NCBI GenBank assembly: GCA_020059745.1
Contig: JAGVBK010000004.1
Coordinates: 26,932-90,931 of the forward strand
Source of the DNA: Candidatus Shapirobacteria bacterium
GTDB lineage: Bacteria > Patescibacteriota > Microgenomatia > UM-FILTER-40-11
Direction: 5' to 3'
DNA: 64,000 nt
Shown here piece after piece: positions 1 through 64,000 of this stretch. A model generated the notes under the pieces. That model was not told where the DNA came from and made no database searches. It worked only from the letters and a program-made list of their open reading frames with translations. The translations under genes were made by a program, and so were the position numbers. Numbering within the stretch: the first letter of the stretch is position 1; the number at the start of each line of letters is the position of its first letter.

Positions 1-1647
1 GGTCTCTGAAGTCTCCCTTTGCGGACCAAGGTAAACTGCTCCCAAGTCGCTCATGCCAAAATCAACTACCATAGCCCGGGCAATTTTTGTAGCCTGGGAA
101 ATGTCGTTGGCAGCCCCGGTAGTCATTTCGGAAAAGATAAGCTCTTCAGCCGCCCGGCCACCAAACATTACGGAAATTTGCTCCAAAAGCCTTGTTTTAG
201 TTTCTTGAAAACGATCTCTAACCGGCGGAATTAAAGTGTGACCAAGGCTAATACCGCGGGCAACAATGGAAATTCGATGAACCGGGTCTGCGTTTTTTGA
301 AAAAAAGCTGACTAAAGCATGGCCCGCTTCGTGATAGGCAGTCATTTTTTTGTCTTCCTCAGACTGAAGCCTTCTTTTTTCCGGACCAAGCTTAACCTTA
401 ATGGCTGCTTCTTCTAAGTCGTTGGTGTCAATTTCTTTTTTGCTTGTTCTGGCTGCCAAAATTGCCGCCTCATTAAGCATGTTTTCTAAATCAGCTCCGG
501 AAAAGCCGACTGTTCTTTTGGAAATTTTATCCCAGTTTACTTCTTTGACAAACTTCTTTCCGCGGGCATGAATTGCTAAAATTGCTTTTCTGCCTTCAAT
601 GTCAGGCACATCTAAGGTAACTCTCCTGTCAAACCTGCCCGGCCTTAAAAGAGCTGGATCAAGCAAGTCGCCGCGGTTAGTGGCAGCAATTACCATTACA
701 TTATCATTTGGAGTAAACCCGTCCATTTCCACCAAAATTTGGTTTAAAGTTTGCTCGCGCTCGTCATGACCGCCGTAAAGGCCAGAACCTCTTTGTCTGC
801 CAATAGCATCAATTTCGTCAATAAAAATTATGGCTGGGGCGGCTTTTTTGGCATTGTTAAAAAGATCCCTGACCCGGCTGGCACCAACACCAACAAGCAT
901 TTCCATAAACTCTGAGCCAGCCATGGAGAAAAAAGGCACTCCTGCTTCTCCGGCCACAGCCTTCGCAAGTAAAGTTTTTCCAACGCCGCTTGGCCCAACC
1001 AGCAAAACCCCCTTAGGTGTTCTTGCTCCTAAAAGGCGGTATTTTTGGGGGTGTTTTAAAAAATCAACCACTTCCTGCAGCTCTTCTTTGGCTTCATCTA
1101 CTCCGGCCACATCGGCAAAAGTAATCGCCTGTTTGCCTTTATTAAAAAGTTTTGCTTTTGACTGGCCAAAAGAAAAAATATTATCCTGAGCGCCCTTCGC
1201 CTGTCTGAAAATAAAAAGGAAAAAAGCACCCATTAAAAGAAGGGGCAACAGTGTTCCTAATATTCCTGAAATTACCTGGGCAAAAGACTGATCAATAATG
1301 TTTATGTTAACCGAGGTTGGGTCAATGTCTGCTGCCGAAAAAGTTTGCATCAGGCTTTCGTTGGCTTCTTTTCTGGTAATGAATCTTGACTCGTCTTTAT
1401 AGGTTAAAAGAAGCCTGTCACCGTCAACCGAGATCTCTTTCACCTTGTCTTCCCTCACGTCCGTTAAGGCCCTGGAAAGATCAATCTCTTCTGCTGCTAT
1501 TCCCGGTCTTAACAAAGAGGACAAAAAAGAAAGACCAAGCATAATGATTAAAAACCACACCAATAAATTTTTAGGCGAGAGATTAAAACGAAGCTCGATC
1601 TTTTTTTGTCTTTTTTTGTCTTGACTGCTCTTATTTACTTTTTCCAT
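1..1647 (-). CDS. ftsH: ATP-dependent zinc metalloprotease FtsH (C-terminus runs off the window start)
   Basis: Absent from the ORF track because it is open at position 1. Minus-strand translation from ATG 1647..1645 gives N-terminal TM segments. It also gives Walker [12 protein letters not shown] (revcomp of about 975-1010), [15 protein letters not shown], and zinc motif AYHEAGHA (revcomp of about 317-340). Plus-strand ORFs 19..234 and 830..1189 are antisense shadows. Confidence 0.93.
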
Positions 1648-1823
1648 TTAAATCTGAAAAAGAGGATTTTTACTTGCTTTTTCTGGCTAATTTTACCATC
1701 TTTTTAAGCGTTTCACAATAGCCTCAGATTAGCCTCGGAAATGCCTGGAAACTGCTCGCTTAAAGGACCCATTTTCTTTATCCTCTCCTTGCCATAACTC
1801 TTCAAGGCGTTACAGAAAAATAA

Positions 1824-1841
1824 CTCTTACTGTCTTCATAC
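1824..1841 (+). promoter_or_regulatory. direct heptamer pair CTCTTAC-tgtc-TTCATAC (weaker member of the recurrent TTCTTAC-N4-TTATTAC motif)
   Basis: Two 7-nt repeats in 11-bp register, 69 nt upstream of ATG 1911. Same architecture as sites at 42150, 44234, 46183, 48944, 50139, 52191, 53731 and 55421. Confidence 0.35.
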
Positions 1842-1910
1842 ACCGCTTTAATTAACCTTTTTTTGAAAAATTATAGTTTGACCCTGCATGAGGAAGGAGG
1901 TGAAAAGATA

Positions 1911-2528
1911 ATGATAAAAAAAAGGCTTCTGATAAGTCTGGTGGGGTTTGTCATGATTATTGCCGCTTTTCTCAGCCCAACCTTTGCCGCAACGCCAGTA
2001 CAAGCTCAAGACCTCACTTATGAGATTTTAAGAGGTATCCCTGTTTTACCTCATTGTCCAAAACCTGGAGGAGAGCTGATTGTAAGCCATGACGAAGGCT
2101 TTCACCAAATTCCCGGCAACGGACTCTTGGAAGGCTCGGACCAGGTTTTCCGGGTCGGAGACAGACTGTTCGTGCAGTGTTATTGTCCTCCCGAAGAATC
2201 GGGAATTACCACCGGGATTGAGGCTCAGTGGATTCATGAATCTTACCTGACCCCAGAACAAGAACAATTCGTGCAAGACCTTGGCTGGATAAGGATTGAA
2301 GACGGCACCCAATGGGGCCTTCCCGCCGGAGTTTATTTTGTCAACAACAGTTTCTTTAAGTGTAAGGAAGAAAAAGCTTGTCCAATTATTGACGACAAAA
2401 TTGTTGAAAAGAAAGAAGAGGTAAAGGAAAGAGTTGCAGAGAGAAAAGAGGAACTTAAAGAAAGACTGGCCGAGAGAAAAGAAGAGATTCAGGAAAGAAT
2501 AAATCAAAGACTAAGTTGGCAAATGTAA
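1911..2528 (+). CDS. hypothetical secreted protein with C-terminal Lys/Glu-rich coiled coil
   Basis: ORF track 1863..2528. Preferred start is ATG 1911, preceded by GGAGG at 1896-1900. It has a signal-peptide-like N-terminus (LLISLVGFVMIIAAFLSPTFA) and a KE-repeat tail (ERVAERKEELKERLAERKEEIQER). Confidence 0.6.
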   Translation: MIKKRLLISLVGFVMIIAAFLSPTFAATPVQAQDLTYEILRGIPVLPHCPKPGGELIVSHDEGFHQIPGNGLLEGSDQVFRVGDRLFVQCYCPPEESGITTGIEAQWIHESYLTPEQEQFVQDLGWIRIEDGTQWGLPAGVYFVNNSFFKCKEEKACPIIDDKIVEKKEEVKERVAERKEELKERLAERKEEIQERINQRLSWQM

Positions 2529-2536
2529 CTTAAGTC

Positions 2537-2580
2537 AAAAAATGTTAAAACCCCCTTCCCTGGGGGTTTTAACATTTTTG
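2537..2580. terminator. bidirectional rho-independent terminator
   Basis: A 17-bp perfect stem, aaaatgttaaaaccccc (2539-2555) with gggggttttaacatttt (2562-2578). An A-run precedes it and a T-run follows. It sits between the convergent CDS 1911..2528 (+) and tRNA-Trp (-). Confidence 0.8.
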
Positions 2581-2651
2581 CAGGGGCGGAGGGAATCGGA
2601 CCCCCGATAGGGGTTTTGGAGACCCCTGTTATACCACTTAACTACGCCCCT
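2581..2651 (-). tRNA. trnW: tRNA-Trp (anticodon CCA)
   Basis: Manual cloverleaf on the minus strand: AGGGGCG TA GTTA AGTGGTA TAAC A GGGGT CTCCAAA ACCCC TATC GGGGG TCCGATT CCCTC CGCCCCT G. All stems pair, discriminator is G, and CCA is not encoded. ORF 2535..2747 (-) overlapping it is spurious. Confidence 0.9.
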
Positions 2652-2792
2652 TAATAAAAAATCCGCCTTGCTGGCGGAAAACAAAAAAGAAGTCCCAGCC
2701 ATACTTCTTTCTATGATAATTTTAACTATTTCCCTTTCTAAAGTCAAATAGACAGTCTTGCTTTTTAGCCTTAAAAATTGTAAATTCTAGCC

Positions 2793-3089
2793 ATGGGTTT
2801 TATTAAAAGAACCGAAGATTTTGTTTGCGAAAATTGTGGCGCTTTGGTTAAAGGAAACGGCTTTACCAACCACTGCCCTAACTGCCTTTTTAGCAAGCAT
2901 GTAGACAAAGAAACTCCCGGAGACAGGAAATCTTCCTGTCTTGGTTTAATGGAACCTGTAGCAGTTGAAACCAAAGCCGGAAGCTTTAGTGTTGTTCACC
3001 GCTGCCTTAAATGCGGGAAAACCATTAAAAACAAAGCTGGTGATAAGGATAATTTTGAGGAACTTTTAAAACTCTCTCAAAAGGGTTGA
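2793..3089 (+). CDS. RNHCP domain-containing zinc-ribbon protein
   Basis: 98 aa with CENCG...TNHCPNC...CLKCG, the signature of the RNHCP family (two CxxC knuckles plus the NHCP motif). Confidence 0.75.
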   Translation: MGFIKRTEDFVCENCGALVKGNGFTNHCPNCLFSKHVDKETPGDRKSSCLGLMEPVAVETKAGSFSVVHRCLKCGKTIKNKAGDKDNFEELLKLSQKG

Positions 3090-3114
3090 CCTTGAAGCTA
3101 TTTAAAGCTATAAT
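3086..3114 (+). promoter_or_regulatory. sigma70-type promoter for the tRNA(CAT) genes
   Basis: TTGACC (3086-3091), a 17-nt spacer, then TATAAT (3109-3114). The tRNA 5' end at 3127 is 12 nt downstream of the -10. Confidence 0.5.
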
Positions 3115-3126
3115 ATAGTGTATACG

Positions 3127-3196
3127 CGCGGGGTAGTGTAAAGTCGCACGCGAGGCTCATAATCTCGCAGACCAGGCGCAATTCCTGGCCCCGCAA
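3127..3196 (+). tRNA. tRNA-Met (CAT), initiator-like (C1xA72 mismatch) with atypical D- and T-loops
   Basis: CGCGGGG TA GTGT AAAGTC GCAC G CGAGG CTCATAA TCTCG CAGA CCAGG CGCAATT CCTGG CCCCGCA A. The acceptor start CGCGGGG and the C1-A72 mismatch match bacterial initiators. The D-loop lacks GG, the T-loop lacks TTC, and the anticodon stem lacks three G-C pairs. Confidence 0.65.
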
Positions 3197-3260
3197 CAAA
3201 ATAAAGCTCCTTAAATTGTTTAGGGGCTTTTTTATTGATATAATCACCTTACTTTTTTAA

Positions 3261-3334
3261 GGCAAGGTAGCTCAGTCGGTCAGAGCGCGGCACTCATAAC
3301 GCCGAGGTCGAGGGTTCGATCCCCTCCCTTGCTA
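3261..3334 (+). tRNA. tRNA with CAT anticodon (elongator Met or lysidine-type Ile2; cannot be distinguished by eye)
   Basis: Canonical cloverleaf: GGCAAGG TA GCTC AGTCGGTCA GAGC G CGGCA CTCATAA CGCCG AGGTC GAGGG TTCGATC CCCTC CCTTGCT A. Confidence 0.9.
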
Positions 3335-3451
3335 CTAAAATCTTTTTAAAAAAGGGTGCATTTTTTTAGCTTCAAATTAGCCTCAAATTAATGATTGACT
3401 TTTCTTTACTTTTTTTTCTTAATTATTAATGTAAAATACTATTTTTTTTGC

Positions 3452-4489
3452 ATGGCTGACAGTAACGACGAAACACTAAAAGAAGACAGCAAGCCTCCCG
3501 GTTTGGACTTTATCTGCTCTTTTTTTAATGCCCAAACAATCGAACCTCTGGAAAGTAACCTCTTGCAAGTAAAAAGGCAAAATGTGGTGGTCAGGGTAGA
3601 AACTAACCTTGAAGTCTGCCGTCAACTTTTTGAAAAATTCAGCCCTAAAAAAACCCTTTTTGAGCTTTGGGGTTTTCGTTACGCTTTTTACCTTGGCTAC
3701 AAAAACCAGCCTGTTTTTCTTATCTTTGAAAAAGCCGGAGAGCCTTTAGGCTTACTTCCTTTGTGGTATGAGAAAGACAAAGACGAGCTTAGGTGGTTCG
3801 GCTCCTGGTGGCAAGAAGGTAACACTTTCTGGTTTAAGGATAAATCAATAATTCCCCTTGTTTTTTCCCTTTTTGAACAAAAAGTGCTTTTAAACGCTTT
3901 AAGCATGGGGGTGAAAACCGCCAGAAGGCTTGGCCTAACCAGCGATGACCCCAAGTTTTTGTTGTCCCTGGAGCAATACCCTTCTCTTGACTCCTTCCTT
4001 TGCCGATTTAACAGAAAAAAAAAGTACAATCTTAACCGCGACCGAAGAATTATCCTAAGCAAAAACCCTAAAACTATCTTTAACCGTTTCGAAGATATTG
4101 AGAGGCTTTTTGAACTGAGCATTAAAAGGTTTGAAAATAAAGACCTTTCTGCTTTTGTTCAAGAACAAAGAAAACAAACCTTTAGAGAGATTATAAGACA
4201 AAAAGGAGAATATGAAATTAGAACAGTTACCACGGAAATTAATAGTGAAGTTGTGGGGGTTGATTTAATTGCCCTTCACAGGGGCGTTTATTATGCCCTT
4301 AATGGCGCCTATGATATTGAAAAACATCCCGGCCTAGGAAACTACACTAACCTTCTTTTAATTCAGGATGCCATTGACCTAGGTATGAAAGCGGTTGATT
4401 TTCTCGAGGTGTCTTATGGTTGGAAGGAAGATTGGTTTAAGCCAATACCTCTTTTCCAGTTTAATAAAATTGAACCTAAAGCTTCTTAA
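3452..4489 (+). CDS. GNAT-fold acetyltransferase, FemAB/BioF2-like (Acetyltransf_6-type)
   Basis: ORF track 3395..4489. The first 19 codons are AT-rich junk, so ATG 3452 (MADSNDE) is preferred. The C-terminal half (EIRTVTTEINSEVVGVDLIALHRGVYYALNGAYD...VDFLEVSYGWKEDW) resembles the GNAT family involved in cellulose and peptidoglycan-bridge synthesis. Confidence 0.5.
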   Translation: MADSNDETLKEDSKPPGLDFICSFFNAQTIEPLESNLLQVKRQNVVVRVETNLEVCRQLFEKFSPKKTLFELWGFRYAFYLGYKNQPVFLIFEKAGEPLGLLPLWYEKDKDELRWFGSWWQEGNTFWFKDKSIIPLVFSLFEQKVLLNALSMGVKTARRLGLTSDDPKFLLSLEQYPSLDSFLCRFNRKKKYNLNRDRRIILSKNPKTIFNRFEDIERLFELSIKRFENKDLSAFVQEQRKQTFREIIRQKGEYEIRTVTTEINSEVVGVDLIALHRGVYYALNGAYDIEKHPGLGNYTNLLLIQDAIDLGMKAVDFLEVSYGWKEDWFKPIPLFQFNKIEPKAS

Positions 4490-4845
4490 AAACCAAAATA
4501 TGAAAGCCATTTTTGGAGATTCGAAGGCTCTTTTGGTGCTTCTTTGGGAATTTCCGTAATAATTGGGTCAAAAGTAATTTCGGCTGCACCACTAGCATCG
4601 CCCACTCCTAAAAGCTTTCTTGCCTCTTCGTCAAGAAATTTTGGACTTTGAACTTCTTGAAGCCTTACTTTTAAAGCTTTATTTTTTTCTTCCAGGCTTT
4701 CAAGCTCTTTTTCCTTATCAACAATTTTTTTAGATATTCTTAAGTAAACAAAAACATGTCTTAAACTGCCTATGGCCAGACTAACAGTTATGATAATTAA
4801 AAAAAGAGGGTATATTTTTTTTGCAAAGGAATTTGTTGACATCAA
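4486..4845 (-). CDS. septum formation initiator family protein (FtsB/DivIC-like)
   Basis: It has a single N-terminal TM and a coiled coil (KEKELESLEEKNKALKVRLQEV). These are followed by SPKFLDEEARKLLGVG, matching the DivIC/FtsB signature. Confidence 0.75.
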   Translation of the reverse strand: MMSTNSFAKKIYPLFLIIITVSLAIGSLRHVFVYLRISKKIVDKEKELESLEEKNKALKVRLQEVQSPKFLDEEARKLLGVGDASGAAEITFDPIITEIPKEAPKEPSNLQKWLSYFGF

Positions 4846-4876
4846 ACTTGTCTGATGATATTATGGGACAGTATAA

Positions 4877-5740
4877 ATGAACAATTCTATAACCATTAAA
4901 GATGCTTCGGAAAAATTTTCCGAATTTTTAAAAAACCAGAAAAGAGCTTCAGCTACAATATTAGCATACACCAATGATATTGCGCAGTTGGCGAAGTTTC
5001 TTGAAGGAAAAGGAGTAGCGGCAACCACAGCCGTTAATCAGCCATTGCTTGAAGAATTTAAAGAAAACCTAAATTCAAGAGGCTATACTGCCAAATCCGT
5101 TTCCAGAAAAATAAACTCCATAAAAACTTTTTTCCGCTTTCTTAAAACAGAAGGCTATATTGAAACTGACCCGGCTGTTTCCGTTGCCCACCCAAAATAC
5201 GAGGTAAAACCGCCAAGAGTCCTTTCAAAGCTAGAATACCGAGCTTTAAGAGATGCTTGCCGCGGAGATGCCAGAATTTCTGCCATTGTTGAGTTGATGC
5301 TTCAAACCGGAATCAGGATCGGTGAAGTGGCAAACCTGAATTTAGAAGACTACAAAGGAGACGAAATTGTAATTAAGCCCTACGAATCACACGAAGGCAG
5401 AACTATTCCTCTAAACAAAGCTGCCAAAGAAGCTTTAGAAAAATATTTAAAAGAAAGGCCGGAAGTCAAAGAAAATGCTATTTTTGTAACTAAAACTGGC
5501 AGACCTTTTCTTATAAGAAACATTCGCTCTTCTATTGAGCGCTATTTTGAGCTAGCGGGAATCAAGGACGCAAAAGTAAATGATTTAAGGCACACCTGGG
5601 TTTACCATCATTTAGCAGCCGGTACCCCCCTCATTACCATCTCCAAATTGGCAGGACACAAAAGACTTTCCACTACAGAAAAATACCTGAAACTTCTTGG
5701 CGAGAAAAAAGAAGGCGCCGTTAAACTTGAAGAACTATAA
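4877..5740 (+). CDS. tyrosine recombinase, XerC/XerD family
   Basis: N-terminal SAM-like domain, catalytic region TGIRIGEV (Arg), LRHTWVYHH (His-x-x-Arg region), and GHKRLSTTEKYLKL (Tyr nucleophile). Confidence 0.85.
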   Translation: MNNSITIKDASEKFSEFLKNQKRASATILAYTNDIAQLAKFLEGKGVAATTAVNQPLLEEFKENLNSRGYTAKSVSRKINSIKTFFRFLKTEGYIETDPAVSVAHPKYEVKPPRVLSKLEYRALRDACRGDARISAIVELMLQTGIRIGEVANLNLEDYKGDEIVIKPYESHEGRTIPLNKAAKEALEKYLKERPEVKENAIFVTKTGRPFLIRNIRSSIERYFELAGIKDAKVNDLRHTWVYHHLAAGTPLITISKLAGHKRLSTTEKYLKLLGEKKEGAVKLEEL

Positions 5741-5765
5741 ATTTTTCATCTTATCAAATTAGACC

Positions 5766-5778
5766 AATTTGTCTAATT
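5766..5778. repeat. left arm of inverted repeat flanking the four-helix-bundle pseudogene (AATTTGTCTAATT)
   Basis: The 13-nt aatttgtctaatt at 5766-5778 is the exact reverse complement of aattagacaaatt at 6337-6349. It is embedded in AATTAGNC short repeats. Confidence 0.6.
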
Positions 5779-6329
5779 AGACTAATTCGTTCTTCTTTAA
5801 GAATTCTCGTCTCTTTCTAAACAAATTCTCTCTAAATCCCCCCTCCTCTACAAACTTTTTCTCTTGAGCTCTAAGTAATTGATCCAAAAGAAAGGTTTCT
5901 TTATAAATCAGGCAAATCATTAGGTTTGCAAACCCTTCGGGCTTTTCCAAACTCAAATTTGCCCAATTAGACAAATTAGCCAAATTAGTCTCTTTATCAG
6001 TTGTCTCTCGGAAAGCTCTAATCTTCAAAACCCTCTACTATCATTCTTTGACCAAAGGGAAAGTTTTCTTCTCCTTAGAAAGTCCTTAAAATCTTCGAGA
6101 AGTTCACCATAACTGGCCCTCGCCACCCCGGTAAGTTTAATGTTCCCTCAAAACTTTTTTCAAGAGAACCTTCAACAATATTCTGTTTACCTGATCTTGA
6201 GGCCTGGATCATTTGTTCAACCGTCCTTTTTTCAGAATATTCAGGGAGAAATTTCTGACAGAAGAGGATTGTTCCGTCGTCAATCGTTACCGCCAGCCTA
6301 TAAACAAGTAAGCTTTCACACCCTCCCAT
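5777..6329 (-). pseudogene. four-helix-bundle protein with suffix domain (23S rRNA IVS-type), disrupted by two frame changes
   Basis: ORFs 6329..6075 (…RTVEQMIQASRSGKQNIVEGS…) and 6028..5777 (…LICLIYKETFLLDQLLRAQEKKFVEEGGFRENLFRKRRE) are the ends of one family member. The conserved middle, KLTGVARASYGELLEDFKDFLRRRKLSLW, is readable only in a third frame across 6135..6030. Confidence 0.7.
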
Positions 6330-6336
6330 GTTTCCA

Positions 6337-6349
6337 AATTAGACAAATT
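6337..6349. repeat. right arm of inverted repeat flanking the four-helix-bundle pseudogene
   Basis: See the left arm at 5766-5778. The surrounding sequence 6334-6369 carries three AATTAG(A/T)C units. Confidence 0.6.
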
Positions 6350-6369
6350 TTTCCAATTAGTCAAATTAG

Positions 6370-6410
6370 TGGACCAGCTTGGATTCGAACCAAGGACTTC
6401 CAACTTATAA
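6370..6410 (-). pseudogene. tRNA 3' half fragment W (from anticodon-loop TTATAA to discriminator)
   Basis: Minus strand: TTATAA GTTGG AAGTC CTTGG TTCGAAT CCAAG CTGGTCC A. The T-arm is perfect. The acceptor strand CTGGTCC is the exact complement of the 5' half at 6628-6634. No 5' partner exists for its anticodon stem. Confidence 0.7.
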
Positions 6411-6444
6411 TTTGCTTCGCAAAATATACTCTTTGGACCTTGTG

Positions 6445-6485
6445 TGGACGCGCCTGGAATCGGACCAGGGACCTGTTGTTTATAA
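6445..6485 (-). pseudogene. tRNA 3' half fragment Z (from anticodon-loop TTATAA to discriminator)
   Basis: Minus strand: TTATAA ACAAC AGGTC CCTGG TCCGATT CCAGG CGCGTCC A. ACAAC is the exact complement of the anticodon-stem strand GTTGT of the 5' half X. The acceptor strand pairs with X at only 5 of 7 positions. Confidence 0.7.
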
Positions 6486-6514
6486 CGCACAAAGCGCGGT
6501 ATACCGAATTTGGA

Positions 6515-6589
6515 TGGTGGAGCCAGATGGACTCGAACCATCGACGGCTACTTTATAAGAGTAGTGCTCTACCACTGAGCTATGGCTCC
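6515..6589 (-). tRNA. tRNA-Ile (anticodon TAT) with encoded CCA
   Basis: GGAGCCA TA GCTC AGTGGTA GAGC A CTACT CTTATAA AGTAG CCGTC GATGG TTCGAGT CCATC TGGCTCC A CCA. All four stems are perfect Watson-Crick, with anticodon positions 34-36 reading TAT. Confidence 0.88.
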
Positions 6590-6596
6590 AAATTCG

Positions 6597-6635
6597 TTAT
6601 AAGACAACCGCTCTAACCACTGAGTTACTGGTCCC
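6597..6635 (-). pseudogene. tRNA 5' half fragment X (acceptor to anticodon-loop TTATAA)
   Basis: Minus strand: G GGACCAG TA ACTC AGTGGTTA GAGC G GTTGT C TTATAA. This is followed by CGAATTT and then directly by the intact tRNA at 6589. The D-stem has an A10-C25 mismatch. Confidence 0.7.
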
Positions 6636-6639
6636 TACT

Positions 6640-7149
6640 TTAGCCCAAAAAGCTTGTATACTTACTTTCCCTATTATACCAAAACCCAGCCTTGTTTTGG
6701 GTTCTGAAACGGTCAGGGAAAATCGGTTTTAGCCAAGCAGAGTGGTGCTCTTTAGGTATTTGGTGAAAAGATAAAGATAAAGAGAGCTCTTCAAAACTGT
6801 CTGCCGGCATAACGGCAACTGACGGAACAGCTCTTTTTTCCTCTTCGTCTAAAAACTGCTGGTAGGTCGGGTCAACCGCAAAGACCTTATCCTTATAAGG
6901 CAGCCTCAAAAAAACATGTTCTTTGTAAAAGCCATTAGGATAAAAAAGCCTGGTATAAACCGGAGACAAAAGAGGAAAAGCTCTTCTTAGCTTTTGCCTC
7001 ATCGCCCATACTATGGAAAAACATTGCTCTGAATCAGGGCCGACTGGTTTTTGCAGTGTTTGAGAAACAAGAAAAAAAGCTTCTGAAGCCGCCTTGTTGA
7101 TGCTTGCACCAATTCCCGATTCATCGCTTTGGTTTACTCTTTCAAGCAT
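6640..7149 (-). CDS. hypothetical protein
   Basis: ORF track 6640..7197. An internal Met (MLERVNQ, 7149) avoids a 35-nt overlap with the upstream gene, so the start is uncertain. No recognisable motif. Confidence 0.5.
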   Translation of the reverse strand: MLERVNQSDESGIGASINKAASEAFFLVSQTLQKPVGPDSEQCFSIVWAMRQKLRRAFPLLSPVYTRLFYPNGFYKEHVFLRLPYKDKVFAVDPTYQQFLDEEEKRAVPSVAVMPADSFEELSLSLSFHQIPKEHHSAWLKPIFPDRFRTQNKAGFWYNRESKYTSFLG

Positions 7150-7162
7150 TAGAAAGATAATA

Positions 7163-9502
7163 TTATAACCTGGCTCTTTTGGCAATTTCCGCTTCAACCA
7201 AAGACCGTTCTTTACCGTACTTAAGCCGGGAAAGCTCTTTTATCTTTTCTGAAAGCTCAGGGCTCATTTCTTTCCAAATTGGTGGCATGTCGTCTTTCAT
7301 GCTAACTGAAAAAGAAGGTACAGGCTCGTTGTTAACAATGGTTTTTATGTAAGCATTAAAAGCCTCAATATTTAAAAGATCGCTTTCTGAAAATGTGGGC
7401 GAAAACTCATGCTGTAAATACTGGGCATCAGTTACTCCCACCCTAAAGGCAATTTTTGTTCCTACATTTCCGAAAACTGCATTTTTCACCTCTTCGTCCA
7501 TCTGGCCAATAAATTGGTTGGCCACACAAAGGCCAAGATGAAATTTCCTCGCTTCAGAAAGGATCTGGGCAAAATCAGGAGTGGCAAAGTTCTGAAACTC
7601 GTCCACATAAAGATAAAAGTCTTTTCTCTGAGCTTCAGGAATATTGGAACGGCTCATTGCAGCCATTAAAATTTTAGGAACAAGGATCAAGCCTAAAAAG
7701 CTCGAGTTTTCCTCGCCGATCTGGCCTTTGGCAAGATTAATGATAAGGATTTTCCCTTCATCCATTACCTTTCTAAAATCAAAAGCGCTTTTTGACTGGC
7801 CGATTATATTCCTTATCATTTTATTGGTGACAAAACGGCCGAATTTAGAAACAATGTAATCAAGGGTTTCTGATTTATGAAAATCAGAGGTTTGGGCAAT
7901 CTGGTCTGTCCAATACCTTCTTACCACCGGATCCTGAACCTTAGGAAGAAGTTCCTGAACATATCTTGGGTCAGTTAAACAGCGAACCACCTCAATAAAA
8001 GTGCTTCCCGGCTCAGACATTACCGTTAACATGGCGTTTCTAATTGCATGCTCAAACCTAGGACCGACAATTCCGGTCTTATAAGGGTCAAAGAGCTTAT
8101 ACATGAGGTTAATAATTGCCGTGGTAATGAAATGCTTTTGGTCCTCTGTCTCTGCCTCAAGCAGATTAAGGCCAATCGGCCGGTCAATATCAGCCGGAGA
8201 AAAGTAAATCACATCATCCGCCCTTTCCGGCGGAATAAGCTGCATTACCTGCTCAAAAGTATCATGAGGATCAATAAAACAAAAGCCCTTTCCGGCCTTA
8301 AGATCTTGGTGCATCATTTTTACCAAAAGCTGTGATTTGCCTGTGCCGGTAGCGCCAATAATATAAATATGGCGCATCCGGTCAGAGTCACCAATATGAA
8401 CCGGTTGCTCAGTACCCCTGAAAACGCTTTTGCCTAAATATATTCCCTGTTTGGGAATTTGCTGGGGAGCCGGCGCTCTTTTGGCATTAAGCCAAAAAAT
8501 ATGAGGTGTTTCCACAGTTTTATTGGGAAAGTGAAAAATAGTAGCCAGCTCTTCACTGCTTAAAACAATTTTGTTGCGGTTAAGATAAAAAAGAGGCTGG
8601 TAGCGGTAAATAAAATCAGTCATAAAAAGCTTGGGCAGTCTCACTTTATAGCTCTTAAAGCCATTTTGATCACCTGAAAGCTGTTCAAAAGCTGCTTTTA
8701 TATTTTGCAGATGGGCTTTGGCGGAAGCTAAGTCGGTAGAAGAGACAACAATTCTTATGTTTGTCTCAAAGTTGGGCTTTGAGCACTTGTTTTCGATTGC
8801 TTCCATTTGTTTGGGGTCAACTTTATAGCTTGCTTTTTCAGGATCGCTCTCGTCTTTTTTCACTTTTGAGATATATTTTCTGCCCGCAGAACGGTTGGTG
8901 TTTCCTGCCGGAGAAATAATCATCTGAATGGCTGCCCCTTCCCCTTCTTTCATTTTGGCCAAAGCCGAGGTAATTGAAGCAAGCGGATCAGTCGGCAAGT
9001 CTTTGTAGACTTTTATCGGCATATAGGAAGAAGACCTGAATTGAAGGTCGGTATAAGTTACTTTTCCTTTTTCAGAAAAAATGTTGTACTCGTTCACCTC
9101 TTTTATGTCTGCTCCGGGGTAGGTGCCGTGAATTTGTTTTTCCACCATATCCCTTAAATTTTTAGGCATGGAAACATAAAAGCGAATATCTTCAGGTAAA
9201 CCCACAATTTCAAAAGAAATGTGGTCCTGAAGTCTTAAAAAAGAAAGCTTCCCGCCTTTGTGGAGTGAAGAAAAAGAAGAAATCATCTGCTCGGCCGCGT
9301 CAATTTTTACTTCGTTGTCCCGGGGGACCGCTACTTGAAGAAGTACATACTCAAGCGATTTCTCTTCCCTTTTTCTGTTCCTGTACCAAATCACTAAAAC
9401 CTGGCCTAAAACCAAACCAAAAAGAGCTGTTAAAGTAGCTGCTAAAGCAGCGTTAATAAACAATCTTAAGTTGCCAATCAAGTCAATTAAATTAGAATTC
9501 AT
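7163..9502 (-). CDS. type IV secretion coupling-protein-like ATPase (VirD4/TraG/TraD family, membrane-anchored)
   Basis: 779 aa with an N-terminal TM, Walker A IIGATGTGKSQ and Walker B FYLYVDEFQNF. The segment ARKFHLGLCVANQFIGQ is typical of TraD/TraG-type DNA-transfer ATPases. Confidence 0.7.
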   Translation of the reverse strand: MNSNLIDLIGNLRLFINAALAATLTALFGLVLGQVLVIWYRNRKREEKSLEYVLLQVAVPRDNEVKIDAAEQMISSFSSLHKGGKLSFLRLQDHISFEIVGLPEDIRFYVSMPKNLRDMVEKQIHGTYPGADIKEVNEYNIFSEKGKVTYTDLQFRSSSYMPIKVYKDLPTDPLASITSALAKMKEGEGAAIQMIISPAGNTNRSAGRKYISKVKKDESDPEKASYKVDPKQMEAIENKCSKPNFETNIRIVVSSTDLASAKAHLQNIKAAFEQLSGDQNGFKSYKVRLPKLFMTDFIYRYQPLFYLNRNKIVLSSEELATIFHFPNKTVETPHIFWLNAKRAPAPQQIPKQGIYLGKSVFRGTEQPVHIGDSDRMRHIYIIGATGTGKSQLLVKMMHQDLKAGKGFCFIDPHDTFEQVMQLIPPERADDVIYFSPADIDRPIGLNLLEAETEDQKHFITTAIINLMYKLFDPYKTGIVGPRFEHAIRNAMLTVMSEPGSTFIEVVRCLTDPRYVQELLPKVQDPVVRRYWTDQIAQTSDFHKSETLDYIVSKFGRFVTNKMIRNIIGQSKSAFDFRKVMDEGKILIINLAKGQIGEENSSFLGLILVPKILMAAMSRSNIPEAQRKDFYLYVDEFQNFATPDFAQILSEARKFHLGLCVANQFIGQMDEEVKNAVFGNVGTKIAFRVGVTDAQYLQHEFSPTFSESDLLNIEAFNAYIKTIVNNEPVPSFSVSMKDDMPPIWKEMSPELSEKIKELSRLKYGKERSLVEAEIAKRARL

Positions 9503-9855
9503 TAGTTTTCTTCTTTCCTAAATTCCGCTCTTGTTCCAAATATTTTTATAACTCTTAAACACCATTCCGTAAGCCAACGGATTGATTCTGTCACTTTTTG
9601 AGTTAACCCCCTGGCATACTGAGTATGGCTGATTGGTAAGACAATGGTCGGATGCTGCGGTGCCGGAGGAGAAACCAAAGGTTGGTTATTATCATCCGTA
9701 ATTGGTTGAGAAAGATAAATTTCTTTTTCTACCTTTTTTATTGCCGGCTCAAGTTCCGGGCTTAACTCTGGTTCTTCTTCAATTTTTACCGGATAAGTTT
9801 CGCTTTCTTCTTTAAAAAGCTGGTTTAAAATTTCTTTCTCGGGCAGCTCAGGCAT
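9502..9855 (-). CDS. hypothetical acidic/proline-rich protein, translationally coupled to the coupling-protein-like ATPase
   Basis: 117-aa ORF whose stop overlaps the downstream ATG (shared position 9502). No recognisable domain. Confidence 0.5.
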   Translation of the reverse strand: MPELPEKEILNQLFKEESETYPVKIEEEPELSPELEPAIKKVEKEIYLSQPITDDNNQPLVSPPAPQHPTIVLPISHTQYARGLTQKVTESIRWLTEWCLRVIKIFGTRAEFRKEEN

Positions 9856-9898
9856 GGATACATTATACAGCCAAAGGAGACAGGAGAAAAGTTATTGT

Positions 9899-10618
9899 TT
9901 AATACACTCCTCTTAAAAACACCTTAGAAAAGTGTTTTTTAAAAACCCCCAGGAAGTTTTCCATTTCTTCTTTGGAGAAAGGTTTAATTTTTGTAAATTC
10001 AGGATCAAGACAACTGGTAGGACGAAACTGTTGAAGATACCAGCTAAAGTTATCTTCTTTAAAATTTCCGGCTGATTTTACCCATTTGGCCGTTTTTTCA
10101 AGACCTTCACGGTCGTGCAAAGTAGGAACAAGAGTAGAACGAAGTTCAAAAGGAAGGTTGCTTTGAAAAATCAAGGCCAGACTTTCTTTAACTGGTTCAA
10201 AGCCAAAGCTAACTCCAGTATACTTTCCATAATTTTCAAAATCTCCTTTAATGTCCATGCAAAGGTAATTAACCAGAGATCCTTTTATTAGTTCTTTAAG
10301 CATCTTGGGGTTAGTACCGTTGGTATGAACCATGGTTTGGTAGCCAATTTTTTTTAATTTTCCCAAAAACTCCGGTAAATCCTTTTGCAGGGTTGGCTCG
10401 CCACCGGTAATAACTACGGCATCTGCCCACTTTTTTCGTGCTTTTAAGTCTGAAATAATTTCTTCTTCCTCTTTTAAAACAGGCTTTGCTCTTTTTTCTA
10501 CCAGTTCAGGATTGTGGCAAAAAGGGCAACGAAAATTACAGCCAGAAGTAAAAATAACCGAGCTGACCAACCCCGGCCATTCAATAAGCGAAGTCTTAAG
10601 GTAACCAGCAATCTGCAT
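9899..10618 (-). CDS. nrdG: anaerobic ribonucleoside-triphosphate reductase activating protein (radical SAM)
   Basis: CNFRCPFCHN radical-SAM cluster motif and GGEPTLQ. It lies directly downstream of nrdD. Confidence 0.9.
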   Translation of the reverse strand: MQIAGYLKTSLIEWPGLVSSVIFTSGCNFRCPFCHNPELVEKRAKPVLKEEEEIISDLKARKKWADAVVITGGEPTLQKDLPEFLGKLKKIGYQTMVHTNGTNPKMLKELIKGSLVNYLCMDIKGDFENYGKYTGVSFGFEPVKESLALIFQSNLPFELRSTLVPTLHDREGLEKTAKWVKSAGNFKEDNFSWYLQQFRPTSCLDPEFTKIKPFSKEEMENFLGVFKKHFSKVFLRGVY

Positions 10619-10619
10619 T

Positions 10620-10754
10620 TTAAGATTTAAAGGTCTTCCTTATGGAGAATTCCGCCTGTTTGCCGTCATTCCACTGTGATACCGGCCTTAAATAGCCGAC
10701 AATTCTTGAAAAAACTTCGCAGGGTTGCCTTTTTAAAAAAATCTGTTTGGACAT
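10620..10754 (-). CDS. 44-aa ORF carrying the class III RNR glycyl-radical motif (detached NrdD C-terminus)
   Basis: Below the ORF-track size cutoff. ATG 10754..10752 is preceded by AAAGGAGGTGAGA. The translation is MSKQIFLKRQPCEVFSRIVGYLRPVSQWNDGKQAEFSIRKTFKS. It contains the conserved SR(I/V)xGY...W(N)xGKxxEFxxR glycyl-radical signature that is missing from the 690-aa NrdD ORF. Its stop is 1 nt before the nrdG ATG. Confidence 0.7.
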   Translation of the reverse strand: MSKQIFLKRQPCEVFSRIVGYLRPVSQWNDGKQAEFSIRKTFKS

Positions 10755-10765
10755 TCTCACCTCCT

Positions 10766-12838
10766 TTAGTTTTCAATAATAACTTCAAGTCCTTCTTTCT
10801 CAAACTTTTCTTTCTTTCTTTCAAGCTCTTCGTCGCACTTCGGGCAGAAAAAATGCTCTCCTGAAAGATATCCGTGAACCGGGCATATACTGAAGGTGGG
10901 GGTTAAAGTATAGTAAGGCAAATGAAACTTGTCGGCAATCTTTTTAACTAAGTTTTTCAAGGAATTAATGTCCGGCATACTTTCCCCTAAAAACCCGTGG
11001 AAAACCGTGCCGCCTGTATAAAGGCACTGCAGGTCATCCTGATGCTCTAGAGCTTCGAAAATATCGGAAGTGTAGTTAACCGGCAGCTGGGTTGAGTTGC
11101 TGTAAAAAGGCTCTGCTTTGCCTTCTTTAAAAGCACTATCATTAGCAAAAATTATGTCCTTAAAGCGCTTTCTGTCTTCTCGGGCAAAGCGGTAAGAAGT
11201 TCCTTCTGCCGGCGTGGCCTCAAGATTAAAAAGCTGGTTTGTTTCTTCCTGATATTTGCCCATTTTGTCGCGCATAAAGTTAAGTATCTCAAGAGCAAAT
11301 TTTCTAGCCTCAGGCGAATAAATCGGCTTGTTAAGGAAGTTAAGACAGGCTTCATTCATACCTAAAAGGCCAATGGTGTTAAAATGGTTTTTCCAATATT
11401 CGCCAAACCGTTCCTTTATACCTTCAAGGAAATACTTTGAATAAGGATAAAGTCCTTTTTCGGTAAAATCTTCAACTACCCTTCTTTTAATAACCAAACT
11501 TTCCTTTGCCAAATCCATTAAATTTCCAAGCCTTTCTTTAAAATCAGTTTTGTTTTCAGCTAAATAGCCGATCCTGGGAAGATTAATTGTCACTACCCCG
11601 ATACTGCCGGTTAAGGGATTGGCTCCAAAAAGACCGCCGCCTTTTTTTCTAAGCTCTCTGTTGTCAAGCCTCAGACGGCAGCACATGCTCCTTGCGTCTT
11701 CAGGCTTCATGTCAGAGTTTACAAAGTTTGAAAAATAGGGAATTCCGTATTTTCTTGTCGCCTCCCAGAGGTTTTCAAGATAAGGGTTTTCCCAATCGAA
11801 ATCCTTGGTAATATTTATGGTGGGAATCGGAAAAGAAAAAACTCTGCCTTGGGCATCGCCTTCAAGGTAAACTTCTCCTAAAGCTTTATTAAAAATATTT
11901 ATTTCCTCTTGAAACTCGCCGTATGTTTTGTTCTGCGGTTCCCCGCCGATTATAACCGGCTCTTTTTTCATCATGTCAGGAACTACCAAGTCAAGGGTAA
12001 TGTTTGAAAAGGGAGTCTGAAAACCAACCCGAGTGGGCACATTCATATTAAACATAAACTCCTGCAAAGCTTGTTTAACTTCTTTATATGAAAGCTTGTC
12101 ATAATAGATAAAAGGCGCAAGCAGGGTATCAAAACTGGAAACAGCCTGAGCTCCGGCTGTTTCTCCCTGAAGAGTGTAAATGAGGTTTGTCAACTGTCCT
12201 AAGGCTGTTCTTAGATGCTTGGGGGGCTTTGAATAAATTTTTCCCGGCACCCCGCCAAAACCTTTAACTAAAAACTCTCTTAAATCCCAACCACAGCAGT
12301 AAGCCGCCAAAATCGCCAAATCATGAATATGAAGGTCTCCGCCGACATGAGCTTCGCCAATTTCTCGAGGATATATTTGGTTTAACCAGAAATTTGAAGT
12401 AATTAAGCTGGAAACATGATTGTTAAGGCCTTGGAGAGAATAGGTCATGTTACTGTTTTCTTTTACCCGCCAGTCAAGCTTCTTAATATAGTTGTTAACC
12501 ATCTCGTCACTATCAACCAAGCTGTTTATGTCTCTTATTTTTCGGTGAAGCTCGCGGTAAAGAATGTAGGCCTTGGCTACCGCCACTTGCCGGTTTTTAA
12601 TGAGCACCTCTTCAACAATGTCCTGAATTTCCTCAACGCCGGGAACAGTATGGCCGTCAAAACGCTTTTCCAAAAGCTGAACAACCTGGTCTGTCATTGT
12701 TCCTGCTTTCTCTTTATTAGCCTCTCCGACTGCCCTCATTGCCTTTAAAACGGCAGCTAAAATCTTTTTTTCATTAAAAGAAACAATGCGGCCATCTCTT
12801 TTTTTTATTCTTTTAACGGTAAGTTCGTTTTCTTTCAT
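10766..12838 (-). CDS. nrdD: anaerobic ribonucleoside-triphosphate reductase, large fragment (ATP-cone, catalytic barrel and Zn-ribbon; lacks the glycyl-radical tail)
   Basis: N-terminal ATP-cone (VKRIKKRDGRIVSFNEKKI) and class III RNR core. The C-terminal TPTFSICPVHGYLSGEHFFCPKC zinc knuckles are followed by a stop before the RxxGY motif. Confidence 0.9.
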   Translation of the reverse strand: MKENELTVKRIKKRDGRIVSFNEKKILAAVLKAMRAVGEANKEKAGTMTDQVVQLLEKRFDGHTVPGVEEIQDIVEEVLIKNRQVAVAKAYILYRELHRKIRDINSLVDSDEMVNNYIKKLDWRVKENSNMTYSLQGLNNHVSSLITSNFWLNQIYPREIGEAHVGGDLHIHDLAILAAYCCGWDLREFLVKGFGGVPGKIYSKPPKHLRTALGQLTNLIYTLQGETAGAQAVSSFDTLLAPFIYYDKLSYKEVKQALQEFMFNMNVPTRVGFQTPFSNITLDLVVPDMMKKEPVIIGGEPQNKTYGEFQEEINIFNKALGEVYLEGDAQGRVFSFPIPTINITKDFDWENPYLENLWEATRKYGIPYFSNFVNSDMKPEDARSMCCRLRLDNRELRKKGGGLFGANPLTGSIGVVTINLPRIGYLAENKTDFKERLGNLMDLAKESLVIKRRVVEDFTEKGLYPYSKYFLEGIKERFGEYWKNHFNTIGLLGMNEACLNFLNKPIYSPEARKFALEILNFMRDKMGKYQEETNQLFNLEATPAEGTSYRFAREDRKRFKDIIFANDSAFKEGKAEPFYSNSTQLPVNYTSDIFEALEHQDDLQCLYTGGTVFHGFLGESMPDINSLKNLVKKIADKFHLPYYTLTPTFSICPVHGYLSGEHFFCPKCDEELERKKEKFEKEGLEVIIEN

Positions 12839-12865
12839 CTATACAGAAATAAAAAAATTAATAGA

Positions 12866-12897
12866 TAAAAAAGTAAAAACGAGCGAGGGTTTTTACT
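12866..12897 (-). terminator. hairpin plus T-run in the nrdD upstream region (terminator of the DUF5667 gene or a leader attenuator)
   Basis: Minus strand: AGTAAAAAC cctcgctc GTTTTTACT TTTTT, a 9-bp stem ending about 27 nt upstream of the nrdD ATG. Confidence 0.5.
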
Positions 12898-13094
12898 TAA
12901 AAGTGAAACCATTATCACCCAAGCGATAGAAGGCCTGTCAACCAGCAATTTTTATATCAAAATAGGTCAAGAGTGGTGAAACGCCTCGATTTTTTGGGAG
13001 AATTTTGGTAATCAGTGGAATTTTTTAAAAAAAAGGTTTAAAAAGATTGTGCTAATTATTTCTTCAATTTGTAAAAAGGATATGGAAGAGTGGT

Positions 13095-13715
13095 TTAAAT
13101 CCCGTTAAGTTTTGCCTTTACCGGAGACATATATTTAAGAAGGTCATCAACTGCTTCTTTGCCTGAAGAATCAACCCTTTCTTTAACTTCTTTTAAAACC
13201 TCCTCATGCTTTAAAGAAGCTTTCCTGAGCGTTTCCCTAAACTCAGCTGTCTCTATTCCTTGGGCTTTTGCTTTTTCCGTCTCAAGAATGGCTTTTTCAA
13301 AGTATCTTTCCGCCTTTACTAAAGTGGGAATTCCCATCTCAGGTTTTCCTCCTTCAACTAAAACTTTTCCTGCCCCCAATCTTTTATCAGAGTAAAGCAA
13401 GAACAAGCTCGCTCTGTCCAGAGTTTTCCTGACAAGCCAAATTTTAACCCTGTCTCTTATCATCTTAATTTTATAAAGAGGGTTATCGGGCAAAATCCCC
13501 GGATAGGCGAGGAAATAATCAGATTTTGGAACAGCCGTGGGGGTTGCTTCCGCCGAAGCGCTTGATTCTTCCGAAACAGTAAGTTTAAGAGAGGTTACGG
13601 CAAAACTGCTTGGAGCACTAATGGTGGCGTTTTTAACGGAAACAAAAAGAACGCTAAAAGCAAAGGTAAAAACCAAAACCAGGGTTAAGACTCTTTTCAG
13701 CATCGGTAAATGCAA
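13095..13715 (-). CDS. DUF5667-like secreted/membrane-anchored protein
   Basis: N-terminal TM or signal, the PGILPDNPLYKIKMIRDRVKIWL motif typical of DUF5667, and a helical C-terminus. Confidence 0.6.
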   Translation of the reverse strand: MHLPMLKRVLTLVLVFTFAFSVLFVSVKNATISAPSSFAVTSLKLTVSEESSASAEATPTAVPKSDYFLAYPGILPDNPLYKIKMIRDRVKIWLVRKTLDRASLFLLYSDKRLGAGKVLVEGGKPEMGIPTLVKAERYFEKAILETEKAKAQGIETAEFRETLRKASLKHEEVLKEVKERVDSSGKEAVDDLLKYMSPVKAKLNGI

Positions 13716-13748
13716 TTATACACCCAGGCAAGCGATTGTTGTCAAATA

Positions 13749-16217
13749 TCAGGAAACAACGAAGTTAATAAGCTTTCCGGGGACAAAAATTGTCTTTTTA
13801 AGTTCTTTGTCTTTAAGATATTTTTCCACTTTTTCGCTCTTTTTAGCCCTTTCTTCAACTTCATTCTTATTTTTAGCCAAAGAAAAATCAATTTCCAAAG
13901 TCTCTCTTAACTTACCGTTTATCTGCACAGCAATAACCACCCTCTCCTCTTCAATCAATTTTGGATCATGCTCCGGCCAAGAAGTAGCGTGAATTGAAAA
14001 AGCCTCTCCCAATCTTGACCAAAGCTCTTCGGCTAAAAAAGGAGCAAAGGGAGCCATAGTCTTTAAAAAAAGCAAGGAATCACTTCTTGAAAGGTTGCCT
14101 GATGCTTGCCAGCTGTTGGCAAATTCCATCATTGCCGCCACGGCCGTATTATATTTAAAGTTACCGATGTCTTCCCCTACCTTTTTAATTGTTTGGTGGA
14201 GTTTACGCTTAAGCTTTGCTTCAGTTTCCTTTTCAGAAACCTGGTTTAAAAATAGGTTCCATACTTTTTTTAAAAAGCGGTAAACTCCTTCCAGGCTTTC
14301 CTGACTCCAAACCATGGTTGCATCAAAAGGACCAATAAACATAAGGTAAACTCTCAAGGCATCAGCGCCAAAAGCTTCCCAAATTTCATCAGGGTTAACT
14401 ACATTACCTCTTGATTTACTCATTCTCTGGCCGTCTAGGCCCAAAATCACACCGTGCGAAACCCTTTTATAATATGGTTCTGGCTCTTCTTTGGGAACAA
14501 CACCAATATCCCACAAAAACTGGTAAATAAACCTTGAGTAAAGAAGATGTAAGGTATTGTGTTCGTCTCCGCCGATATAAATATCAACCGGCAGCCAATA
14601 CTTAAGCTTTTTTTGATCAGCCAGGCTTTGATTATTTTTTGGGTCAATGTATCTTAAAAAATACCAGTCACTTCCGGCCCAGTTAGGCATGGTGTCTGTT
14701 TCTCTTCTTGCCTTCCCCCGGCAAGAGGGGCATTTTGTCATTGTCCAATCTTTTATTGAAGCAAGCGGCGACTCGCCTGTTTTGGTTGGTTCATATTCCT
14801 CAACCGGAGGCAGTCTGACTGGTAAATCTTTTTCCTCCACTGGTTGCCAACCGCACTTCTCACAAAAAACCATGGGAATAGGCTCACCCCAATAGTGCTG
14901 TCTGGAAAAAATCCAGTCACGCAAATGATAAGTGGTTGCCTTTTTGCCAATTGATTTTTCTTCCAAATACTTTATCGCTAGTTTTATCGCCTCTGTTGGC
15001 GTAACTCCATTCCAAAGCTCGGAATTAACAGTCGTTCCCCGGTCAGTCTCGGTATAAGCTGATTTAGAAAAGTCCCAATCATTTTCAGGCGGTTCTATCA
15101 CCGGGATAACCGGAAGACCGTATTTTTGGGCAAAATCAAAGTCGCGCTCGTCATGCGCCGGCACGCCCATAATTGCACCTGTACCGTAAGAAGACAAAAC
15201 AAAATCGCCGACCCAAATCGGAATTTCTTTTCCATTGATGGGGTTTATGGCAAAGCTGCCGGTAAAACAGCCTGTTTTTTTCTTGGTGAGTTCAGTTCTT
15301 TCCAGCTCTGTCTTTTTCTGGGCCTGGTCAATGTATTCCTCTACCGCCCTTTTTTGCCCTGGCAAGGTTAGCTCGGAAAGAGAAGAAAGTTCTGGCGCTA
15401 AAACCATAAAAGTAGCACCGTAAAGTGTATCCGGCCGGGTGGTAAATACCCTTATTTTTAAATCTTTACCTTTAACCGGAAAATTAATGTGTGCGCCTTC
15501 TTTTTTACCAATCCAGTTAATCTGGGCTGCTTTTACCTTTTCCACAAAGTTAGTTTTTTCAAGGCCGTTTATCAACCGGTCCGCGTAATCTGTAATTTTA
15601 ACAATCCATTGCTCTAAGTTTTTCTTTGTTACTTCTGCCCCACATCTTTCGCACTTACCGTTAATAACTTCCTCATTAGCAAGACCAATTTTGCAGCTGG
15701 GGCACCAATTGATCGGCATTTGGGCTTTGTAGGCTAAACCTTTTTTAAAAAGCTCAATAAAAATCCACTGGGTCCATTTATAGTAGTCTGGGTCTGTGGT
15801 ATTAATTTCTCTTTCCCAATCAAAAGACAAACCCATTCTTTGCATCTGCTCTTTAAAGCGGGTTGTATTTTCCCTGGTAATTTCCTGAGGGCGGCGCTTT
15901 TCTTTAATGGCATAATTTTCTGTCGGCAGACCAAAAGCATCCCAACCCATAGGAAAAAGAACATTATAACCCTTCATCCTGAAAAAACGGGCTAAAACAT
16001 CTCCTCCGGTAAAAGCAAAGGCATGGCCAACATGAAGACCAAAACCGGAAGGATAAGGAAACTCAACCAAAACATACTTTTTTTGCCTTTTATCAAAATC
16101 AGAAGCTTTGTAGGTAGAAGCTTCCCGCCACTTTTCTATCCATTTGGGTTCAATCTCACGAGGATAATATCTTTCTTTTTTTTCTTCTGCCATTTTAGTT
16201 ATTAAGCTATTATACAA
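13749..16217 (-). CDS. leuS: leucine--tRNA ligase
   Basis: 822 aa. HVGH (HIGH) motif at PSGFGLHVGHAF, KMSKS motif (QRMSKSRGN), and the CP1 editing domain. Confidence 0.95.
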   Translation of the reverse strand: MYNSLITKMAEEKKERYYPREIEPKWIEKWREASTYKASDFDKRQKKYVLVEFPYPSGFGLHVGHAFAFTGGDVLARFFRMKGYNVLFPMGWDAFGLPTENYAIKEKRRPQEITRENTTRFKEQMQRMGLSFDWEREINTTDPDYYKWTQWIFIELFKKGLAYKAQMPINWCPSCKIGLANEEVINGKCERCGAEVTKKNLEQWIVKITDYADRLINGLEKTNFVEKVKAAQINWIGKKEGAHINFPVKGKDLKIRVFTTRPDTLYGATFMVLAPELSSLSELTLPGQKRAVEEYIDQAQKKTELERTELTKKKTGCFTGSFAINPINGKEIPIWVGDFVLSSYGTGAIMGVPAHDERDFDFAQKYGLPVIPVIEPPENDWDFSKSAYTETDRGTTVNSELWNGVTPTEAIKLAIKYLEEKSIGKKATTYHLRDWIFSRQHYWGEPIPMVFCEKCGWQPVEEKDLPVRLPPVEEYEPTKTGESPLASIKDWTMTKCPSCRGKARRETDTMPNWAGSDWYFLRYIDPKNNQSLADQKKLKYWLPVDIYIGGDEHNTLHLLYSRFIYQFLWDIGVVPKEEPEPYYKRVSHGVILGLDGQRMSKSRGNVVNPDEIWEAFGADALRVYLMFIGPFDATMVWSQESLEGVYRFLKKVWNLFLNQVSEKETEAKLKRKLHQTIKKVGEDIGNFKYNTAVAAMMEFANSWQASGNLSRSDSLLFLKTMAPFAPFLAEELWSRLGEAFSIHATSWPEHDPKLIEEERVVIAVQINGKLRETLEIDFSLAKNKNEVEERAKKSEKVEKYLKDKELKKTIFVPGKLINFVVS

Positions 16218-16238
16218 AAAAAGCCCCTCAGGGGCTTT
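16214..16238 (-). terminator. rho-independent terminator
   Basis: Minus strand: AAAGCCCCTGAGGGGCTTTTTTT. The stem GCCCCT/AGGGGC plus T-run lies downstream of the small ORF 16339..16479. Confidence 0.7.
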
Positions 16239-16338
16239 GTTTCTTCACTTTTCCAAAGCCCTTTTAAGGGTTCTTAGGGAAAAGTAAAAGGTCTTTTGTC
16301 ATTATGGTCATTTTAAAAAATTCCGCTTTCAAAGTCAA

Positions 16339-16479
16339 TTAGATTGCTGGCAAATTTCCGGTTGCCAAAAGAACGATAATTACGGCTGCTCCAATAAGGG
16401 AAAAACCGGCAAAGCCAACTGTAAACATTAGTACTGCCCAGAAGATATTTTTTATACATTTTTCCGTTTTTGCCGACAT
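16339..16479 (-). CDS. 46-aa small membrane protein (hypothetical)
   Basis: Below the ORF-track cutoff. Translation is MSAKTEKCIKNIFWAVLMFTVGFAGFSLIGAAVIIVLLATGNLPAI, with one clear TM helix. A terminator lies at 16214-16238. Confidence 0.35.
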   Translation of the reverse strand: MSAKTEKCIKNIFWAVLMFTVGFAGFSLIGAAVIIVLLATGNLPAI

Positions 16480-16549
16480 AGAGGTATTATATACCATTCC
16501 TTCAACTTAATTTTTTGAATAAAGAAAAGGGAAAAGGTATAATTTTTCC

Positions 16550-18775
16550 ATGCCCGCAAAAAGAAAAAAAGGACGAAGAACAAAAAGAAAAACCAAATCC
16601 TTGTCTTTTTTAAAATCAGTAAGAATAAAACGCGCTTTAATCTTTGGATTTATTTGCCTCATTTTAATTTACTTTTCCATCCTTAAAGACCTGCCTTCTC
16701 CGACAAAGCTTTCCTCTCCCGACAGCTTTCCTGTTTCCACTAAAATTTTTGACCGCAATGGCAAGCTTCTTTATGACATCTATGTGGAAAAGAACCGCAC
16801 CCCGATTACACTTACCGATCTTCCTGACTATGTAAAATATGCTACCATCGCCAGCGAAGACAAAAATTTTTACAAACATAAAGGTTTCGCTATTACCGGT
16901 ATTATCCGAGCCGGTTTTAACACTGTTTTCAGGCGCAAACTTCAGGGAGGTTCCACAATCAGCCAGCAGCTGGTTAAAAACACTCTTTTAACCCAGGAAA
17001 GAACCCTAAGAAGAAAAGTCCGCGAAGCTCTGCTTACCATTGCAGTTGAAATTATCTATCCTAAGGAAAAAATTCTTGAGATGTATCTAAATCAGATTCC
17101 TTATGGCGGCACTGCATACGGCATCGCCTCAGCCAGCCAAATGTATTTTGGGAAAACCCCGGAAGACCTGAGCCTGGCTGAAACAGCGCTTTTGGCAGGG
17201 CTGCCCGCCTCACCAACCCGCTATTCACCTTTTGGCGCCCAGCCAGAACTGGCAAAAAAAAGGCAGGAATATGTTTTAGACGAAATGGCTAAAAATAACT
17301 TCATTTCAGAAGAAGAAGCCGAAAAAGCCAAAGAAGAAGAGCTTGCCTACGCTGAACACGGCAAAGGCATAAAAGCACCTCATTTTGTGATGTATGTCAA
17401 AGATCTTTTAGTTGAAAAATACGGGCAGAAAATGGTTGATCAAGGAGGCTTAAGAGTCCACACTACTTTGGATCTTGAAATCCAAGAGCTTGCCCAGGAA
17501 GCAGTTGCCACTGAAGTGGCTAAACTTAAAAGAGAAAAAGTCTCAAACGGTGCCGCTTTGGTCACTAACCCCCAAACAGGAGAAATTTTGGCAATGGTTG
17601 GGTCAAAGGACTATTTTGCCAAAGACATTGACGGCAATTTTAATGTCACCACCGCCCTAAGGCAACCCGGTTCTTCCATAAAACCACTAAACTATGCCCT
17701 GGCAATTGAAAGAAAAATCATTACCCCGGCAACCGTGATTCTTGATATTCCTACTTGCTTTAAAAATACCGGCTCAAAAGCTTACTGCCCTGACAACTAT
17801 GACAATAGTTTCCATGGCGTTACCCAAATCCGCTTTGCCTTAGGAAATTCTTACAATATTCCTGCGGTCAAAGTTCTTGCCTTAAACGGACTTGAAAACT
17901 TCATTGCCAGCGCCTCAGCCATGGGCATTACTACTTTTAAGGAGCCGAAAGATTACGGCCTTTCTTTAACTTTAGGCGGAGGTGAGGTAAAGATGACAGA
18001 TTTAGCTTCAGCTTTTGGAGTTTTGGCCAATCAGGGAAAAAAGCAGCCTCTTTATGCAATTCAAAAAGTAGAAGATCACACCGAAAAGGTGCTTGAAGAA
18101 AAAAAAGCCGAAGAAGGAGAACAAATTCTTTCTCCGGAAACCGCCTACCTTATTTCCCACATTCTTTTAGACAATAATGCCAGGCAACCAATGTTTGGAG
18201 CTTCTTCATATCTAGTGGTAAGAAATCATCCTGAAGTTTCCGTAAAAACAGGGACTACTAATGACAAAAAAGACAACTGGACTATTGGCTATACCCCCTC
18301 GACCCTAGTGGCAGTTTGGGTCGGCAACAATAACAACTCTTCCATGAGCTATGTAGCCTCAGGTGTAACCGGCGCTTCCCCGATCTGGAACAAAATTACA
18401 AGAGCAGTATTGGAAATCAAAGACAAGGAAAACGGTAAAACCACTCAGGAATGGCCGGTTAAGCCAAATGGCATTATCGGCACCTCGATATGCAGTATAA
18501 GCGGCCTTCTTCCCGGCGACTCGGGCTGCACTACCAGATATGAATATTTTATTGAGGGTACAGTTCCCACTGAAACCGAGTCCTTAAGAAAGCAGATTTT
18601 AATTGACAAAACTAACGGCTCTCCTGTTCAGCCAGGGCAAAATATACCGCCGGAGAATATAGAACCCCAAGAGCATCCGGCAATTGTCGACCTTACTGGC
18701 TCAATTTTTTGCTTGGATTGCCCGATGGCCACCAGTTCAGCCTGGTTTGACGCCAAAAATCTAAAGCTTCCTTAA
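16550..18775 (+). CDS. penicillin-binding protein 1A (bifunctional glycosyltransferase/transpeptidase), paralog 1
   Basis: GT51 motifs (ASEDKNFYKHKGF, GGSTISQQLVKN, RKVREA). Transpeptidase motifs SSIKP (SxxK), SYN (SxN) and KTGTT. Confidence 0.92.
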   Translation: MPAKRKKGRRTKRKTKSLSFLKSVRIKRALIFGFICLILIYFSILKDLPSPTKLSSPDSFPVSTKIFDRNGKLLYDIYVEKNRTPITLTDLPDYVKYATIASEDKNFYKHKGFAITGIIRAGFNTVFRRKLQGGSTISQQLVKNTLLTQERTLRRKVREALLTIAVEIIYPKEKILEMYLNQIPYGGTAYGIASASQMYFGKTPEDLSLAETALLAGLPASPTRYSPFGAQPELAKKRQEYVLDEMAKNNFISEEEAEKAKEEELAYAEHGKGIKAPHFVMYVKDLLVEKYGQKMVDQGGLRVHTTLDLEIQELAQEAVATEVAKLKREKVSNGAALVTNPQTGEILAMVGSKDYFAKDIDGNFNVTTALRQPGSSIKPLNYALAIERKIITPATVILDIPTCFKNTGSKAYCPDNYDNSFHGVTQIRFALGNSYNIPAVKVLALNGLENFIASASAMGITTFKEPKDYGLSLTLGGGEVKMTDLASAFGVLANQGKKQPLYAIQKVEDHTEKVLEEKKAEEGEQILSPETAYLISHILLDNNARQPMFGASSYLVVRNHPEVSVKTGTTNDKKDNWTIGYTPSTLVAVWVGNNNNSSMSYVASGVTGASPIWNKITRAVLEIKDKENGKTTQEWPVKPNGIIGTSICSISGLLPGDSGCTTRYEYFIEGTVPTETESLRKQILIDKTNGSPVQPGQNIPPENIEPQEHPAIVDLTGSIFCLDCPMATSSAWFDAKNLKLP
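17541..17685 (+). repeat. near-identical 145-bp tract shared with the paralogous PBP1A gene (gene-conversion patch)
   Basis: 17541..17685 and 20170..20314 differ at 2 of 145 positions, while the flanking coding sequence is far more diverged. A second, roughly 88% identical patch lies at 18272-18400 and 20895-21023. Confidence 0.8.
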
Positions 18776-18836
18776 ATAATAAAAAGATCTATTTTGATAT
18801 CTTCTTTTTTCGGCCTTTAGCGTTTAAAATAAGGCT

Positions 18837-21242
18837 ATGACTGAGAGGACAGGCAAAGTCAGGCAGAGAAAAAAGGTTAAAAAGCTCTCTTCTGAGGGTA
18901 AAATTCTCTACCAAAAACCCTCAAAAAAACAGGTAATAATTACCACGCCGCTAAGACAAATCGGAAAACCTATATTTAGGGGTTTTCTTTTTTTAGGCTA
19001 CGGCTTTCTTTTACTTATCTCCTTTGTCAAAAAAACACTCGGCTTACTGTCGCAGATTAAAAATAATGTAGAGAAAATTTCTTTACCAAAACCAAACTTA
19101 CCTTCTTTTTCTTTTCCCAAAATAAATCTCCCCCGCCTTTTTCTGCCTAAAATCACTCTCCCAAGACTAACAATTTCTAAAAGCAAGGAAGAGAAGTCGG
19201 TAAAAAAAGAGGCTCTTCAAAAAATCAAAGCAAGCTTTGTGGTTAAGGTCACTTCTTTTACTCTCGGTTCTTTTTTTGCCATGTTTTTAATCTTTTACTT
19301 TTCTTTCGTGGTTTTAAAAGATCTTCCTTCGCCTGAAAAACTAGCCAAAAGAGACCAAAACATGACTACCAAGATTTTTGACCGCAACGGCAAGCTTCTT
19401 TATAAAATTTATCAGGAAAAAAATCGTACCCCTATTTCTTTACAAAAACTGCCAACCCACCTTATTCAGGCCACAATTTCCATTGAAGATAAGGATTTTT
19501 ATCATCACCAAGGACTTTCTTTCCGCGGCATTGTAAGAGCTGCTTACAAAAACATTTTTAAAGGAGGCAAAACCGGCGGCTCCACCATTACCCAGCAACT
19601 GATTAAAAACGCTCTCCTTTCTCCAGAAAAAACCTGGGAAAGAAAAATCAAAGAAGCGGTGCTTGCTTTGTTGGTGGAAAAGAAATACTCAAAAGACCAG
19701 ATTCTTGAGATGTATTTTAATGAGGTTGGTTACGGCGGTTCGGCTTACGGAATCGAGGAGGCTGCGCAAAAATACTTTAATAAGCACGCCAGTGAACTTA
19801 GCTTGGCTGAAGCAGCGCTCCTGGCAGGACTACCGGCTTCACCAACCCAGTTTTCCCCTTTAGGTAATAATCCTCATTTAGCCAAAGAAAGACAGGCTTT
19901 GGTGTTAAGAAGAATGGTCGAAGACGGATATATCACTGAAAAACAAAGAGAGGAAACGCTTAAGCAGGAAATAATCCTGGCCCCGCAGATAACTGAAATT
20001 TATGCTCCTCACTTTGTCATGTATGTTAAAGATTTTTTGATTGAAAAATACGGCGAAAAAATGGTCGAGCAGGGCGGGCTTGAGGTAAAAACCAGTTTAG
20101 ATCTTGACCTGCAGGAAAAAGTCCAGGAAATTGTGGCAGAGGAAATAAATAAATTAGGCCACTTTAACATCTCAAACGGTGCCGCTTTGGTCACTAACCC
20201 CCAAACAGGAGAAATTTTGGCCATGGTTGGGTCAAAAGACTATTTTGCCAAAGACATTGACGGCAATTTTAATGTCACCACCGCCCTAAGGCAACCCGGT
20301 TCTTCCATAAAACCGATTAATTATTCCATTGCTTTAGAAAACGGTTTCACTCCTGCAACCTTAATTGACGACACTCCTATTACCTATAAAATTCCCGGGC
20401 AGCCGCCTTATTCTCCAAAAAACTATGACAACCGCTTTCATGGTAAAGTTACTCTAAGAACCGCCTTAGGCTCTTCCTATAATGTCCCTGCTGTTAAAAT
20501 TCTGGCTTCTTTTGGAGTTAAAAGAATGGTGGAAAGAGGCAAAGAAATGGGAATTACCACCTGGGAAGACTCAAGCCGGTTCGGCCTTTCTTTAACTTTA
20601 GGTGGAGGCGAGGTAAAAATGACGGATTTAGCAGTTGCCTACGGCGTTTTTGCCAATAACGGCATCAGGGTGGATATTAACCCAGTGCTTGAAATTAAAA
20701 ACAGTGAAGGGAAAATTATTGAAAAAAATTATCAAGGTAAAGAGACTCCGGTTTTAAGCCCAAGCATTGCTTTTCTGATTAACGACATTCTTTCTGACAA
20801 CCAGGCCCGCTCCCCTGCTTTTGGCTTTAGCTCTGTTTTAAATATTCCCGACAGAAAAGTAGCAGTTAAAACCGGCACCACCCAAAACATGAGAGACAAC
20901 TGGACTATTGGCTATACCCCCTCAACCCTAGTGGCAGTCTGGGTTGGCAACAACGATAACTCTCCCATGAGCTATGTTGCCTCGGGCATAACCGGCGCTT
21001 CCCCGATTTGGAGAAAAATTACAGACACCTTACTTAGAAACAGGCCGGAAGAAGTCTTTATCAAACCCGAAGAAATTAAAGAAGTAGCCATCTGCCAATT
21101 AACCGGAACTCTTTTTTGTGAAGGCTGTCCCTCGCCTAAGAAAGAATATTTCGTTGCGGGTACCGAGCCTAAGTTTTCCTGCAATGAAGAAATTCTTAGA
21201 AACTCAACCGCTACCGCAGAAATAAACCTGCAGCGCCGTTAA
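18837..21242 (+). CDS. penicillin-binding protein 1A, paralog 2 (long N-terminal extension with LPK repeats)
   Basis: Same GT51 and transpeptidase motifs (SIEDKDFYHHQG, GGSTITQQLIKN, SSIKP, KTGTT). The N-terminal region carries the repeat LPKPNLPSFSFPKINLPRLFLPKITLPRL before the TM. Confidence 0.92.
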   Translation: MTERTGKVRQRKKVKKLSSEGKILYQKPSKKQVIITTPLRQIGKPIFRGFLFLGYGFLLLISFVKKTLGLLSQIKNNVEKISLPKPNLPSFSFPKINLPRLFLPKITLPRLTISKSKEEKSVKKEALQKIKASFVVKVTSFTLGSFFAMFLIFYFSFVVLKDLPSPEKLAKRDQNMTTKIFDRNGKLLYKIYQEKNRTPISLQKLPTHLIQATISIEDKDFYHHQGLSFRGIVRAAYKNIFKGGKTGGSTITQQLIKNALLSPEKTWERKIKEAVLALLVEKKYSKDQILEMYFNEVGYGGSAYGIEEAAQKYFNKHASELSLAEAALLAGLPASPTQFSPLGNNPHLAKERQALVLRRMVEDGYITEKQREETLKQEIILAPQITEIYAPHFVMYVKDFLIEKYGEKMVEQGGLEVKTSLDLDLQEKVQEIVAEEINKLGHFNISNGAALVTNPQTGEILAMVGSKDYFAKDIDGNFNVTTALRQPGSSIKPINYSIALENGFTPATLIDDTPITYKIPGQPPYSPKNYDNRFHGKVTLRTALGSSYNVPAVKILASFGVKRMVERGKEMGITTWEDSSRFGLSLTLGGGEVKMTDLAVAYGVFANNGIRVDINPVLEIKNSEGKIIEKNYQGKETPVLSPSIAFLINDILSDNQARSPAFGFSSVLNIPDRKVAVKTGTTQNMRDNWTIGYTPSTLVAVWVGNNDNSPMSYVASGITGASPIWRKITDTLLRNRPEEVFIKPEEIKEVAICQLTGTLFCEGCPSPKKEYFVAGTEPKFSCNEEILRNSTATAEINLQRR
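20170..20314 (+). repeat. partner of the 145-bp near-identical PBP1A tract
   Basis: See 17541..17685. Confidence 0.8.
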
Positions 21243-21243
21243 T

Positions 21244-22209
21244 TCACTGCGAAAGCTCGTAAATTTTGGCGGAAATTTCAGGAAGGGCTTTTTTTGCTTC
21301 TATCTCATTAACATCCTCTGAAAGAATCACCAAAATAAAGGGGTTATCGCTAAAAATAATTCCGGCATCAGATATCACCCTAAGTTCGGTGCCGATTTTG
21401 TGAGAAACCTTTATTCCTTCAGGAATTCCGGCAGGGATCCGGTCTTCCCAAATAGTATCTGTTAGAACAGATAATATTTCCTCCTTGCTTTTGTCAGTCA
21501 AAACCTTTCCCCGGTAAAGCCTTTCAAAAAAGAAGCCAATATCCTCAGGGGTTGTTTCGTTTTCTTTAAAAGAAGTGCTTCTCATTCCCAAAGCCTCAAT
21601 AGTTGCCTCTATTTTTTCTTTTCCTAAAAGCCTGGTAATAATGGTGTAGGCAGTATTGTCTGATTGTTTACCCATAAGTTCTGCCAATTCCCGATAGGTA
21701 ACTTGGTAACCGGTTGGTTTATTGCCAAGAGAGCCGGCCCCACCGGTTCTGTCGCTATCTTTTAAGCTATAAACTGTATCTAAATCCACCCTGCCGGCAT
21801 CTGCCTCACGATACAAAGTCAGCATAACCGGCAGTTTGATTAAGGAAGCGGCCGTAAAAACTTCCTTGCCGTTTATACTAAAAGATTCATTTGTTCCTAA
21901 GCTCTGAAAATAGACTCCGTAAACACCCCGTAAGGGAGAAAGCATTTCCTCAACGCTTTTTTTAAGACCGGAAAACTTGGGCGTTGGTGTTGCGGAAGGA
22001 AGTTGGTTAAATTGCTGGGAAACTACGGTAGCTGAACCCCCCATTTCTTTAAAAAACCTCGGTACTTCCCGATAGGCAATAGCAAGAACTGTCAAAAGAA
22101 CGGTTAAACCAAACAAAAAAAGAACGGTAAACCTTATTTTTTTCTTGTCTTCCGAAGATTTTTCCTGATGAAAATCTTTTAAGAGGCTGTTTTTGACTTT
22201 CTCGGCCAT
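21244..22209 (-). CDS. class A beta-lactamase-related serine hydrolase, membrane-anchored
   Basis: SLIK (SxxK), SDN and KIG (KTG-like) motifs in the correct order, with an N-terminal TM. Confidence 0.75.
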   Translation of the reverse strand: MAEKVKNSLLKDFHQEKSSEDKKKIRFTVLFLFGLTVLLTVLAIAYREVPRFFKEMGGSATVVSQQFNQLPSATPTPKFSGLKKSVEEMLSPLRGVYGVYFQSLGTNESFSINGKEVFTAASLIKLPVMLTLYREADAGRVDLDTVYSLKDSDRTGGAGSLGNKPTGYQVTYRELAELMGKQSDNTAYTIITRLLGKEKIEATIEALGMRSTSFKENETTPEDIGFFFERLYRGKVLTDKSKEEILSVLTDTIWEDRIPAGIPEGIKVSHKIGTELRVISDAGIIFSDNPFILVILSEDVNEIEAKKALPEISAKIYELSQ

Positions 22210-22239
22210 ATCAATATTGTCGCCGTTTTCGTTAAAAAA

Positions 22240-23217
22240 TCAATGATTAAATACTTTCTCTATTTGAAGCTCTCCTTTGGGCCAACGACTAAGTTCGCTT
22301 TCCAAAAGAATTCCTTTTTTGGCGCCAACCCGGCTTACCACACTAGTGGCGTTTGCAGAAGCAAGATGCAAACACTCTTCCGTGCTTTTTCCTTTTATGA
22401 ACCCGGTGACGAGCCCTGAACCAAAACTATCTCCGGCTCCTGTTGTTTCTTTTCTCGGCGATTTTTCGTAAATGCCGGCATGCCACCAGGTCGCTTTTTC
22501 TCTTTCCCAAACATAAGAACCTCTCCTGTCGTCGGTTACCACAATAAACTGGCAAGGCAGTTTTTGGGCCATTTCCAATAGTCCTTTTATTTCCTTAGGC
22601 TTGCCTTCGTTAAGTAATTCCTCCATTTCCTCTTTATTGACATTAAGCTGGGTAATATTGGGCAACAGGGAAAGGAGTGTTTCTTTTTGACTAAGTTCCC
22701 GGCTTCCCGGGTTCCAAGCAATTTTTGCCTGGGGAAAACGGGAAATTATTTCTTCTACAATTTCAAGGTTGCCTTCAAGCGAAGAAAGGTAAAACCACTT
22801 TGTTTCCAGTTTTTCCCAAGGAACATCTTTTTTCTCAAGTCTGGTTTTGCCTCGATAGATTAAAATGGTTCTGCCTCCGTCTTCGGCCCAAAGAACGGTT
22901 GAGTAATCGGTGTGGCTATTTTGGACATTAAGAAAAGAAGTTTCTACTCCTTCTTTCTTTAAATCAGCAGTAATTTTTTCTCCGGCAAAATCATCTCCTA
23001 TTTGCACAATTGAAGCCGCTTTAAGCCCCTGCCTGGCAAAGGTCACTGCCGAGTTGGTACCTCCACCGCCTGATTCGAAATATATTTCATTGACCTCTAT
23101 TTTTGCTCCATAGCGAACACATATGTCTTTTTCTCCGTTTTGGGTTTCCACATCCAAACCGGTTGACCTTAAAAAAACATCTAAAGTGGCTGTTCCAAAG
23201 GAAATCACATCAAACAT
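22240..23217 (-). CDS. PfkB-family carbohydrate kinase
   Basis: ORF track 22240..23259. ATG 23217 (MFDVISFGTATLDVF) avoids overlap with the upstream aldolase. It has the GG dipeptide region (ESGGGGTN) and the C-terminal TGAGDSFGSG motif. Confidence 0.85.
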   Translation of the reverse strand: MFDVISFGTATLDVFLRSTGLDVETQNGEKDICVRYGAKIEVNEIYFESGGGGTNSAVTFARQGLKAASIVQIGDDFAGEKITADLKKEGVETSFLNVQNSHTDYSTVLWAEDGGRTILIYRGKTRLEKKDVPWEKLETKWFYLSSLEGNLEIVEEIISRFPQAKIAWNPGSRELSQKETLLSLLPNITQLNVNKEEMEELLNEGKPKEIKGLLEMAQKLPCQFIVVTDDRRGSYVWEREKATWWHAGIYEKSPRKETTGAGDSFGSGLVTGFIKGKSTEECLHLASANATSVVSRVGAKKGILLESELSRWPKGELQIEKVFNH

Positions 23218-23974
23218 TTTTCTGTCCCCAAATAATTTCCGACAAGCTGCGGCTAACAAGCAACGGCTCCTTAGACTGCCAGATGTTTCTGCCTACGGCA
23301 AAACCAATTGCTCCGGCAGCCATAATTTCTTTGGCTTTAACCAAAAAGTCTTCTTCCGCCTCTTTAGAACCGCCCATGGCAACCACTTTTGTCTTTCCCG
23401 CACTTTCCACTACCCAGCGAAAGCTTTCAAGGCTGTCAGTATAACGGACCTTGACAATGTCTGCCCCAAGCTCCAAGCCTGCCCTTGCTGCATAGGCAAT
23501 CACCTTGGGGTCTGATTCACTGTTAACATTTCTTCCCCGGGGATACATCCAAGCAATAACAGGCAAGTCCCTGTCGTGAGCCTCTTCCTGGATTTTTCCG
23601 AATTCTGCAGTCATAAAAGATTCAAACTCAGAACCAAGATAAATGGTGTAGCCAACAGCCGAAGCGCCTAGGTCCAACGCTTCTTTTATCGAACAAATCT
23701 GCGGGGAATACGGATCTTCGTCTTTGACAAGATTTGTTTTGCCGTTAAGTTTTACAATTAAAGGAATCTTGTTTCTTTTTTTGTCGTAGTATTTTTCCGC
23801 CACCCCTTTTTGAAAAATTATCCCAGTAAAACAACCTTTTTCTGCAATCTCAAGAATTCTTGCCGGATTGACATTTGAGTCATTAAAATCAGTGGGGCCG
23901 TGCTCAATTCCCTGATCATAAGCCAGAAAAAGAGCCTTCCCCTGTCTGGTAATTTTTTCAAGATTTACTGTCAT
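23210..23974 (-). CDS. class I fructose-bisphosphate aldolase, archaeal/DhnA type (DeoC/LacD superfamily)
   Basis: 254 aa. AYDQGIEHGP, KLNGKTNL and VKVRYTD resemble the FbaB/DhnA family. Confidence 0.75.
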   Translation of the reverse strand: MTVNLEKITRQGKALFLAYDQGIEHGPTDFNDSNVNPARILEIAEKGCFTGIIFQKGVAEKYYDKKRNKIPLIVKLNGKTNLVKDEDPYSPQICSIKEALDLGASAVGYTIYLGSEFESFMTAEFGKIQEEAHDRDLPVIAWMYPRGRNVNSESDPKVIAYAARAGLELGADIVKVRYTDSLESFRWVVESAGKTKVVAMGGSKEAEEDFLVKAKEIMAAGAIGFAVGRNIWQSKEPLLVSRSLSEIIWGQKNV

Positions 23975-23975
23975 T

Positions 23976-24935
23976 CTAAAAAACCAAGTTTAAGGGTTTT
24001 CTGCCGTTTAAGGCTTCAACAATGTTTTTAGCTGCCATAATGGCCATCTCGTCTCTTACCGTGCGCACTGAAGAAGCAATATGGGGAGTTAAAACCACAT
24101 TCGGCAAACCACAAAGTTCCGGGTTAACCGCAGGCTCATATTCGTAAACATCAAGACCGGCGCCTTTGACATGGCCCGAGCGTAAGGCCTCAACCAAAGC
24201 CGCCTCGTCAACCACTTTTCCCCTGGCAGTATTAATAAGGTAAGCCCCTTTTTTCATCATTCTTAATCTTTCGGAATTAATTAAGTACTCGGTTTCTTTT
24301 GTTAAAGGCACATGCAAGCTGACAATATCAGCTTCCCGAAGCAAGTTCTCCAAAGTCATGTATTCAATTCCCAGGTTTTTTTCCGCTTCCAAATCCCGGC
24401 TTCTTTTGTTATAAATTACTCTTAAGCCAAAAGCGCGAGCCATTTTTGCCACTAAAGAGCCGATTTGCCCTAAGCCGATAATACCCAATGTTTTTCCTTC
24501 CAGGTTTTCACCTAAAAAAATCTCTGGCTTCCAACCTCCAAAATGGCCTTTGCGGTTAAACTCATCTCCTTCTACAATTCTTTTTAAAACCGTAAAAATT
24601 AAAGCGATTGTAAACTCCGCCACTGCCCGAGCGGAAAGATCGCTCGGAGTATTTGTAACCAAAATCCCTCGTTTTTTAGCAACTTCAATATCAATATTGT
24701 CAAAGCCAACGCCAAAATTGGCAATGATTTTGAGATTTTCACCAGCAGCTTCAATTACCCCCTCGGTAATACGGTCTAAAATAAGGCAGTAAAGGCCGTC
24801 AGCGCCTTTGACAAATTCTTTTAGCTCCTGTTCGGTAAAAAGCCTTTCAGTGGGATTGCCAATCACCTCAAAACCAGCGTCTTCTAAAACATCAATTCCC
24901 ACTCTTGGGATTTTGGTGGTAACAACTACTTTCAT
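23976..24935 (-). CDS. D-isomer-specific 2-hydroxyacid dehydrogenase (glyoxylate/hydroxypyruvate reductase or PGDH-like)
   Basis: NAD-binding GIIGLGQIGSLVA and the catalytic region TARGKVVDEAAL...LTPHIAS. Confidence 0.85.
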   Translation of the reverse strand: MKVVVTTKIPRVGIDVLEDAGFEVIGNPTERLFTEQELKEFVKGADGLYCLILDRITEGVIEAAGENLKIIANFGVGFDNIDIEVAKKRGILVTNTPSDLSARAVAEFTIALIFTVLKRIVEGDEFNRKGHFGGWKPEIFLGENLEGKTLGIIGLGQIGSLVAKMARAFGLRVIYNKRSRDLEAEKNLGIEYMTLENLLREADIVSLHVPLTKETEYLINSERLRMMKKGAYLINTARGKVVDEAALVEALRSGHVKGAGLDVYEYEPAVNPELCGLPNVVLTPHIASSVRTVRDEMAIMAAKNIVEALNGRKPLNLVF

Positions 24936-24947
24936 TCTCTTTTGATT

Positions 24948-25853
24948 TTAAAGACTTTTTGCTTCTCTGGCAATATCTTCAGAAGTCAGACCATATCTTT
25001 CAAGAAGTTCACTATAGCTTCTGGCCGACTGGCCAAAGCTGTCGGCAATACCCATCATTTTCAAAGGTACCGGATCTTGTGCCAAAGCTTCCGCTACTGC
25101 AGAACCCAACCCCCCAAAAATTGAATGCTCTTCTACGCTTAAAACTTTTCCAGTTTTTTTAGCTGAGTTTAGTATTGTTTCTCTGTCAAAAGGTTTTAGG
25201 GTGTGCAGGTTAATTACTTCAGCGTCAAGCTGTTCACCTACCTTAAGGCAGTTATAAACCAAAGAGCCGCAGCTTATTATTGTAAGCTTTTTTCCCTTTC
25301 TTAAAACTTCTGCCTTGCCAAAGGAAAATAAATCTTTTTCGTTTGTAAAAACCGGAGTTTCGGCCCGGGAAAGCCTAAGGTAAACCGGCCCCTCGATCTT
25401 GGCGGCGGCAAAAACTGCTTTTTTAACTTGGTTGGCATCTGCCGGGCAAATTATTTTCATTTCCGGCAAAGCCCGCATTAAGGCCAAATCACAAACACTC
25501 TGTGCCGTAGCGCCGTCGCCGTAGTTGCTCAAACCAGCATGAGAACCTACCAATTTAACGTTTGCTTTGTTCTGGCAAACTGATACCCTTATTTGATCAA
25601 AGCACCGGCCCGGTAAAAAAACTGCAAAAGAGGCAGCAAAAGGAATAAACCCCTCCAAGGCCAAACCCACCGACACACCGATTAAGTTTGCCTCAGCCAC
25701 GCCAACATTAAAAAATCTGTTTGTAAATTTTTCGCCAAAAGCTTCAAGCCTAACTGAAGAGCTTAAATCAGCAGTAAGGCCAAAAACTCTTTCGTTTTTT
25801 TCTGCCAGCTCCAGCATGGCTTCGCCAAAAGCATCTCTCATTGATTTTTCCAT
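24948..25853 (-). CDS. transketolase, C-terminal section
   Basis: Pyrimidine-binding and C-terminal domains (NVGVAEANLIGVSVGLA, SHAGLSNYGDGATAQ). It pairs with the N-terminal subunit directly upstream. Confidence 0.9.
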   Translation of the reverse strand: MEKSMRDAFGEAMLELAEKNERVFGLTADLSSSVRLEAFGEKFTNRFFNVGVAEANLIGVSVGLALEGFIPFAASFAVFLPGRCFDQIRVSVCQNKANVKLVGSHAGLSNYGDGATAQSVCDLALMRALPEMKIICPADANQVKKAVFAAAKIEGPVYLRLSRAETPVFTNEKDLFSFGKAEVLRKGKKLTIISCGSLVYNCLKVGEQLDAEVINLHTLKPFDRETILNSAKKTGKVLSVEEHSIFGGLGSAVAEALAQDPVPLKMMGIADSFGQSARSYSELLERYGLTSEDIAREAKSL

Positions 25854-25856
25854 TTT

Positions 25857-26684
25857 TTACCCCTTTACAAGCTCATTAAGAGCACGCTTGCATTCTTCCT
25901 CGCTTAGAGTGCAAGCGTGGTATTTTTCATTTCCTTCCATAAAAGAAACACCCTTCCCCCTTATCGTCCTGGCAATCACTACCCTTGGCTTGTTTCCTTT
26001 ATTGTTAAAGTTGCTAAGACTGGTGAGCAGCCTTCTGAAATCATGGCCGTCAGTTTGGTAAACATCCCAGCCTGAAGCATGGTATTTTTCCGCCAAAGGC
26101 TCAAGGTTTAAAACTTCAGTTGTCATGCCGCCAACCTGCATACAGTTTTGGTCAATAATTAAATTAAGGTTTCCTAAAGAGTGGTGGCCGGCAAACATAA
26201 CTGCCTCCCAATGAGAGCCTTCGTTTTGCTCTCCGTCAGAAGATAAAACAACAACTTTTTCTTTGGCTTTTTTGCTTTTTAGAGCCAAAGCCATACCTGC
26301 CCCCACAGAAAGACCTTGGCCCAAAGAACCGGTTGATGTTTCCACAAAATCAGCATGAACTTTTGAAGGATGCCCCTGAAGAGAGCTGTCCAGACTTCTT
26401 AGGTTTAAAAGCAAATCTTCGTTAAAAACTCCCATTTCTGCCAAAACAGCATAATAAGCAGGAGCAACATGGCCGTAGGAAAGAATAAAACGATCTCTTT
26501 TTTCAGCTTTTGGATTCCGGTGATCAAACTTTAAAATGTTACCAAAATAAAGGGAGACAAGAATATCGGTAGCAGAAAGACTTCCTCCCGGGTGGCCTGA
26601 ACCTGCAGCATGAATCATCTCAATTACATGTCTTCTTATCTTAAGGGCAGTTTTCTCAAGTTCAGGGAGAGTCAAAGGAACCAT
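25857..26684 (-). CDS. transketolase, N-terminal (TPP-binding) section
   Basis: GHPGGSLS and GSLGQGLSVGAGMA, plus the SDGEQNEGSHWEA TPP motif. Confidence 0.9.
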   Translation of the reverse strand: MVPLTLPELEKTALKIRRHVIEMIHAAGSGHPGGSLSATDILVSLYFGNILKFDHRNPKAEKRDRFILSYGHVAPAYYAVLAEMGVFNEDLLLNLRSLDSSLQGHPSKVHADFVETSTGSLGQGLSVGAGMALALKSKKAKEKVVVLSSDGEQNEGSHWEAVMFAGHHSLGNLNLIIDQNCMQVGGMTTEVLNLEPLAEKYHASGWDVYQTDGHDFRRLLTSLSNFNNKGNKPRVVIARTIRGKGVSFMEGNEKYHACTLSEEECKRALNELVKG

Positions 26685-26722
26685 TAGCTATATAATACCA
26701 CTTTTGAAGCTGGCTTAACAAC

Positions 26723-27262
26723 CTAAAGTTTCCGTATCTCGTCTAAAACTTCTTGAGGGGTGGTAACAATACGGTAAACTCTAATTTCCTCTGATCTTAT
26801 CAGCATATTCCGGCCAAAAGCCTCGAGGATATCGTGCCAAAAGCTGCCGAAAAGAATAAGCGGTTTATGGTGGCCAAAATAAAGCCTGGCTAACCCCCAG
26901 GCCATACCAAACTCGGAAATTGTTCCAGTGCCGCCATTAAAAAGAACATAAGCATCGCCCATTTCCAAAAGCTTAAGTGTTCTGCCGACATAATCATCAA
27001 GCATAATTTCTTGGTCCATGGGGTTAAGTGGATCTTTCCCTTCAAAATGAGTCATGTCTTTGGGGTTAAAGGTAATACCAATGCATTTTCCTTTACCGGC
27101 TTTAGCCCCTTCTGAGGCTGCCCGCATAATGCCTGGACCGCCTCCGTTTATAATCAGGTATCCATTTTGAGCCAAAAGCTTAGCTGTCTGAAAAGAAGCA
27201 TCATAGTCCAAAGAGCCAGGCTTAACTTCTGAAGAACCAAAAAAAGTTACATTTTTTATCAT
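26723..27262 (-). CDS. LOG/TIGR00725-family Rossmann-fold protein
   Basis: GGGPGIMRAASEGA and NGGTGTISE motifs. Confidence 0.75.
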   Translation of the reverse strand: MIKNVTFFGSSEVKPGSLDYDASFQTAKLLAQNGYLIINGGGPGIMRAASEGAKAGKGKCIGITFNPKDMTHFEGKDPLNPMDQEIMLDDYVGRTLKLLEMGDAYVLFNGGTGTISEFGMAWGLARLYFGHHKPLILFGSFWHDILEAFGRNMLIRSEEIRVYRIVTTPQEVLDEIRKL

Positions 27263-27283
27263 TTTAGTCTCTACAATTAAACT

Positions 27284-27943
27284 TTAAGCAATTAAGGCTG
27301 TCAAGTCGTTATATCTTTTAAGCACGCCCTCTTTATCCAAAAGACCGTTTTCCGGCTGCCAAAAACTGCTTCCGATATAAAAAATATCAACTCCGGCTTT
27401 TTTACAAGCCAGAATGTTTTGTTCCTGAATACCGCCGTCAACTCCAATCTCAACCAGATCTCCGACAATTGCTTTAACTGTTTCGATTTTTGAAAGCACC
27501 CTTTGATCAAACTGCTGCCCGCCAAAACCAGCCTTAACTCCTAAAAGCAAAACCATGTCAGAAAGATGATAAACTTCATCAGCAATTGACTCAACCGGAG
27601 TTTCAAGATCCAAAGCAATTCCCGCTTCCATTCCCGCTTCAACCGTCTGATTAATAAAAATAAGCGGGTCCCTCATCATTTCAACCTGACCGATCAGCCG
27701 GTCAGGCAATATTTCCAAAGCCCGATTTATCCACTCTTCAGGCTCCTTAACCATCAAATGAAGGTCAAGCTTGGGCCTAATTTCCAGATCCTTTAAGGAC
27801 TCAAGAGAAACTGTCTTATTATTACTAAACTTACCGTCAACAATGTCAATCTGCACCCGAGGGCTAACTTCCTTTAAAAGCTCTAGCTTCTGGGAAAGTT
27901 GGGAAAAATCAGAAGTTAAAATTGTGGGCACAATTTCTGCCAT
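27284..27943 (-). CDS. rpe: ribulose-phosphate 3-epimerase
   Basis: IVPTILTSDF, DLHLMV and GVDGGI motifs. Confidence 0.85.
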   Translation of the reverse strand: MAEIVPTILTSDFSQLSQKLELLKEVSPRVQIDIVDGKFSNNKTVSLESLKDLEIRPKLDLHLMVKEPEEWINRALEILPDRLIGQVEMMRDPLIFINQTVEAGMEAGIALDLETPVESIADEVYHLSDMVLLLGVKAGFGGQQFDQRVLSKIETVKAIVGDLVEIGVDGGIQEQNILACKKAGVDIFYIGSSFWQPENGLLDKEGVLKRYNDLTALIA

Positions 27944-27961
27944 TTATAAAAGAAATAAACT

Positions 27962-28990
27962 TTACTTTTTACAGATATGGACCGCCTCCTCAAGCAGCCG
28001 CCTGGCATAAGCCCATTCATTATCATACCAAGCACCGATTTGGATAAAATCATCAGCAACAACCGTCGTCATTCCCAAATCAACCACACAAGAAGCAGGA
28101 TTACCGATAATGTCACCGGAAACAAGCGGTTCTGAGGTGACTGCCAAAATTCCTTTCATTTTTTTCTCAGCTGCTCTGAGAAAAAGGCTATTTAACTCGT
28201 CAATCGTTGTTTTTTGGGAGATTCTAAAGTTTAAGTCTGAATAAGAACCACAGATAACCGGCACCCGGATCGCTGCACCTGCAAATTTACCTTTCAGATC
28301 AGGGAAAAGGGCCACCACTGATTCTGCTGCTCCGGTTTCCGTAGGAATAATGTTTTGCGCCGCTGCCCTGGCGCGATGCAGATCTTTGTGTGAACCGTCT
28401 ATCAGTTCTTGGTCTGAGGTATAGGCGTGAATAGTGGTTAAGGCCGCCTGCTCAATCCCATATTTTTCTTTAATAAGTTTCACAATCGGAGCCACACAAT
28501 TGGTGGTGCAGGAACCATTGGAAATCACCTTTTCTCCTTTATAGCGGTTTTCGTTTATTCCCATTACATAAAGCGGTACTTCACCGCCCTTTGGCGGAGC
28601 GGAAATAATCACTTTTCCGGCTCCTGCTTCCAGGTGTTTTTCCGCCTCACTTCCTTTTCGGAAAACACCGGTTGACTCAATCACCACATCCGGCTTATAG
28701 GCAAACCAGGGAATTTTTATCGGTTCTTTTTCTGCAAGTAAAGGGAAAAGCCTGCCGTCAATCAATAAAGAACCGGTTTCCCGCGAACCCTGAGCTTCGG
28801 CAACTTTTACTTCCTTGGGAAAAGCACGGTAAGTTGAATCATACTTTAGAAGCGTTGCCCAGCCTTCAGTCTCCATTGAACCGGAAGTATTTATTGCCAC
28901 CACTTCAATTTCATTCTGAAAATCAAGGATTGCTTGCCTGAAAACAATGCGACCAATTCTACCAAAACCATTAATTGCTAATTTAATCAT
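27962..28990 (-). CDS. gap: type I glyceraldehyde-3-phosphate dehydrogenase
   Basis: INGFGRIGR NAD motif and the active site SNGSCTTNC. Confidence 0.93.
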   Translation of the reverse strand: MIKLAINGFGRIGRIVFRQAILDFQNEIEVVAINTSGSMETEGWATLLKYDSTYRAFPKEVKVAEAQGSRETGSLLIDGRLFPLLAEKEPIKIPWFAYKPDVVIESTGVFRKGSEAEKHLEAGAGKVIISAPPKGGEVPLYVMGINENRYKGEKVISNGSCTTNCVAPIVKLIKEKYGIEQAALTTIHAYTSDQELIDGSHKDLHRARAAAQNIIPTETGAAESVVALFPDLKGKFAGAAIRVPVICGSYSDLNFRISQKTTIDELNSLFLRAAEKKMKGILAVTSEPLVSGDIIGNPASCVVDLGMTTVVADDFIQIGAWYDNEWAYARRLLEEAVHICKK

Positions 28991-30005
28991 TTTTCCCTCT
29001 TTTTAGAGCTTCAATTCCGGGAAGGGTGCCCTTAGCTAAAAACTCAAGACAGGCTCCTCCGGCAGTGCTTACATAATCCATCTTATTAAGAAGCTTAAAT
29101 TTGGTCAAGCTGGCAATTGTGTCTCCACCCCCAACAATTTTTAAAGCCAAAGAATCTGCCACTGCTTGGGCAACCTCTCTGGTCCCTTTCTCAGAACCCG
29201 GCTCTTCGTATTTTCCCATCGGTCCGTTAAAAACCAGGGTTTTTGCTTCTGAAATTATTTTTTTAAATTCTTCAATTGAGCTTTCGTCGATATCAGTGCC
29301 ATTTTTATTTAAAGAGGCCCAGATAATGTTTTCTTTGTCTTTTTCTTTTTGTAAAGGCAAAAGTCCGCCGACTAAAACCCAGTCAGCTTTTTGGGCAAAC
29401 TCATAAACATAAGACAGTTTTGTTTCCGGCTTAGCGCCGCCAATAATAAAAACCAGCGGCTTTTTGGGATTTTCTATTGTTTTTGAAAGGCTTGTCACTT
29501 CTTTTTCAAAATGAAAACCAGAAGCAGAGGGTAAAACCAAAGGCACACCCACAACCGAAGCATGCTTTCGGTGGCTAACTGCAAAAGCCTCATTAATATA
29601 AATTTCAGCAAGTGAGCTTAATTTCTCTGTAAACTCGGGACTATTTTCTTCTTCTCCTTTAAAAAATCTTAAGTTTTCCAAAAGAAGCAAATCCTCTCCT
29701 AAATCATAAAAAGAAAAAAACTTCATTTTTTTATATCCGGCAAGGCTTCTTTTCATCAGGCGGGAAATTTCTCTGGCCACAGGAAGCATTTTAAGTTCCT
29801 CTACTTCTTTGCCTTGCGGCCTGCCTAAATGACCGGCAAGAATTATAAAAGCTTTTTTTTCAAGCAAATATTCAACCGTGGGCAAACACTCTTTTATCCT
29901 TGAATTTTCCGCGACCTCTCCCTCTTTCAGGGGAACATCTAAATCACAGCGCACTAGCACTCTTTTTTCTTTAAAATCAAAATCTTTAAGCCCTGGAAGT
30001 TTCAT
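28983..30005 (-). CDS. pgk: phosphoglycerate kinase (short, 340 aa)
   Basis: RCDLDVP, GHLGRP, the SHRKHAS-type motif and a GGGDT-containing C-terminus. It overlaps gap by 8 nt. Confidence 0.88.
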   Translation of the reverse strand: MKLPGLKDFDFKEKRVLVRCDLDVPLKEGEVAENSRIKECLPTVEYLLEKKAFIILAGHLGRPQGKEVEELKMLPVAREISRLMKRSLAGYKKMKFFSFYDLGEDLLLLENLRFFKGEEENSPEFTEKLSSLAEIYINEAFAVSHRKHASVVGVPLVLPSASGFHFEKEVTSLSKTIENPKKPLVFIIGGAKPETKLSYVYEFAQKADWVLVGGLLPLQKEKDKENIIWASLNKNGTDIDESSIEEFKKIISEAKTLVFNGPMGKYEEPGSEKGTREVAQAVADSLALKIVGGGDTIASLTKFKLLNKMDYVSTAGGACLEFLAKGTLPGIEALKRGKND

Positions 30006-30008
30006 TTT

Positions 30009-30452
30009 CTATTTTTGGTTTTTTTCAATTTCCTTAATTTTTTCCACTCTTCTTTGATATTTGTCACTTCCGGAAAACTGGGTTTCCAAAAACATCTGAA
30101 TTATTCCCAGGGTCTCTGTTTCAGAAAGAAAATCCGCAGGGATTGCCAGACAATTTATATCATCATCCCTTTTAGCCACTCTTATTTGCTGCTGAGAAAA
30201 GCCAAGACCGCAGCGAATACCGGAAAATTTATTGGCAACAATGTCTACTCCCACTCCTGAACCGCAAAAGAGAATGCCAAAGTCGCCTTTGCCTAATTTT
30301 TTAGCCACTTCAACGGCAAAGTCGGGGTAATCATCTTCGGGAGAAAGATGATCGCTGCCTAAATCCTCATACTGGTAACCTGAAGATTCAAGCCATTTTT
30401 TTACCTTTTCTTTAAGCTCAAAGCCCCGATGGTCCGCACCAAGATAAATCAT
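30009..30452 (-). CDS. rpiB: ribose-5-phosphate isomerase B
   Basis: LGADHRGFELKE and CGSGVG motifs. Confidence 0.88.
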   Translation of the reverse strand: MIYLGADHRGFELKEKVKKWLESSGYQYEDLGSDHLSPEDDYPDFAVEVAKKLGKGDFGILFCGSGVGVDIVANKFSGIRCGLGFSQQQIRVAKRDDDINCLAIPADFLSETETLGIIQMFLETQFSGSDKYQRRVEKIKEIEKNQK

Positions 30453-31117
30453 TAGTTTTCCTCAGACAAAGCGCTTAGTAACTCTCTTAATTTTTGTTCT
30501 TGGTTTTCTGCCAAAACCACAGCTGAAGAAATTAATACTCCCCTCGCCCCCAATTCTTTGGCCTTTACCAAATCTTCCTTCTTGTTGATTCCAGCGCCCA
30601 CAATTAAAGGAATTTCCCCGCAAATTTTTACTGCCTTGGCAACTGATTTGGGACTTACCTCTGTGATTGAGGTGGCAGTACCAATAAATTCGCTTATCTC
30701 ATAACCCAAAAAATCCGGTTTAAACTTAACCAGCCTTTTAAGCTGGCCTAATGTTTTAACGCAAACCATTGTTTTCAAACCATTTTGTCTGGCTTTAGAA
30801 ACCAAGTGCTTAACTGTTCCCGGAGGCAAAGGATGCTCGCTGTGGTTTAAAAGAGCGCCTTCTCCACCTGATTCTTTTACCGCCTCAGGCGTAATCCAGC
30901 CGGTAAATTTTCCGGGCAAAACATCGTCAAAATGCTGGACCCAAACCGGTTTTTTGATTTGGCTGGTAACCCGGTAAAGGTCAAGAGCCTGAACCACAGG
31001 AATAACGGAAAAGCCTTCTTCAGAAAATTTAAGGCAAATTTTGGCCAAGTTAAGGCTGTTTTCTCCGCTTGCTTCTTTGTAGGTTTTGAAGTTAACAAAA
31101 ACGCTAAAGTCTGACAC
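30452..31117 (-). CDS. tpiA: triose-phosphate isomerase, short archaeal-type (221 aa)
   Basis: The length and the LLNHSEH motif match archaeal TIM rather than the roughly 250-aa bacterial form. It has a 1-nt overlap with rpiB. Confidence 0.75.
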   Translation of the reverse strand: MSDFSVFVNFKTYKEASGENSLNLAKICLKFSEEGFSVIPVVQALDLYRVTSQIKKPVWVQHFDDVLPGKFTGWITPEAVKESGGEGALLNHSEHPLPPGTVKHLVSKARQNGLKTMVCVKTLGQLKRLVKFKPDFLGYEISEFIGTATSITEVSPKSVAKAVKICGEIPLIVGAGINKKEDLVKAKELGARGVLISSAVVLAENQEQKLRELLSALSEEN

Positions 31118-31121
31118 TAAC

Positions 31122-31652
31122 CTATTTTAACTCAAAATCAGCCAATTTGGTATAGACCGGGCCTTGGGCCGTTAGCACACTTTGGTAAAGGGATAAAACC
31201 CTTACCTCAAAATCAAGCTTAAGATCTAAAAAGGGTGGTTTGTTTACCCCCTTTTTAAAGCGATATAAAGTGACATGAGGCGTAAATTCAATCTTCTCCC
31301 TAAGTAAAAACCCGTTTTTTAAAAAACTATCAACCAATTTTTTATAAAGTCTAAAAAGCTTTTCTTTTTCACCGCCAACTTCAACCCAAACACCTTCAGG
31401 CTTGCTTTTCTTGCCAAAAAGACTGACTTTCCCAAGACTTAGCTTTATTTTTCCGGAAATTAAGTTTTCTTTAATAATTTTTTTAATCTTTTTAAGGTCA
31501 AAAGCATCAATTTCACCTATGAAAAGAAGGGTTAGGTGCAGGTTTTGTTTCTCAACCAACTTGGCACTTGCCCCTTTTGAGATTTCTTCAGAAAGAAAGT
31601 GAAGCCTCTCTTTAAGTTCCTCCGGTAAAAAGATAGCCACAAAAACTCTCAT
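31122..31652 (-). CDS. thpR: RNA 2',3'-cyclic phosphodiesterase (ThpR/LigT, 2H family)
   Basis: Two HxTx motifs: HLTLLFIGE and HVTLYRF. Confidence 0.85.
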   Translation of the reverse strand: MRVFVAIFLPEELKERLHFLSEEISKGASAKLVEKQNLHLTLLFIGEIDAFDLKKIKKIIKENLISGKIKLSLGKVSLFGKKSKPEGVWVEVGGEKEKLFRLYKKLVDSFLKNGFLLREKIEFTPHVTLYRFKKGVNKPPFLDLKLDFEVRVLSLYQSVLTAQGPVYTKLADFELK

Positions 31653-31672
31653 GCCTAGATTATAATACGGTT

Positions 31673-32617
31673 ATGGAAAACAAAAGAAAACTTCTTCTGA
31701 TTGTCCTTGTTCTTTCTTTGTTTACCTTGCTTTTCTTTAGGCTTTTTTTCCCAAAACCAGCTGTGTCTCCTTTAAAAAAAGAATCAGGCGAAAAAGAATA
31801 TTTTCCTTCCTTGCCTCCCCAAAGAACAATTGTTTTAAGAGCGGTTGGCGATGTCATGCTCGGCAGAATGGTAAATGTCAAAATGCTTGAAAATAATGAT
31901 TTTAAATACCCTTTCCTAAAAACAGCAGAACTTCTTTCCACAGCTGACCTCACTTTCGGCAACCTTGAATCCCCAATTATTGATAACTGCAAAACCACAA
32001 AAACTGGCATGGTTTTTTGCGGAAGAAAAGAATCAATAGAAGGCCTGTTTTTTGCCGGTTTTGATATTGTTAGTATCGCCAATAATCATATTCTTAATCA
32101 GGGGCGCGAAGGAAGAAAACAAACCATAAAGCTGCTTTCTGAAAAAAATATTCTTGCCTCAGATTCTGAAAATCTGGCAATTGTTAATGTAAACGGCGTT
32201 TCTTTTGGTTTTCTATCGTTTGATTTAACTGTTACAAACAACCCTGAACCTCTGGTTAAAAAAGTAAAAGAAAGTGTTTCAAAAGCAGACTTGGTGATCG
32301 TCTCCCTTCACTGGGGCGCGGAATACTTAAAAGAACCATTCCCTTGGCAAAAAGAGCTGGGAAGAAAACTAATTGATGAGGGTGTAAAAGTCGTTATCGG
32401 CCACCACCCCCATGTTACCCAACCAACTGAAGAATACAAAGACGGTCTTATTTTTTATTCTTTAGGCAACTTTGTTTTTGACCAGATGTGGAGCGAGGAG
32501 ACTAAAAAAGGCCAGATTGCCGAGATTTTCTTTGAAGAAAAACAAATTAAAAGCTACAAAACCATCCCTATTTACATTACCGACTACTGCCAACCTGTAT
32601 TAGGAAGTAGTAGGTAG
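31673..32617 (+). CDS. CapA-family metallophosphatase (poly-gamma-glutamate capsule synthesis-like)
   Basis: AVGDVMLGR, NLESP, ANNH, HWGAEY and GHHPH motifs. The last five codons and the stop lie inside the left inverted repeat of the adjacent cassette. Confidence 0.85.
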   Translation: MENKRKLLLIVLVLSLFTLLFFRLFFPKPAVSPLKKESGEKEYFPSLPPQRTIVLRAVGDVMLGRMVNVKMLENNDFKYPFLKTAELLSTADLTFGNLESPIIDNCKTTKTGMVFCGRKESIEGLFFAGFDIVSIANNHILNQGREGRKQTIKLLSEKNILASDSENLAIVNVNGVSFGFLSFDLTVTNNPEPLVKKVKESVSKADLVIVSLHWGAEYLKEPFPWQKELGRKLIDEGVKVVIGHHPHVTQPTEEYKDGLIFYSLGNFVFDQMWSEETKKGQIAEIFFEEKQIKSYKTIPIYITDYCQPVLGSSR

Positions 32618-32986
32618 GTTGTAGTTAGTAGTAAATTGATTAATTAATTTATTAAGCATTTTCATGACTTCTTCTAATAAACTATCCACTTTCTCATAAT
32701 TCAAATTTTTTCCAAAAGATAGCTCTTTTAAAATTTCTATCTGAGTCTCAAGCTCTGCTCCAGACCCAAAAGCAATTCTTAGAAATTGACAATAATCCTT
32801 CTTGCTCCCGCGCCTACTTCCCTCAGCTATATTTGAAGGAATAGAAACAGAGCATCTTCTCATTTGAGAAACAAGACCATAAATTTCCGATTTGGGAAAA
32901 TTTTCTGTCAACTCGAAAATAGCAATAGCCAACTTCTTGGCTTTCTGCCAAACTATCAAATCTTTATAATTGCTTACTTTGTTCAT
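32600..32986 (-). CDS. four-helix-bundle protein (23S rRNA intervening-sequence protein family)
   Basis: YKDLIVWQKAKKLAIAIFELTENFPKSEIYGLVSQMRRCSVSIPSNIAEGSRRGSKKDYCQFLRIAFGSGAELETQ is the family signature. Confidence 0.9.
   Translation of the reverse strand: MNKVSNYKDLIVWQKAKKLAIAIFELTENFPKSEIYGLVSQMRRCSVSIPSNIAEGSRRGSKKDYCQFLRIAFGSGAELETQIEILKELSFGKNLNYEKVDSLLEEVMKMLNKLINQFTTNYNLPTTS
32603..32633. repeat. left imperfect terminal inverted repeat of the four-helix-bundle cassette
   Basis: ggaagtagtaggtaggttgtagttagtagta aligns with the reverse complement of 32994-33033. They share the core GTAGGTTGTAGT and match at about 28 of 32 positions. Confidence 0.65.
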
Positions 32987-32993
32987 TTTGAAC

Positions 32994-33033
32994 TACTCCT
33001 ACCCACTACAACCTACTTACTACTCCCTACTCC
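32994..33033. repeat. right imperfect terminal inverted repeat of the four-helix-bundle cassette
   Basis: tactcctacccactacaacctacttactactccctactcc. It overlaps the stop codon of the ZIP transporter gene. Confidence 0.65.
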
Positions 33034-33749
33034 AAAAACATCCCTGCTATAAAAGGAAAAAGAACCCCAAAAAATGTTAGAACTATATTCAAAACCTTGC
33101 TTTTTTTGTGAATTTCCGGGATCAGGTCTGAAGCAGCGACATATAAAAAACTGCCCGCAGCAACGGCTAAAAGAAGCCCAACCACCTCTCCATTAACTTC
33201 TCTTAAAGCAAAAGAAGAAATAACCGCACCAAAGGGTGTGGCCAAGGCAACGGCCGAAGAATACTTGATTGCTTTGTTAACCGAGTATTTGCCATAAAGC
33301 ATAACTGCCATTGAGGAAATCCCCTCCGGAAACTCATGAAGTAAAACCGCCAAGGTAGAAAGAATCCCCAAACTAAAAGATGCTTCAAAACCAGCTCCAA
33401 TCACAGCGCCGTCAATTAAGGAGTGTACCAAAAGCCCGACCCAGGAAACTAAAGTAAAGGTTTCATGGGCTTCACAGTTTTCCTTTTCTTTGCAGACATG
33501 AAGAGATAAAGAATGCTCCAAAATATAAAAAAGTAAAAAAGAAAACAATACCACCGTAAGCGCTCCTGGATAAAGCTCCAAAGACTCGGGCAGTAAGTGA
33601 AGAAAGGAAAAAGAAAGTAACACCCCAGCGGAAAAAGAAATAAGGTAAATCAGGTTTTTTTGCGCCCAATCTGCTTTTTTAGCCATCAGGTAAACACCCA
33701 AAAAAGTGGCCAGACCAGCCAACATGCTAAAAAGAAAGGTGTTGAGCAT
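33027..33749 (-). CDS. ZIP-family divalent metal transporter (ZupT-like)
   Basis: Eight predicted TM helices and the HEFPEG motif. Confidence 0.85.
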   Translation of the reverse strand: MLNTFLFSMLAGLATFLGVYLMAKKADWAQKNLIYLISFSAGVLLSFSFLHLLPESLELYPGALTVVLFSFLLFYILEHSLSLHVCKEKENCEAHETFTLVSWVGLLVHSLIDGAVIGAGFEASFSLGILSTLAVLLHEFPEGISSMAVMLYGKYSVNKAIKYSSAVALATPFGAVISSFALREVNGEVVGLLLAVAAGSFLYVAASDLIPEIHKKSKVLNIVLTFFGVLFPFIAGMFLE

Positions 33750-33750
33750 A

Positions 33751-34458
33751 CTATTTATTATAGAGGATTCCCCAAAGGTCGTGCCGGCCCAGAAAGCTTT
33801 CTCTTTTAGTAAAAGGTTCTTTTACCCACTGTCCGCTTGGCTTAAGCAGCTCTTTTGTCCAAATCACGCAAGGCTGGATTATTTCCACCAAGCTAAAGCC
33901 TTTATGTTCAATGGCTTTGGCAATTATTTCTGTGGTTTTATTAAGATCAGAAACTGGCGTTCTTGCCAAAAAAGAGCCTCCGGAAACAACCGCCAAGTCA
34001 ATAGCAGAAAGCGGCTCAAAAGGGTTACCCTGCAATGTAGTTCTGGTTTTTAGCCCCTTGGGGGTGGCAGATGAAGCCTGGCCGGTAGTTAAGGCAAAAA
34101 CATAGTTGTTGTTTACCAGGACCGTAATATCGTCATTCCTTTGGGAGGCATGAACAAGGTGGTTTCCGCCTTCACTCACAATCCCACCATCCCCCCCCTG
34201 CGCAATCACAGTTAGTTTTGGGTTTGCCGTTTTTACGCCTACGGCAACAGGGATAGAACGACCGTGCAAAGTAGCAAAACCACAGAGATTAATGAAATTA
34301 ACCATGTTTGCCGAGCAACCAATATCATAGGTAATCACCACATCTTTAGGAGCCAAATTATTTTTAATAATGGCTTTCTTAACAGCAGTCAAAAAACTAT
34401 ATCCTCCGCAGCCCGGGCACCAGGTGGGAAGATTTGGGGTGCTTAAATCTGTGTTCAT
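33751..34458 (-). CDS. 2-oxoacid:ferredoxin oxidoreductase, beta (TPP-binding) subunit
   Basis: WCPGCG, and GGDGG followed by the NNxxFALTTGQ TPP motif. Confidence 0.88.
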   Translation of the reverse strand: MNTDLSTPNLPTWCPGCGGYSFLTAVKKAIIKNNLAPKDVVITYDIGCSANMVNFINLCGFATLHGRSIPVAVGVKTANPKLTVIAQGGDGGIVSEGGNHLVHASQRNDDITVLVNNNYVFALTTGQASSATPKGLKTRTTLQGNPFEPLSAIDLAVVSGGSFLARTPVSDLNKTTEIIAKAIEHKGFSLVEIIQPCVIWTKELLKPSGQWVKEPFTKRESFLGRHDLWGILYNK

Positions 34459-36071
34459 CGTTCTGCCTTTCTAAGCCTTTCTCTTATCTCGTGGTAAAAA
34501 AGGGGTCGGCCGTCATCTTTAAGAATTTTTTCCGTTTTAAGCTCGGTTTCTTTTTCAAGCAGGGAAGCAAGCTGCCCGGAGAAGTTACCTTCAATAACAA
34601 TAACCTTTTCAGCTTCTTTTAAAATGGTTTTTACCTCTTTCGGAAACGGCCATGGCCGCCAGAAATGAAGGTAGCCTAATTGAGGAAAATCATCAATAAG
34701 GTCAAGTAAAATTTCTTTGGTTGAACCCCAACCGACAAGAAAGGTTTTTGCTCCTTTTTTTCCGAAAATTTCAAATCCGCCTTTAAGGCTTTCTAGCTTT
34801 TTTGCCCTTTTTTCCATCATCTTTTGTCTATTTTGACTGTCATCATCAGAAAACCCATACTCGTTATGTTCATAGGAGTTGGTAATAAAAGCGGTTTGGC
34901 CGGGAAAAGCTCTTTTGGAAATACCATCTAACGAAAACTCGTATCTTTTGTAGCCATCAAGTTCTTTTCCTTCGGCTAATTTTCCCCTGTCAATTTTTAC
35001 TTTTATTTTTCCCAAAACATCTTTTAAAATGCTTAACCTGTTTTCCGCCAAGTATTTATCGGTCATTAAAATCACCGGAACTTGATAGCGCTCGGCTAAA
35101 TTAAAAGCCTCCAGGCCCAAACGATAAAGCTCCTCGGCGTCTCCTGGGGTTAAAACAATCCTGGGAAACTCGCCATGACCGGCATTAATAGCAAAATTAA
35201 GGTCAGCCTGAGAGGAAAAAGTAGCCATCCCCGTAGAAGGGCCTGTTCTTTGACCAAGCACTAAAACCAGCGGAATTTCCGCCATTCCAGCCAGCCCCAA
35301 ACCTTCAACCATTAAGCTGAACCCACCGCCCGAAGTGGCAACCATGCTTCTTTTACCAGCATAAGAAGCACCAATCGCAGCCATTATCCCGGCAATTTCA
35401 TCCTCAGGTCTAAAAAGCTTAATTTCCCTGTCAGAAAGCAGAGTTAAAATTGAGTTTATTGGTGTCATCGGGTAAATGGAAGCAAAGCGGCAATCTGCAT
35501 TTAAAATTGCTTTTGTCAGAATTTCGTTTCCGGAATAGTTTTCAATTTCTTTTTTTGTTTTTGGGGTCTCAATTTTAAAGCTTTCTTTCTGGTTTAAACC
35601 AAAGCCCTGAAAAACTGCCTTAAGATTAAGGTCAAGTACCTTTGGTTTGTCTTCAAAATCTTTGTTGACTTGTTCTTCAAGGATTTCTCTTTTAAACCCC
35701 AAAACACTCCATAAAAAGCCCAAGCCCGCAGTATTGATAACCAAAGGGTTACCGATTTCCTCGGCAATCTTTTCAAGGCCAATTTCCGAAGATTCAAAAC
35801 CTAAGCCGTTTTCTTTTAATTCCCCTTTATGCTCTTCAAAGTTTTTTTTACCAAAAGCAAGAAGAATATCAATTTTTTCCCGAGGCGTTAAAAAAGGCTT
35901 TTGAGAAAAAATGATTTGTATGTGGTTGTCTCCTCCTCTGATTCGGGAAGGGTACTCAGGATAAACCAAAGTAAAAAAACCAAGCCGGTTTAAGGCTTTG
36001 CTTAAAGTCTCTCCAGCTTGCATAACTCCTGCTCCCGCCGGACCTGATATTTTTAAAGCATATCTTTCCAT
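34455..36071 (-). CDS. 2-oxoacid:ferredoxin oxidoreductase, fused gamma-alpha subunit
   Basis: N-terminal POR gamma-like domain (ISGPAGAGVMQAG) fused to the alpha domain (YPMTPINS). It has a 4-nt overlap with the beta subunit. Confidence 0.85.
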   Translation of the reverse strand: MERYALKISGPAGAGVMQAGETLSKALNRLGFFTLVYPEYPSRIRGGDNHIQIIFSQKPFLTPREKIDILLAFGKKNFEEHKGELKENGLGFESSEIGLEKIAEEIGNPLVINTAGLGFLWSVLGFKREILEEQVNKDFEDKPKVLDLNLKAVFQGFGLNQKESFKIETPKTKKEIENYSGNEILTKAILNADCRFASIYPMTPINSILTLLSDREIKLFRPEDEIAGIMAAIGASYAGKRSMVATSGGGFSLMVEGLGLAGMAEIPLVLVLGQRTGPSTGMATFSSQADLNFAINAGHGEFPRIVLTPGDAEELYRLGLEAFNLAERYQVPVILMTDKYLAENRLSILKDVLGKIKVKIDRGKLAEGKELDGYKRYEFSLDGISKRAFPGQTAFITNSYEHNEYGFSDDDSQNRQKMMEKRAKKLESLKGGFEIFGKKGAKTFLVGWGSTKEILLDLIDDFPQLGYLHFWRPWPFPKEVKTILKEAEKVIVIEGNFSGQLASLLEKETELKTEKILKDDGRPLFYHEIRERLRKAER

Positions 36072-36079
36072 TTTTTGGA

Positions 36080-36475
36080 TTATTTCTTTCTTCTAAAATC
36101 TTCAATCGCTTTTTTGACCGCATCGGCAGCCAGAACAGAGCAGTGCATCTTTGCTTTTGGCAACCCGCCTAAAGCTTCAGCAATGGCTTTATTAGTTAAG
36201 GCAAGTGCCTGGGAAAGAGGTTTACCTTTAATAAGTTCTGTTGCTATCGAACTGGTAGCAATTGCCGCTCCGCAGCCAAGTGTCTGAAACTTAACATCCT
36301 TAATTATTTCTTCACCGTTCTTTTCCTCGACCTTAATAAAAAGCCTCATAATGTCTCCGCACACTCTGTTGCCAACTGTCCCCACACCATCGGGGTTTTT
36401 TATTTCCCCTAGATTTCTTGGATTCTGAAAGTGATCAAGGACTTTTTCTGAATATAAATTACTTAAATCTGACAT
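36080..36475 (-). CDS. nifU: Fe-S cluster assembly scaffold, NifU/IscU N-terminal type
   Basis: Three conserved Cys contexts: NRVCGD, LGCGAAIA and KMHCSVLA. Confidence 0.9.
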   Translation of the reverse strand: MSDLSNLYSEKVLDHFQNPRNLGEIKNPDGVGTVGNRVCGDIMRLFIKVEEKNGEEIIKDVKFQTLGCGAAIATSSIATELIKGKPLSQALALTNKAIAEALGGLPKAKMHCSVLAADAVKKAIEDFRRKK

Positions 36476-36496
36476 AAAATAGCTCTAAATATTAAA

Positions 36497-37672
36497 TCAT
36501 AACTTTGGCGTCATTTTCCTTATATCCTCAATTACCCGGGGAAGCTTTTCCAAAACATAGTCAATATCTTCTTTAGTGGTTTCTCTTCCCAAGGAAAACC
36601 TAACTGAACCATGAGCTTCTTCCGGAGGTATTCCCATTGCCAAAAGAACATGGGAAGGCTTAAGCTCTCCCGAAGTACAGGCCGAACCCGAAGAAGCAGC
36701 AATTCCTTCTTTGTCCAGTCTTAATAAAACCGCCTCGCCTTCAACATCTCTAAAACTGAAAGAGGCAAGGCCCGGAAGCCTTCTTTCCGCATCTCCAGTT
36801 AAAAATACTCCCGGAATTTTTTCCAATACCCCCTTAATAAGCCGATCTCTTAAAACCGTTACTCTATTTTTGTTTTCTTCTTTTTCTTTTGAAGCAAGCT
36901 CAAAAGCTTTTGCTGCTCCCACAATTAAAGGCACTGCTTCCGTACCCGGACATAAACCAAATTCCTGGTGGCCACCAAAGTAAAGCGGGCTTAAGCTGAC
37001 ATCTTTTTTAACATACAAAACACCAACCCCTTTTGGCCCGCCAAACTTGTGCGGACCTAAGCTTAACAAATCCACTTTCAGCCTTTTAACATCAAGAGGT
37101 AAATATTCAAAAAATGCAGCGGCGTCGGTATGGAAATAAACCCGCCAGTCTTTTTTGCCTTTATTAAAGGCATTTATTATTTCTCCGATTTCTTCGACCG
37201 GCTCAATGGTCCCCACCTCGTTGTTGGCAGACATAACGGAAACCAAAAGGGTTTTTGTTCTTAAGGCCTCTTCTAAAGCTTTAAGGTTAACCTGTCCTTC
37301 CTGGTTAACCGGAAGATAGGAAACTCGGTAACCTCTTTTTTCTAGAGTAATGAAAGTGTCTAAAACCGCATGATGCTCAATTTCGGAGGTTATAAGCTGG
37401 CCAACTTTTTCAGGAAACCTGCCGGTTAAGCCCAATATTGCCAGATTATCGCTTTCAGTAATTGAGCCGGTAAAAACAATCTCTTCCGTCTCGGCATTAA
37501 GAATAGAGGCGATTTTTTCTCTCGCTTCTTCAACCGCAATTCTTGCTTCCTTGCCAAAAGAATGAAGGCTTGAGGCATTGCCAAACTTTTCCCCCCAGTA
37601 AGGCCTCATTGCCTCAACAACTTCAGGCCTTACTGGAGTCGTTGCCGCGTAATCAAGGTATACCTTATCCAC
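36497..37672 (-). CDS. nifS: cysteine desulfurase NifS/IscS
   Basis: PLP-lysine context SLGPHKFGGPKGVG and the active-site loop SSGSACTS. Confidence 0.92.
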   Translation of the reverse strand: MDKVYLDYAATTPVRPEVVEAMRPYWGEKFGNASSLHSFGKEARIAVEEAREKIASILNAETEEIVFTGSITESDNLAILGLTGRFPEKVGQLITSEIEHHAVLDTFITLEKRGYRVSYLPVNQEGQVNLKALEEALRTKTLLVSVMSANNEVGTIEPVEEIGEIINAFNKGKKDWRVYFHTDAAAFFEYLPLDVKRLKVDLLSLGPHKFGGPKGVGVLYVKKDVSLSPLYFGGHQEFGLCPGTEAVPLIVGAAKAFELASKEKEENKNRVTVLRDRLIKGVLEKIPGVFLTGDAERRLPGLASFSFRDVEGEAVLLRLDKEGIAASSGSACTSGELKPSHVLLAMGIPPEEAHGSVRFSLGRETTKEDIDYVLEKLPRVIEDIRKMTPKL

Positions 37673-37677
37673 CTGTC

Positions 37678-37944
37678 CTATGCTCCAAAACAGCTCCCCC
37701 CCTCAGGGCAAAGCAGTTTAACACGATAATAAACTTCCCGACCTTCTTTTCTGCTGGCCAGCAATCCTTCTCCCTTCATCTCCTTGAGATGATAGGAAAC
37801 TGTTGGCTGTTTTAACTTCATTATTCTGGTAATATCAGCCACTGTTTTTTCGCCGTGGGTATAAAGGTACTCATAGATCTTCCTCCGCGAAGGGTCCGAC
37901 ATCTGGGGAATTGCAAACGGGCAATGAACATCAATATTAGTCAT
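37678..37944 (-). CDS. ArsR/SmtB-family transcriptional regulator
   Basis: 88-aa winged HTH (RRKIYEYLYTHGEKTVADITRIMKLKQPTVSYHLKEM). It is the first gene of the nifS-nifU operon. Confidence 0.8.
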   Translation of the reverse strand: MTNIDVHCPFAIPQMSDPSRRKIYEYLYTHGEKTVADITRIMKLKQPTVSYHLKEMKGEGLLASRKEGREVYYRVKLLCPEGGSCFGA

Positions 37945-38017
37945 ATTTATAGATGATAATCTATACTTTAATTGCCTGTCAAGAGGGAATTTAACTATTT
38001 TTGCTAGAATATGCTAA

Positions 38018-38791
38018 ATGAGCACACAAATCTCAGTAATCATTCCTGCTTACAATGAAGAAAAAAATATCAAAAAATGTCTTCAGTCATTAAAAGCCCA
38101 AACATTCCCTGAAAATAATTTTGAGATTATTTTGATTGACAACAACTGCCAGGATAAAACAGTGGAAATTGCTTCATCGTTTAAGGTAAGGGTAATTAAA
38201 GAGAAAAAACAAGGCATAACTTACGCCCGGATTAAAGGTATCAACAATAGTCTTGCGCCGATTGTCGCTTTCCTTGACGCCGACAGCTCGGTTAACCCTA
38301 ATTGGCTTGATTTTATATACCAAACATTAAGCAAAACCCCGAAGCTGGTCGGCATTGGTTTTGAAGGCAATCTTGAACCTAAAAACAGACTGGTCAAAAT
38401 TGCGGAAAGTTTTCTTCACTGGTTTTATTTTATCAATCCAGTTATGCCCGGGTATTGTTTTTCCTTTAAAAAAGAAGTTTATTTCGCCTGCGGCGGGTTT
38501 AAGCCTGAAGTAAAATTCGGAGAAGATGTTTTTATTTCAAAAAAACTTAAAAGATTCGGCAAAATTATGGTTAAACCCGGTTTTGTAACCACTTCGTCGC
38601 GGCGTTACCTTAATTTCCTCTCTTTAATAAACTATGCTTACAAAACCATTATCTCTTTTATTGCCATTACTCTTTTTGATAAGTCACCGGTAGAACTGAA
38701 AGCTTTTTCCAAAGAAAAATTCCAATTAAACCTTCTTAAAAACAAGAATTTCCCTGGAAACAGTTTGACCGGGCCTGAAGAAAATAACTGA
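38018..38791 (+). CDS. family 2 glycosyltransferase
   Basis: VIIPAYNEE and FLDADS (the DxD-type motif). Confidence 0.85.
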   Translation: MSTQISVIIPAYNEEKNIKKCLQSLKAQTFPENNFEIILIDNNCQDKTVEIASSFKVRVIKEKKQGITYARIKGINNSLAPIVAFLDADSSVNPNWLDFIYQTLSKTPKLVGIGFEGNLEPKNRLVKIAESFLHWFYFINPVMPGYCFSFKKEVYFACGGFKPEVKFGEDVFISKKLKRFGKIMVKPGFVTTSSRRYLNFLSLINYAYKTIISFIAITLFDKSPVELKAFSKEKFQLNLLKNKNFPGNSLTGPEENN

Positions 38792-40006
38792 ATATCTTTG
38801 GGTTAGGTTAAGATTCAGCTTTTCCCAGCCTTCTGGTTTTTTAAAAAGATAATCTATTTTTTCAAAACCCATTTTTTTAAGTTCGTCCATTATTCCCAAG
38901 CTAAAAAATTCACTTTTAAAACGAAAAACAGGAAAGATAATGACAACACCCCCCCCATCTTTAAGGATTTTTCTAAACTCTAAAAATGCTTTAAGATAAA
39001 GCTCCTCAAGCTTTTTTATTTCTTTCTTTACTTTTCCCAAGTCAAAAGATCTTGCCATAGGCGAGCCTAAATAGGGCTCGGTAACAATTGCGCTTACGGT
39101 TTTGAAGTTTACTTTTGAAGAGATTTTAGTAACATCAGCTTGAAAAAGCTCAATCTTAAAGTCTTTTTTATTAAGATTAAACCTGCTAAAAAGCCACTCC
39201 AGGTTAAGCTTGGTATCGTTTATTGATTTTGCGCTTGAATCAGAACCAATCAAATTTTTATAGCCTAAAAGAGAAAGTTCCTGAAGCATGGTGCCGCTGC
39301 CGCAAAAGGGGTCCAGAAAAAGTTCTTTTTTTTCTTTGCCCGCCAGGTTAATCATCATTTTAGCAAGCTTTGGCGGAACCATTCCCGCCTTAGGATCTCT
39401 TGCCGGCCGACCGTAATCTCTTAAGCTATAGCTTTCATAATCCTGAACTATCTCTGTTTTACCAAGGTAAACACCTTCTTTGGCAGAAAACAAAACCATC
39501 TCAAAGCCTTCAGAAAGAAGATTGTGTTCTTTTACGGCCACGCTCGAAAACTCTCTTTCTTTGCGGGAAAGATAATTTATATTTATGCCTTCTTCCTCAA
39601 AAAGCGACTTTATCTTTCTTAAACTGGAAGGAACTTGATAAAAAATTTCATTAAGCCTCTTAAACCCGCCCCCTGCGCCGTAAACACTAATACCAAAACG
39701 GTAACTTTCTTTTTTTTGAGGAAGGAAAAATTCTTGAAATTCTTTGCTCTTAACTTCGGCAATAATTTCCTCAACACTTTGCTTTAAGGAAAAAATTCTG
39801 CCAGCCTTAACCACGCTTCCCAATTCTGCCATTAGAAAATTAATCTTAAAACTATCTTTGGTTTCAATTAGAAGCACTTCTTCTGAGGCAGCTAAAATCA
39901 AGAAATCATGTCCTTCTCTGGTAAGGGTATTAACCACATCAATTTTGCATAGCGTGTGGTTGGTTCCTAAAACAAAGAAATATATATTTTTTTCCATCAC
40001 GCTCAT
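38726..40006 (-). CDS. putative RNA (or DNA) methyltransferase, UPF0020/Trm11-like class I SAM enzyme
   Basis: Motif I DPFCGSGTMLQE and motif IV-like VTEPYLG, with an N-terminal non-catalytic domain. It overlaps the 3' end of the convergent GT2 gene by 66 nt. Confidence 0.6.
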   Translation of the reverse strand: MSVMEKNIYFFVLGTNHTLCKIDVVNTLTREGHDFLILAASEEVLLIETKDSFKINFLMAELGSVVKAGRIFSLKQSVEEIIAEVKSKEFQEFFLPQKKESYRFGISVYGAGGGFKRLNEIFYQVPSSLRKIKSLFEEEGININYLSRKEREFSSVAVKEHNLLSEGFEMVLFSAKEGVYLGKTEIVQDYESYSLRDYGRPARDPKAGMVPPKLAKMMINLAGKEKKELFLDPFCGSGTMLQELSLLGYKNLIGSDSSAKSINDTKLNLEWLFSRFNLNKKDFKIELFQADVTKISSKVNFKTVSAIVTEPYLGSPMARSFDLGKVKKEIKKLEELYLKAFLEFRKILKDGGGVVIIFPVFRFKSEFFSLGIMDELKKMGFEKIDYLFKKPEGWEKLNLNLTQRYSVIFFRPGQTVSREILVFKKV

Positions 40007-40022
40007 TTTCCCTCAAACCAGA

Positions 40023-41276
40023 CTAATTAGCAAATCTGTATGCTTTATCTCCTAAAAATCCATTTACTTCGCTTTTAATCATCTTCCCTTTTAAAAGCAC
40101 GGCCGGGTAAACCGTTAGTTCTCCAAATTCCTTATTAACCTTATCCATAGCCCAGGTCAATTTCTCTTTCTTTTGTTCTTCCGGAAAAAGGCTTAAAGTA
40201 AGAATCTTTTTATCGGCAAGAAGCCCCATCCAAACCCCCAAAAACCTGACTGAGCCCGGCCATTTCATTTTCAAAAAAAGCTCCCAAACAATCTCAAAAA
40301 GGTCACTTCCTTTATCAAGAAAGTACCTAACTGTTTTGTGTCTCCCGTCTCCTGTCCTTTCTCCGTTGGCAAGCTCGCCCCTAACGCTCAAACCCACCAT
40401 TCGGCCTGCCATTTTCATTTCTCTTGCTTTAAAAGCAGCTTCCTCGCAAAGATTCCTAAGAGTTGCTTTAATAAGATCAACTTCTTTTGTGTTTTCATAA
40501 AGAGTAAAGGTCCGGGAAACTGATTTTGCCTTGGAAATCTCACCCACCCTGGTAAGAAAAGAGTCATCCTCACCACAAGAAAGCTTTTTAAGCTCCTTGG
40601 CCCAAAAGGGGCCAACTCCTATTTTTAAATTCTCGATAGGAATTTCTCTTAGACTTTTAAAATTGGTTATTCCCATACTAAAAAGCTTTTTTTCCAAACG
40701 ATGGCCCAAACCACAAACATCGGAAAGTTTGGCTTTAAACAAAACCTTGTCTCGATTTTCAGGAGTGATTGCAAAAACCCCATTTGGCTTATTTATAGGC
40801 GAAGCTAGTTTTGCCAATAATCGGTTATAAGAAATGCCAATAGAACAAGTAATGTGTTCACCAACTTCTCTTTTTAAGTCTTCTTTTATTTTCTGACAAA
40901 TACCCGAAACTCCACTAAAAAAAGCTTGCGTTTGGGTAACATTCAAAAAAAGCTCGTCAATGGAAAAGACTTCTAAATCCGGAGAGTAACGGGAACAAAT
41001 CTCAATAAATCTTTTGGTTACTGAATAGTATTTATCAAAATCCGAAGGAACCAAAGCAATTCCTGGGCAAATTTTTTTAGCCTCATAAGAAGAAGTCCCT
41101 GTTTTTATGCCAATTTTTTTAGCTTCTTTAGAAGCAGCAATAATACAGCTCCTGCCCTCGCCTTTAATTATTCCCACTGGCCTACCTGCCAAGGCTGGGT
41201 TAGCCTGCTGTTCAACAGAGGCAAAAAAAGAATCCATGTCCAGATGCAAAATAATTGGCATAAACTTAAAACTCAA
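40023..41276 (-). CDS. dinB: DNA polymerase IV (Y-family)
   Basis: ILHLDMDSFFASVEQ and SIDELFLNV catalytic motifs, plus a little-finger domain. Confidence 0.92.
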   Translation of the reverse strand: MSFKFMPIILHLDMDSFFASVEQQANPALAGRPVGIIKGEGRSCIIAASKEAKKIGIKTGTSSYEAKKICPGIALVPSDFDKYYSVTKRFIEICSRYSPDLEVFSIDELFLNVTQTQAFFSGVSGICQKIKEDLKREVGEHITCSIGISYNRLLAKLASPINKPNGVFAITPENRDKVLFKAKLSDVCGLGHRLEKKLFSMGITNFKSLREIPIENLKIGVGPFWAKELKKLSCGEDDSFLTRVGEISKAKSVSRTFTLYENTKEVDLIKATLRNLCEEAAFKAREMKMAGRMVGLSVRGELANGERTGDGRHKTVRYFLDKGSDLFEIVWELFLKMKWPGSVRFLGVWMGLLADKKILTLSLFPEEQKKEKLTWAMDKVNKEFGELTVYPAVLLKGKMIKSEVNGFLGDKAYRFAN

Positions 41277-41379
41277 AATTCTAAACTCTAAATAATTTCA
41301 AAAATCAAATTTTAAATGTCAAAATTTTTGATTTTAAACATTTGAGTTTATTTAGGGTTTTGTGTTTGGTGTTTAGTGT

Positions 41380-41619
41380 TTAAAATATCTTCGTTATTTC
41401 CCAAGAAAATTTCTGTTGATTAAAAGCAAGCTCAAATACCGCATTTCCAGTATCAACTGAAAAGTAAGTAATTTTATCGCTGCCAATGTTTTTGGAGTAA
41501 ATAAAAACAGTTTGAAGAATTTTATAGTTCCGGTTGCGCCAGGAAAAAACAAAGGGTTTAATTCTTCCGTTTTCAAAGAGACAAACTACCCTGACTTTTT
41601 CGTTGATCTTTGTATCCAT
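41380..41619 (-). CDS. hypothetical 79-aa protein upstream of dinB
   Basis: Intact ORF in the same direction as dinB and the desulforedoxin gene. No motif recognised. Confidence 0.5.
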   Translation of the reverse strand: MDTKINEKVRVVCLFENGRIKPFVFSWRNRNYKILQTVFIYSKNIGSDKITYFSVDTGNAVFELAFNQQKFSWEITKIF

Positions 41620-41661
41620 AGACCAACTTTAACCGAAGAAAACCCGAAAAGTCAAGTACTT

Positions 41662-41823
41662 TTAAACCGGAATTTCGTCGTCAACCGGCTTTTGTTCAGT
41701 AGCGCCAAAAAGACTCATTTCCTGACCGCAACAAAATAAACTTCCTCTGCCAACTTTTATGACCTTTACCTCATTGCCGCAAACGTTGCAGCGGTAATGC
41801 TCACCAACGGTCTTAACTGCCAT
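41662..41823 (-). CDS. desulforedoxin-type rubredoxin-like protein (53 aa)
   Basis: Below the ORF-track cutoff. GGAGG lies 5 nt upstream of ATG 41823. MAVKTVGEHYRCNVCGNEVKVIKVGRGSLFCCGQEM matches the desulforedoxin CxxC...CC pattern. Confidence 0.8.
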   Translation of the reverse strand: MAVKTVGEHYRCNVCGNEVKVIKVGRGSLFCCGQEMSLFGATEQKPVDDEIPV

Positions 41824-41865
41824 AAACACCTCCTTTAAAGGATTGTAACCAAAAGGATAGCTCTA

Positions 41866-41898
41866 GTCAAAAAAACAGGTAGCCTTAAGGCTACCTGT
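41866..41898 (-). terminator. rho-independent terminator after the KGG gene
   Basis: Perfect 24-nt palindrome acaggtagccttaaggctacctgt (41875-41898), followed on the minus strand by TTTTTTT. Confidence 0.8.
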
Positions 41899-41919
41899 TA
41901 AAGGAGACAGCAACTTTTT

Positions 41920-42066
41920 TTATTTGTTTTTATTATTGTTGTATTTTCTGCTTCTGGCCAGTCCGCCTTTTCGGCCTGCTTCAGCATGAGCTTTTGGGTT
42001 GCCAAACCAACCTCTGCCCCGGGGTGTTTGATTATCCATCATTTGCACATCGTCTTTATCTGCCAT
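41920..42066 (-). CDS. KGG-motif small stress protein (YciG/GsiB-like, 48 aa)
   Basis: Below the ORF-track cutoff. The RBS AAGGGGGGTGAT precedes ATG 42066. The translation is MADKDDVQMMDNQTPRGRGWFGNPKAHAEAGRKGGLARSRKYNNNKNK. Confidence 0.7.
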   Translation of the reverse strand: MADKDDVQMMDNQTPRGRGWFGNPKAHAEAGRKGGLARSRKYNNNKNK

Positions 42067-42139
42067 TTTTATCACCCCCCTTCAAAAATAGATTTTTCAT
42101 TACTAAGCAAAATCTTATTGTGCTTGATTAAGTTAATTG

Positions 42140-42167
42140 CTAAGGATCAGTAAGAGTTTTGTAAGAA
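42140..42167 (-). promoter_or_regulatory. three direct heptamers (TTCTTAC aaaa CTCTTAC tga TCCTTAG on the minus strand), arranged like a Pho box
   Basis: GTAAGAG at 42150-56 and GTAAGAA at 42161-67 are 11 bp apart, and CTAAGGA at 42140-46 is 10 bp further. The site is 83 nt upstream of the KGG gene ATG (42066). It abuts a TTGAAA-17nt-TACGAT promoter (42171-42199) for the response-regulator gene. Confidence 0.5.
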
Positions 42168-42232
42168 AGATTGAAATCGCCTCAAAAATAGCGTACGATA
42201 GCCATGATTAAAAAAATGGAGGGGTAAAAAAA

Positions 42233-42904
42233 ATGGTAAGAAATATACTGGTAATTGAAGACGAAAAAGATCTAAATCGCTACATAAAAGAGCTTCTTAC
42301 CGACAACGGCTATTCGGTCCAGGCAGCCACAAAAGGAACAGAGGCTTTGGAAATCATTAAAAAAACCGAGCCTGATTTAATTATTCTTGACCTAGGTCTT
42401 CCTGATATTGACGGCGAAAACATCTGCCGGCAAATTAAAAAAGAGCACCCTGATCTTCCCATCATTATTCTGACTGCCAAGGACGGAGTTTCCAACATTG
42501 TTCACGGCCTTGATATTGGCGCTGACGATTACATGACCAAACCATTTGACGGCGATGAGCTTTTAGCCCGGATTAAAGCAAGGCTAAGAAAAGTGCCAGG
42601 CTCAGCCGAAAGACTCAAAATTGCTGATCTTGAACTTAACCCCACTAATCACGAAGTTAAAAGAGGCAATAAAATTCTCAGGCTTACACCCCAAGAGTTT
42701 AAATTGCTTCATTATTTAATGGTTAACAAGGGGAGGATTTTAACCAGGGACATGATCTTAAGCCGACTTTGGGATTCTTCTCCCGACATTGAAACCAGGG
42801 TAGTTGATGTTTACATCGGTTACTTAAGAAAGAAAATTGATGTTGATTTTGATAAAAAGCTGCTTTATTCTGTCCGTGGTTTTGGTTATATGATTAAAGA
42901 ATAA
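42233..42904 (+). CDS. OmpR/PhoB-family response regulator (receiver plus winged-helix)
   Basis: Receiver motifs (ILVIEDE, DLIILDLGLPDIDG, LTAKD) and a C-terminal trans_reg_C domain (LTPQEFKLLHYLM...VDVYIGYLRKKI...RGFGY). Confidence 0.92.
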   Translation: MVRNILVIEDEKDLNRYIKELLTDNGYSVQAATKGTEALEIIKKTEPDLIILDLGLPDIDGENICRQIKKEHPDLPIIILTAKDGVSNIVHGLDIGADDYMTKPFDGDELLARIKARLRKVPGSAERLKIADLELNPTNHEVKRGNKILRLTPQEFKLLHYLMVNKGRILTRDMILSRLWDSSPDIETRVVDVYIGYLRKKIDVDFDKKLLYSVRGFGYMIKE

Positions 42905-44157
42905 AGCTCGTCTTTTTTCCTTTCTTTAATCTTAAGCGGCAGAGTTACCCTAAAGATAGAACCTTTGCCCAAAGTGCTCTCAACTTCAATTTTCCCCCGG
43001 TAATAGCGCAGAATTCTTTCCGTAATATAAAGGCCCAAACCTACTCCTGAAGAAGATTTTTTCCCTGAAACTGAGCGGTAAAAGGGCTGGAATACTTTTG
43101 TTTTATCCTCTTTGCTTATGCCAACTCCAAAGTCCTGAACCTCAATCTGAAGACTGCTTTCATCCGAAGAGAGTCTGACAACAACTTTATCAGCTTCCGG
43201 CGAATATTTAACCGCGTTTGAAAGAAGATTATTTATAGCCTGAGTTATTCTGGTTTTATCAGCAAAAATCTTTTTTTGAGTTTGTCCCTCAAGAACAATT
43301 TCATGCCGATGCTCGTCAATGAGACTAGCCTGAAAATCCCTTACAAGTTCTTTTACCAAGCGATCAAAACTAAAAAGCTCGTCGCTAAATTCCATTTTTC
43401 CGGCTCTTAGCCTGGAAAGATCGGTAATGTCGTTTATTATCTTTGTTAAGTGGTTGACTTTTTTGTCAATTTTTTTTAGATAAGAGACTGTCTCGACATC
43501 ACCCCTTTTTTCTAGTTTCTTAATTAAAAGCTGAGAAAAGCCTTTAATCGTGGCCAGTGGATTTTTAAGCTCATGCCCTAAAAAAATGTCTTTTTCCTTT
43601 TCTCTTTCTTTCCTCTCAGAAATATCAACAACATAGCTTATGCCCCTGTAATCCTCTGCTTCAATAAAAGCGCCACCGACTAAAACCGGAACGGTTTGAC
43701 CGTCTTTCCCAAGAAGCTCTTTTTCATAAGGTTTGCAGGAACCGCTTTTTGCCATTTGTCTATAGGCTCTCTCGTCCGCTTCCCAAAATTCAGGCGGAGT
43801 CAGCTCTTTTAAGCTAAACCTTTCTTTAAGAACTTCTTGCCTTTGGTAGCCAAGAATGTTTAAAAAAGCATCATTAAAATCAACAATTTCTTGCTTTTCG
43901 TTCCATAAAACAAGACCGATCATGTTTGACTCGGCAATCACTTTGAATTTTGCCTCACTTTGAGCCAGTCTTTCTTTTAGATAATTTCTCTCTGCAAATT
44001 CTTCTTTTAGAGTTATCTCCTCAACCGTTTTTTCTTTCACAGGCAGTGAAGTGTCAGAAGAAACATATTCTCTTTGGGCAGGTATATTTCTTTTCATTCC
44101 AATTTTCTTTCTAACTAAGCTGATTTTATCATCATTGCAACTTGTAAAAGAAATCAC
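42886..44157 (-). CDS. PAS-domain sensor histidine kinase (cytoplasmic)
   Basis: PAS region, H-box FLGHELKNPLATI, N-box LLSNAVKYS and G-boxes DFGVGI/GLGLYI. It is convergent with the response regulator and overlaps it by 19 nt. Confidence 0.9.
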   Translation of the reverse strand: MISFTSCNDDKISLVRKKIGMKRNIPAQREYVSSDTSLPVKEKTVEEITLKEEFAERNYLKERLAQSEAKFKVIAESNMIGLVLWNEKQEIVDFNDAFLNILGYQRQEVLKERFSLKELTPPEFWEADERAYRQMAKSGSCKPYEKELLGKDGQTVPVLVGGAFIEAEDYRGISYVVDISERKEREKEKDIFLGHELKNPLATIKGFSQLLIKKLEKRGDVETVSYLKKIDKKVNHLTKIINDITDLSRLRAGKMEFSDELFSFDRLVKELVRDFQASLIDEHRHEIVLEGQTQKKIFADKTRITQAINNLLSNAVKYSPEADKVVVRLSSDESSLQIEVQDFGVGISKEDKTKVFQPFYRSVSGKKSSSGVGLGLYITERILRYYRGKIEVESTLGKGSIFRVTLPLKIKERKKDELYSLII

Positions 44158-44233
44158 AGCTTAGCCGTTAAAAAATGAAGTTTCTTTCTGCCTCATTGTC
44201 TTTTTAAGGAATTAAAATTAAGTCGCAGAAAGG

Positions 44234-44251
44234 TAATAATTAGGTAAGAAA
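44234..44251 (-). promoter_or_regulatory. direct heptamer pair TTCTTAC-ctaa-TTATTAC (minus strand)
   Basis: GTAATAA at 44234-40 and GTAAGAA at 44245-51 are in 11-bp register, 76 nt upstream of the kinase ATG (44157). Confidence 0.5.
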
Positions 44252-44252
44252 C

Positions 44253-45059
44253 CTATTTTTCTTTTTTGAGAGATGAAAAAATACCAGTTTTTTTTATTGC
44301 CATATCTAAGCTTTTCTCAAGTTCGCTTTCAATTTCTTGCTCGGGAGTTGGGGCCGGTAGCTCACCCTTAGGCGGAGGCAGACGATCCTGGACCTTCTCC
44401 TCAATCAGGTTTAAAAGATCATCAGTATATGTGTCTTCGTAAAGCTCCGGCCTGAAGGGAATAGTTAAGCTGTCAACCAAACGAAGAGCAGTATCAAGTT
44501 CTTTTAGGGTAATTTCCTCTGACTTGGGAAGATTAAGTTCTTTTTGTTTTTTTATCTCCCAATCAAAACGCATTTGGTTAAGAAAAATTACGTTATCTTC
44601 AGCCTTAAGGATTCCCAGATGCTCTCTTGTTCTTATTACAAATTTGACAACACCAACCTTTTCCGAACGCTTAAGCGCTTCCCTTAAAAGGGCATATGAT
44701 TTTCTGCTCCCCTCCTCAGGTTCCAAAAAATAAGGCTTTTCCAAATACTTGGGATTAATTTCCTCTTCCTTGACAAAGTTCATCACCTCAATAGCTCTTG
44801 TCCGGTAAACATTGGCCCTTTCTAAGTCGTCATCCGTAACAGTCACATATTTTCCTTCTTTATACTCATACCCTCTTACAATATCGCTAAAAGCAACCTC
44901 CTCCCCTGTTTTGGCGCAAACGCGCACATATTGAATCGGACATAAATCTTTTTTTCTTAAAAAGAAAAATCTAAGTTTTTTTTGGTCCGTGGCATTATAA
45001 ATCTTAACCGGTATTCTCACCAAGCCAAAATCAATAAAACCGATTTTGATAGGCTTCAT
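44253..45059 (-). CDS. ku: Ku protein (non-homologous end joining)
   Basis: ORF track 44253..45098, with ATG 45059 preferred. FGLVRIPVKIYNAT and the following beta-barrel core match bacterial Ku. Confidence 0.88.
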   Translation of the reverse strand: MKPIKIGFIDFGLVRIPVKIYNATDQKKLRFFFLRKKDLCPIQYVRVCAKTGEEVAFSDIVRGYEYKEGKYVTVTDDDLERANVYRTRAIEVMNFVKEEEINPKYLEKPYFLEPEEGSRKSYALLREALKRSEKVGVVKFVIRTREHLGILKAEDNVIFLNQMRFDWEIKKQKELNLPKSEEITLKELDTALRLVDSLTIPFRPELYEDTYTDDLLNLIEEKVQDRLPPPKGELPAPTPEQEIESELEKSLDMAIKKTGIFSSLKKEK

Positions 45060-45165
45060 AAAAAAAACCTTATCTTTTAGGCTTAAACCCCAAGTCAAAA
45101 CCTGGTAATAAGAAGGAAAGATTTTACTATTGCATTTAAAAGAAAGTTAAGGTTAAATCTCAATT

Positions 45166-45639
45166 ATGCCTTTAATCGGGTTTTTTGACCAAAAAGACCA
45201 AAAAGAAGTAAATGGATTTATTGACGAAATTTTTTCGGAAATGGGTTGGAAAAAAGATTTTCTTTACGGAACAGAAGACATTGCCTCCTTTTTTAGCGGA
45301 AAAAGGGACGCTTTTTTTGTGGTAAAGGAAAATAACCAAATCACTGGAACCCTGGGCCTCAAAGAACTTGAAAACGGTAAAGGACTTTTAAAAAGGTTTT
45401 ATCTTGACAAAAATTGCCGGGGCCGGGGCGTTGCCCAAGATTTGCTAAAAAAAGCAGTTGAGTTTGCCCGAGAAAAAAGCTATGAAACTCTGGTTTTAGA
45501 CACCCAAGCCGATAACCTAAGGGCCCAAAGATTTTATGAAAAAAGCGGTTTTGTTCCTTTTAACCCTGAACCCAACCAAAAATGGCCTGAGTCGCTTCAT
45601 CCTGATATTTTTGTCTACAGAATGCTTAAACTGTCCTAA
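45166..45639 (+). CDS. GNAT-family N-acetyltransferase
   Basis: Acetyl-CoA motif A: RGRGVAQDLLKKAVEFAREK...RFYEKSGF. Confidence 0.85.
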   Translation: MPLIGFFDQKDQKEVNGFIDEIFSEMGWKKDFLYGTEDIASFFSGKRDAFFVVKENNQITGTLGLKELENGKGLLKRFYLDKNCRGRGVAQDLLKKAVEFAREKSYETLVLDTQADNLRAQRFYEKSGFVPFNPEPNQKWPESLHPDIFVYRMLKLS

Positions 45640-45655
45640 TTTACTAATTTGTTAC
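45638..45655 (+). promoter_or_regulatory. direct heptamer pair AATTTAC-taat-TTGTTAC (weaker motif member)
   Basis: 11-bp register, 38 nt upstream of the BON gene start at 45694. Confidence 0.35.
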
Positions 45656-45693
45656 AGATTTCATAACTAATCTTTGGAAGTTAAGCTTAGGCT

Positions 45694-46041
45694 TTGGCTA
45701 TGGCTGGTTTTAAATGGGGAAACTGGAATTATCCCCCCTGGGGCAGGGGTGTTTACACGCTTCCTTACCGGGCTTATCAGGAGGGCTCTTGTGCAGATTA
45801 TCAAGCTCTTGACCTGCGCTTAATGACAGACGAGGACTTAAGAGAAAATGTTATTTGGGCAATTTATGCCAATCCGGAAATTCCCAAAGAAGAAAAAGAC
45901 AAGATTGAAGTTAAAGCAAAAAATAAAACAGTGGTTCTTTCAGGAAAAGTCAAAAACCGCAAAAATAAAATCAGGGCATTTGTCTCGGCTCTGCAAACAC
46001 CCGGAGCAAGAAGTGTTAAAAACAACATCAAAGTAGCTTAA
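45694..46041 (+). CDS. BON-domain protein (OsmY-like)
   Basis: C-terminal BON pattern IEVKAKNKTVVLSGKVKNRKNKIRAFVSALQTPGARSVKNNIKV. Confidence 0.75.
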   Translation: MAMAGFKWGNWNYPPWGRGVYTLPYRAYQEGSCADYQALDLRLMTDEDLRENVIWAIYANPEIPKEEKDKIEVKAKNKTVVLSGKVKNRKNKIRAFVSALQTPGARSVKNNIKVA

Positions 46042-46137
46042 GATTAGTCCTTTTCCCATTCTCCAGTCGGGGTCTTTGTACTGATCCCAGGCACTATTAA
46101 AGGCCTCACGGTAAATGTCTTTTGCCTGCTCAGGCAA
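45940..46137 (-). pseudogene. ChaB-like fragment (N-terminal half only)
   Basis: DLPEQAKDIYREAFNSAWDQYKD matches the ChaB signature (LPxxAQxIYxEAFNSAWxxY). The conserved AHKVAWAAVK half is missing, and the ORF tail runs antisense into the BON gene. Confidence 0.4.
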
Positions 46138-46182
46138 GTCAGTTTTATTTAGATTAAAAATAAGTTATAAAAAAATAAGGGC

Positions 46183-46200
46183 TTCTTACTTTTTTATTAC
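46183..46200 (+). promoter_or_regulatory. direct heptamer pair TTCTTAC-tttt-TTATTAC (consensus copy)
   Basis: 11-bp register, 59 nt upstream of ATG 46260 of the Gly/Tyr-rich BON protein. Confidence 0.5.
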
Positions 46201-46259
46201 CACCTTATTTTCCCCGGTTAAACATAAAAAAATATCGTTAAAAAAAGGAGGTGATAAAT

Positions 46260-46730
46260 ATGTTTCCATACGGATACGGCTATGGCGGTTATGGAGGTTA
46301 TGGCGCCCCTTACGGCGGATACGGCTATGGCGGTTATGGAGGTTATGGCGCCCCTTACGGCGGTTATGGTTACGGCGGTTATGGACCTGGTTATTGGGGA
46401 TACGGGCCCGACTGGGACTATACAGACTATTATGACTACAACAGAAACCTTGTTCTTGACGATAATGAAATTGAAGATCTGGTAAGTGACAATATCGCCT
46501 CTGACCCCTATATTCCCCAAAGGGATGTTAACAGTATTGAGGTAAAAGTAGAAGATGGCGTAGTTCACCTTTCGGGAACTGTACGCAATCGAAGAAGCAA
46601 GCCTCTTGCTTACGCTGATGCTTTTTGGAGCCGGGGGGTGGTTGATGTGCAAAGCAATATCAAGGTTGAAGAAAGAAGCCGGGAAAGAGAGGAAAGAGGA
46701 AGAAAGAAAGAAAAAGAAGAAAGACAATAA
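46260..46730 (+). CDS. Gly/Tyr-repeat BON-domain protein
   Basis: ORF track 46251..46730. ATG 46260 is preceded by AAAGGAGGTGA. It has an N-terminal (GYGYGGYGGYGAPYG)n low-complexity region. This is followed by the BON domain (IEVKVEDGVVHLSGTVRNRRSKPLAYADAFWSRGVVDVQSNIKV) and a KE-rich tail. Confidence 0.85.
   Translation: MFPYGYGYGGYGGYGAPYGGYGYGGYGGYGAPYGGYGYGGYGPGYWGYGPDWDYTDYYDYNRNLVLDDNEIEDLVSDNIASDPYIPQRDVNSIEVKVEDGVVHLSGTVRNRRSKPLAYADAFWSRGVVDVQSNIKVEERSREREERGRKKEKEERQ
46271..46384 (+). repeat. 45-bp tandem repeat (two perfect copies plus a partial third)
   Basis: 46271..46315 and 46316..46360 are identical (cggatacggctatggcggttatggaggttatggcgccccttacgg), followed by a degenerate partial copy. 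Each copy encodes the 15-aa GY unit. Confidence 0.9.
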
Positions 46731-46736
46731 CCAAAG

Positions 46737-48275
46737 ATGAAGGCAGATCAACCGAAAAAAGAAAGCAGCTTGCCGGGAAAACCAAGCTCTTTTTGGCTGG
46801 AAACAGCCCCAGATAAACAGTTCCCAAAAGCTAAGGGCTATTTTTCTTTGGATGTTGCCGTTATTGGCGGTGGTATTGTGGGAATAACTACAGCCTACCT
46901 TCTTGGCAAAGCCGGATTAAAGGTAGCGGTTTTGGAAAAAGATAAAATTCTTCATGGCGTTACCGGCCATACCACCGCCAAGCTTACTTCCCAGCACGGA
47001 CTTATCTATCGCCATTTGATTAACAATTTTGGCCGGGAAAAAGCACAAACTTACGCAGAGGCCAACCAAAAAGCCATAGAAAAAGTGTTCGAAATCGCTG
47101 AAAAAGAAAAAATTGAATGTGATCTTAAAAGGGCCCTTGCTTATACTTACACAGAAGAAGAAAACGACAGAAAGGAAGCTTTAGAAGAAATAAAAGCCTG
47201 CCAAAGCTTAGGCTTGCCGGCAAAACTTAAAGAAGAAATTTCTTTACCTTTTAAGACCAAAGGCGCAGCCTGTTTTGAAAATCAAGCCATTTTTCATCCC
47301 TTAAAATTCCTTTACTCTTTGGCAGAAATTGTTTCAAAAAACGGCGGCTTAATTTTTGAAAATTCAAAAGTCATTAAGGTTAATGAAGGCAAAGAATGTC
47401 TTATTAAAACAGAAGAGGCAGAAATTAAAGCCAAAAAGGCAATTTTAGCCACCAACTTTCCCATTTACGATCAATGCTATTTTTTTGCCAGAATGTGGCC
47501 AAAACGCTCTTACGCTTTGGCGGTCAAGCTTAGAGAGAAGCTTCCTGAGGATTATTTTATTAGCTCAAGAAAAAAATTCCACTCCATCCGCCCGCATTTT
47601 TACGATAAAGGCTCAATTCTTATTATCGGCGGTGAGCCACACCGCACTGGACAGGGAAACGATACGGTCAAGCTCTATAAAAACCTTATTGAATTTGCCC
47701 AAAAAAATTTTGAAGTTGATTCTGTTTTATACCGCTGGTCAACTCATGACCAAATGCCGGCAGACAATGTCCCTTTTATTGGCAGAAGCTCCTTAAGGTC
47801 AAAAAACATCTTTGTTGCCACTGGTTTTAAAGGCTGGGGGATGTCTCACGGCATTGTGGCAGCCATGCTTTTTTTAGATTTAGTCAATGAGCAGAAAAAC
47901 CCCTGGGGTGAGCTCTATGATCCCTGTCGGTTTGAAGGAAAAGCGTCCGTAAAGACAATCATTGATCAAGGTATTACTGTTGCCAAAGAATATTTAGGGA
48001 ACCGTTTTCCCGGAAGAAAGCAGCAATCTCCCAGAGAATTAAAAAAGAAAGAAGCCGCAATAGGAGAAGAAAACAGCCAAAAAATTGCAATTTATAAAGA
48101 CGGTGAGGGGAAAAGCCATAAGGTCTCGGCTGTCTGTACTCACATGGGTTGCACTGTTTCCTGGAATAATGCTGAAAAAAGCTGGGACTGTCCTTGTCAT
48201 GGCTCAAGGTTTAACCATAAAGGTGAAGTTATTCATGCACCTGCAGTTAAAAATCTAAAAAAAATAAAGACTTAA
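46737..48275 (+). CDS. FAD-dependent oxidoreductase fused to a C-terminal Rieske [2Fe-2S] domain
   Basis: Dinucleotide fold VAVIGGGIVGITTAY and the Rieske motifs CTHMGC...CPCHGS. Confidence 0.88.
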   Translation: MKADQPKKESSLPGKPSSFWLETAPDKQFPKAKGYFSLDVAVIGGGIVGITTAYLLGKAGLKVAVLEKDKILHGVTGHTTAKLTSQHGLIYRHLINNFGREKAQTYAEANQKAIEKVFEIAEKEKIECDLKRALAYTYTEEENDRKEALEEIKACQSLGLPAKLKEEISLPFKTKGAACFENQAIFHPLKFLYSLAEIVSKNGGLIFENSKVIKVNEGKECLIKTEEAEIKAKKAILATNFPIYDQCYFFARMWPKRSYALAVKLREKLPEDYFISSRKKFHSIRPHFYDKGSILIIGGEPHRTGQGNDTVKLYKNLIEFAQKNFEVDSVLYRWSTHDQMPADNVPFIGRSSLRSKNIFVATGFKGWGMSHGIVAAMLFLDLVNEQKNPWGELYDPCRFEGKASVKTIIDQGITVAKEYLGNRFPGRKQQSPRELKKKEAAIGEENSQKIAIYKDGEGKSHKVSAVCTHMGCTVSWNNAEKSWDCPCHGSRFNHKGEVIHAPAVKNLKKIKT

Positions 48276-48901
48276 ATACTCTGGATTATTTCAATGGTAT
48301 TTAAAATCTCTTCAACCTGAAAAAAGCTCTCACTTTCAGAAGAAGTAATAATGCCTGAAATCTCATAAATTTTACCGTTTTTAATAGTGGTCAGATTAAT
48401 ACCCTGGCTTTCGTTTCCTTTGGTTAGAGTCTTTTTAAAAACAACTCCGTTTATAACTACATTCTCACATTTTTCAAAAGAGCCTTCACAATCTAAATGA
48501 TTTTTTAAGGATTGCTTTATTCCCTCGGTTACAATATTAAAATTAATAACTACCGCATCTGCCGGCAAAATAAAAGCACTTTTTTGCTCCTGATAGTCAA
48601 AATTTGCCAGAGCCCAAGACTCAACAGGAACCCGAAAACTGCTTTGTGCTTTTGGAGAAACTTCAACAACTTTCCATTCCGGGGGGTAGCTGAATTTAAA
48701 AGAATTGTCCTTACTTAAAAAAGCCTTCCACCCCTTTTCGTCTAAATCCTCAATTCCCCCCTGGTCTTGCCAAGAGTAAATTTCCTCCTTAAATGTAAAA
48801 ATCTCCTCAAAAAAGCGGTCGGAAAACAAAAAATCAAAAGACAATAAAAAGACAATAAAAAAAGAAAGAAACAAAAAAATTACGAGGGCTACTTTCATCA
48901 A
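48272..48901 (-). CDS. hypothetical membrane-anchored/secreted protein
   Basis: N-terminal TM (VALVIFLFLSFFIVFLLSF) and a beta-rich remainder. No motif recognised. Confidence 0.55.
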   Translation of the reverse strand: MMKVALVIFLFLSFFIVFLLSFDFLFSDRFFEEIFTFKEEIYSWQDQGGIEDLDEKGWKAFLSKDNSFKFSYPPEWKVVEVSPKAQSSFRVPVESWALANFDYQEQKSAFILPADAVVINFNIVTEGIKQSLKNHLDCEGSFEKCENVVINGVVFKKTLTKGNESQGINLTTIKNGKIYEISGIITSSESESFFQVEEILNTIEIIQSI

Positions 48902-48943
48902 GCTAACTTAGCGTTTGGGGTTGATAAAGGGATAAAAGCCGAG

Positions 48944-48961
48944 CAAGAGATTAGTAAGAAA
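48944..48961 (-). promoter_or_regulatory. direct heptamer pair TTCTTAC-taat-CTCTTGC (minus strand)
   Basis: GCAAGAG at 48944-50 and GTAAGAA at 48955-61 are in 11-bp register, 42 nt upstream of ATG 48901. Confidence 0.4.
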
Positions 48962-49012
48962 CATTGAAAAAGCCAAAGTTTCCCAATAGAATAAATATAC
49001 TGTAAAAAATAT

Positions 49013-49558
49013 ATGTCTTTTACCAACATTGACACCGGCAATAGGAGTCCTGAAATTATAAATGTGGTGGTGGAAATCCCCAAAGGCTCTCACAACAAAT
49101 ATGAATATGACGAAAAAACCGACGAAATCAGGCTGGACCGCGTTCTTTATTCTGCTGTTTTTTATCCCTCCGACTATGGCTTTGTTCCCCATACCCGCTC
49201 TGAAGACGGTGACCAGCTTGATGTGATGGTGATCATCTCTGAGCCTCTTTTTCCGGGTTGTGTTTTGCCGGTAAGGCCAATTGGCGTTTTAAGCATGGAA
49301 GATGAAGAAGGCAATGACGACAAGGTGATTGCCGTGGCCTTAAAAGATCCCAGGCTTAAGCAAGTTAATTCAATAAACGACCTTGACAGTCATTACAAAA
49401 AAGAGATCCAGAACTTTTTTGAAATGTACAAAAACCTGGAAAAAAAACCAGTTAAAGTTCACCGCTGGCTTGGCAAAGAAGAAGCTTTTAGGATAATAAA
49501 TAAAGCCAAGGAAAGATACGAAAAAGAAATAAAGAAAGAGCCTGAAAAAAAAGATTAG
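49013..49558 (+). CDS. ppa: inorganic pyrophosphatase (family I)
   Basis: EIPKGSHNKYEYD and DGDQLDVMV motifs. Confidence 0.92.
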   Translation: MSFTNIDTGNRSPEIINVVVEIPKGSHNKYEYDEKTDEIRLDRVLYSAVFYPSDYGFVPHTRSEDGDQLDVMVIISEPLFPGCVLPVRPIGVLSMEDEEGNDDKVIAVALKDPRLKQVNSINDLDSHYKKEIQNFFEMYKNLEKKPVKVHRWLGKEEAFRIINKAKERYEKEIKKEPEKKD

Positions 49559-49559
49559 T

Positions 49560-49823
49560 TTATTTTTTGCTATTTTTCTTCTCGATAAAGGAAAGCAGTC
49601 TGCCGTTATCAATATCCCAACGGTTAAGCCAGAAAATATATAAAATTTCCAAAATCCCTAAAGTGTTAAAAACCAAAATAACAATAAACCAAAGAAGGTG
49701 TCTTTTACCGGCTGCCTTCCAAAGAGCCCAACCTTTCCAGAAAAGAGCCCATAAAAGAAAGAAAGTCTTTACTCCCGGGTCTGACAAGAAATTCACTACC
49801 TGACTCTCAAAATTGTTCATCAA
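49560..49823 (-). CDS. DUF5652-family membrane protein
   Basis: KGWALWKAAGKRHLLWFIVILVFNTLGILEILYIF matches the family pattern. Confidence 0.7.
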   Translation of the reverse strand: MMNNFESQVVNFLSDPGVKTFFLLWALFWKGWALWKAAGKRHLLWFIVILVFNTLGILEILYIFWLNRWDIDNGRLLSFIEKKNSKK

Positions 49824-49835
49824 ACCAGTATAACA

Positions 49836-50063
49836 TTAAAGCTTTCGCCGGCAAAAGACCGGAGACACAAAAGCAAGGTACAACCCAGCCAGTCCGACCA
49901 GCACATATATTGTCCGCGTGATTGAACTCATCACTCCGAAAAGAGCAGATACAAGATTATAATTAAAAAGGCCAACAGCTGCCCAATTAAGAGCTCCTAC
50001 AATCACTAAAATCAAGGATATCCAGTCAAGCACATTAAGCCTTCCGACATTATTTACATCCAC
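49836..50063 (-). CDS. DUF378-family small membrane protein
   Basis: LDWISLILVIVGALNWAAVGLFNYNLV, with two TM helices. Confidence 0.75.
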   Translation of the reverse strand: MDVNNVGRLNVLDWISLILVIVGALNWAAVGLFNYNLVSALFGVMSSITRTIYVLVGLAGLYLAFVSPVFCRRKL

Positions 50064-50138
50064 TTTGACTCACCTCCCTCATCTTAAGATAACTTTTTTA
50101 AATCTATATTCGGGTTATGAGAAAAAAATAAAAAACAG

Positions 50139-50156
50139 GTAATAAAGAGGTAAGCG
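50139..50156 (-). promoter_or_regulatory. direct heptamer pair CGCTTAC-ctct-TTATTAC (minus strand)
   Basis: GTAATAA at 50139-45 and GTAAGCG at 50150-56 are in 11-bp register, 75 nt upstream of the DUF378 ATG (50063). Confidence 0.45.
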
Positions 50157-50160
50157 CTTC

Positions 50161-51663
50161 CTAAGGAAAATTTAAGAAAACCTCTTTGAGTGTTTGCTTC
50201 TCTAGGTTAAACACTCTTATCAAGTGATTATTGGTATCTGAAATATAAAGGTTGTCTTTTGAAAAATAAACATCATTAGGTTCAAAAAGAGGTAAAACTT
50301 CACAAGACCTGTCGTTTATGGTGCAAAACCGGGGAGAATCCTCTCTTTTAATAAGGGAAGTCACTTTTCTTTCCCGAAGACTAAGATTCCTAATGGCATG
50401 ATTATAGGTGTCGGCTACAAACACCTCTCCTTCCTTAGCAAAAATCCCTAAGGGGTGCTGAAATTCCGCCTCGCCGAAAGAGCCATCTTTAAAACCAAAT
50501 TCGAACAAACCTTTGCCAACAAGGGTTTTTACCTCACCCTCTCTAAGGTCAATGTACCTGATGGCAGAAACCTCGCTGTCGGCAAAATATATTCTTTCTT
50601 TATAAATGCTTATTCCGCTGGGCTGAGCCATCTGGCTTGCAAGAAGACTTGCATCAACAATATTTTCAAGACCGCTTCCGGCAAAAACCCTAATCAGGTT
50701 TTCCGCAATATTAAGGCTAAAAATCTGATGGCTTCCGGCCATAGCTATATAAAGATAGCCTTCGGCATAATCAAGGTCCCAAGGCGAATTTAAACTAATC
50801 TCTAAAGATTTACTTTCACCCGAAGGAGCTACCCCTTGTCTGCCGTTTCCCGCCACCGTCTCCACCTCTTTTTTTCTTAAATCAACCCTTCTTAAAAGGT
50901 GGTTTTCCGTATCACAAATATAAAGAAAATCGCCTACCAAGCAAAGCCCTTGTGGCTGGTTAAAAGAAGCGTTTTCAAGAGAGCCGTCTCTATCTCCTTT
51001 TTTTCCTGAGCCAATAATCTCGGTCACTTTCACCTGGTCAGGAGAAAGAAATCGGCTTTCTATTATCCGGTGATGATTTGAATCAGAAATATAAAGATAT
51101 TCTCCCCGGGAATCCAGTGTAATTTTTGAAGGAAATGAAAGCGTGCTTTTTAAGACTGGCGTTTTTTTAATAAATTGAGGCGGAGCTTTTGCCAAAATCC
51201 CTCGATTTTTTCCTTCCTTAAGCAAACCTTCAACTGTTTTATCAAGCTGCAAACGCCAACCTTCTCCAGCCACCTGGCCCCTGATTGCTCCCTCTCCGTC
51301 AAGTAAAACAAAAGTGGGCCAAGCCCGCACAGTGTAGGCCTCCCAAAGCTCCCGGTTATTATCAAGAACAACCGGATGCTCAATTCCGTAGCGGGCAACG
51401 GCAGAGACAACATTTTCCTTCTTTTTTTCATTGGCAAACTTTGGCGAGTGAACACCAATAACTAAAAAGGGCTCATTTTTATACTTGTCCTCTAGATACT
51501 TAAGATCAGGAAGAATGTGAATACAGTTTATGCAACAGTAAGTCCAAAAATCGAGCAGAACTACATATCCTTTTAAATCTTTTAGGCTTAAGTCTTTTGA
51601 AGTGTTTAACCAAGTAGCTTCCTTAGGTAAATCCGGAGCATAGAGATTGTAAGCTTCAACCAT
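50161..51663 (-). CDS. thioredoxin-like (redoxin) domain fused to an NHL-repeat beta-propeller
   Basis: N-terminal FWTYCCINCIH (CxxC) redoxin fold and C-terminal repeated NHL units (YISDSNHHRI, YICDTENHLLRRV, VADTYNHAIR, YISDTNNHLIR). Confidence 0.85.
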   Translation of the reverse strand: MVEAYNLYAPDLPKEATWLNTSKDLSLKDLKGYVVLLDFWTYCCINCIHILPDLKYLEDKYKNEPFLVIGVHSPKFANEKKKENVVSAVARYGIEHPVVLDNNRELWEAYTVRAWPTFVLLDGEGAIRGQVAGEGWRLQLDKTVEGLLKEGKNRGILAKAPPQFIKKTPVLKSTLSFPSKITLDSRGEYLYISDSNHHRIIESRFLSPDQVKVTEIIGSGKKGDRDGSLENASFNQPQGLCLVGDFLYICDTENHLLRRVDLRKKEVETVAGNGRQGVAPSGESKSLEISLNSPWDLDYAEGYLYIAMAGSHQIFSLNIAENLIRVFAGSGLENIVDASLLASQMAQPSGISIYKERIYFADSEVSAIRYIDLREGEVKTLVGKGLFEFGFKDGSFGEAEFQHPLGIFAKEGEVFVADTYNHAIRNLSLRERKVTSLIKREDSPRFCTINDRSCEVLPLFEPNDVYFSKDNLYISDTNNHLIRVFNLEKQTLKEVFLNFP

Positions 51664-51671
51664 AGCGGTAG

Positions 51672-52148
51672 CTAAAGATTAAAACGGTCAAGTTCAGGCC
51701 AATAAACATCACCTGCCACTCCTAAAAGAGAGGCGCATTTTTTCAGGCAATCACTCGCGGCCGATTTAAGATCATCGGCAATACTGATAAGCTCACCGTT
51801 TCGGGTGTATTTTATGTCAGAACCGCCATACTGCGCCTTAACAATGGTATGGTCTTTTATCCTCACGGTTAGCTCTCCCCTAACCCAGACCTGTTTTTTC
51901 CCTACCTCCTGATCTAAAATCCGAAAATCCCAATCCCAACCAAAAGCCTGATTTAAAAGATTGACTACATACCCGATTTCCACATAGTCAAGCTCTTTGC
52001 CGCCCGGACCTGGTCTTTTTTTTATAAACTGCTTGGGTGTCTTTTGGGTAATAAAACTGCGCTGGGCCTGGTTTAGATTTTGCGGCAACTGGTTAAGTTT
52101 AAGGTCTTTTTCATTATTCTCTTCCATACGGTAAATATGAATTTTCAT
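51672..52148 (-). CDS. Rad52/Rad22-family single-strand annealing protein
   Basis: KRPGPGGKELDYVEIGYVVNLLNQAFGWDW and DDLKSAASDCLKKCASLLGVAGDVY align with the Rad52 N-terminal signatures ([26 protein letters not shown] and EAVTDGLKRALRSFGNALG). Confidence 0.75.
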   Translation of the reverse strand: MKIHIYRMEENNEKDLKLNQLPQNLNQAQRSFITQKTPKQFIKKRPGPGGKELDYVEIGYVVNLLNQAFGWDWDFRILDQEVGKKQVWVRGELTVRIKDHTIVKAQYGGSDIKYTRNGELISIADDLKSAASDCLKKCASLLGVAGDVYWPELDRFNL

Positions 52149-52171
52149 AATAAAAGAACCCTTAAAGCAAG

Positions 52172-52208
52172 GTAAGACCTTGGTAATAGATTCTTACTTT
52201 TGTCTTAC
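52172..52208. promoter_or_regulatory. four heptamers in two opposed pairs: GTAAGAC-cttg-GTAATAG and TTCTTAC-tttt-GTCTTAC
   Basis: 52172-78/52183-89 (facing the rad52-like gene) and 52191-97/52202-08 (facing the aldo/keto reductase, 44 nt before GTG 52253). Each pair is in 11-bp register. AAGGTAAGAC and GTCTTACCTT also form a 10-bp inverted repeat. Confidence 0.5.
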
Positions 52209-52252
52209 CTTCTTTAAACAAAGGGTTTGGTTTTGGCTTTTAAGATAAAAGG

Positions 52253-53023
52253 GTGGTATTTTTTGAGTTTAAAGACGGCAGTAAAGTTCCGGCATTAGGC
52301 TTGGGAACCTGGAACCTAACCGGAGAAAACGGTAAAAGAGCAGTCGCCAAAGCGTTGGAAATCGGCTACCGCCATTTTGACACCGCAGAAGCTTACGGCA
52401 ATCACCGTATTGTCGGCGAGGCAATCGCGGAAAGCGGGATAGAAAGAAAAGAAATATTTATTACCTCAAAAGTACCGTCAAGAAGTCTTTTAAAAGAGGC
52501 GGTTATTGAAAGCGGTAAAAGAGCTTTGGACGAACTTAAAACAGATTACCTTGACCTTTTTCTAATCCACTGGCCAAACCCTTCAGTTCCGATAAAAGAA
52601 ACACTTTCCGGTTTTAGTGAGCTTAAAGAAAAAGAATTAATTCGTTCAATCGGAGTTTCCAATTTCGGCATCGAAGAGCTTAAAGAAGCTTTAAAAGAAG
52701 GAGTGAAAATTGTAAATAACCAAGTGGAGCTTCATCCCTCTTTTAACCAAAGCAGGTTGAAGAGCTATTGTGCTGAAGAAAAAATTATAATCACCGCCTA
52801 CTCGCCTTTTGCCCAGGGAAAGGACCTCAAGCTCAAAGAAATAAATAAGCTTTCAGAAAAATACAACCATCCGGCTTCACAAATTATTATTAATTGGATT
52901 ATCCAAAAAGAAATGATTGCCATCCCAAAATCAGGAAACGAGGAACATCTTAGAGAAAATTTCAATGCCTTAGAGTGGAAACTGGCAAAAGAAGATATTG
53001 ATTTGATTGATAAAATTAGTTAA
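52253..53023 (+). CDS. aldo/keto reductase (2,5-diketo-D-gluconate reductase-like)
   Basis: GLGTW, HFDTAEAYGN and LIHWP motifs. GTG start. Confidence 0.88.
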   Translation: MVFFEFKDGSKVPALGLGTWNLTGENGKRAVAKALEIGYRHFDTAEAYGNHRIVGEAIAESGIERKEIFITSKVPSRSLLKEAVIESGKRALDELKTDYLDLFLIHWPNPSVPIKETLSGFSELKEKELIRSIGVSNFGIEELKEALKEGVKIVNNQVELHPSFNQSRLKSYCAEEKIIITAYSPFAQGKDLKLKEINKLSEKYNHPASQIIINWIIQKEMIAIPKSGNEEHLRENFNALEWKLAKEDIDLIDKIS

Positions 53024-53091
53024 ATTATAAAAACTCCCCTTGTTGTTTAAGTTTTGTTTGGTATAATTATCGACTTAACCGGAGTCAAAAA

Positions 53092-53727
53092 ATGATTCAA
53101 AAAATTAAAAGATGGTACAAAGAACTTCCCGATAATAAGCGCTACTTTGAACTTTTAAGCGCAGTGCTCTCTATTCCTGTTTTAGTTACGGTGATTCTTT
53201 TAAATGTTAACAATCTCGAAAACATGAGAAGCAGGTCAGTGGAAAAAGAAGCGGCCGGAAAAGCTCCGGAACCCACTGTCATTGAAAGAATTATTGAAAA
53301 AGAGGTTTCTCCCACCATTGAGCCGTCTCCTTCCCCAACCCCACCCGCTACTACCCCACAAGAATGCATTAAAGAAATCGGGCCGGTGGAAATAATCACT
53401 CCTTCTGAAAACGAAGTCATTGCCAAAGACCCAATTTGCATTGAAATCTCGCGCTCAAACAAGTATTGTTCTGTAGTCTGGTCCTATAGAATTAACGGAG
53501 GGTCTTGGTCTGATTTTACCGATAAGTCTATTTGCATCTACAGTCTTTCCCCTGGAGAAAAAAAGCTTGAGCTGAGAGTCAAAAGTTTAGTTTCAAACGA
53601 GCAAGTCTTACTTGAAAGAAACTTTACTATTAAAAGTGAGGAAATTCCTACCCCCGGACCAACCATTGAACCCGTTTCTGTGGAACCAAACAAAGAAAAC
53701 GACCCGAACAAAGTCTCGGAACTATAA
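53092..53727 (+). CDS. hypothetical membrane-anchored protein with a Pro-rich linker
   Basis: A TM (LLSAVLSIPVLVTVILL), a PSPSPTPPATTP linker and a beta-rich C-terminal domain. Confidence 0.55.
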   Translation: MIQKIKRWYKELPDNKRYFELLSAVLSIPVLVTVILLNVNNLENMRSRSVEKEAAGKAPEPTVIERIIEKEVSPTIEPSPSPTPPATTPQECIKEIGPVEIITPSENEVIAKDPICIEISRSNKYCSVVWSYRINGGSWSDFTDKSICIYSLSPGEKKLELRVKSLVSNEQVLLERNFTIKSEEIPTPGPTIEPVSVEPNKENDPNKVSEL

Positions 53728-53730
53728 TTC

Positions 53731-53748
53731 CTCTTACAAATTCCCTAC
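53731..53748 (+). promoter_or_regulatory. direct heptamer pair CTCTTAC-aaat-TCCCTAC
   Basis: 11-bp register, 78 nt upstream of ATG 53827 of the GlsB/YeaQ-family gene. Confidence 0.45.
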
Positions 53749-53826
53749 AAGTTATTAAAAAAAGCTTTAAGTATGCCGGTTAAGCTAGCTATAGATTGTT
53801 TTGAGAGCTCAAAGGAGGTGAAGATA

Positions 53827-54075
53827 ATGAATTTACTTTTGTGGATACTGCTCGGCCTTATTGCAGGCTGGCTGGCCTCAGTTATTGTCAGAACCAACCG
53901 CACCCAAGGACCGCTTATGGATATTATCCTGGGGGTTTTAGGCGCTTTAGTAGGAGGCTTTATTATGAGCTTGCTTGGTTTTGGCGGCATTACGGGATTT
54001 AATATCTATAGCATTATTGTGGCTACCCTGGGTGCTATTCTTCTTATTGTCTTGCGCCGGGCTTTATTAAGATAA
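53827..54075 (+). CDS. GlsB/YeaQ/YmgE-family stress-response membrane protein
   Basis: ORF track 53773..54075. ATG 53827 is preceded by AAGGAGGTGA. LLWILLGLIAGWLASVIV...ILGVLGALVGGF matches the family. Confidence 0.82.
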   Translation: MNLLLWILLGLIAGWLASVIVRTNRTQGPLMDIILGVLGALVGGFIMSLLGFGGITGFNIYSIIVATLGAILLIVLRRALLR

Positions 54076-54116
54076 AGGTTGTCCTAAAAAGGAGGTTGTG
54101 ATAAGGTAAAGTACTA

Positions 54117-55232
54117 ATGAAGTATCGGAGTTTTGGCAAGCTTGAGTATCAGCCTTCAGCTTTGGGGTTTGGAGCAATGAGGCTCCCTGTCTTAGGAGAC
54201 CCCCCAAGAATTGACGAAGAAAAAGCAATTAAAATGATTCACCGGTCAATTGAGGGCGGTGTCAATTATATTGACACCGCTTTTCCTTATCATAAAGGAG
54301 AAAGTGAAATCCTGGTCGGGAAAGCGCTTAAAGGCCAATACCGAAAAAGGGTAAAACTCGCCACCAAACTTCCCTCCTGGCTAGTAGAGGACAAAGCAGA
54401 CTTTGACAAGTTTTTAAACAAACAGCTTGAAAAATTGCAAACCGACCACATCGACTTTTACTTATTGCACAGCCTAGACAAAGAAAAATGGCAAAACCTT
54501 AATCGGCTTTCAGTCTTTTCTTGGGCGGAAAAAGCTGAAAAAGACGGAAGAATCGGTCATCTTGGCTTTTCCTTTCATGACCAGTATGAGGTTTTCAAAG
54601 AGATTGTTGACGGTTATGACAAGTGGACCTTTTGCCAAATTCAACTAAACTACATGGATGAAGATTTTCAAGCAGGGAAAAGGGGGCTAAAATATGCCTC
54701 CCAGAAAGGATTGGCCGTAGTGGTCATGGAGCCTTTAAAAGGAGGCAGGCTTGCCAACCCGCCAGAAGCTGTTAAGAACATCTTTGAAAGCGCCGGAAAG
54801 AAAACCCCGGTTGACTGGGCTTTGGGGTGGGTTTGGAGTCATCCAGAGGTTTCTTTGCTCTTAAGCGGCATGAGCAGCTTAGACCAAGTTGAAGAAAATC
54901 TTGCCATCGCTGACCGCTCGGCTGCCAACAGTCTTACGGAAAGAGACCTTAAAATAATCAAAAAAGCAAAGGAAAAATATCTTTCTTTCAAGCCTGTTCC
55001 CTGCACCGGATGTGAATACTGTCTTCCCTGCCCGCAAGCAATTAATATTCCCAAAATCTTTGAGATTTACAACGATGCAGTCATGTATGGCAATTTAAAG
55101 CAGGCAAAGGAACAATACCAAAGACTTAATGGCGTGGAAAATTGCTTAAAGTGCTTTCGCTGCGAAAAGCTCTGTCCTCAGGGTATAAAAATTACGGAGC
55201 AATTAAAAAAAGCCCAGGAGCTCTTGGCCTAA
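54117..55232 (+). CDS. aldo/keto reductase with a C-terminal 4Fe-4S-binding extension
   Basis: AKR core (GFGAMRLP, YIDTAFPYH, DFYLLH) and the C-terminal Cys clusters CTGCEYCLPCP and CLKCFRCEKLCP. Confidence 0.85.
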   Translation: MKYRSFGKLEYQPSALGFGAMRLPVLGDPPRIDEEKAIKMIHRSIEGGVNYIDTAFPYHKGESEILVGKALKGQYRKRVKLATKLPSWLVEDKADFDKFLNKQLEKLQTDHIDFYLLHSLDKEKWQNLNRLSVFSWAEKAEKDGRIGHLGFSFHDQYEVFKEIVDGYDKWTFCQIQLNYMDEDFQAGKRGLKYASQKGLAVVVMEPLKGGRLANPPEAVKNIFESAGKKTPVDWALGWVWSHPEVSLLLSGMSSLDQVEENLAIADRSAANSLTERDLKIIKKAKEKYLSFKPVPCTGCEYCLPCPQAINIPKIFEIYNDAVMYGNLKQAKEQYQRLNGVENCLKCFRCEKLCPQGIKITEQLKKAQELLA

Positions 55233-55369
55233 AAGCCGAGTATCCCCAACCTTGAAAGTGCAGCCCCAATCAGTCCAGCCACTAACCCGCACCAAAAAGG
55301 CAAAAGATTTAAAGAAGAAAAACCTTCTTTGTCAAAATCACAGCAAATCTTTAATTTTAGCTTTTTCAT
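55229..55369 (-). CDS. 46-aa hydrophobic ORF (tentative)
   Basis: Below the ORF-track cutoff, with translation MKKLKLKICCDFDKEGFSSLNLLPFWCGLVAGLIGAALSRLGILGF. Support comes from an upstream TTGACA (55414..55409) and the heptamer triple at 55421-55452. The RBS is weak. Confidence 0.3.
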   Translation of the reverse strand: MKKLKLKICCDFDKEGFSSLNLLPFWCGLVAGLIGAALSRLGILGF

Positions 55370-55420
55370 TTTTCTAAAGTAGCCCACCCTAACATCGGGT
55401 TAAAAAAATGTCAACAGGAA

Positions 55421-55452
55421 GTAAGGATTTTGTAAGAAAAAAATTGTAAGAG
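55421..55452 (-). promoter_or_regulatory. three direct heptamers (CTCTTAC aattttt TTCTTAC aaaa TCCTTAC on the minus strand)
   Basis: GTAAGGA at 55421-27 and GTAAGAA at 55432-38 are 11 bp apart, with GTAAGAG at 55446-52. It shares the 12-mer TTTTGTAAGAAA with the 42157-42168 site. Confidence 0.45.
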
Positions 55453-55497
55453 TTTTTTCTATGTTTACCTCTTTTTATTAGAGTTTTAGGAGAAATG

Positions 55498-55740
55498 TCA
55501 AGCTTTTTCTCTAATTAACTGAAAAAAGTTTTCAAAATAACGAGGAAAGACTTCTCCTGAGTAATACATTTTTCGGGAAAAGCTTAAGAGCTTTTCCACT
55601 AAATTTTTTTCCGTTCCCCTTGATTGGTACCACTTTTGCCTAAGATTGCTTTCAAGTGATTCCCAGTTGCTTTCTTTGGTAGTGTTCCAGATTTCATAGA
55701 CAAACTCTCGCGAAGCATTCATCCCAATCCCCTTATCCAC
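55498..55740 (-). CDS. hypothetical 80-aa protein
   Basis: Intact ORF overlapping the upstream gene by 22 nt. No motif recognised. Confidence 0.45.
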   Translation of the reverse strand: MDKGIGMNASREFVYEIWNTTKESNWESLESNLRQKWYQSRGTEKNLVEKLLSFSRKMYYSGEVFPRYFENFFQLIREKA

Positions 55741-56321
55741 AAACTTTGGTGGAAATCCAAAACGCAGTTCCAGCCTTTAAAGGAGAGATATTTTTTGGAA
55801 AGCGCTGTTTTTCCGCCGTTAGGATACCAGTTGTCATCAAGAAGAATTATTCCCTTAGGAGAGGTTTTGGGAAAAGCAAGCAAAAGTTCCTTAAGGTTAT
55901 GCTCCTGGGCTAAAGAAGCATCACCTTCCGGGATAGGGCCAAAGCTGTTAAGAAAAAGAAGATCGATTTTTTTGTCAAACTTCTCAATAAAACCTAAAGG
56001 GTCTTCACAGATATAAGTGATGTTTTCCGCATATTTCTTTGTTTCTGTTTTGGCCGTTTCAATAACCTCTTCGTTACTGTCGCAGGTCCAGAGGTGACCT
56101 CCATACCTTGATACAAATTCGCCAAAAACAATGGTTGAATTACCCTCCTTCCACCTATGACCCAAACTTCGGAGCGTCCCTGTTTTCACAATTGTTCGGC
56201 CGTCATTTTGTAAAAAAAGGTTTAAGGCGGCTTTAATAGTGGGAAACCTGCTTCCCAGCTTTTGCTCGTATTTTTTAAAAGGCCCGTTCCAATAAAGAAA
56301 TTCCCTTTCTTGTTCTTCCAT
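55719..56321 (-). CDS. putative class I SAM-dependent methyltransferase (Methyltransf_24-like)
   Basis: TIVKTGTLRSLG (a glycine-rich motif I variant) and an acidic loop, DLLFLNS...ILLDD. The assignment is tentative. Confidence 0.5.
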   Translation of the reverse strand: MEEQEREFLYWNGPFKKYEQKLGSRFPTIKAALNLFLQNDGRTIVKTGTLRSLGHRWKEGNSTIVFGEFVSRYGGHLWTCDSNEEVIETAKTETKKYAENITYICEDPLGFIEKFDKKIDLLFLNSFGPIPEGDASLAQEHNLKELLLAFPKTSPKGIILLDDNWYPNGGKTALSKKYLSFKGWNCVLDFHQSLWIRGLG

Positions 56322-56375
56322 GCCAAAAAACTAACAAAAAAGGTTATTAAAAATGACAATAACTTGTAAGGAAAA

Positions 56376-56990
56376 CTAAAGAAGATCCCAACCTCTTTTT
56401 AACCTGAAAAGTGCCCGATTGTATTCCGGACTTAAAACAAAATAGCCGTCACTGCTTAAAAGAGCAATTCCGTTCCCCAAAAAAGACCGGGCCATAAAAC
56501 CTTCAGGAGAGCGGTTAACTAAAATTAAGTTTTTACCTATTAAAAAGCCCCCCCTGCCCTGACTCTGGCAAGAAAGAGAATCAACTTTAGCCAGAAAAAA
56601 GCTGGTTTCATCAAAATAGGCTAAAGATAAATGTCCGGAACGCCTTAAACCTTCAATTCCTGAACCTTGCTGGTTTAGATAATCATGAACCTTGGCGTTT
56701 TGATTAAAGGAGTTAATCTTTCCCCACTGCACCGTTACTCCTTCCTCGGAGATGAAATAGTAAGCGGAAACACCCCTTTCCAAACAGAGCTTACCGGTTT
56801 TTTTAGGAGAGTTGTTGTCAAGATGAAAGACCAAAGACTGCCTTTCTGCTGGTTCCAAAGAGAGCCTGCTTAGAACTTTAACCAAGCTGAGGCCTTTTAC
56901 TGTAGGTAACATTCTGCCTTCAATCATTTTTGTACCCACAGAACTTCCGCAATTATTCCAAAACTCAAAATAAATTTCTTTTTCTTTCAT
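56376..56990 (-). CDS. hypothetical protein
   Basis: ORF track 56376..57068. The first 26 codons cross the terminator hairpin, so ATG 56990 (MKEKEIYFEFW) is preferred. Confidence 0.5.
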   Translation of the reverse strand: MKEKEIYFEFWNNCGSSVGTKMIEGRMLPTVKGLSLVKVLSRLSLEPAERQSLVFHLDNNSPKKTGKLCLERGVSAYYFISEEGVTVQWGKINSFNQNAKVHDYLNQQGSGIEGLRRSGHLSLAYFDETSFFLAKVDSLSCQSQGRGGFLIGKNLILVNRSPEGFMARSFLGNGIALLSSDGYFVLSPEYNRALFRLKRGWDLL

Positions 56991-56995
56991 ATTAA

Positions 56996-57025
56996 CGAAA
57001 AAGCCCCGACTTTTTAGCCGGGGCT
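56996..57025 (-). terminator. rho-independent terminator after the DUF134 gene
   Basis: Minus strand: AGCCCCG gctaaaaagt CGGGGCT TTTT. Confidence 0.6.
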
Positions 57026-57145
57026 CTTGGTTTCTTTTAAAAGACCTTATACCATAACCCCTTCCCATTTAAGGGAAATAAGGTTAAGGAGCAAAACTTT
57101 TGTAAACATAGAAGCAATTATATAAAAAAAGCAGAACAGTGGCAA

Positions 57146-57427
57146 TTAAGAAGACTCTTCAATTCTGATCGCCATCCCGTTAACAATGGCTTTGGCTACT
57201 TTGGAATGAGCGCTATCAATCAATCTGGCAAAAGTAGGCTGAGAAATTTTCATCATTCCCGCGGCTTTTGTCTGTTCATTTTCCTCAACATCATAAAGAC
57301 GCAAAGCCTCAAGCTCGTCAGGCTGAAGAACAACCTCATCAAGCAGCCTTAAAGGAATTCCCTGAGGCTTAAAATAATAAACATCAGGTTTAAATCTGAT
57401 GAGCCTTTTAACTCTTGGTCTTGGCAT
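57146..57427 (-). CDS. DUF134 (UPF0251) putative DNA-binding protein
   Basis: MPRPRVKRLIRFKPDVYYFKPQG...DELEALRLYDVEENEQTKAAGMMKISQPTFARLI matches the DUF134 pattern, with a sigma-70 region-4-like HTH. Confidence 0.85.
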   Translation of the reverse strand: MPRPRVKRLIRFKPDVYYFKPQGIPLRLLDEVVLQPDELEALRLYDVEENEQTKAAGMMKISQPTFARLIDSAHSKVAKAIVNGMAIRIEESS

Positions 57428-57479
57428 AGCTAATTATAGCAATTAAGGCAAACGGCCCTTATCTTAGGGCCGTTTACTT

Positions 57480-57725
57480 TTATTTGCCCGTCTCTCCTTC
57501 TTCGCTTTTAACATCCTCAAGCTCTTCTTCTAAAGCTTGGCGGTATTCGGAGAGAGCTTTTTTTTGCTCTTCCCTGGTTTGTGGCCAACTCCAGCCAAAG
57601 TATCTGCCCAAACCGCGACCTGCACCAAATCTTCTTCTCCATCCGAGGCCTAAACCGCATGGTCCAAAACCTCTTCCTGTACCTGGTCCTCTTCCAAGAG
57701 GGCCGGATCCGTCAAATCCTGGCAT
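57480..57725 (-). CDS. DUF5320-family Gly/Arg-rich protein
   Basis: MPGFDGSGPLGRGPGTGRGFGPCG... followed by a C-terminal coiled coil, which is the family signature. Confidence 0.8.
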   Translation of the reverse strand: MPGFDGSGPLGRGPGTGRGFGPCGLGLGWRRRFGAGRGLGRYFGWSWPQTREEQKKALSEYRQALEEELEDVKSEEGETGK

Positions 57726-57748
57726 TTTTATTCACCTCCTTAGGAATA

Positions 57749-57772
57749 TATTATGAATATATATTCATAATA
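57749..57772. promoter_or_regulatory. 24-bp perfect palindrome TATTATGAATATATATTCATAATA (candidate operator)
   Basis: Verified base by base around the centre between 57760 and 57761. It overlaps the -10 element and the predicted transcription start of the DUF5320-DUF134 operon. Confidence 0.6.
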
Positions 57773-57795
57773 CACCCACAGAAATTGATTGTCAA
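57767..57795 (-). promoter_or_regulatory. sigma70-type promoter of the DUF5320-DUF134 operon
   Basis: Minus strand: TTGACA (57795..57790), a 17-nt spacer, then TATTAT (57772..57767). The RBS AGGAGGTGA precedes ATG 57725. Confidence 0.6.
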
Positions 57796-57806
57796 GCTTT
57801 TTTGTT

Positions 57807-58418
57807 TTAAAACAAACGGAAAAGCCAACCAAAAATTCCGGGGTTATCTTCCTCAAAACTGATTCTTTCTTGCAAGGAAGTATTTTCTTGAACCAGTGCT
57901 TTAACCATTTCCTCAACCGTGCTAATTTCAGTCTGATTAACAAGTTTACTCTTCAGCTCTTCAAGCTTTGTTATTCTAACTTGGTTTTGCTCAACTTCCT
58001 GTCTAATATTTCTAATTGCCTTAAAATCAGGACCAATAACAGACCTTAACCAGCCTGGCCGTGTATCCAGCTTTCCTATGTGTTCCCGGATTTCCTCTTG
58101 GGCTTGGTTTTGAGAACGAGCTATTTCACTTACCTCCTCTCCTATCCCACCTTTCGGCGTGCCAGAGGCTAGTATTTCTTGCACTTTTTGGGAAACAATA
58201 TTCATATGTTCTTTTTCAACTCTGCTGTCCAAAAGTCCTTCTTCGTCTTGGGTTCTTACTTGGTTTTGCTCTTCATTTCTAACCTGAGCTCCTGTTACCA
58301 TCGGAGAAATCCTCAGCCTTTGCTGTTCTTGGGTCCTTGCCTCAGTTTGGGCAAGAGCAGTCCTTGCTAAAGTCAAGGAAAAGGCAAAAAGACTGACAAA
58401 CAAAAAAATTTTTCTCAT
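57807..58418 (-). CDS. secreted Gln/Glu-rich coiled-coil protein (hypothetical)
   Basis: Signal peptide MRKIFLFVSLFAFSLTLARTALA, followed by a helical QE-rich sequence. Confidence 0.6.
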   Translation of the reverse strand: MRKIFLFVSLFAFSLTLARTALAQTEARTQEQQRLRISPMVTGAQVRNEEQNQVRTQDEEGLLDSRVEKEHMNIVSQKVQEILASGTPKGGIGEEVSEIARSQNQAQEEIREHIGKLDTRPGWLRSVIGPDFKAIRNIRQEVEQNQVRITKLEELKSKLVNQTEISTVEEMVKALVQENTSLQERISFEEDNPGIFGWLFRLF

Positions 58419-58540
58419 CCTTCACCCCCTTTCTTAAAGCAATCCATTGCTTGAAAAATTTTAAAAATCTGGTAAATAGTATAGCATACACACCAAAGGC
58501 CTGGTTAAATAAAGTCATGCTATAATTCGTAAGAAATCTT

Positions 58541-60040
58541 ATGAAACCTGCCCAAATTAAGCAAAAATTATTAAAAAAACTTCCATCCGCATTGCCTCCG
58601 ATGATTGTGATCCTTCTGCTTTTTGCAGCTCGAAGTTACAGCTATCTTCTTTTCCATACTACTGTTGAAGCTTTCAGTTTTGTAATCGCCATATGCCTTT
58701 TTTTGTTTGCCTGGAATACCAGAAAAATTGTCAAAAATCATTTCTTTTTGTTTTTAGGTATTGTCTTTTTATATGTCGGGTTACTAGACTTCGTTCATTC
58801 TCTTTCTTACAAGGGAATGAACATATTCCAGGGGTTTGATGCCAATCTGCCTACTCAGCTTTGGGTAGCCGGAAGGTACATCCTTTCTGTCTCCTTTTTA
58901 ATTTCCCCTGTTTTTATTGAAAAGAAATTAAATTATAAATCAGCCTTTATTGCGTATACTACGGTAACCGTTTTAATCTTAATATCCATCTTTAAATGGA
59001 AGATTTTTCCTGATGCCTATATCGAAGGAGTCGGATTAACTGTATTTAAAAGAATAAGCGAGTTTGTGTTTTCCCTTGTATTCCTAGGAGCCATTTTAAA
59101 GTTAAATCGCAAAAGGGGAAATTTTGACCCAAAAACCTTCAGGCTACTTACTTATTCCTTGACCCTAAATATAATTGCCGGCCTGCTCTTCACTCTTTAC
59201 TTTGATGTTTATGACATCTTTAACATGCTTGGCCACACAATCAGGATGGGGGCTTATTATCTTGTTTATAAAGCCACCATTGAAATTGGTTTAACCCGTC
59301 CTTATAATCTTCTCTTTTTAGAACTGGAAAATTTAAACAAACGCAAGGATGAGTTTATCAACATCGCCGGCCATGAACTAAAAACACCGGTCACCAGTAT
59401 TAAGCTTTACTCACAACTGCTCGGAAAGGAGCTTTCTCGGGATTCGCAAAAAGTTTCCTTTGCCAATAAAATCGACTATCAGGCCGACAGAATGACCAGC
59501 CTCATAAATGAAATTCTTGACATAAGCAGGATAGAAAAAGGCAATCTCTCTCTTGAAAAAAGAGTGTTTGATATTAACGAATTGGCAAAATTGACTATTG
59601 ACGACATTAGACAAAACAACCCAAAACACAAGTTAATCTTCAAAGGCGGACGGCGAATTGAAATTAATGCCGACATCTTAAGAGTTAGTCAGGTGCTGAC
59701 AAATCTTATTAATAATGCCATAAAATATTCACCAGAAGGAAAAAGAGTTATTGTTGGCCTGCAGAAAAACGGGAAAGAAGTGGTAGCAAGTGTCAAAGAC
59801 TTTGGTGTTGGCATTCCTAAAACAGAACAAGAAAAGATATTTGATAAATTTTACAGGATAGAAAAAGAACAAAAAAACTCCAGCGGATTCGGCTTGGGGC
59901 TTTATATTGTGAAAGAGATAATTGAAGGCCACGGAGGCAAAATTTGGGTTGAAAGCAAAGAAGGAAAAGGCTCCACATTTTACTTCACCCTGCCCCTAAG
60001 CCCTTCTTCCTCTAAAACAAAGCCTTTTGAATTTCCATAA
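58541..60040 (+). CDS. membrane sensor histidine kinase (orphan; multi-TM N-terminal sensor domain)
   Basis: About seven N-terminal TM helices, H-box IAGHELKTPVTSI, N-box LINNAIKYS and G-boxes DFGVGI/GFGLGLYI. Confidence 0.9.
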   Translation: MKPAQIKQKLLKKLPSALPPMIVILLLFAARSYSYLLFHTTVEAFSFVIAICLFLFAWNTRKIVKNHFFLFLGIVFLYVGLLDFVHSLSYKGMNIFQGFDANLPTQLWVAGRYILSVSFLISPVFIEKKLNYKSAFIAYTTVTVLILISIFKWKIFPDAYIEGVGLTVFKRISEFVFSLVFLGAILKLNRKRGNFDPKTFRLLTYSLTLNIIAGLLFTLYFDVYDIFNMLGHTIRMGAYYLVYKATIEIGLTRPYNLLFLELENLNKRKDEFINIAGHELKTPVTSIKLYSQLLGKELSRDSQKVSFANKIDYQADRMTSLINEILDISRIEKGNLSLEKRVFDINELAKLTIDDIRQNNPKHKLIFKGGRRIEINADILRVSQVLTNLINNAIKYSPEGKRVIVGLQKNGKEVVASVKDFGVGIPKTEQEKIFDKFYRIEKEQKNSSGFGLGLYIVKEIIEGHGGKIWVESKEGKGSTFYFTLPLSPSSSKTKPFEFP

Positions 60041-60582
60041 GCAATAAAGCCGTTAAAATCAAGAATCGTCCCTTCTGTTTTTGAAGAATTAAAGTTTACT
60101 GCCGAAATTTCAGCTCCGGTAAAATTAGTATTTTTAAGATTGCAATTTTCAAAAACCGCACCTTTAAGGTTAGCATTCAAAAAACTTACTCCGGACAAAT
60201 CACAAGCAAAAAAGACAGAGTTTTCAAGCTCGGTTTTTTCAAAAACATTTCCCTTTAAGTCAAGCTTTTCTTTAATAAAACTGCTTCCTTCTTTAAGTTT
60301 CTGGAAAGTGCAGTTTATCATGATTGCTTTTGAAAAGTCGCAGCTTTCAAAACTTGTCTCGGAAAAATCAAGGTTACTTAACTTGCTTTCGGGAAAAAAA
60401 CAGCCAAAAAAGCTGGTCAGCTCAAAAAAGCAGCCGGAGAAATCACATAAGCTAAACTCGCAATTCTTAAAAGAAGTAAATTTAAGCTTGGCTCCGCCAA
60501 ATCGGCAGCTTAAAAAAGTATCTTTCTCAAAATCCTGTCCCTTTATCTCCTTTCCGGAAAAGACCTTGTTTTTATAAACCAC
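59980..60582 (-). CDS. pentapeptide-repeat protein
   Basis: Runs of A(D/N)LxX-type pentapeptides (FSGCFFELTSFFGCFFPESKLSNLDFSETSFESCDFSKA...). It overlaps the kinase 3' end by 61 nt. Confidence 0.8.
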   Translation of the reverse strand: MVYKNKVFSGKEIKGQDFEKDTFLSCRFGGAKLKFTSFKNCEFSLCDFSGCFFELTSFFGCFFPESKLSNLDFSETSFESCDFSKAIMINCTFQKLKEGSSFIKEKLDLKGNVFEKTELENSVFFACDLSGVSFLNANLKGAVFENCNLKNTNFTGAEISAVNFNSSKTEGTILDFNGFIAYGNSKGFVLEEEGLRGRVK

Positions 60583-60613
60583 CTTTTAATTTTATCATTA
60601 GACACCAAGAGAC

Positions 60614-61093
60614 TTAAGCTCTTGAAGTTTGTTTTTTAATTTTTTCAGCCCATTCTAAAGCTCTCTTAAGTTCTCCTTCTTCCAAAGGCCCTTCTTTGTC
60701 TCTAACCGCAAATCCCTCTGGCTCTAAAATTAAACTTCCTCCTTTTAATTTAAGAATTTTGGCAATGCGGGAAGCTGCATAACCAAGTACTTGTACTAAA
60801 AGCTTAAGGCCAAAGCCTTTGTCCTTAGCTAAAATTCTGGTATCAAAGGCGGTTACTTTAACTCCAGAAAGCGCATTCGGCTCAAGACCGCCTAAAAATT
60901 TCGCTACCGCCGGCGTTGGTCTTCCTCCATGGGTTGGCGAGCCAACAATAAAAAGGTCAAGAGCTTTTAAATCTTGCTTTTTGAGCTCTTTTATTTGAAG
61001 AAGCTTAACTTGGTTGGAAAAAGCTTCAGCTATGGCCCGGGCAACTTTTTCCGTGTTTCCGTAAACAGAATCATAAGCTATTAAAATGTTCAT
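60614..61093 (-). CDS. flavodoxin-family protein
   Basis: MNILIAYDSVYGNTEKVA FMN-phosphate loop and GSPTHGG. Confidence 0.82.
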   Translation of the reverse strand: MNILIAYDSVYGNTEKVARAIAEAFSNQVKLLQIKELKKQDLKALDLFIVGSPTHGGRPTPAVAKFLGGLEPNALSGVKVTAFDTRILAKDKGFGLKLLVQVLGYAASRIAKILKLKGGSLILEPEGFAVRDKEGPLEEGELKRALEWAEKIKKQTSRA

Positions 61094-61178
61094 AGTTTAA
61101 ATCTATCCTAAAAAGAGTCTTTGCTCAAGCAAAAAAAACAGCAGCTTCAAATAAAATAAATTAAAGTATAATTAAAAG

Positions 61179-63155
61179 GTGAGGAAGTTATGGCCAATTT
61201 TACTGATAACGACAATTTTTTTCGTTCTCTTTCAATCCCGCTATATTTTTTTCTTTAAGTATGAACCTGAATATTACGAAGGTTTGTATTACCATTCCCA
61301 ATGGATATACCCAAGTAGCACTCGCGGGATTTCCGATGGGGAGCTTTACAAATTTGTAGGTTACCAGCTAGCAAACGGTGAAAACCCTTTTAATATAAAC
61401 TTCGAAATTCCACCTTTGGGTAAGTACTTATATGGTTTGGCAGAAAAGTATCTTGGCAACCCATATTGGGTTAGCGTTCTTCTTTTTCTCTTATCTACCG
61501 CAGTTATGTTTTTTTTAACGAAAGATTTGCTAAAAAACGAGTCCCTTTCTTTTTTGGCTGCCCTTCTTTTTACCACTACCCCTTTTGTCGCCACCCAGGT
61601 TTCTGAAACAATGCTTGATTTACCTTTGATGTTTTTTTACTTAGTTCAGGTTTTTTGTTTTACAAAATACCTAAAAAAACAAAACCTTAAGCATCTTATT
61701 CTTGCCGGGATATTTCTGGGACTCGCAACCGGAACAAAACCAGGCGTTTTTACTCCGGTAGTAGCTCTATTCGGGTTTTTAATGATTGGTTTTCTAAGCC
61801 GGAAAGCTATTCATCTTTTTACCTACCCGATTTCAATTTTTTCAGGTTATATTTTGGCTTTTTTTTGTTATTTTATAAAACACCCTAACCCGATTCCTTG
61901 GCTTAAACTTCACCAAAAATCACTGGAATTTTATCTTTTGCCTGAAAACGCTATTGACCACCTTCATGTTTGGAAAAGTGTTTTTCTGAACCGATATCAA
62001 GGGTGGTGGTGGAACGACAGGGGCACTGTCGGCGGTGCTTCCCCCGTTCTGCCTCTTGGTGTTTTAGCGCTTTTTCCTGTCTTTTATCTGGCAATTAAAA
62101 ATAAGAATTTTCCGATTCTTTACCTATCGGCAATAAGCTTAATTTTTTTGATTGTTAACACTTTTATTCCCTTTTTTCCCCGCTATTTAATGACAATTGT
62201 TCCTTTACTTATAATCCTCACTGTTTTTTTATTTAAGAAATTGCCCTGGCTTTTGGCATTTTTTGTCCTTGTCAACCTGCCCTTTTTAGTCTCAATTTTT
62301 TCACCCTGGCCTAACGGCGATGCTTTTGCCCTTGCCAGGTTTTTTTCCACCCGGGCCAACCATGAGCTTTACCGAAGCTTGACACCTGGACAAAGAAACC
62401 AAATTCCAGAAACTGATTTTATTGAATTAAATGAATCCTTTTTAGAAGGCTTGGGGGTAAGAAAAATAAACGCTGAAGTTGTTGATATTTCAAGGTCGGG
62501 AAATAAAGCAGAAGTGAAATACCAAATCAGCCTTGAAACAAAGTATGGATGGGTAGAACACAAACCAACCCTTAACTTTATTAAAAAGAAAAACCAGTGG
62601 CGGGCAGAATGGCAGTGGAGCTTTTTATGGCCCGGGTTTGGTCCTGGAAGTAATTTAACCATTAAAGAAGGCTCAATTCCACTCGCAAAGATTGAAACAA
62701 CCAAAGGGCAAACTTTGGCGATAAAAAATCCCGGAAAGCTGGTTTATGTCTTTCCAAGGGTGATGTTCGACTGGAACAAACACCTAAAGCTGCTTTCAAA
62801 TATTACCGGTGAAACCGAAAAGGAAGTTAATGAAAGAGCCAGAAGAGCGGTCCCTGATCACAGAGTAAGATACATAGGTTACCTTAACCCTGCTTTTGAC
62901 AAGGAAGGAATTGAAAAAGCTTACCAAGTTCCTGGAGTTGAATTAAAAGAAACAAGCTACCTTACAGTTTTAAAAGAGCCAGAATTAACTGCAAAGCTTA
63001 TTGGAAAATTACAAAAAGAAAAGCCTGAGCTTTTTTATGTAAGAGCTGAAGCATTTGTTGAAAATTCCCAAGGACAAAAATACCCAATTTTGTTTAAAGG
63101 CGTAGAGCAAAAAGAAACAATAATAAAAGTGGCACCAGACTACCAGCCGCTTTAA
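61179..63155 (+). CDS. GT-C fold (PMT/ArnT-like, GT39-type) membrane glycosyltransferase fused to an NTF2-like/PBP-dimerisation-like extracytoplasmic domain
   Basis: The N-terminal roughly 390 aa have more than 10 TM helices typical of PMT_2/ArnT-like enzymes. The C-terminal part (AEVKYQISLETKYGWVEHKPTLNFIKKKNQWRAEWQWSFLWPGF, then EGSIPLAKIETTKGQTLA) resembles the MecA_N/PBP2 N-terminal modules. No transpeptidase domain is present. Confidence 0.6.
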   Translation: MRKLWPILLITTIFFVLFQSRYIFFFKYEPEYYEGLYYHSQWIYPSSTRGISDGELYKFVGYQLANGENPFNINFEIPPLGKYLYGLAEKYLGNPYWVSVLLFLLSTAVMFFLTKDLLKNESLSFLAALLFTTTPFVATQVSETMLDLPLMFFYLVQVFCFTKYLKKQNLKHLILAGIFLGLATGTKPGVFTPVVALFGFLMIGFLSRKAIHLFTYPISIFSGYILAFFCYFIKHPNPIPWLKLHQKSLEFYLLPENAIDHLHVWKSVFLNRYQGWWWNDRGTVGGASPVLPLGVLALFPVFYLAIKNKNFPILYLSAISLIFLIVNTFIPFFPRYLMTIVPLLIILTVFLFKKLPWLLAFFVLVNLPFLVSIFSPWPNGDAFALARFFSTRANHELYRSLTPGQRNQIPETDFIELNESFLEGLGVRKINAEVVDISRSGNKAEVKYQISLETKYGWVEHKPTLNFIKKKNQWRAEWQWSFLWPGFGPGSNLTIKEGSIPLAKIETTKGQTLAIKNPGKLVYVFPRVMFDWNKHLKLLSNITGETEKEVNERARRAVPDHRVRYIGYLNPAFDKEGIEKAYQVPGVELKETSYLTVLKEPELTAKLIGKLQKEKPELFYVRAEAFVENSQGQKYPILFKGVEQKETIIKVAPDYQPL

Positions 63156-63170
63156 GCTTTTAACCTCTTT

Positions 63171-63509
63171 TTAATTTCTTGCGGCTTCACAGTTTTCTTT
63201 TGTTCCTGGAACCTGACTGTGAAATTTTACAATTGCCTCGCAAGGATAATCCTCACACTGACTGCAGCTTGTTAAGTTTTTTTCTTTGGCACAAAGCCTG
63301 TATGAACACTTAAAGCAGTGCTCATACCAAGGGCCTTCAGAATTACACCCCAAGCAATTTAAGTCTTCGGGGTTAATACCGGGGTGGCTATACTCTTTTT
63401 CCCATTTTCTTGCAGTTTTTTCCCTAAGAGAGTCGTCATCCTTAACCGTTGCTTGATAACAGTCACATTTTGAGCAGTCTAAACCGCAAACGCCAATATT
63501 TTTATTCAT
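63171..63509 (-). CDS. DUF3795-family Cys-rich protein
   Basis: ORF track 63171..63611, with ATG 63509 (MNKNIGVCGLDCSKCDCY) preferred. Further CxxC pairs are CLGC, CFKC and CSQCEDYPC. Confidence 0.75.
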   Translation of the reverse strand: MNKNIGVCGLDCSKCDCYQATVKDDDSLREKTARKWEKEYSHPGINPEDLNCLGCNSEGPWYEHCFKCSYRLCAKEKNLTSCSQCEDYPCEAIVKFHSQVPGTKENCEAARN

Positions 63510-63591
63510 ATTACTATTATAAACATTAATTTCGTTAATATGCTTTATATTTTTAAAAAGTTTTATAATAATAGAAATGAAAGGAGGAAAA

Positions 63592-63762
63592 ATGAAAAAA
63601 GCTTCCGGCACAGGCGCGGTTTACGGCCTGGGTTTTTTTGGCGCCTTGGTTTACTTTCTCCAACAGGCAACTTCATTTTGGGAGGGAGTACTTGGTGTCT
63701 TAAAAGCAATTTTTTGGCCAGGATTTTTAGTTTATGAGCTTCTCAGTTTTCTGGGAGTATAG
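63592..63762 (+). CDS. small two-TM membrane protein (hypothetical)
   Basis: ORF track 63577..63762. ATG 63592 is preceded by AAAGGAGG. Translation begins MKKASGTGAVYGLGFFGALVYFLQQATSFWEGVLGVLKAIFWPGFLVYELL. Confidence 0.6.
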   Translation: MKKASGTGAVYGLGFFGALVYFLQQATSFWEGVLGVLKAIFWPGFLVYELLSFLGV

Positions 63763-63783
63763 AAGTAGCCCTAAAATTAGATT

Positions 63784-63990
63784 TTAAAAAGACAAATAGC
63801 GTGCAATACCCGTTAGTGCGATTGCAGCAGCAACTCTTTTTAAAAATATTCTTCGCGACAGCTCTTTCGGCGACATCAGCCTTAAGGCTAATTTTTTTGA
63901 TTCACTTGATGATAACCCTGGAAAAATAATTTGATCAGCTAAATCCCAGGCCTGAGCCCCAAGAACAGCAAATCCTAGCCCTTTACTCAT
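63784..63990 (-). CDS. hypothetical 68-aa ORF ending in a twin-arginine-signal-like segment (possible gene remnant)
   Basis: The C-terminal 30 aa, MSPKELSRRIFLKRVAAAIALTGIARYLSF, match the SRRxFLK Tat motif plus an h-region. A stop follows immediately, so there is no mature domain. Confidence 0.3.
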   Translation of the reverse strand: MSKGLGFAVLGAQAWDLADQIIFPGLSSSESKKLALRLMSPKELSRRIFLKRVAAAIALTGIARYLSF

Positions 63991-64000
63991 TTGATTAGGA

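Follow-up and report, generated by a model that had tools for sequence, protein, structure and literature searches.

Promoters of the kind considered here are known from PhoB and PhoP. PhoB boxes are tandem 11-bp units placed 10 bp upstream of a -10 element of the form TAN3T (PMC1906773), and tandem dimers of PhoP bound to PHO boxes, whose spacer is 4 bp, displace the contact of sigma region 4 with the -35 (PMC11825685). About a dozen look-alike promoters of this design occur within 14 kb of a genome of the Microgenomates (candidate phyla radiation), a stretch that we call the island; it lies within a window of 64,000 nucleotides, the whole stretch of DNA that was analysed. Our analysis suggests that the island is probably a two-component-controlled regulon of stress-protection and DNA-break-repair genes, most likely under the control of a locally encoded OmpR/PhoB-type response regulator. 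If so, it provides a testable regulon in bacteria whose gene regulation is almost unstudied.

Promoter design and its recurrence

The shared element is a heptamer pair, TTCTTAC-N4-TT(C/A)TTAC, followed by two degenerate heptamers in 11-bp phase, then 10 nt and a TAnnnT -10 hexamer. No -35 element was found in these promoters, the mean -35 match being 2.2/6. This is how "PHO box" promoters are built, and the combination of 7-nt direct repeats, a 4-nt spacer, 11-bp phase and a last repeat 10 nt from the -10 is the signature of the OmpR/PhoB family. The window holds twelve such promoters (Table 1), 11 of them within 13.3 kb, at 42.1-55.4 kb, and all pair sites of the island set lie between genes, oriented toward the gene that follows; the -10 and transcription-start positions are predicted ones. 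Nine promoters follow the strict design, against 0.28 expected and a maximum of 3 in 100 simulated windows. The near fits are those of the kinase (GACAAT), of Rad52 (CATATT) and of a 46-aa ORF, the last having its -10 at +29 rather than +32 and a real -35, a layout that is the same in the related locus L172. The island genes that lack a co-oriented pair (desulforedoxin, regulator, pyrophosphatase) have good TTGAnn-17-TAnnAT promoters.

TCTTAC is the top-enriched 6-mer in the 1,404 nt of island intergenic DNA (11 observed, 0.74 expected, p=4.6e-10), and with a leave-one-out weight matrix each omitted site ranks 6th to 11th of 128,000 positions, the eight training sites being counted among those above it. 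Same-strand [CA]TTAC pairs in the island peak at 11 nt only (n=7). Across 235 kb of Microgenomates loci 31 such pairs are spaced at 11 nt, while other spacings give 0-6; 22 nt forms a second peak. In 2 Mb of unrelated loci the distribution is flat. Of 114 pair hits, 48 have a TAnnnT that begins exactly 32 nt further on, as has 1 of 83 in control loci, whose base composition differs from the window's; composition-matched simulations and the other 50 kb of the window are cleaner but smaller comparisons. In-phase degenerate heptamers occur at offsets 4 and 15, with heptamer scores of 6.8 and 6.9 against a baseline of 3-4.5.

In 13 other Microgenomates loci the design is found again, next to orthologues of the regulator and a GAF-kinase paralogue, whereas 1.99 Mb around unrelated OmpR-family regulators yielded no match of 18 bits or more. 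All related loci read (L002-L005, L162-L168) have a pair that adjoins the regulator gene or precedes its kinase operon, and in the alignment of orthologous KGG-regulator intergenic regions the pair is the most conserved block. Cluster synteny is kept in L162, L163, L164/L169, L170 and L172. Across nine genomes promoters are conserved at the KGG-like gene, both BON genes, the PsbP-like gene (L162, L163, L164, L170, L172), DUF378-DUF5652 (L163, L170, L172), the Rad52 operon (pair also in L169, L170, L171, L172), the Ku/kinase operon and GlsB, the GlsB-AKR2 pair being identical in L172. The orthologous BON promoters are strong (L163 14474, L170 17954), unlike the weak one of BON1. Relatives also carry genes of the YtxH and YflT families.

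Table 1. Genes and predicted promoter elements of the island and the one strict promoter outside it (window coordinates)
Feature	Position	Strand	Details
Desulforedoxin, 53 aa	41662..41823	-	PF06397 E=3.8e-15; TIGR00319 E=8.9e-12; public annotation RJR25799.1
Desulforedoxin promoter	TTGACT 41870-41865; TACAAT 41847-41842	-	own, sigma-70-type TTGACT-17-TACAAT
Terminator	41899-41874	-	separates desulforedoxin from KGG-like gene
KGG-like small hydrophilic protein, 48 aa	41920..42066	-	by motif only
KGG-like promoter	42112..42167	-	pair 42150-42167; -10 TAAGAT 42112-42117
Regulator promoter	TTGAAA 42171-42176; TACGAT 42194-42199	+	sigma-70-type; divergent from KGG-like promoter
OmpR/PhoB-family response regulator	42233..42904	+	proposed island regulator; PF00072 E=3.6e-33; PF00486 E=4.6e-24
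Cytoplasmic PAS histidine kinase	42886..44157	-	PAS_9, HisKA, HATPase_c
Kinase promoter	44195..44250	-	pair 44233-44250; -10-like GACAAT 44195-44200
Ku, 268 aa from ATG 45059	44253..45059	-	PF02735 E=9.7e-46; start as called on L001
Ku promoter	45067..45122	-	three in-phase heptamers 45094-45122; -10 TAAGGT 45067-45072
GNAT acetyltransferase	45166..45639	+	divergent from Ku; no co-oriented heptamer pair
BON1 promoter	45638..45693	+	weak pair 45638-45655 (18/22); -10 TAGGCT 45688-45693
BON1, single BON domain	45700..46041	+	PF04972 E=4.6e-10
ChaB relic (KTDLPEQ..AKDIYREAFNSAWDQYKDPDW)	46063..46146	-	PF06150 E=2.6e-6 over 21/60 profile positions
BON2/FAD-Rieske operon promoter	46183..46238	+	pair 46183-46200; -10 TATCGT 46233-46238
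BON2	46260..46730	+	PF04972 E=2.8e-12; glycine/tyrosine-rich low-complexity N-terminus
FAD-dependent oxidoreductase, C-terminal Rieske domain	46737..48275	+	PF01266 E=7.4e-46; PF00355 E=3.3e-14
PsbP-like membrane-anchored protein	48272..48898	-	PF01789 E=3.6e-5; orthologues L162, L163, L164, L170
PsbP-like promoter	48905..48960	-	pair 48943-48960; -10 TAAGTT 48905-48910
Pyrophosphatase promoter	TTGAAA 48964-48969; TAGAAT 48987-48992	+	own, sigma-70-type
Inorganic pyrophosphatase	49013..49558	+	
DUF5652 small membrane protein	49560-49823	-	E=1.3e-18; operon with DUF378 (49560..50063)
DUF378 small membrane protein	49836-50063	-	E=6e-22
DUF378-DUF5652 promoter	50101..50156	-	heptamers 50128-50156; -10 TAGATT 50101-50106
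Thioredoxin-NHL fusion	50161-51663	-	thioredoxin-like and NHL domains; operon with Rad52 (50161..52127)
Rad52/Rad22-family protein, 151 aa from second ATG	51672-52127	-	PF04098 E=1.6e-9; orthologues 150-153 aa
Rad52 operon promoter	52134..52189	-	pair 52172-52189; -10-like CATATT 52134-52139
AKR1-hyp211 promoter	52191..52246	+	pair 52191-52208; -10 TAAGAT 52241-52246
Aldo/keto reductase 1 (AKR1)	52253-53023	+	E=4.7e-56; unit 52253..53727 with hyp211
hyp211, 211 aa, no known family	53092-53727	+	behind AKR1
GlsB-AKR2 promoter	53731..53786	+	pair 53731-53748; -10 TAAGCT 53781-53786
GlsB/YeaQ/YmgE	53827-54075	+	PF04226 E=1.4e-10; NF007771 E=5.7e-18
Aldo/keto reductase 2 (AKR2), 4Fe-4S dicluster domain	54117-55232	+	E=1.5e-39; unit 53827..55232 with GlsB
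46-aa hydrophobic ORF	55229..55369	-	called in JGI annotation
46-aa ORF promoter	55386..55438	-	pair 55421-55438; TTGACA 55414-55409; TAGGGT 55391-55386
Strict promoter outside island (sole one)	1824..1879	+	pair 1824-1841; -10 TAGTTT 1874-1879
Secreted 221-aa protein	1863-2528	+	behind the promoter above

Gene content

A sequence-only reading had described a cluster of small stress-type genes here, and profile searches bear this out for the desulforedoxin, two BON proteins, GlsB, DUF378, DUF5652, two aldo/keto reductases and the thioredoxin-NHL fusion. The KGG/YciG-like assignment of the 48-aa protein stands as a likeness of motif but not of profile: no Pfam or NCBIfam match was found, its orthologues reach E=0.007 and 0.064 against PF10685, below the gathering score, and BLASTP relates it to a PF10685-positive neighbour protein at E=9e-6. 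Its C-terminal GRGWFG..HAEAGRKGGLARSRKY is conserved in L162-L164. Both BON proteins match their family, but "OsmY-type" is a loose label, each having one BON domain and no signal peptide that we could find. The ChaB fragment, although it matches its profile, is a relic: it lacks the C-terminal half, its ORF extends into BON1 on the opposite strand, no promoter was found, and no public annotation calls it. The three sub-60-aa ORFs described as invisible are real genes, already in public annotations and hidden only by the first-stage ORF cutoff; for the 46-aa one, a search of 1.84 billion representatives gave a single relative, at 84% identity. For several genes the mechanical ORF list places the start too far 5', better starts being GlsB 53827, Ku 45059, Rad52 52127, BON2 46260 and BON1 45700.

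That most of these genes carry the heptamer pair holds far beyond chance, the exceptions being the desulforedoxin gene, where no pair was found, and the ChaB relic. Both would fall outside the co-regulated set, the desulforedoxin gene because it has its own promoter and no pair. Ku, Rad52, the PsbP-like protein and the FAD-Rieske oxidoreductase, absent from the earlier list, also belong to the set. The FAD-Rieske gene starts 6 nt past BON2, and the Rad52 and AKR1-hyp211 promoters are back to back. The ATG codons of the PsbP-like and Rad52 genes lie 6 nt 3' of the -10 and of the -10-like CATATT respectively, and the Ku mRNA is probably leaderless, since its ATG lies 7 nt downstream of the -10.

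In model bacteria the BON, KGG-like, GlsB, YtxH and YflT families are under sigma-B or sigma-S. It had been remarked that no alternative sigma factor is in view, and indeed a scan of ~70 window ORFs gave no sigma-70 or sigma-54 domain; this holds for the window and cannot be extended to the genome. In a related Levyibacteriota locus an ECF sigma is encoded 3 kb from that locus's own regulator. The idea of a differently wired general stress response keeps its shared cis-element and its lack of a sigma factor in the window, but "stress" itself is read from family names only, and several members have no known function.

The regulator, the kinase and competing explanations

The best PDB match of the island regulator is to the PhoP-PHO box structures of PMC11825685, M. 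tuberculosis PhoP being its best solved relative (E=8e-47). The canonical residues E9, D10, D53, T81 and K103 are invariant, and so, over 12 orthologues and paralogues, is the recognition-helix stretch R189-V190-V191-D192-V193-Y194, G196-Y197-L198-R199-K200-K201. The wing residues R215-G216-F217-G218-Y219 and S213 are likewise invariant. Across regulators 47-100% identical the helix stretch does not vary and the wing hardly does. Kinase and regulator genes are convergent with a 19-nt overlap, an arrangement kept in L162-L164, and the heptamer pair of the KGG-like gene directly adjoins the -35 of the regulator's divergent promoter. We call the kinase cytoplasmic because sequence inspection of its N-terminal 70 residues found no hydrophobic segment. 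The sequence-only reading had not linked the motif to this in-cluster regulator and PAS kinase.

Could the pair instead be part of a promoter for an alternative (stress) sigma factor encoded elsewhere, making this a conventional sigma-factor regulon? A fixed distance from motif to -10-like hexamer is also expected of a composite promoter, the Levyibacteriota locus does carry an ECF sigma, and the 64 kb examined belong to a contig of at least 371 kb. However, the distance of the conserved element from the -10 is 32 nt instead of 16-18 nt, and its direct repeats, two to four to an array, keep strictly to an 11-bp phase, an arrangement that to our knowledge no sigma region 4 recognises. Moreover, the -10, TAnnnT, is of the housekeeping kind, the window ORFs scanned yielded no sigma domain, and from genome to genome the motif goes with the gene of the OmpR-family regulator, so that we consider this explanation very unlikely. 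We also think it unlikely that a repressor or some other transcription factor uses the arrays as its operators, proximity to the regulator gene being coincidental or reflecting cross-regulation only. The window does encode other DNA-binding proteins (ArsR-type 37678-37944, DUF134 57146-57427, a weak HTH protein 57807-58418), and 5' of the kinase operons of some GAF-type loci the pair is reversed (L003 at 4501, L004 at 13724). Yet direct repeats with 7+4 spacing are typical of tandem dimers of OmpR/PhoB winged-helix proteins, while ArsR and other dimeric HTH proteins bind inverted repeats; the arrays sit 5' of the -10 at the place of the -35, with no -35 present, a geometry that suggests activation, and the regulator and a kinase are the only genes common to all motif-bearing loci.

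Another reading makes the two-component system the lineage's equivalent of PhoR/PhoB, with phosphate starvation switching the island on. The promoters are built like pho boxes (PMC1906773), PnpS and PhoR head the NCBIfam matches of the kinase, though below threshold, PhoB ranks second for the regulator, and the island contains an inorganic pyrophosphatase gene. We nevertheless judge it quite improbable: the regulator scores 205 bits against a PhoB cutoff of 296 and the kinase 164 against a PhoR cutoff of 334, and no pst, phoU or phosphatase genes were found behind ~50 promoters or in ~250 kb of related loci. The pyrophosphatase gene has its own sigma-70-type promoter, the pair being directed away from it, and the kinase lacks a membrane anchor, the paralogue class having a GAF sensor instead. 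As for an accidental neighbourhood of small genes without common regulation, the motif being a compositional artefact, the island intergenic DNA is AT-rich and generic sigma-70-like promoter matches occur at chance level (28 found, 25 expected). But the enrichment, spacing, leave-one-out and simulation tests reject chance, as far as sequence analysis reaches, and the design is conserved at orthologous positions although other intergenic DNA has diverged; we give this reading almost no credence.

Proposed mechanism and its precedents

On the two-component reading that we favour, the cytoplasmic PAS kinase would sense an intracellular signal and phosphorylate the regulator, which would bind the tandem heptamers (consensus TTCTTAC, 11-bp spacing) as head-to-tail dimers. 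In each target promoter the distal pair, at about -62 to -45, is the strong one, whereas the proximal pair (TTTTTAY-N4-TTYTTAA) is degenerate and ends 10 nt 5' of the TAnnnT -10. Because the proximal pair occupies the site of the missing -35, we infer that activation proceeds through heptamer binding, a regulator tetramer substituting for -35 recognition and recruiting the housekeeping RNA polymerase. Switched on would be protective small proteins (KGG-like, two BON, GlsB, DUF378, DUF5652, the 46-aa peptide, PsbP-like), redox enzymes (thioredoxin-NHL, FAD-Rieske, two aldo/keto reductases) and the double-strand-break repair proteins Ku and Rad52, presumably as a stress or dormancy programme; the kinase gene, itself among the targets, would provide positive feedback. 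The heptamers would be bound by the island regulator or by a GAF-kinase-linked paralogue whose recognition helix is the same. Such a paralogue occurs in at least one related genome (L164 and L165 being one assembly), and therefore the local regulator may share the sites with another protein or may not bind them at all.

The role proposed for the island regulator is that of PhoB at pho boxes, where the activator replaces -35 recognition, and M. tuberculosis PhoP at two-box promoters is likewise a precedent for the proposed action of a tetramer.

Heptamer pairs and the promoters built on them

Our analysis of the upstream regions suggests that the island (42.1-55.4 kb of the window), where small stress-type and repair genes lie behind a shared promoter motif, is most likely an OmpR/PhoB-type regulon, that is, a regulon of a known type. 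The motif is a direct repeat, TTCTTAC-N4-TT(C/A)TTAC (the heptamer pair), seen in the upstream regions in arrays of two to four repeats. In an unbiased k-mer count over the island's intergenic DNA (1,404 nt), CTTAC, TCTTAC and TTCTTAC rank highest, with 11 occurrences of TCTTAC against 0.74 expected (p=4.6e-10), and the strong sites are all intergenic and all point toward the downstream gene. When sites are left out one at a time, the held-out ones still rank 6th to 11th among 128,000 positions, with the eight training sites among the higher ranks; nine sites score above 20, against a best matrix score of 14.7 outside 42-55.5 kb. Moreover, same-strand [CA]TTAC pairs have a single spacing peak, at exactly 11 nt, in the island (n=7); the same spacing recurs 31 times in 235 kb of related loci, where a second peak lies at 22 nt, and 2 Mb of unrelated loci have no peak.

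How is such a pair placed relative to the promoter? A TAnnnT sequence starts exactly 32 nt past the pair in 48 of the 114 pair matches in the window and 13 Microgenomates loci, compared with 1 of 83 in controls. The gap between pair and -10 holds two more heptamers, degenerate but in 11-bp register with the pair: TTTTTAY (offset 4, heptamer score 6.8) and TTYTTAA (offset 15, score 6.9), against a baseline of 3-4.5. (The score is blind to the spacer; an earlier matrix with AT-rich spacers under-scored perfect pairs with GC-rich ones, such as that at 9935 in the related locus L169.) In the 48 promoters the last heptamer occupies offsets 15-21 and is followed by 10 nt and then by TAnnnT at offset 32, and the mean match to TTGACA at the usual -35 position is 2.2 of 6. 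The fixed distance and the two in-register heptamers thus give the layout H1-4-H2-4-h3-4-h4-10-TAnnnT, in which H1 and H2 are strong and h3 and h4 degenerate. In its strict form it occurs 9 times in the window, while simulated windows of the same composition hold a mean of 0.28 and a maximum of 3. We rejected the possibility that the second heptamer substitutes for a -35 element 17 nt from the -10, there being no consistent -10 at that distance. A generic sigma-70 scan performed at chance level overall (28 promoters found, 25 expected), and we use only three of its matches, those before genes that have no co-oriented pair: desulforedoxin, regulator and pyrophosphatase, each with a good TTGAnn-17-TAnnAT promoter.

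Predicted promoters and other features of the island and its surroundings (window positions; a promoter is listed by its heptamer pair unless stated otherwise)
Feature	Position	Strand	Remarks
KGG-like gene	42150-42167	-	strict layout
Kinase	44233-44250	-	near-strict: GACAAT at +32
Ku	45105-45122	-	strict layout
BON1	45638-45655	+	strict layout, weak pair (18/22)
BON2 / FAD-Rieske	46183-46200	+	strict layout
PsbP-like	48943-48960	-	strict layout
DUF378-DUF5652	50139-50156	-	strict layout
Rad52 / thioredoxin-NHL	52172-52189	-	near-strict: CATATT at +32
Aldo/keto reductase 1 (AKR1) / 211-aa ORF	52191-52208	+	strict layout
GlsB-aldo/keto reductase 2 (AKR2)	53731-53748	+	strict layout
46-aa ORF	55421-55438	-	near-strict: real TTGACA-17-TAGGGT, -10 at +29
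Secreted 221-aa protein, outside island	1824-1841	+	strict layout; whole promoter 1824-1879
Weak site (whole promoter)	56328-56383	-	pair 17/22 (TTCTTTAgtttTCCTTAC), TAGTTT at +32
Short -10-to-ATG sites	45059-45072, 45688-45702, 48896-48910, 52125-52139, 56319-56333		predicted promoters
Regulator gene	42233-42904	+	
Kinase gene	42886-44157	-	
Ku gene	44253-45059		
BON2 low-complexity N-terminus	46260-46420	+	
Rad52/Rad22-family gene	51672-52127		
Y-family polymerase gene	40023-41276		
Secreted 221-aa protein gene	1863-2528		
Methyltransf_24 gene	55719-56321		
Four tRNA genes (Trp, two Met, Ile-TAT)	2580-6589		
Tyrosine recombinase/integrase gene	4877-5740		same stretch as the tRNA genes
HerA/TraG-like ATPase gene	7163-9502		
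23S rRNA intervening-sequence protein gene	32600-32986	-	PF05635, E=1.8e-39
MASE3 histidine kinase gene	58541-60040	+	PF17159, E=9e-80

Two of these promoters lie beyond the island. One, 40 kb away, precedes the gene of a secreted 221-aa protein with a lysine/glutamate-rich C-terminus and no Pfam family, a possible dispersed member of the regulon. The other, the weak site upstream of the Methyltransf_24 gene and an 80-aa ORF, suggests that the island may extend to 56.4 kb.

Several gene starts can already be corrected by the promoter model, which also predicts where transcription begins. We place the GlsB start at 53827, since residue 19 of the long ORF is where the NCBIfam match sets in; for Ku we take 45059, the start called on the comparison locus L001; the Rad52 start is the second ATG, consistent with orthologues of 150-153 aa; and the BON2 start has been moved to 46260. 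The ATG follows the predicted -10 by no more than 6-7 nt at five sites (Ku, BON1, PsbP-like, Rad52 and a methyltransferase), which suggests leaderless transcripts. The remaining targets have normal Shine-Dalgarno leaders.

Regulator, kinase and their relatives

The regulator, identical to a public Candidatus Microgenomates protein, combines a receiver domain (PF00072, E=3.6e-33) with a Trans_reg_C winged-helix domain (PF00486, E=4.6e-24), and its phospho-acceptor pocket is intact, with E9, D10, D53, T81 and K103 invariant. Among proteins of solved structure it is closest to M. tuberculosis PhoP (E=8e-47), MtrA, DrrD, RegX3, PrrA and KdpE, and it scores below every NCBIfam equivalog cutoff with which we compared it (in bits, copR-type 214/279, PhoB 205/296, MtrA 204/300, RpaB 185/330). 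Judged by sequence, it is not an orthologue of any named regulator. The kinase, a soluble PAS-HisKA-HATPase_c protein, likewise falls below its equivalog cutoffs (PnpS 182/400, PhoR 164/334). Its gene adjoins that of the regulator in convergent orientation, the two overlapping by 19 nt at their 3' ends (42886-42904) and forming no operon, and the pairing is retained in the related loci L162-L164. The convergent layout as such is kept in all related loci (L162-L164, L002-L004), with the sensor switching between PAS and GAF. Another histidine kinase gene lies 3 kb to the right of the island with no adjoining regulator gene; its product has a MASE3 membrane sensor domain and could provide a further input to the regulator.

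Regulator orthologues at 75-80% identity occur in four related Microgenomates loci or locus pairs (L162, L163, L164/L169 and L170), and there the gene order is retained: methyltransferase, Y-family polymerase, 79-aa ORF, KGG-like gene, regulator and convergent PAS kinase, followed by two BON genes, PsbP-like, pyrophosphatase, DUF5652, DUF378, thioredoxin-NHL and Rad52. The promoter design is found in these loci before the KGG-like gene, the kinase or Ku operon, both BON genes, PsbP-like, DUF378 and Rad52. When the intergenic region between the KGG-like gene and the regulator is aligned, the heptamer pair is the most conserved block; the ribosome-binding site and the -35 and -10 of the regulator's promoter are conserved as well. 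Regulators of a second class, 63-69% identical, go with GAF kinases; their neighbourhoods hold GlsB, a canonical KGG protein, YflT, BON and small ORFs, and the heptamer arrays there are very strong. Locus L165, from the same assembly as L164, belongs to this class. The two classes share an invariant recognition-helix stretch (R189 to Y194, G196 to K201) and a nearly invariant wing, with S213 and R215 to Y219 fixed and residue 214 being V or I. GlsB stands directly behind a heptamer promoter in nine genomes.

The controls behave differently from these loci: 1.99 Mb around unrelated OmpR-family regulators contain no match of at least 18 bits. A search of metagenome contigs for the regulator returned no relative above 47% identity, and the loci from that search serve only as negative controls. 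Regulator-centred related loci hold no homologues of the 46-aa, 211-aa, FAD-Rieske, AKR2, GNAT and desulforedoxin genes, and the right-hand part of the island is common only to the close relative L172.

Two further promoters in the related loci touch on gene calling. At 6024-6186 of L165 a very strong promoter (pair 22/22) has no called gene downstream; the KGG promoter at 7608 of that locus has the same 23 nt past its pair (tgctttcttgttgtattttaaat). What the promoter at 6024-6186 transcribes may be a small ORF missed in gene calling, or a small RNA. At 8134-8379 (-) of the comparison locus L168, a GlsB homologue of 43% identity (tblastn) lies behind a strict promoter where the public annotation instead calls a 117-aa ORF (8141-8494) from the other strand, probably in error.

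Gene content of the island

The sequence-only reading had listed a set of small stress-type proteins here, and profile searches confirm the desulforedoxin, the two BON proteins (each of a single domain), GlsB, DUF378, DUF5652, the two aldo/keto reductases and the thioredoxin-NHL fusion. The 48-aa protein that it named KGG/YciG-like is encoded by a real gene, but its family membership can be called only KGG-like: it has no Pfam or NCBIfam match of its own, and its orthologues reach 17.1 bits (E=0.007) and 14.1 bits (E=0.064) against PF10685, the KGG repeat family, whose gathering threshold is 20.4 bits. It does align with the second repeat of a PF10685-positive L165 protein (BLASTP E=9e-6). The ChaB fragment does match ChaB in part, retaining KTDLPEQ and AKDIYREAFNSAWDQYKD, but it covers only profile positions 9-29 of 60 (PF06150). 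Its ORF runs antisense into BON1 and is uncalled in the public annotation, a search of all frames for a full-length, frameshifted gene found the C-terminal half absent, and the piece is a relic. Three short ORFs said to escape an ORF length cutoff are real, but all three had already been called in public annotations. A single relative of the 46-aa ORF turned up, 84% identical to it; neither Pfam nor NCBIfam has a match for it or for the 79-aa, 211-aa and 80-aa ORFs.

The list had passed over several neighbours: the OmpR-family regulator, the soluble PAS histidine kinase, Ku, a Rad52/Rad22 protein, a FAD-Rieske oxidoreductase, a PsbP-like protein, an inorganic pyrophosphatase and, just upstream, a Y-family DNA polymerase. 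The genes for Ku, Rad52 and the polymerase lie within 12 kb, the first two behind heptamer promoters and the polymerase not, and the window encodes no LigD-type ligase. The first ~50 residues of BON2 are of glycine/tyrosine-rich low complexity (GYGGYGGYGAPYGGYGYGG...), which looks like an intrinsically disordered region fused to the BON domain. Rfam finds only the four tRNAs, and no riboswitch or known small RNA in the island leaders. Elsewhere in the window, the tRNA genes, integrase and HerA/TraG-like ATPase may together be remnants of a mobile element, and the gene of a 23S rRNA intervening-sequence protein stands alone amid genes for glycolysis, the pentose-phosphate pathway and Fe-S clusters.

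The output combines KGG-like, BON and GlsB families with redox enzymes, Ku/Rad52 break repair and several unknowns, a mix that, by annotation, would fit a survival or dormancy programme.

Control of the island and known systems

What would drive these promoters? Motif and regulator co-occur across genomes, and the wiring is most likely that of a two-component system. Since the promoter geometry matches the two-box, four-protomer arrangement of PhoP and PhoB, we propose that the phosphorylated regulator would bind as two head-to-tail dimers and activate housekeeping-polymerase promoters that have no -35 element. The pair abutting the regulator's own promoter would then provide autoregulation, and the heptamer promoter of the kinase gene positive feedback. 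Binding and activation are inferred in this model, as is the inducing signal. Given this likeness, the island could be thought a Pho regulon under PhoR and PhoB. However, regulator and kinase score below the PhoB and PhoR equivalogs, and neither in the window nor in 14 related loci does a pst, phoU or phosphatase gene stand behind a motif-bearing promoter, so that a Pho regulon is unlikely.

A general stress regulon driven by a sigma factor of the sigma-B, sigma-S or EcfG type is a further reading, to which we give a low rank. The targets have a TAnnnT -10 with repeat arrays in place of a -35, and profile searches of ~70 window ORFs detect neither Sigma70_r2/r4 nor sigma-54 domains, and hence no dedicated alternative sigma factor, as the sequence-only reading had observed. 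That reading had gone on to propose a differently wired stress response. This is supported in part: the wiring is most likely that of a two-component system, but a genome-wide lack of stress sigma factors cannot be claimed, since an ECF sigma factor lies 3 kb from the regulator in a related Levyibacteriota locus.

If the two-component reading is true, a reduced genome would run a general-stress-like programme with one two-component system in place of an alternative sigma factor; the programme would consist of protective small proteins, redox enzymes and double-strand-break repair, and DUF378, DUF5652, the PsbP-like protein, the 46-aa peptide and the 211-aa protein would be marked as stress-linked. 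More generally, we put forward, as a tentative idea somewhat short of probable, that a single family of OmpR-type regulators has taken the role of sigma-B or sigma-S in Microgenomates and perhaps in more of the candidate phyla radiation. With PAS-kinase and GAF-kinase inputs, one recognition helix and one operator (TTCTTAC in 11-bp phase), it would drive a conserved, partly leaderless survival or dormancy programme of hydrophilin-like and small membrane proteins and Ku/Rad52 repair. Most bacteria of this radiation cannot be grown alone, and for that reason their gene regulation is almost uncharted; in the literature searched, no regulon of this kind is described for Patescibacteria or Microgenomates. 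What the island offers for this little-studied lineage is a regulator together with a precise model of operator and promoter and a list of conserved targets, each of which can be tested.

The sigma-B regulon of Bacillus and the sigma-S regulon of E. coli include the families KGG (GsiB, YciG), BON (OsmY), GlsB/YmgE/YeaQ, YtxH and YflT. The island shares BON and GlsB with them and has a KGG-like protein, YtxH and YflT appearing only in related loci; unlike them, it includes Ku and Rad52, its targets are physically clustered, no sigma factor is encoded in the window, and control would lie with activator-dependent promoters of housekeeping type rather than with sigma replacement. DosR of M. tuberculosis is a NarL-family regulator with palindromic boxes, served by haem-GAF kinases, and differs from the island in family, box symmetry, sensors and gene content. 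A likeness lies in DosRST being a two-component system with PAS/GAF-type cytoplasmic sensing that, by way of tandem boxes at fixed promoter positions, controls a few dozen mostly small, poorly characterised survival genes (PMC3177182); its pathway is also autoregulated, as is proposed for the island.

Cyanobacterial RpaB is, in the available part of PMC6525291, an OmpR-family regulator of an acclimation and stress regulon. The half-site of its HLR1 element, (G/T)TTACA, resembles the island's CTTAC(A/C/T), and activating HLR1 sites are centred ~51 nt upstream of the start (-66 to -45), where the island's strong pair lies at about -62 to -45. However, HLR1 has 8-nt repeats with a 2-nt gap and a 10-bp period in place of 7+4, that part of the paper describes no degenerate proximal pair, and the targets are unrelated.

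With E. coli PhoB and M. tuberculosis PhoP the island shares the regulator family (REC plus winged-helix domain) and binding units that are direct repeats of 11-bp period (7-nt repeat, 4-nt spacer). [quoted passage not shown] The differences are that the island's half-site is TTCTTAC rather than CTGTCAT or TCACAGC, that its distal pair is strong and its promoter-proximal pair degenerate, that its kinase is soluble and encoded convergently with the regulator rather than co-transcribed, and that its targets are stress and repair genes instead of phosphate genes.

Follow-up and report, generated by a model that had tools for sequence, protein, structure and literature searches.

The stretch of DNA analysed here (the window, 64 kb) comes from an uncultivated Candidatus Microgenomates bacterium of the candidate phyla radiation (CPR). 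From 41.9 to 56.4 kb, almost all of its transcription units have upstream of them a promoter built on the same tandem direct repeats (Table 1). Twelve such promoters and one weak candidate were counted, including a distant one that precedes the gene for a 205-aa secreted protein (1911..2528). The genes of this island comprise a stress- or dormancy-type set (KGG-like, two BON, Transgly_assoc, DUF378/DUF5652, aldo/keto reductases and thioredoxin-NHL) and a double-strand-break repair set (Ku and a Rad52-like protein). The first BON-domain product matched its Pfam family at 4.6e-10, and an independent gene call on the relative L001 gave a 268-aa Ku product. The FAD-oxidoreductase/Rieske gene (46737..48275) probably forms one operon with the Gly/Tyr-rich BON gene, the thioredoxin-NHL gene (51663..50161) probably shares an operon with the Rad52/22-like gene, and the second aldo/keto reductase gene (54117..55232) may be co-transcribed with the Transgly_assoc gene. 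The KGG label used in the earlier note applies only loosely, as the window protein had no match to Pfam KGG and its counterpart in one relative reached only a non-significant E = 0.064. A terminator-like hairpin lies near this gene, at 41899..41874.

The island also encodes an OmpR/PhoB-family response regulator (Pfam Response_reg 3.6e-33, Trans_reg_C 4.6e-24), in which D53, T81, Y100 and K103 are all retained, without variation across 11 orthologues; the recognition helix (I186-K201) and the wing are likewise invariant. It is the sole response regulator in the window, in agreement with the earlier note, which had called it the only one of OmpR type; the window does contain a second, orphan histidine kinase. 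The gene for the first kinase is transcribed towards the regulator gene, and the two overlap by 19 nt at their 3' ends. On its other side, the regulator's promoter directly adjoins heptamer H1 of the KGG-like promoter, which points the opposite way. The aldo/keto reductase and rad52 promoters likewise stand back-to-back.

Table 1. Promoters and genes of the putative regulon, with the regulator and kinases.
Feature	Position	Strand	Remarks
OmpR/PhoB-family response regulator	42233..42904	+	REC and winged-helix Trans_reg_C; proposed repeat binder
Promoter of regulator gene	42171..42199	+	sigma-70 type, TTGAAA-17-TACGAT
Soluble PAS-HisKA-HATPase histidine kinase	42886..44157	-	Pfam
Orphan MASE3-HisKA-HATPase histidine kinase	58541..60040	+	second kinase of the window
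KGG-like promoter	42112..42167	-	four heptamers; -10 TAAGAT; 36.7 bits
Small KGG-like gene	42066..41920	-	ATG; downstream of the preceding promoter
Kinase promoter	44195..44250	-	26.8 bits (relatives-only matrix)
Ku promoter	45067..45122	-	-10 TAAGGT
Ku gene	45059..44253	-	Pfam 9.7e-46; ATG at predicted start, probably leaderless
First BON promoter	45638..45693	+	17.3 bits; ATG 45700 at predicted start (probably leaderless)
Gly/Tyr-rich BON promoter	46183..46238	+	gene ATG 46260..46730; Pfam
209-aa PsbP-like secreted protein promoter	48905..48960	-	ATG 48898 at predicted start (probably leaderless)
DUF378/DUF5652 promoter	50101..50178	-	six heptamers, 11-bp register
DUF378 and DUF5652 genes	50063..49836 and 49823..49560	-	Pfam
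Rad52/22-like promoter	52134..52189	-	gene ATG 52127 to 51672, probably leaderless; Pfam
Aldo/keto reductase promoter	52191..52246	+	gene GTG 52253..53023, GTG at predicted start; Pfam
Transgly_assoc (GlsB/YeaQ/YmgE) promoter	53731..53786	+	gene ATG 53827..54075
46-aa hydrophobic ORF promoter	55383..55438	-	putative gene 55369..55229; -10 probably shifted (TAGGGT)
Distant promoter	1824..1879	+	18.6 bits; -10 TATAGT, 2 nt nearer than usual
Weak thirteenth candidate	56328..56383	-	8.3 bits; -10 TAGTTT; methyltransferase 56321..55719, ATG at predicted start

The earlier note had described a recurrent TTAC-type direct repeat upstream of genes, consisting of two 7-nt repeats 11 bp apart. The repeat is real and all eleven sites that it listed exist, nine at the coordinates given and two displaced by one nucleotide (correctly 44233..44250 for the kinase and 48943..48960 for the 209-aa protein), and one promoter, that of Ku, had been missed. 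In the window, TTAC-N7-TTAC occurs 12 times against 1.69 expected, a number reached in none of 100 shuffles, and eight of the 12 matches fall within 42-55.5 kb, every one of these intergenic. A survey of the window's 4.8 kb of intergenic DNA covered every 4-mer as a direct repeat, at all gaps from 0 to 20, and TTAC with a gap of 7 ranked first (8 observed, 0.42 expected; Poisson p = 1.8e-8, 5376 tests). The matrix scan against shuffled controls suggested in the earlier note was run on the window with a 56-nt matrix trained exclusively on sites from other genomes, and it gave 11 matches of at least 10 bits, all upstream of genes, versus 0.48 in Markov-shuffled controls. The motif scores separate clearly, with 12 sites at or above 17 bits, the next independent match at 8.3 and coding matches at or below 6.6; the match at 8.3 bits (56328..56383), the best other than shifted registers of the twelve sites, is a tentative addition. 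The claim that most copies of TTCTTAC lie in the upstream pairs was too strong, since only 6 of 20 do so, although these 6 fall in ~7.5% of the sequence and TTCTTAC is thus enriched there.

The pair proved to be part of a larger element, in which two strong heptamers (H1 at about -62 to -56 and H2 at about -51 to -45, consensus TTCTTAC) are followed by two degenerate ones (H3 at about -40 to -34 and H4 at about -29 to -23, TTyTtAn), all in one orientation and in an exact 11-bp register. A TAnnAT -10 box stands 10 bp beyond H4, so that the array spans about -62 to -23. For instance, the kinase promoter reads TTCTTAC ctaa TTATTAC cttt CTGCGAC ttaa TTTTAAT, 10 nt, GACAAT. The four in-register heptamers are visible in the information profile of 29 sites, and a heptamer matrix made from H1 and H2 gave downstream peaks solely at +11 and +22. 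In the same 29 sites the -10 is fixed at positions 33-38 after H2 (T 21/29, A 24/29, A 18/29, T 24/29); H4 lies 10 bp from it in most sites, with a shift of 2-3 nt in two, and some -10 boxes are poor, such as that of the kinase and the shifted one of the 46-aa ORF. An independent check on the -10 assignment came from six ORFs whose start codons stand exactly at the predicted transcription start, 6-7 nt past the -10. The mRNAs of these genes are therefore probably leaderless, and judging from such positions about half of the transcription units of the regulon would probably be so.

No -35 was found in the regulon promoters, where the mean best match was 1.9 of 6 versus 2.46 at random positions. 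Unregulated neighbours, namely the regulator gene and a pyrophosphatase gene, have TTGAAA-17-TAnnAT promoters, and that of the regulator gene indicates that ordinary promoters of this organism do possess a -35. These features bear on whether the bound protein would activate or repress. OmpR-family proteins can act as repressors where their binding covers core promoter elements, and H3 and H4 overlap where a -35 would sit. In addition, a repression complex has been reported for PhoP (PMC11825685). A regulator that binds as a repressor or roadblock, with the regulon de-repressed when it is inactive, is nevertheless unlikely, as these promoters, without a recognisable -35, would be weak on their own, and the single array orientation and fixed -10 spacing seen in every genome count against repression because contact activation of RNA polymerase needs both and repression does not. 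The same architecture makes it highly improbable that the heptamers are read by an alternative (general-stress) sigma factor, a possibility that the earlier note had raised and that the gene content, similar to sigma-B or RpoS general-stress regulons, would favour: the -10 is of the ordinary housekeeping type, the heptamer is repeated four times (six at DUF378) at 11 bp, unlike a two-box sigma layout with a 16-18-nt spacer, and no sigma-factor gene is found among the annotated genes of the window or the gene lists of the relatives.

Among homologues of known structure, the regulator is closest to M. tuberculosis PhoP (E = 7.8e-47), the half-site of which is TCACAGC, in contrast to TTCTTAC in the window. 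The window system differs further in coming from a CPR bacterium, in its target genes, in a soluble partner kinase with a PAS sensor (GAF in relatives) and in having the strong pair at the promoter-distal end. M. tuberculosis PhoP is reported to sit as a head-to-tail dimer on direct repeats of 7 bp separated by 4 bp (PMC4832192). Its activation of promoters is reported to involve tandem dimers, tetramers or hexamers, bound to boxes that overlap the -35 position and continue upstream of it, and to replace the contact between sigma region 4 and the -35 (PMC11825685). Compared with the PhoP/PHO box structures (PDB 5ED4, 9JI3-5), the four-heptamer arrays resemble the tetramer case and the six-heptamer array of DUF378 the hexamer case. 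In E. coli Pho boxes, the tandem direct repeats have an 11-bp period and stop 10 bp before a TAN3T -10, and the promoters have no -35 (PMC1906773). The window arrays share this 11-bp period, the 10-bp gap and the absent -35, so that the Pho-box-like tandem site of 7-nt repeats proposed in the earlier note for the adjacent regulator is supported at the level of sequence. Unlike in the E. coli PhoB/PhoR system, the kinase has no membrane anchor, and both proteins are far below the equivalog cut-offs. The PhoB/PhoR equivalogs were rejected (regulator 205 versus a cut-off of 296 bits, kinase 164 versus 334 bits), the regulator fell under the cut-off of every NCBIfam equivalog, and the best NCBIfam matches of the kinase, PnpS and PhoR, were far under theirs. 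Furthermore, no pst or pho genes occur among the window targets or the called genes listed for the loci of seven relatives. The regulon in the window is distinct from the phosphate (Pho) regulon.

With a matrix built from the window only, the same 56-nt architecture was found in 10 of 11 loci carrying an orthologous regulator (65-80% identity; Daviesbacteria, Levybacteria and other Microgenomates), which are not independent events because the relatives share phylogeny. The earlier note had named loss of the sites from orthologous promoters as evidence against a regulon; the sites are retained, and in relatives they precede orthologous KGG-like, BON, 209-aa-like, DUF378 and Transgly_assoc genes. 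The motif is present at the BON promoters of L082, L083 and L084, at the 209-aa-protein promoters of L083 (16186..16241) and L082 (17741..17796), at the DUF378 promoter of L083 (18503..18558) and at the Transgly_assoc genes of L002, L003, L004, L084, L085 and L208. In control loci carrying paralogues, from other phyla, 19 matches of at least 9 bits were found in 1.24 Mb, compared with ~30 matches in 0.13 Mb of Microgenomates loci. When the KGG-like promoter was aligned with those of L082, L083, L002 and L004, the conserved blocks were the heptamers and the -10, and throughout the sites the conserved columns are these elements only. The spacers and flanks are uninformative, so a single copied cassette does not account for the sites. 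Chance, compositional bias or a copied duplicated or mobile promoter cassette is thus scarcely credible as the source of the pattern: the AT-rich intergenic DNA does contain many T-rich heptamers, but the enrichment is far above that of shuffled controls, the motif is kept in orthologous promoters despite the divergence of the regulator, and it matches no Rfam family.

A site lies within ~160 bp of the regulator's start in 9 of the 11 loci, although the divergent partner gene varies (KGG-like, Transgly_assoc, kinase or the regulator itself). The repeats could still be a genuine conserved operator bound by a protein encoded outside the window, such as some other OmpR-family member or a further factor that binds tandem repeats, in which case adjacency to the regulator would reflect co-regulation rather than cognate binding. 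The count of a sole regulator covers only 64 kb of the genome, the 8.7-kb Roizmanbacteria contig L207 has the regulator orthologue and no site, the nearest site in L206 is 1.5 kb from the regulator, and in L208 a further gene, for a single-domain receiver, lies close by. We nonetheless regard another binder as improbable: within the window there is no other response regulator, sites stay next to its orthologue while partner genes change, the invariant recognition helix parallels the invariant TTAC core, and half-site length and spacing equal those of PhoP. Linkage and the family-typical architecture indicate that it is very probably the neighbouring response regulator that docks at the repeats.

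The best explanation overall, to which we assign a probability of about 0.75, is that the repeats are the operator of this regulator, acting as activator of a stress-type island. At ompF/ompC in the case of OmpR, and in that of B. subtilis PhoP, cooperative occupation of weaker sites near the promoter starts from a high-affinity site upstream, and promoters activated by B. subtilis PhoP require four TTAACA-like repeats with ~11-bp spacing from roughly -60 to -20, the same span as the window arrays; the half-site sequences and physiological signals of these systems differ from those of the window system. The order in the window, with the strong pair distal and the weak pair at the -35 position, fits such hierarchical cooperative binding. 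In the mechanism proposed here, the regulator would be phosphorylated by the soluble PAS kinase encoded beside it and perhaps also by the orphan MASE3 kinase, which may be a second input, and would then bind as head-to-tail dimers, first at the high-affinity pair H1/H2 and then cooperatively at H3/H4, standing in for the -35 and recruiting the RNA polymerase holoenzyme as for PhoB and M. tuberculosis PhoP. The site in the kinase gene's own promoter suggests positive feedback and is consistent with the autoregulation proposed in the earlier note. The output would be a compact island of ~12 transcription units.

This mechanism is itself of a textbook kind, and we found no comparable regulon described in the literature for the candidate phyla radiation or the Microgenomates group. 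Judging by family names, the set of genes resembles that of a regulon for general stress or dormancy. The sigma-B regulon of Bacillus and the RpoS regulon of E. coli include the KGG-repeat proteins GsiB/YciG, the BON protein OsmY, the Transgly_assoc proteins YeaQ/YmgE/GlsB and YflT, families that recur in the window regulon and the loci of relatives as a functional analogy. Unlike in those regulons, control in the window appears to be exerted via a two-component response regulator on housekeeping-type promoters, and Ku and a Rad52-like protein are included. In L084, YflT adjoins the KGG gene.

The DNA between 41.9 and 56.4 kb of the window carries a directly repeated promoter element ahead of almost every transcription unit, with every site pointing towards its own gene, and one further site is located at 1824. 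The direct 7-nt repeats at an exact spacing of 11 bp, which had been recognized by eye in the earlier note, were confirmed: all of the listed sites exist, two of them with coordinates off by one base, and TTAC-N7-TTAC occurs 12 times in the window (G+C content of about 40%), compared with 1.69 expected, a number that was reached in none of 100 shuffles. Of these 12 matches, eight are intergenic and fall into the stretch from 42 to 55.5 kb. Because testing only the pattern that had already been noticed was to be avoided, every 4-mer direct repeat with gaps of 0-20 was surveyed in 4.8 kb of intergenic sequence (5376 tests), and the top repeat was TTAC with a gap of 7 (8 versus 0.42 expected, p = 1.8e-8), which was also among the top direct repeats across the whole window. 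The further claim that most copies of TTCTTAC are found in the upstream pairs did not hold, since only six of 20 are located there, though the heptamer is enriched at these positions.

When 29 intergenic TTAC-N7-TTAC sites, drawn from the window and from the genomes of seven relatives, were aligned, the strong pair of heptamers (H1 and H2, TTCTTAC) was seen to be followed by two degenerate ones, H3 at +11 (TTyTtAy) and H4 at +22 (TTyTTAn), and by a TAnnAT box at positions 33-38 after H2 (T in 21, A in 24, A in 18, and T in 24 of the 29 sites). The distance from H4 to TAnnAT is 10 bp in most sites and is shifted by 2-3 nt in two. A heptamer matrix derived from H1 and H2 alone gave downstream peaks at +11 and +22 only, and upstream of H1 there was no general peak at -22, additional in-register heptamers being found for the DUF378 gene alone. 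Outside the heptamers and the -10, in spacers and flanks, the alignment is without information, so that duplication of a single cassette does not account for the sites. With TAnnAT as the -10 element, the heptamers occupy about -62 to -56, -51 to -45, -40 to -34, and -29 to -23. No -35 element was detected in the regulon promoters, for which the mean best match to TTGACA was 1.9 out of 6, compared with 2.46 at random positions; canonical TTGAAA-17-TAnnAT promoters were found at two unregulated genes of the same region, the regulator gene and the inorganic pyrophosphatase gene at 49013. The earlier note had also considered a promoter element for an alternative sigma factor. Such a promoter would consist of two distinct boxes separated by a 14-18-nt spacer, with a -10 that is not of the housekeeping type, whereas at the sites found here the same heptamer recurs every 11 bp, four to six times in all, ahead of the housekeeping-type TAnnAT, and this reading was therefore rejected. 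Nor are the upstream regions accounted for by a known RNA element, since Rfam returned four tRNA genes only.

When the full matrix, which spans 56 nt from H1 through the -10, was applied to the window, 12 sites scored 17-39 bits; the next independent match, in the methyltransferase promoter, scored 8.3 bits, and matches in coding sequence did not exceed 6.6 bits. A matrix built solely from the relatives' sites gave 11 window matches of at least 10 bits, compared with 0.48 expected, all of them upstream of genes. Additions to the first list of sites are the promoter of the Ku gene, the weak candidate at the methyltransferase gene, and the six in-register heptamers of the DUF378 promoter, an arrangement that would be compatible with three dimers in tandem.

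In six genes, the first in-frame start codon is found exactly where transcription is predicted to begin, about 7 nt past the -10, and all six lack a Shine-Dalgarno sequence. By a rough estimate, the chance of 6 of 13 promoters falling within a 2-nt window is about 1e-6. The coincidence therefore supports both the assignment of the -10 and leaderless expression, and the mRNAs of these six genes are probably leaderless. It also places the mechanical ORF starts of the Ku, first BON, 209-aa protein, and Rad52-like genes too far upstream. Most other regulon genes have leaders of 15-35 nt with GGAGG-type sites, and the 46-aa ORF has a leader of only about 10 nt without a clear Shine-Dalgarno site. 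The relatives show the same start-codon pattern or leaders of 1-5 nt, and the agreement between starts and start codons is evidence, from sequence, that leaderless translation is widespread in this lineage.

Positions of the regulatory genes, the six genes with coinciding starts, and other features in the window
Feature	Position	Strand	Remark
OmpR/PhoB-family response regulator	42233..42904	+	
PAS kinase	42886..44157	-	
Regulator/PAS kinase 3' overlap	42886..42904	convergent	19 nt
Orphan MASE3-HisKA-HATPase histidine kinase	58541..60040	+	no adjacent response regulator
DUF378 promoter	50101..50178	-	six heptamers in 11-bp register: TTCTTAA, TCCTTAG, CGCTTAC, TTATTAC, TTTTTAT, TTCTCAT
Ku	ATG 45059		start codon at predicted transcription start
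First BON gene	ATG 45700		start codon at predicted transcription start
209-aa protein	ATG 48898		start codon at predicted transcription start
Rad52-like gene	ATG 52127		start codon at predicted transcription start; Met8 of mechanical ORF
First aldo/keto reductase	GTG 52253		start codon at predicted transcription start
Methyltransferase	ATG 56321		start codon at predicted transcription start
Y-family polymerase and 79-aa genes	40023..41619	-	
bAvd-like gene	32600..32986	-	Pfam 1.8e-39
Inverted repeats of bAvd-like gene	32596..32631, 32999..33034		36 nt, 83% complementary
bAvd-like gene with repeats	32596..33034		
tRNA gene	6515..6589	-	Rfam
tRNA genes	2580..2651, 3127..3197, 3261..3335		Rfam

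The comparison with relatives covered eleven loci with regulator orthologues at 65-80% identity and one distant locus at 47%. The sites are kept at orthologous promoters, and a matrix derived from the window's 12 sites only found strong matches in 10 of the 11 orthologue loci. In nine of the 11, the start codon of the regulator gene has a site no more than about 160 bp away, although the divergent partner varies among a KGG-like, a Transgly_assoc, and a kinase gene; in one locus (L005), the promoter is directed at the regulator gene. For instance, L083 keeps the promoter at the KGG-like gene, both BON genes, the 209-aa-like gene, and the DUF378 gene, and in L084 nine promoters surround the regulator, including those of a GAF kinase gene, a Pfam-positive KGG gene next to a YflT gene, and Transgly_assoc and BON genes. 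The conserved blocks in the alignment of the intergenic region between the KGG-like and regulator genes are the heptamers and the -10. The Roizmanbacteria contig L207 (8759 nt), with an orthologue 69% identical, contained neither a motif match of at least 9 bits nor an adjacent kinase gene, and its regulator gene is in a different context (VKOR/DHO_dh upstream and Nramp downstream). Among 80 loci retrieved by a genome-contig search with the regulator protein, L002-L005 alone hold orthologues; the others hold paralogues (37-50% identical) from other phyla and served as negative controls only. These were nearly free of sites, with 19 matches of at least 9 bits in 1.24 Mb and, for the full matrix, six of at least 11 bits. 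Among the matches listed for TTCTTAC-N4-TTCTTAC in metagenome contigs, five of 130 were above the 99th percentile of an independent score for H3, H4, and the -10; almost all of the listed matches are chance occurrences or tandem repeats and are uninformative on distribution.

The response regulator, which consists of Response_reg and Trans_reg_C domains (Pfam), is the only response regulator in the window, in line with the earlier note's statement that no other of the OmpR type is present, and is accompanied there by two histidine kinases. Among the 11 orthologues, no variation was seen in its canonical residues D53/T81/Y100/K103, in the recognition helix (I186-K201), or in the wing. The regulator is 100% identical to an NCBI DNA-binding response regulator of Candidatus Microgenomates bacterium and has hundreds of orthologues (61-80% identical) annotated as Microgenomates, Levybacteria, Roizmanbacteria, or Patescibacteria, which assigns the window to a CPR bacterium. 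According to NCBIfam it is an equivalog of no named regulator, and the nearest homologue with a solved structure is M. tuberculosis PhoP. The regulator and PAS kinase genes are convergent with overlapping 3' ends and thus do not form an operon; in the relatives, the kinase gene is convergent in L082 and L083 and divergent in L084, and the sensor domain is PAS in some and GAF in others. Two kinase genes are also found near the regulator in L085 and L208. The start of the regulator gene, ATGGTAAGAA (42233..42242), holds GTAAGAA, the reverse complement of TTCTTAC, as is also the case in L082, and further heptamers are found upstream of the regulator gene in L004 and L002. The GTAAGAA may be either a coincidence of the coding sequence or an extra autoregulatory half-site.

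The enrichment of the motif, its arrangement of four heptamers in register with a -10 at a fixed distance and no -35, and its conservation and linkage to the regulator orthologue fit a class of promoters dependent on an OmpR/PhoB-type activator. The regulator would bind the heptamers and activate these promoters, with the strong distal pair nucleating cooperative binding to the weak pair, which is located where a -35 would be, and the phosphoryl group would come from the PAS kinase and perhaps also from the MASE3 kinase. Because the PAS kinase gene carries a site, the kinase may be positively autoregulated. A four-repeat core region is found for B. subtilis PhoP. M. tuberculosis PhoP recognizes 7-bp direct repeats with a 4-bp spacer (PMC4832192), and cryo-EM has shown that, bound as tandem dimers, tetramers, or hexamers to PHO boxes overlapping the -35 position, it activates transcription, with displacement of the contact of sigma-A region 4 (PMC11825685). 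In E. coli, Pho boxes are located 10 bp upstream of the -10 (PMC1906773), a distance equal to that between H4 and the -10 here. A phosphate (Pho) regulon was rejected, because the scores are far below the equivalog cut-offs (TIGR02154 PhoB, 205.1 bits versus 296.2; TIGR02966 PhoR, 163.7 versus 334.2; PnpS, 181.7 versus 400) and because no pstSCAB, phoU, or phosphatase gene was found among the window targets or the called genes listed for seven of the relatives' loci.

Between 41.9 and 56.4 kb, Pfam identified, besides the OmpR-type regulator and the convergent soluble PAS-HisKA-HATPase kinase, Ku, a GNAT, two BON-domain proteins, a DAO-Rieske oxidoreductase, a PsbP-like secreted protein, the inorganic pyrophosphatase, DUF5652, DUF378, a thioredoxin-NHL protein, a Rad52/22-like protein, two aldo/keto reductases, a Transgly_assoc protein, and a methyltransferase. 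Matches were significant for the BON, Transgly_assoc, DUF378, aldo/keto reductase, thioredoxin-like, Ku, and Rad52-like targets. The 48-aa protein of the window could not be identified as KGG, for which Pfam gave no match even at E = 5, and NCBIfam returned nothing for the small or unknown target proteins. The BON, Transgly_assoc, KGG-like, and YflT-type families populate the sigma-B and RpoS regulons. On the basis of these protein families (BON, Transgly_assoc, DUF378, KGG-like, the reductases, Ku, and Rad52-like, and YflT in a relative) and of their membership in such regulons, the regulon may serve stress survival or dormancy. It is possible, with a probability that we would put at roughly 0.4, that the system is a Microgenomates-wide master switch of general stress or dormancy, with much leaderless expression. 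If so, a two-component system would stand in for the alternative sigma factors (sigma-B, RpoS, EcfG) used elsewhere, it would link double-strand-break repair by Ku and a Rad52-like annealing protein with protective small proteins (KGG-like, BON, Transgly_assoc, DUF378), and the signal would be intracellular, sensed by soluble PAS or GAF kinases.

Full-text literature searches found no description of the motif, no response-regulator regulon of Microgenomates or Patescibacteria, and no binding motif for a Microgenomates regulator. Gene regulation in CPR/Patescibacteria is poorly characterized because most are uncultivated. Novelty lies in the member, its lineage, and its targets, the mechanism being of a known kind; since tandem activation by OmpR/PhoB-type regulators is well established, the advance is in biology and scope. 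The locus provides a concrete circuit, with a defined 56-nt promoter architecture, a candidate regulator, and two candidate kinases, and its conserved target set points to the survival of stress, DNA breaks included, by ultra-small cells. The circuit can be tested without cultivation, which offers a handle on regulation in CPR bacteria, their stress biology, and leaderless expression.

Just beyond the region of these promoters are genes for a Y-family polymerase (DinB/IMS-like) and a conserved 79-aa protein, both syntenic with the regulator in L082 and L083; no motif was found upstream of them. Elsewhere in the window, CTAC-N3-CTAC ranked second in strength among the direct repeats of intergenic DNA. 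A gene for a 23S-rRNA-intervening-sequence protein (bAvd-like) has a PGA_cap gene on one side and a ZIP transporter gene on the other and is flanked by inverted repeats made of CTACnnn heptads, with which it may form a small inserted cassette. The tRNA genes encode tRNA-Ile with a genomically encoded TAT anticodon, two tRNA-Met (CAT), and tRNA-Trp.
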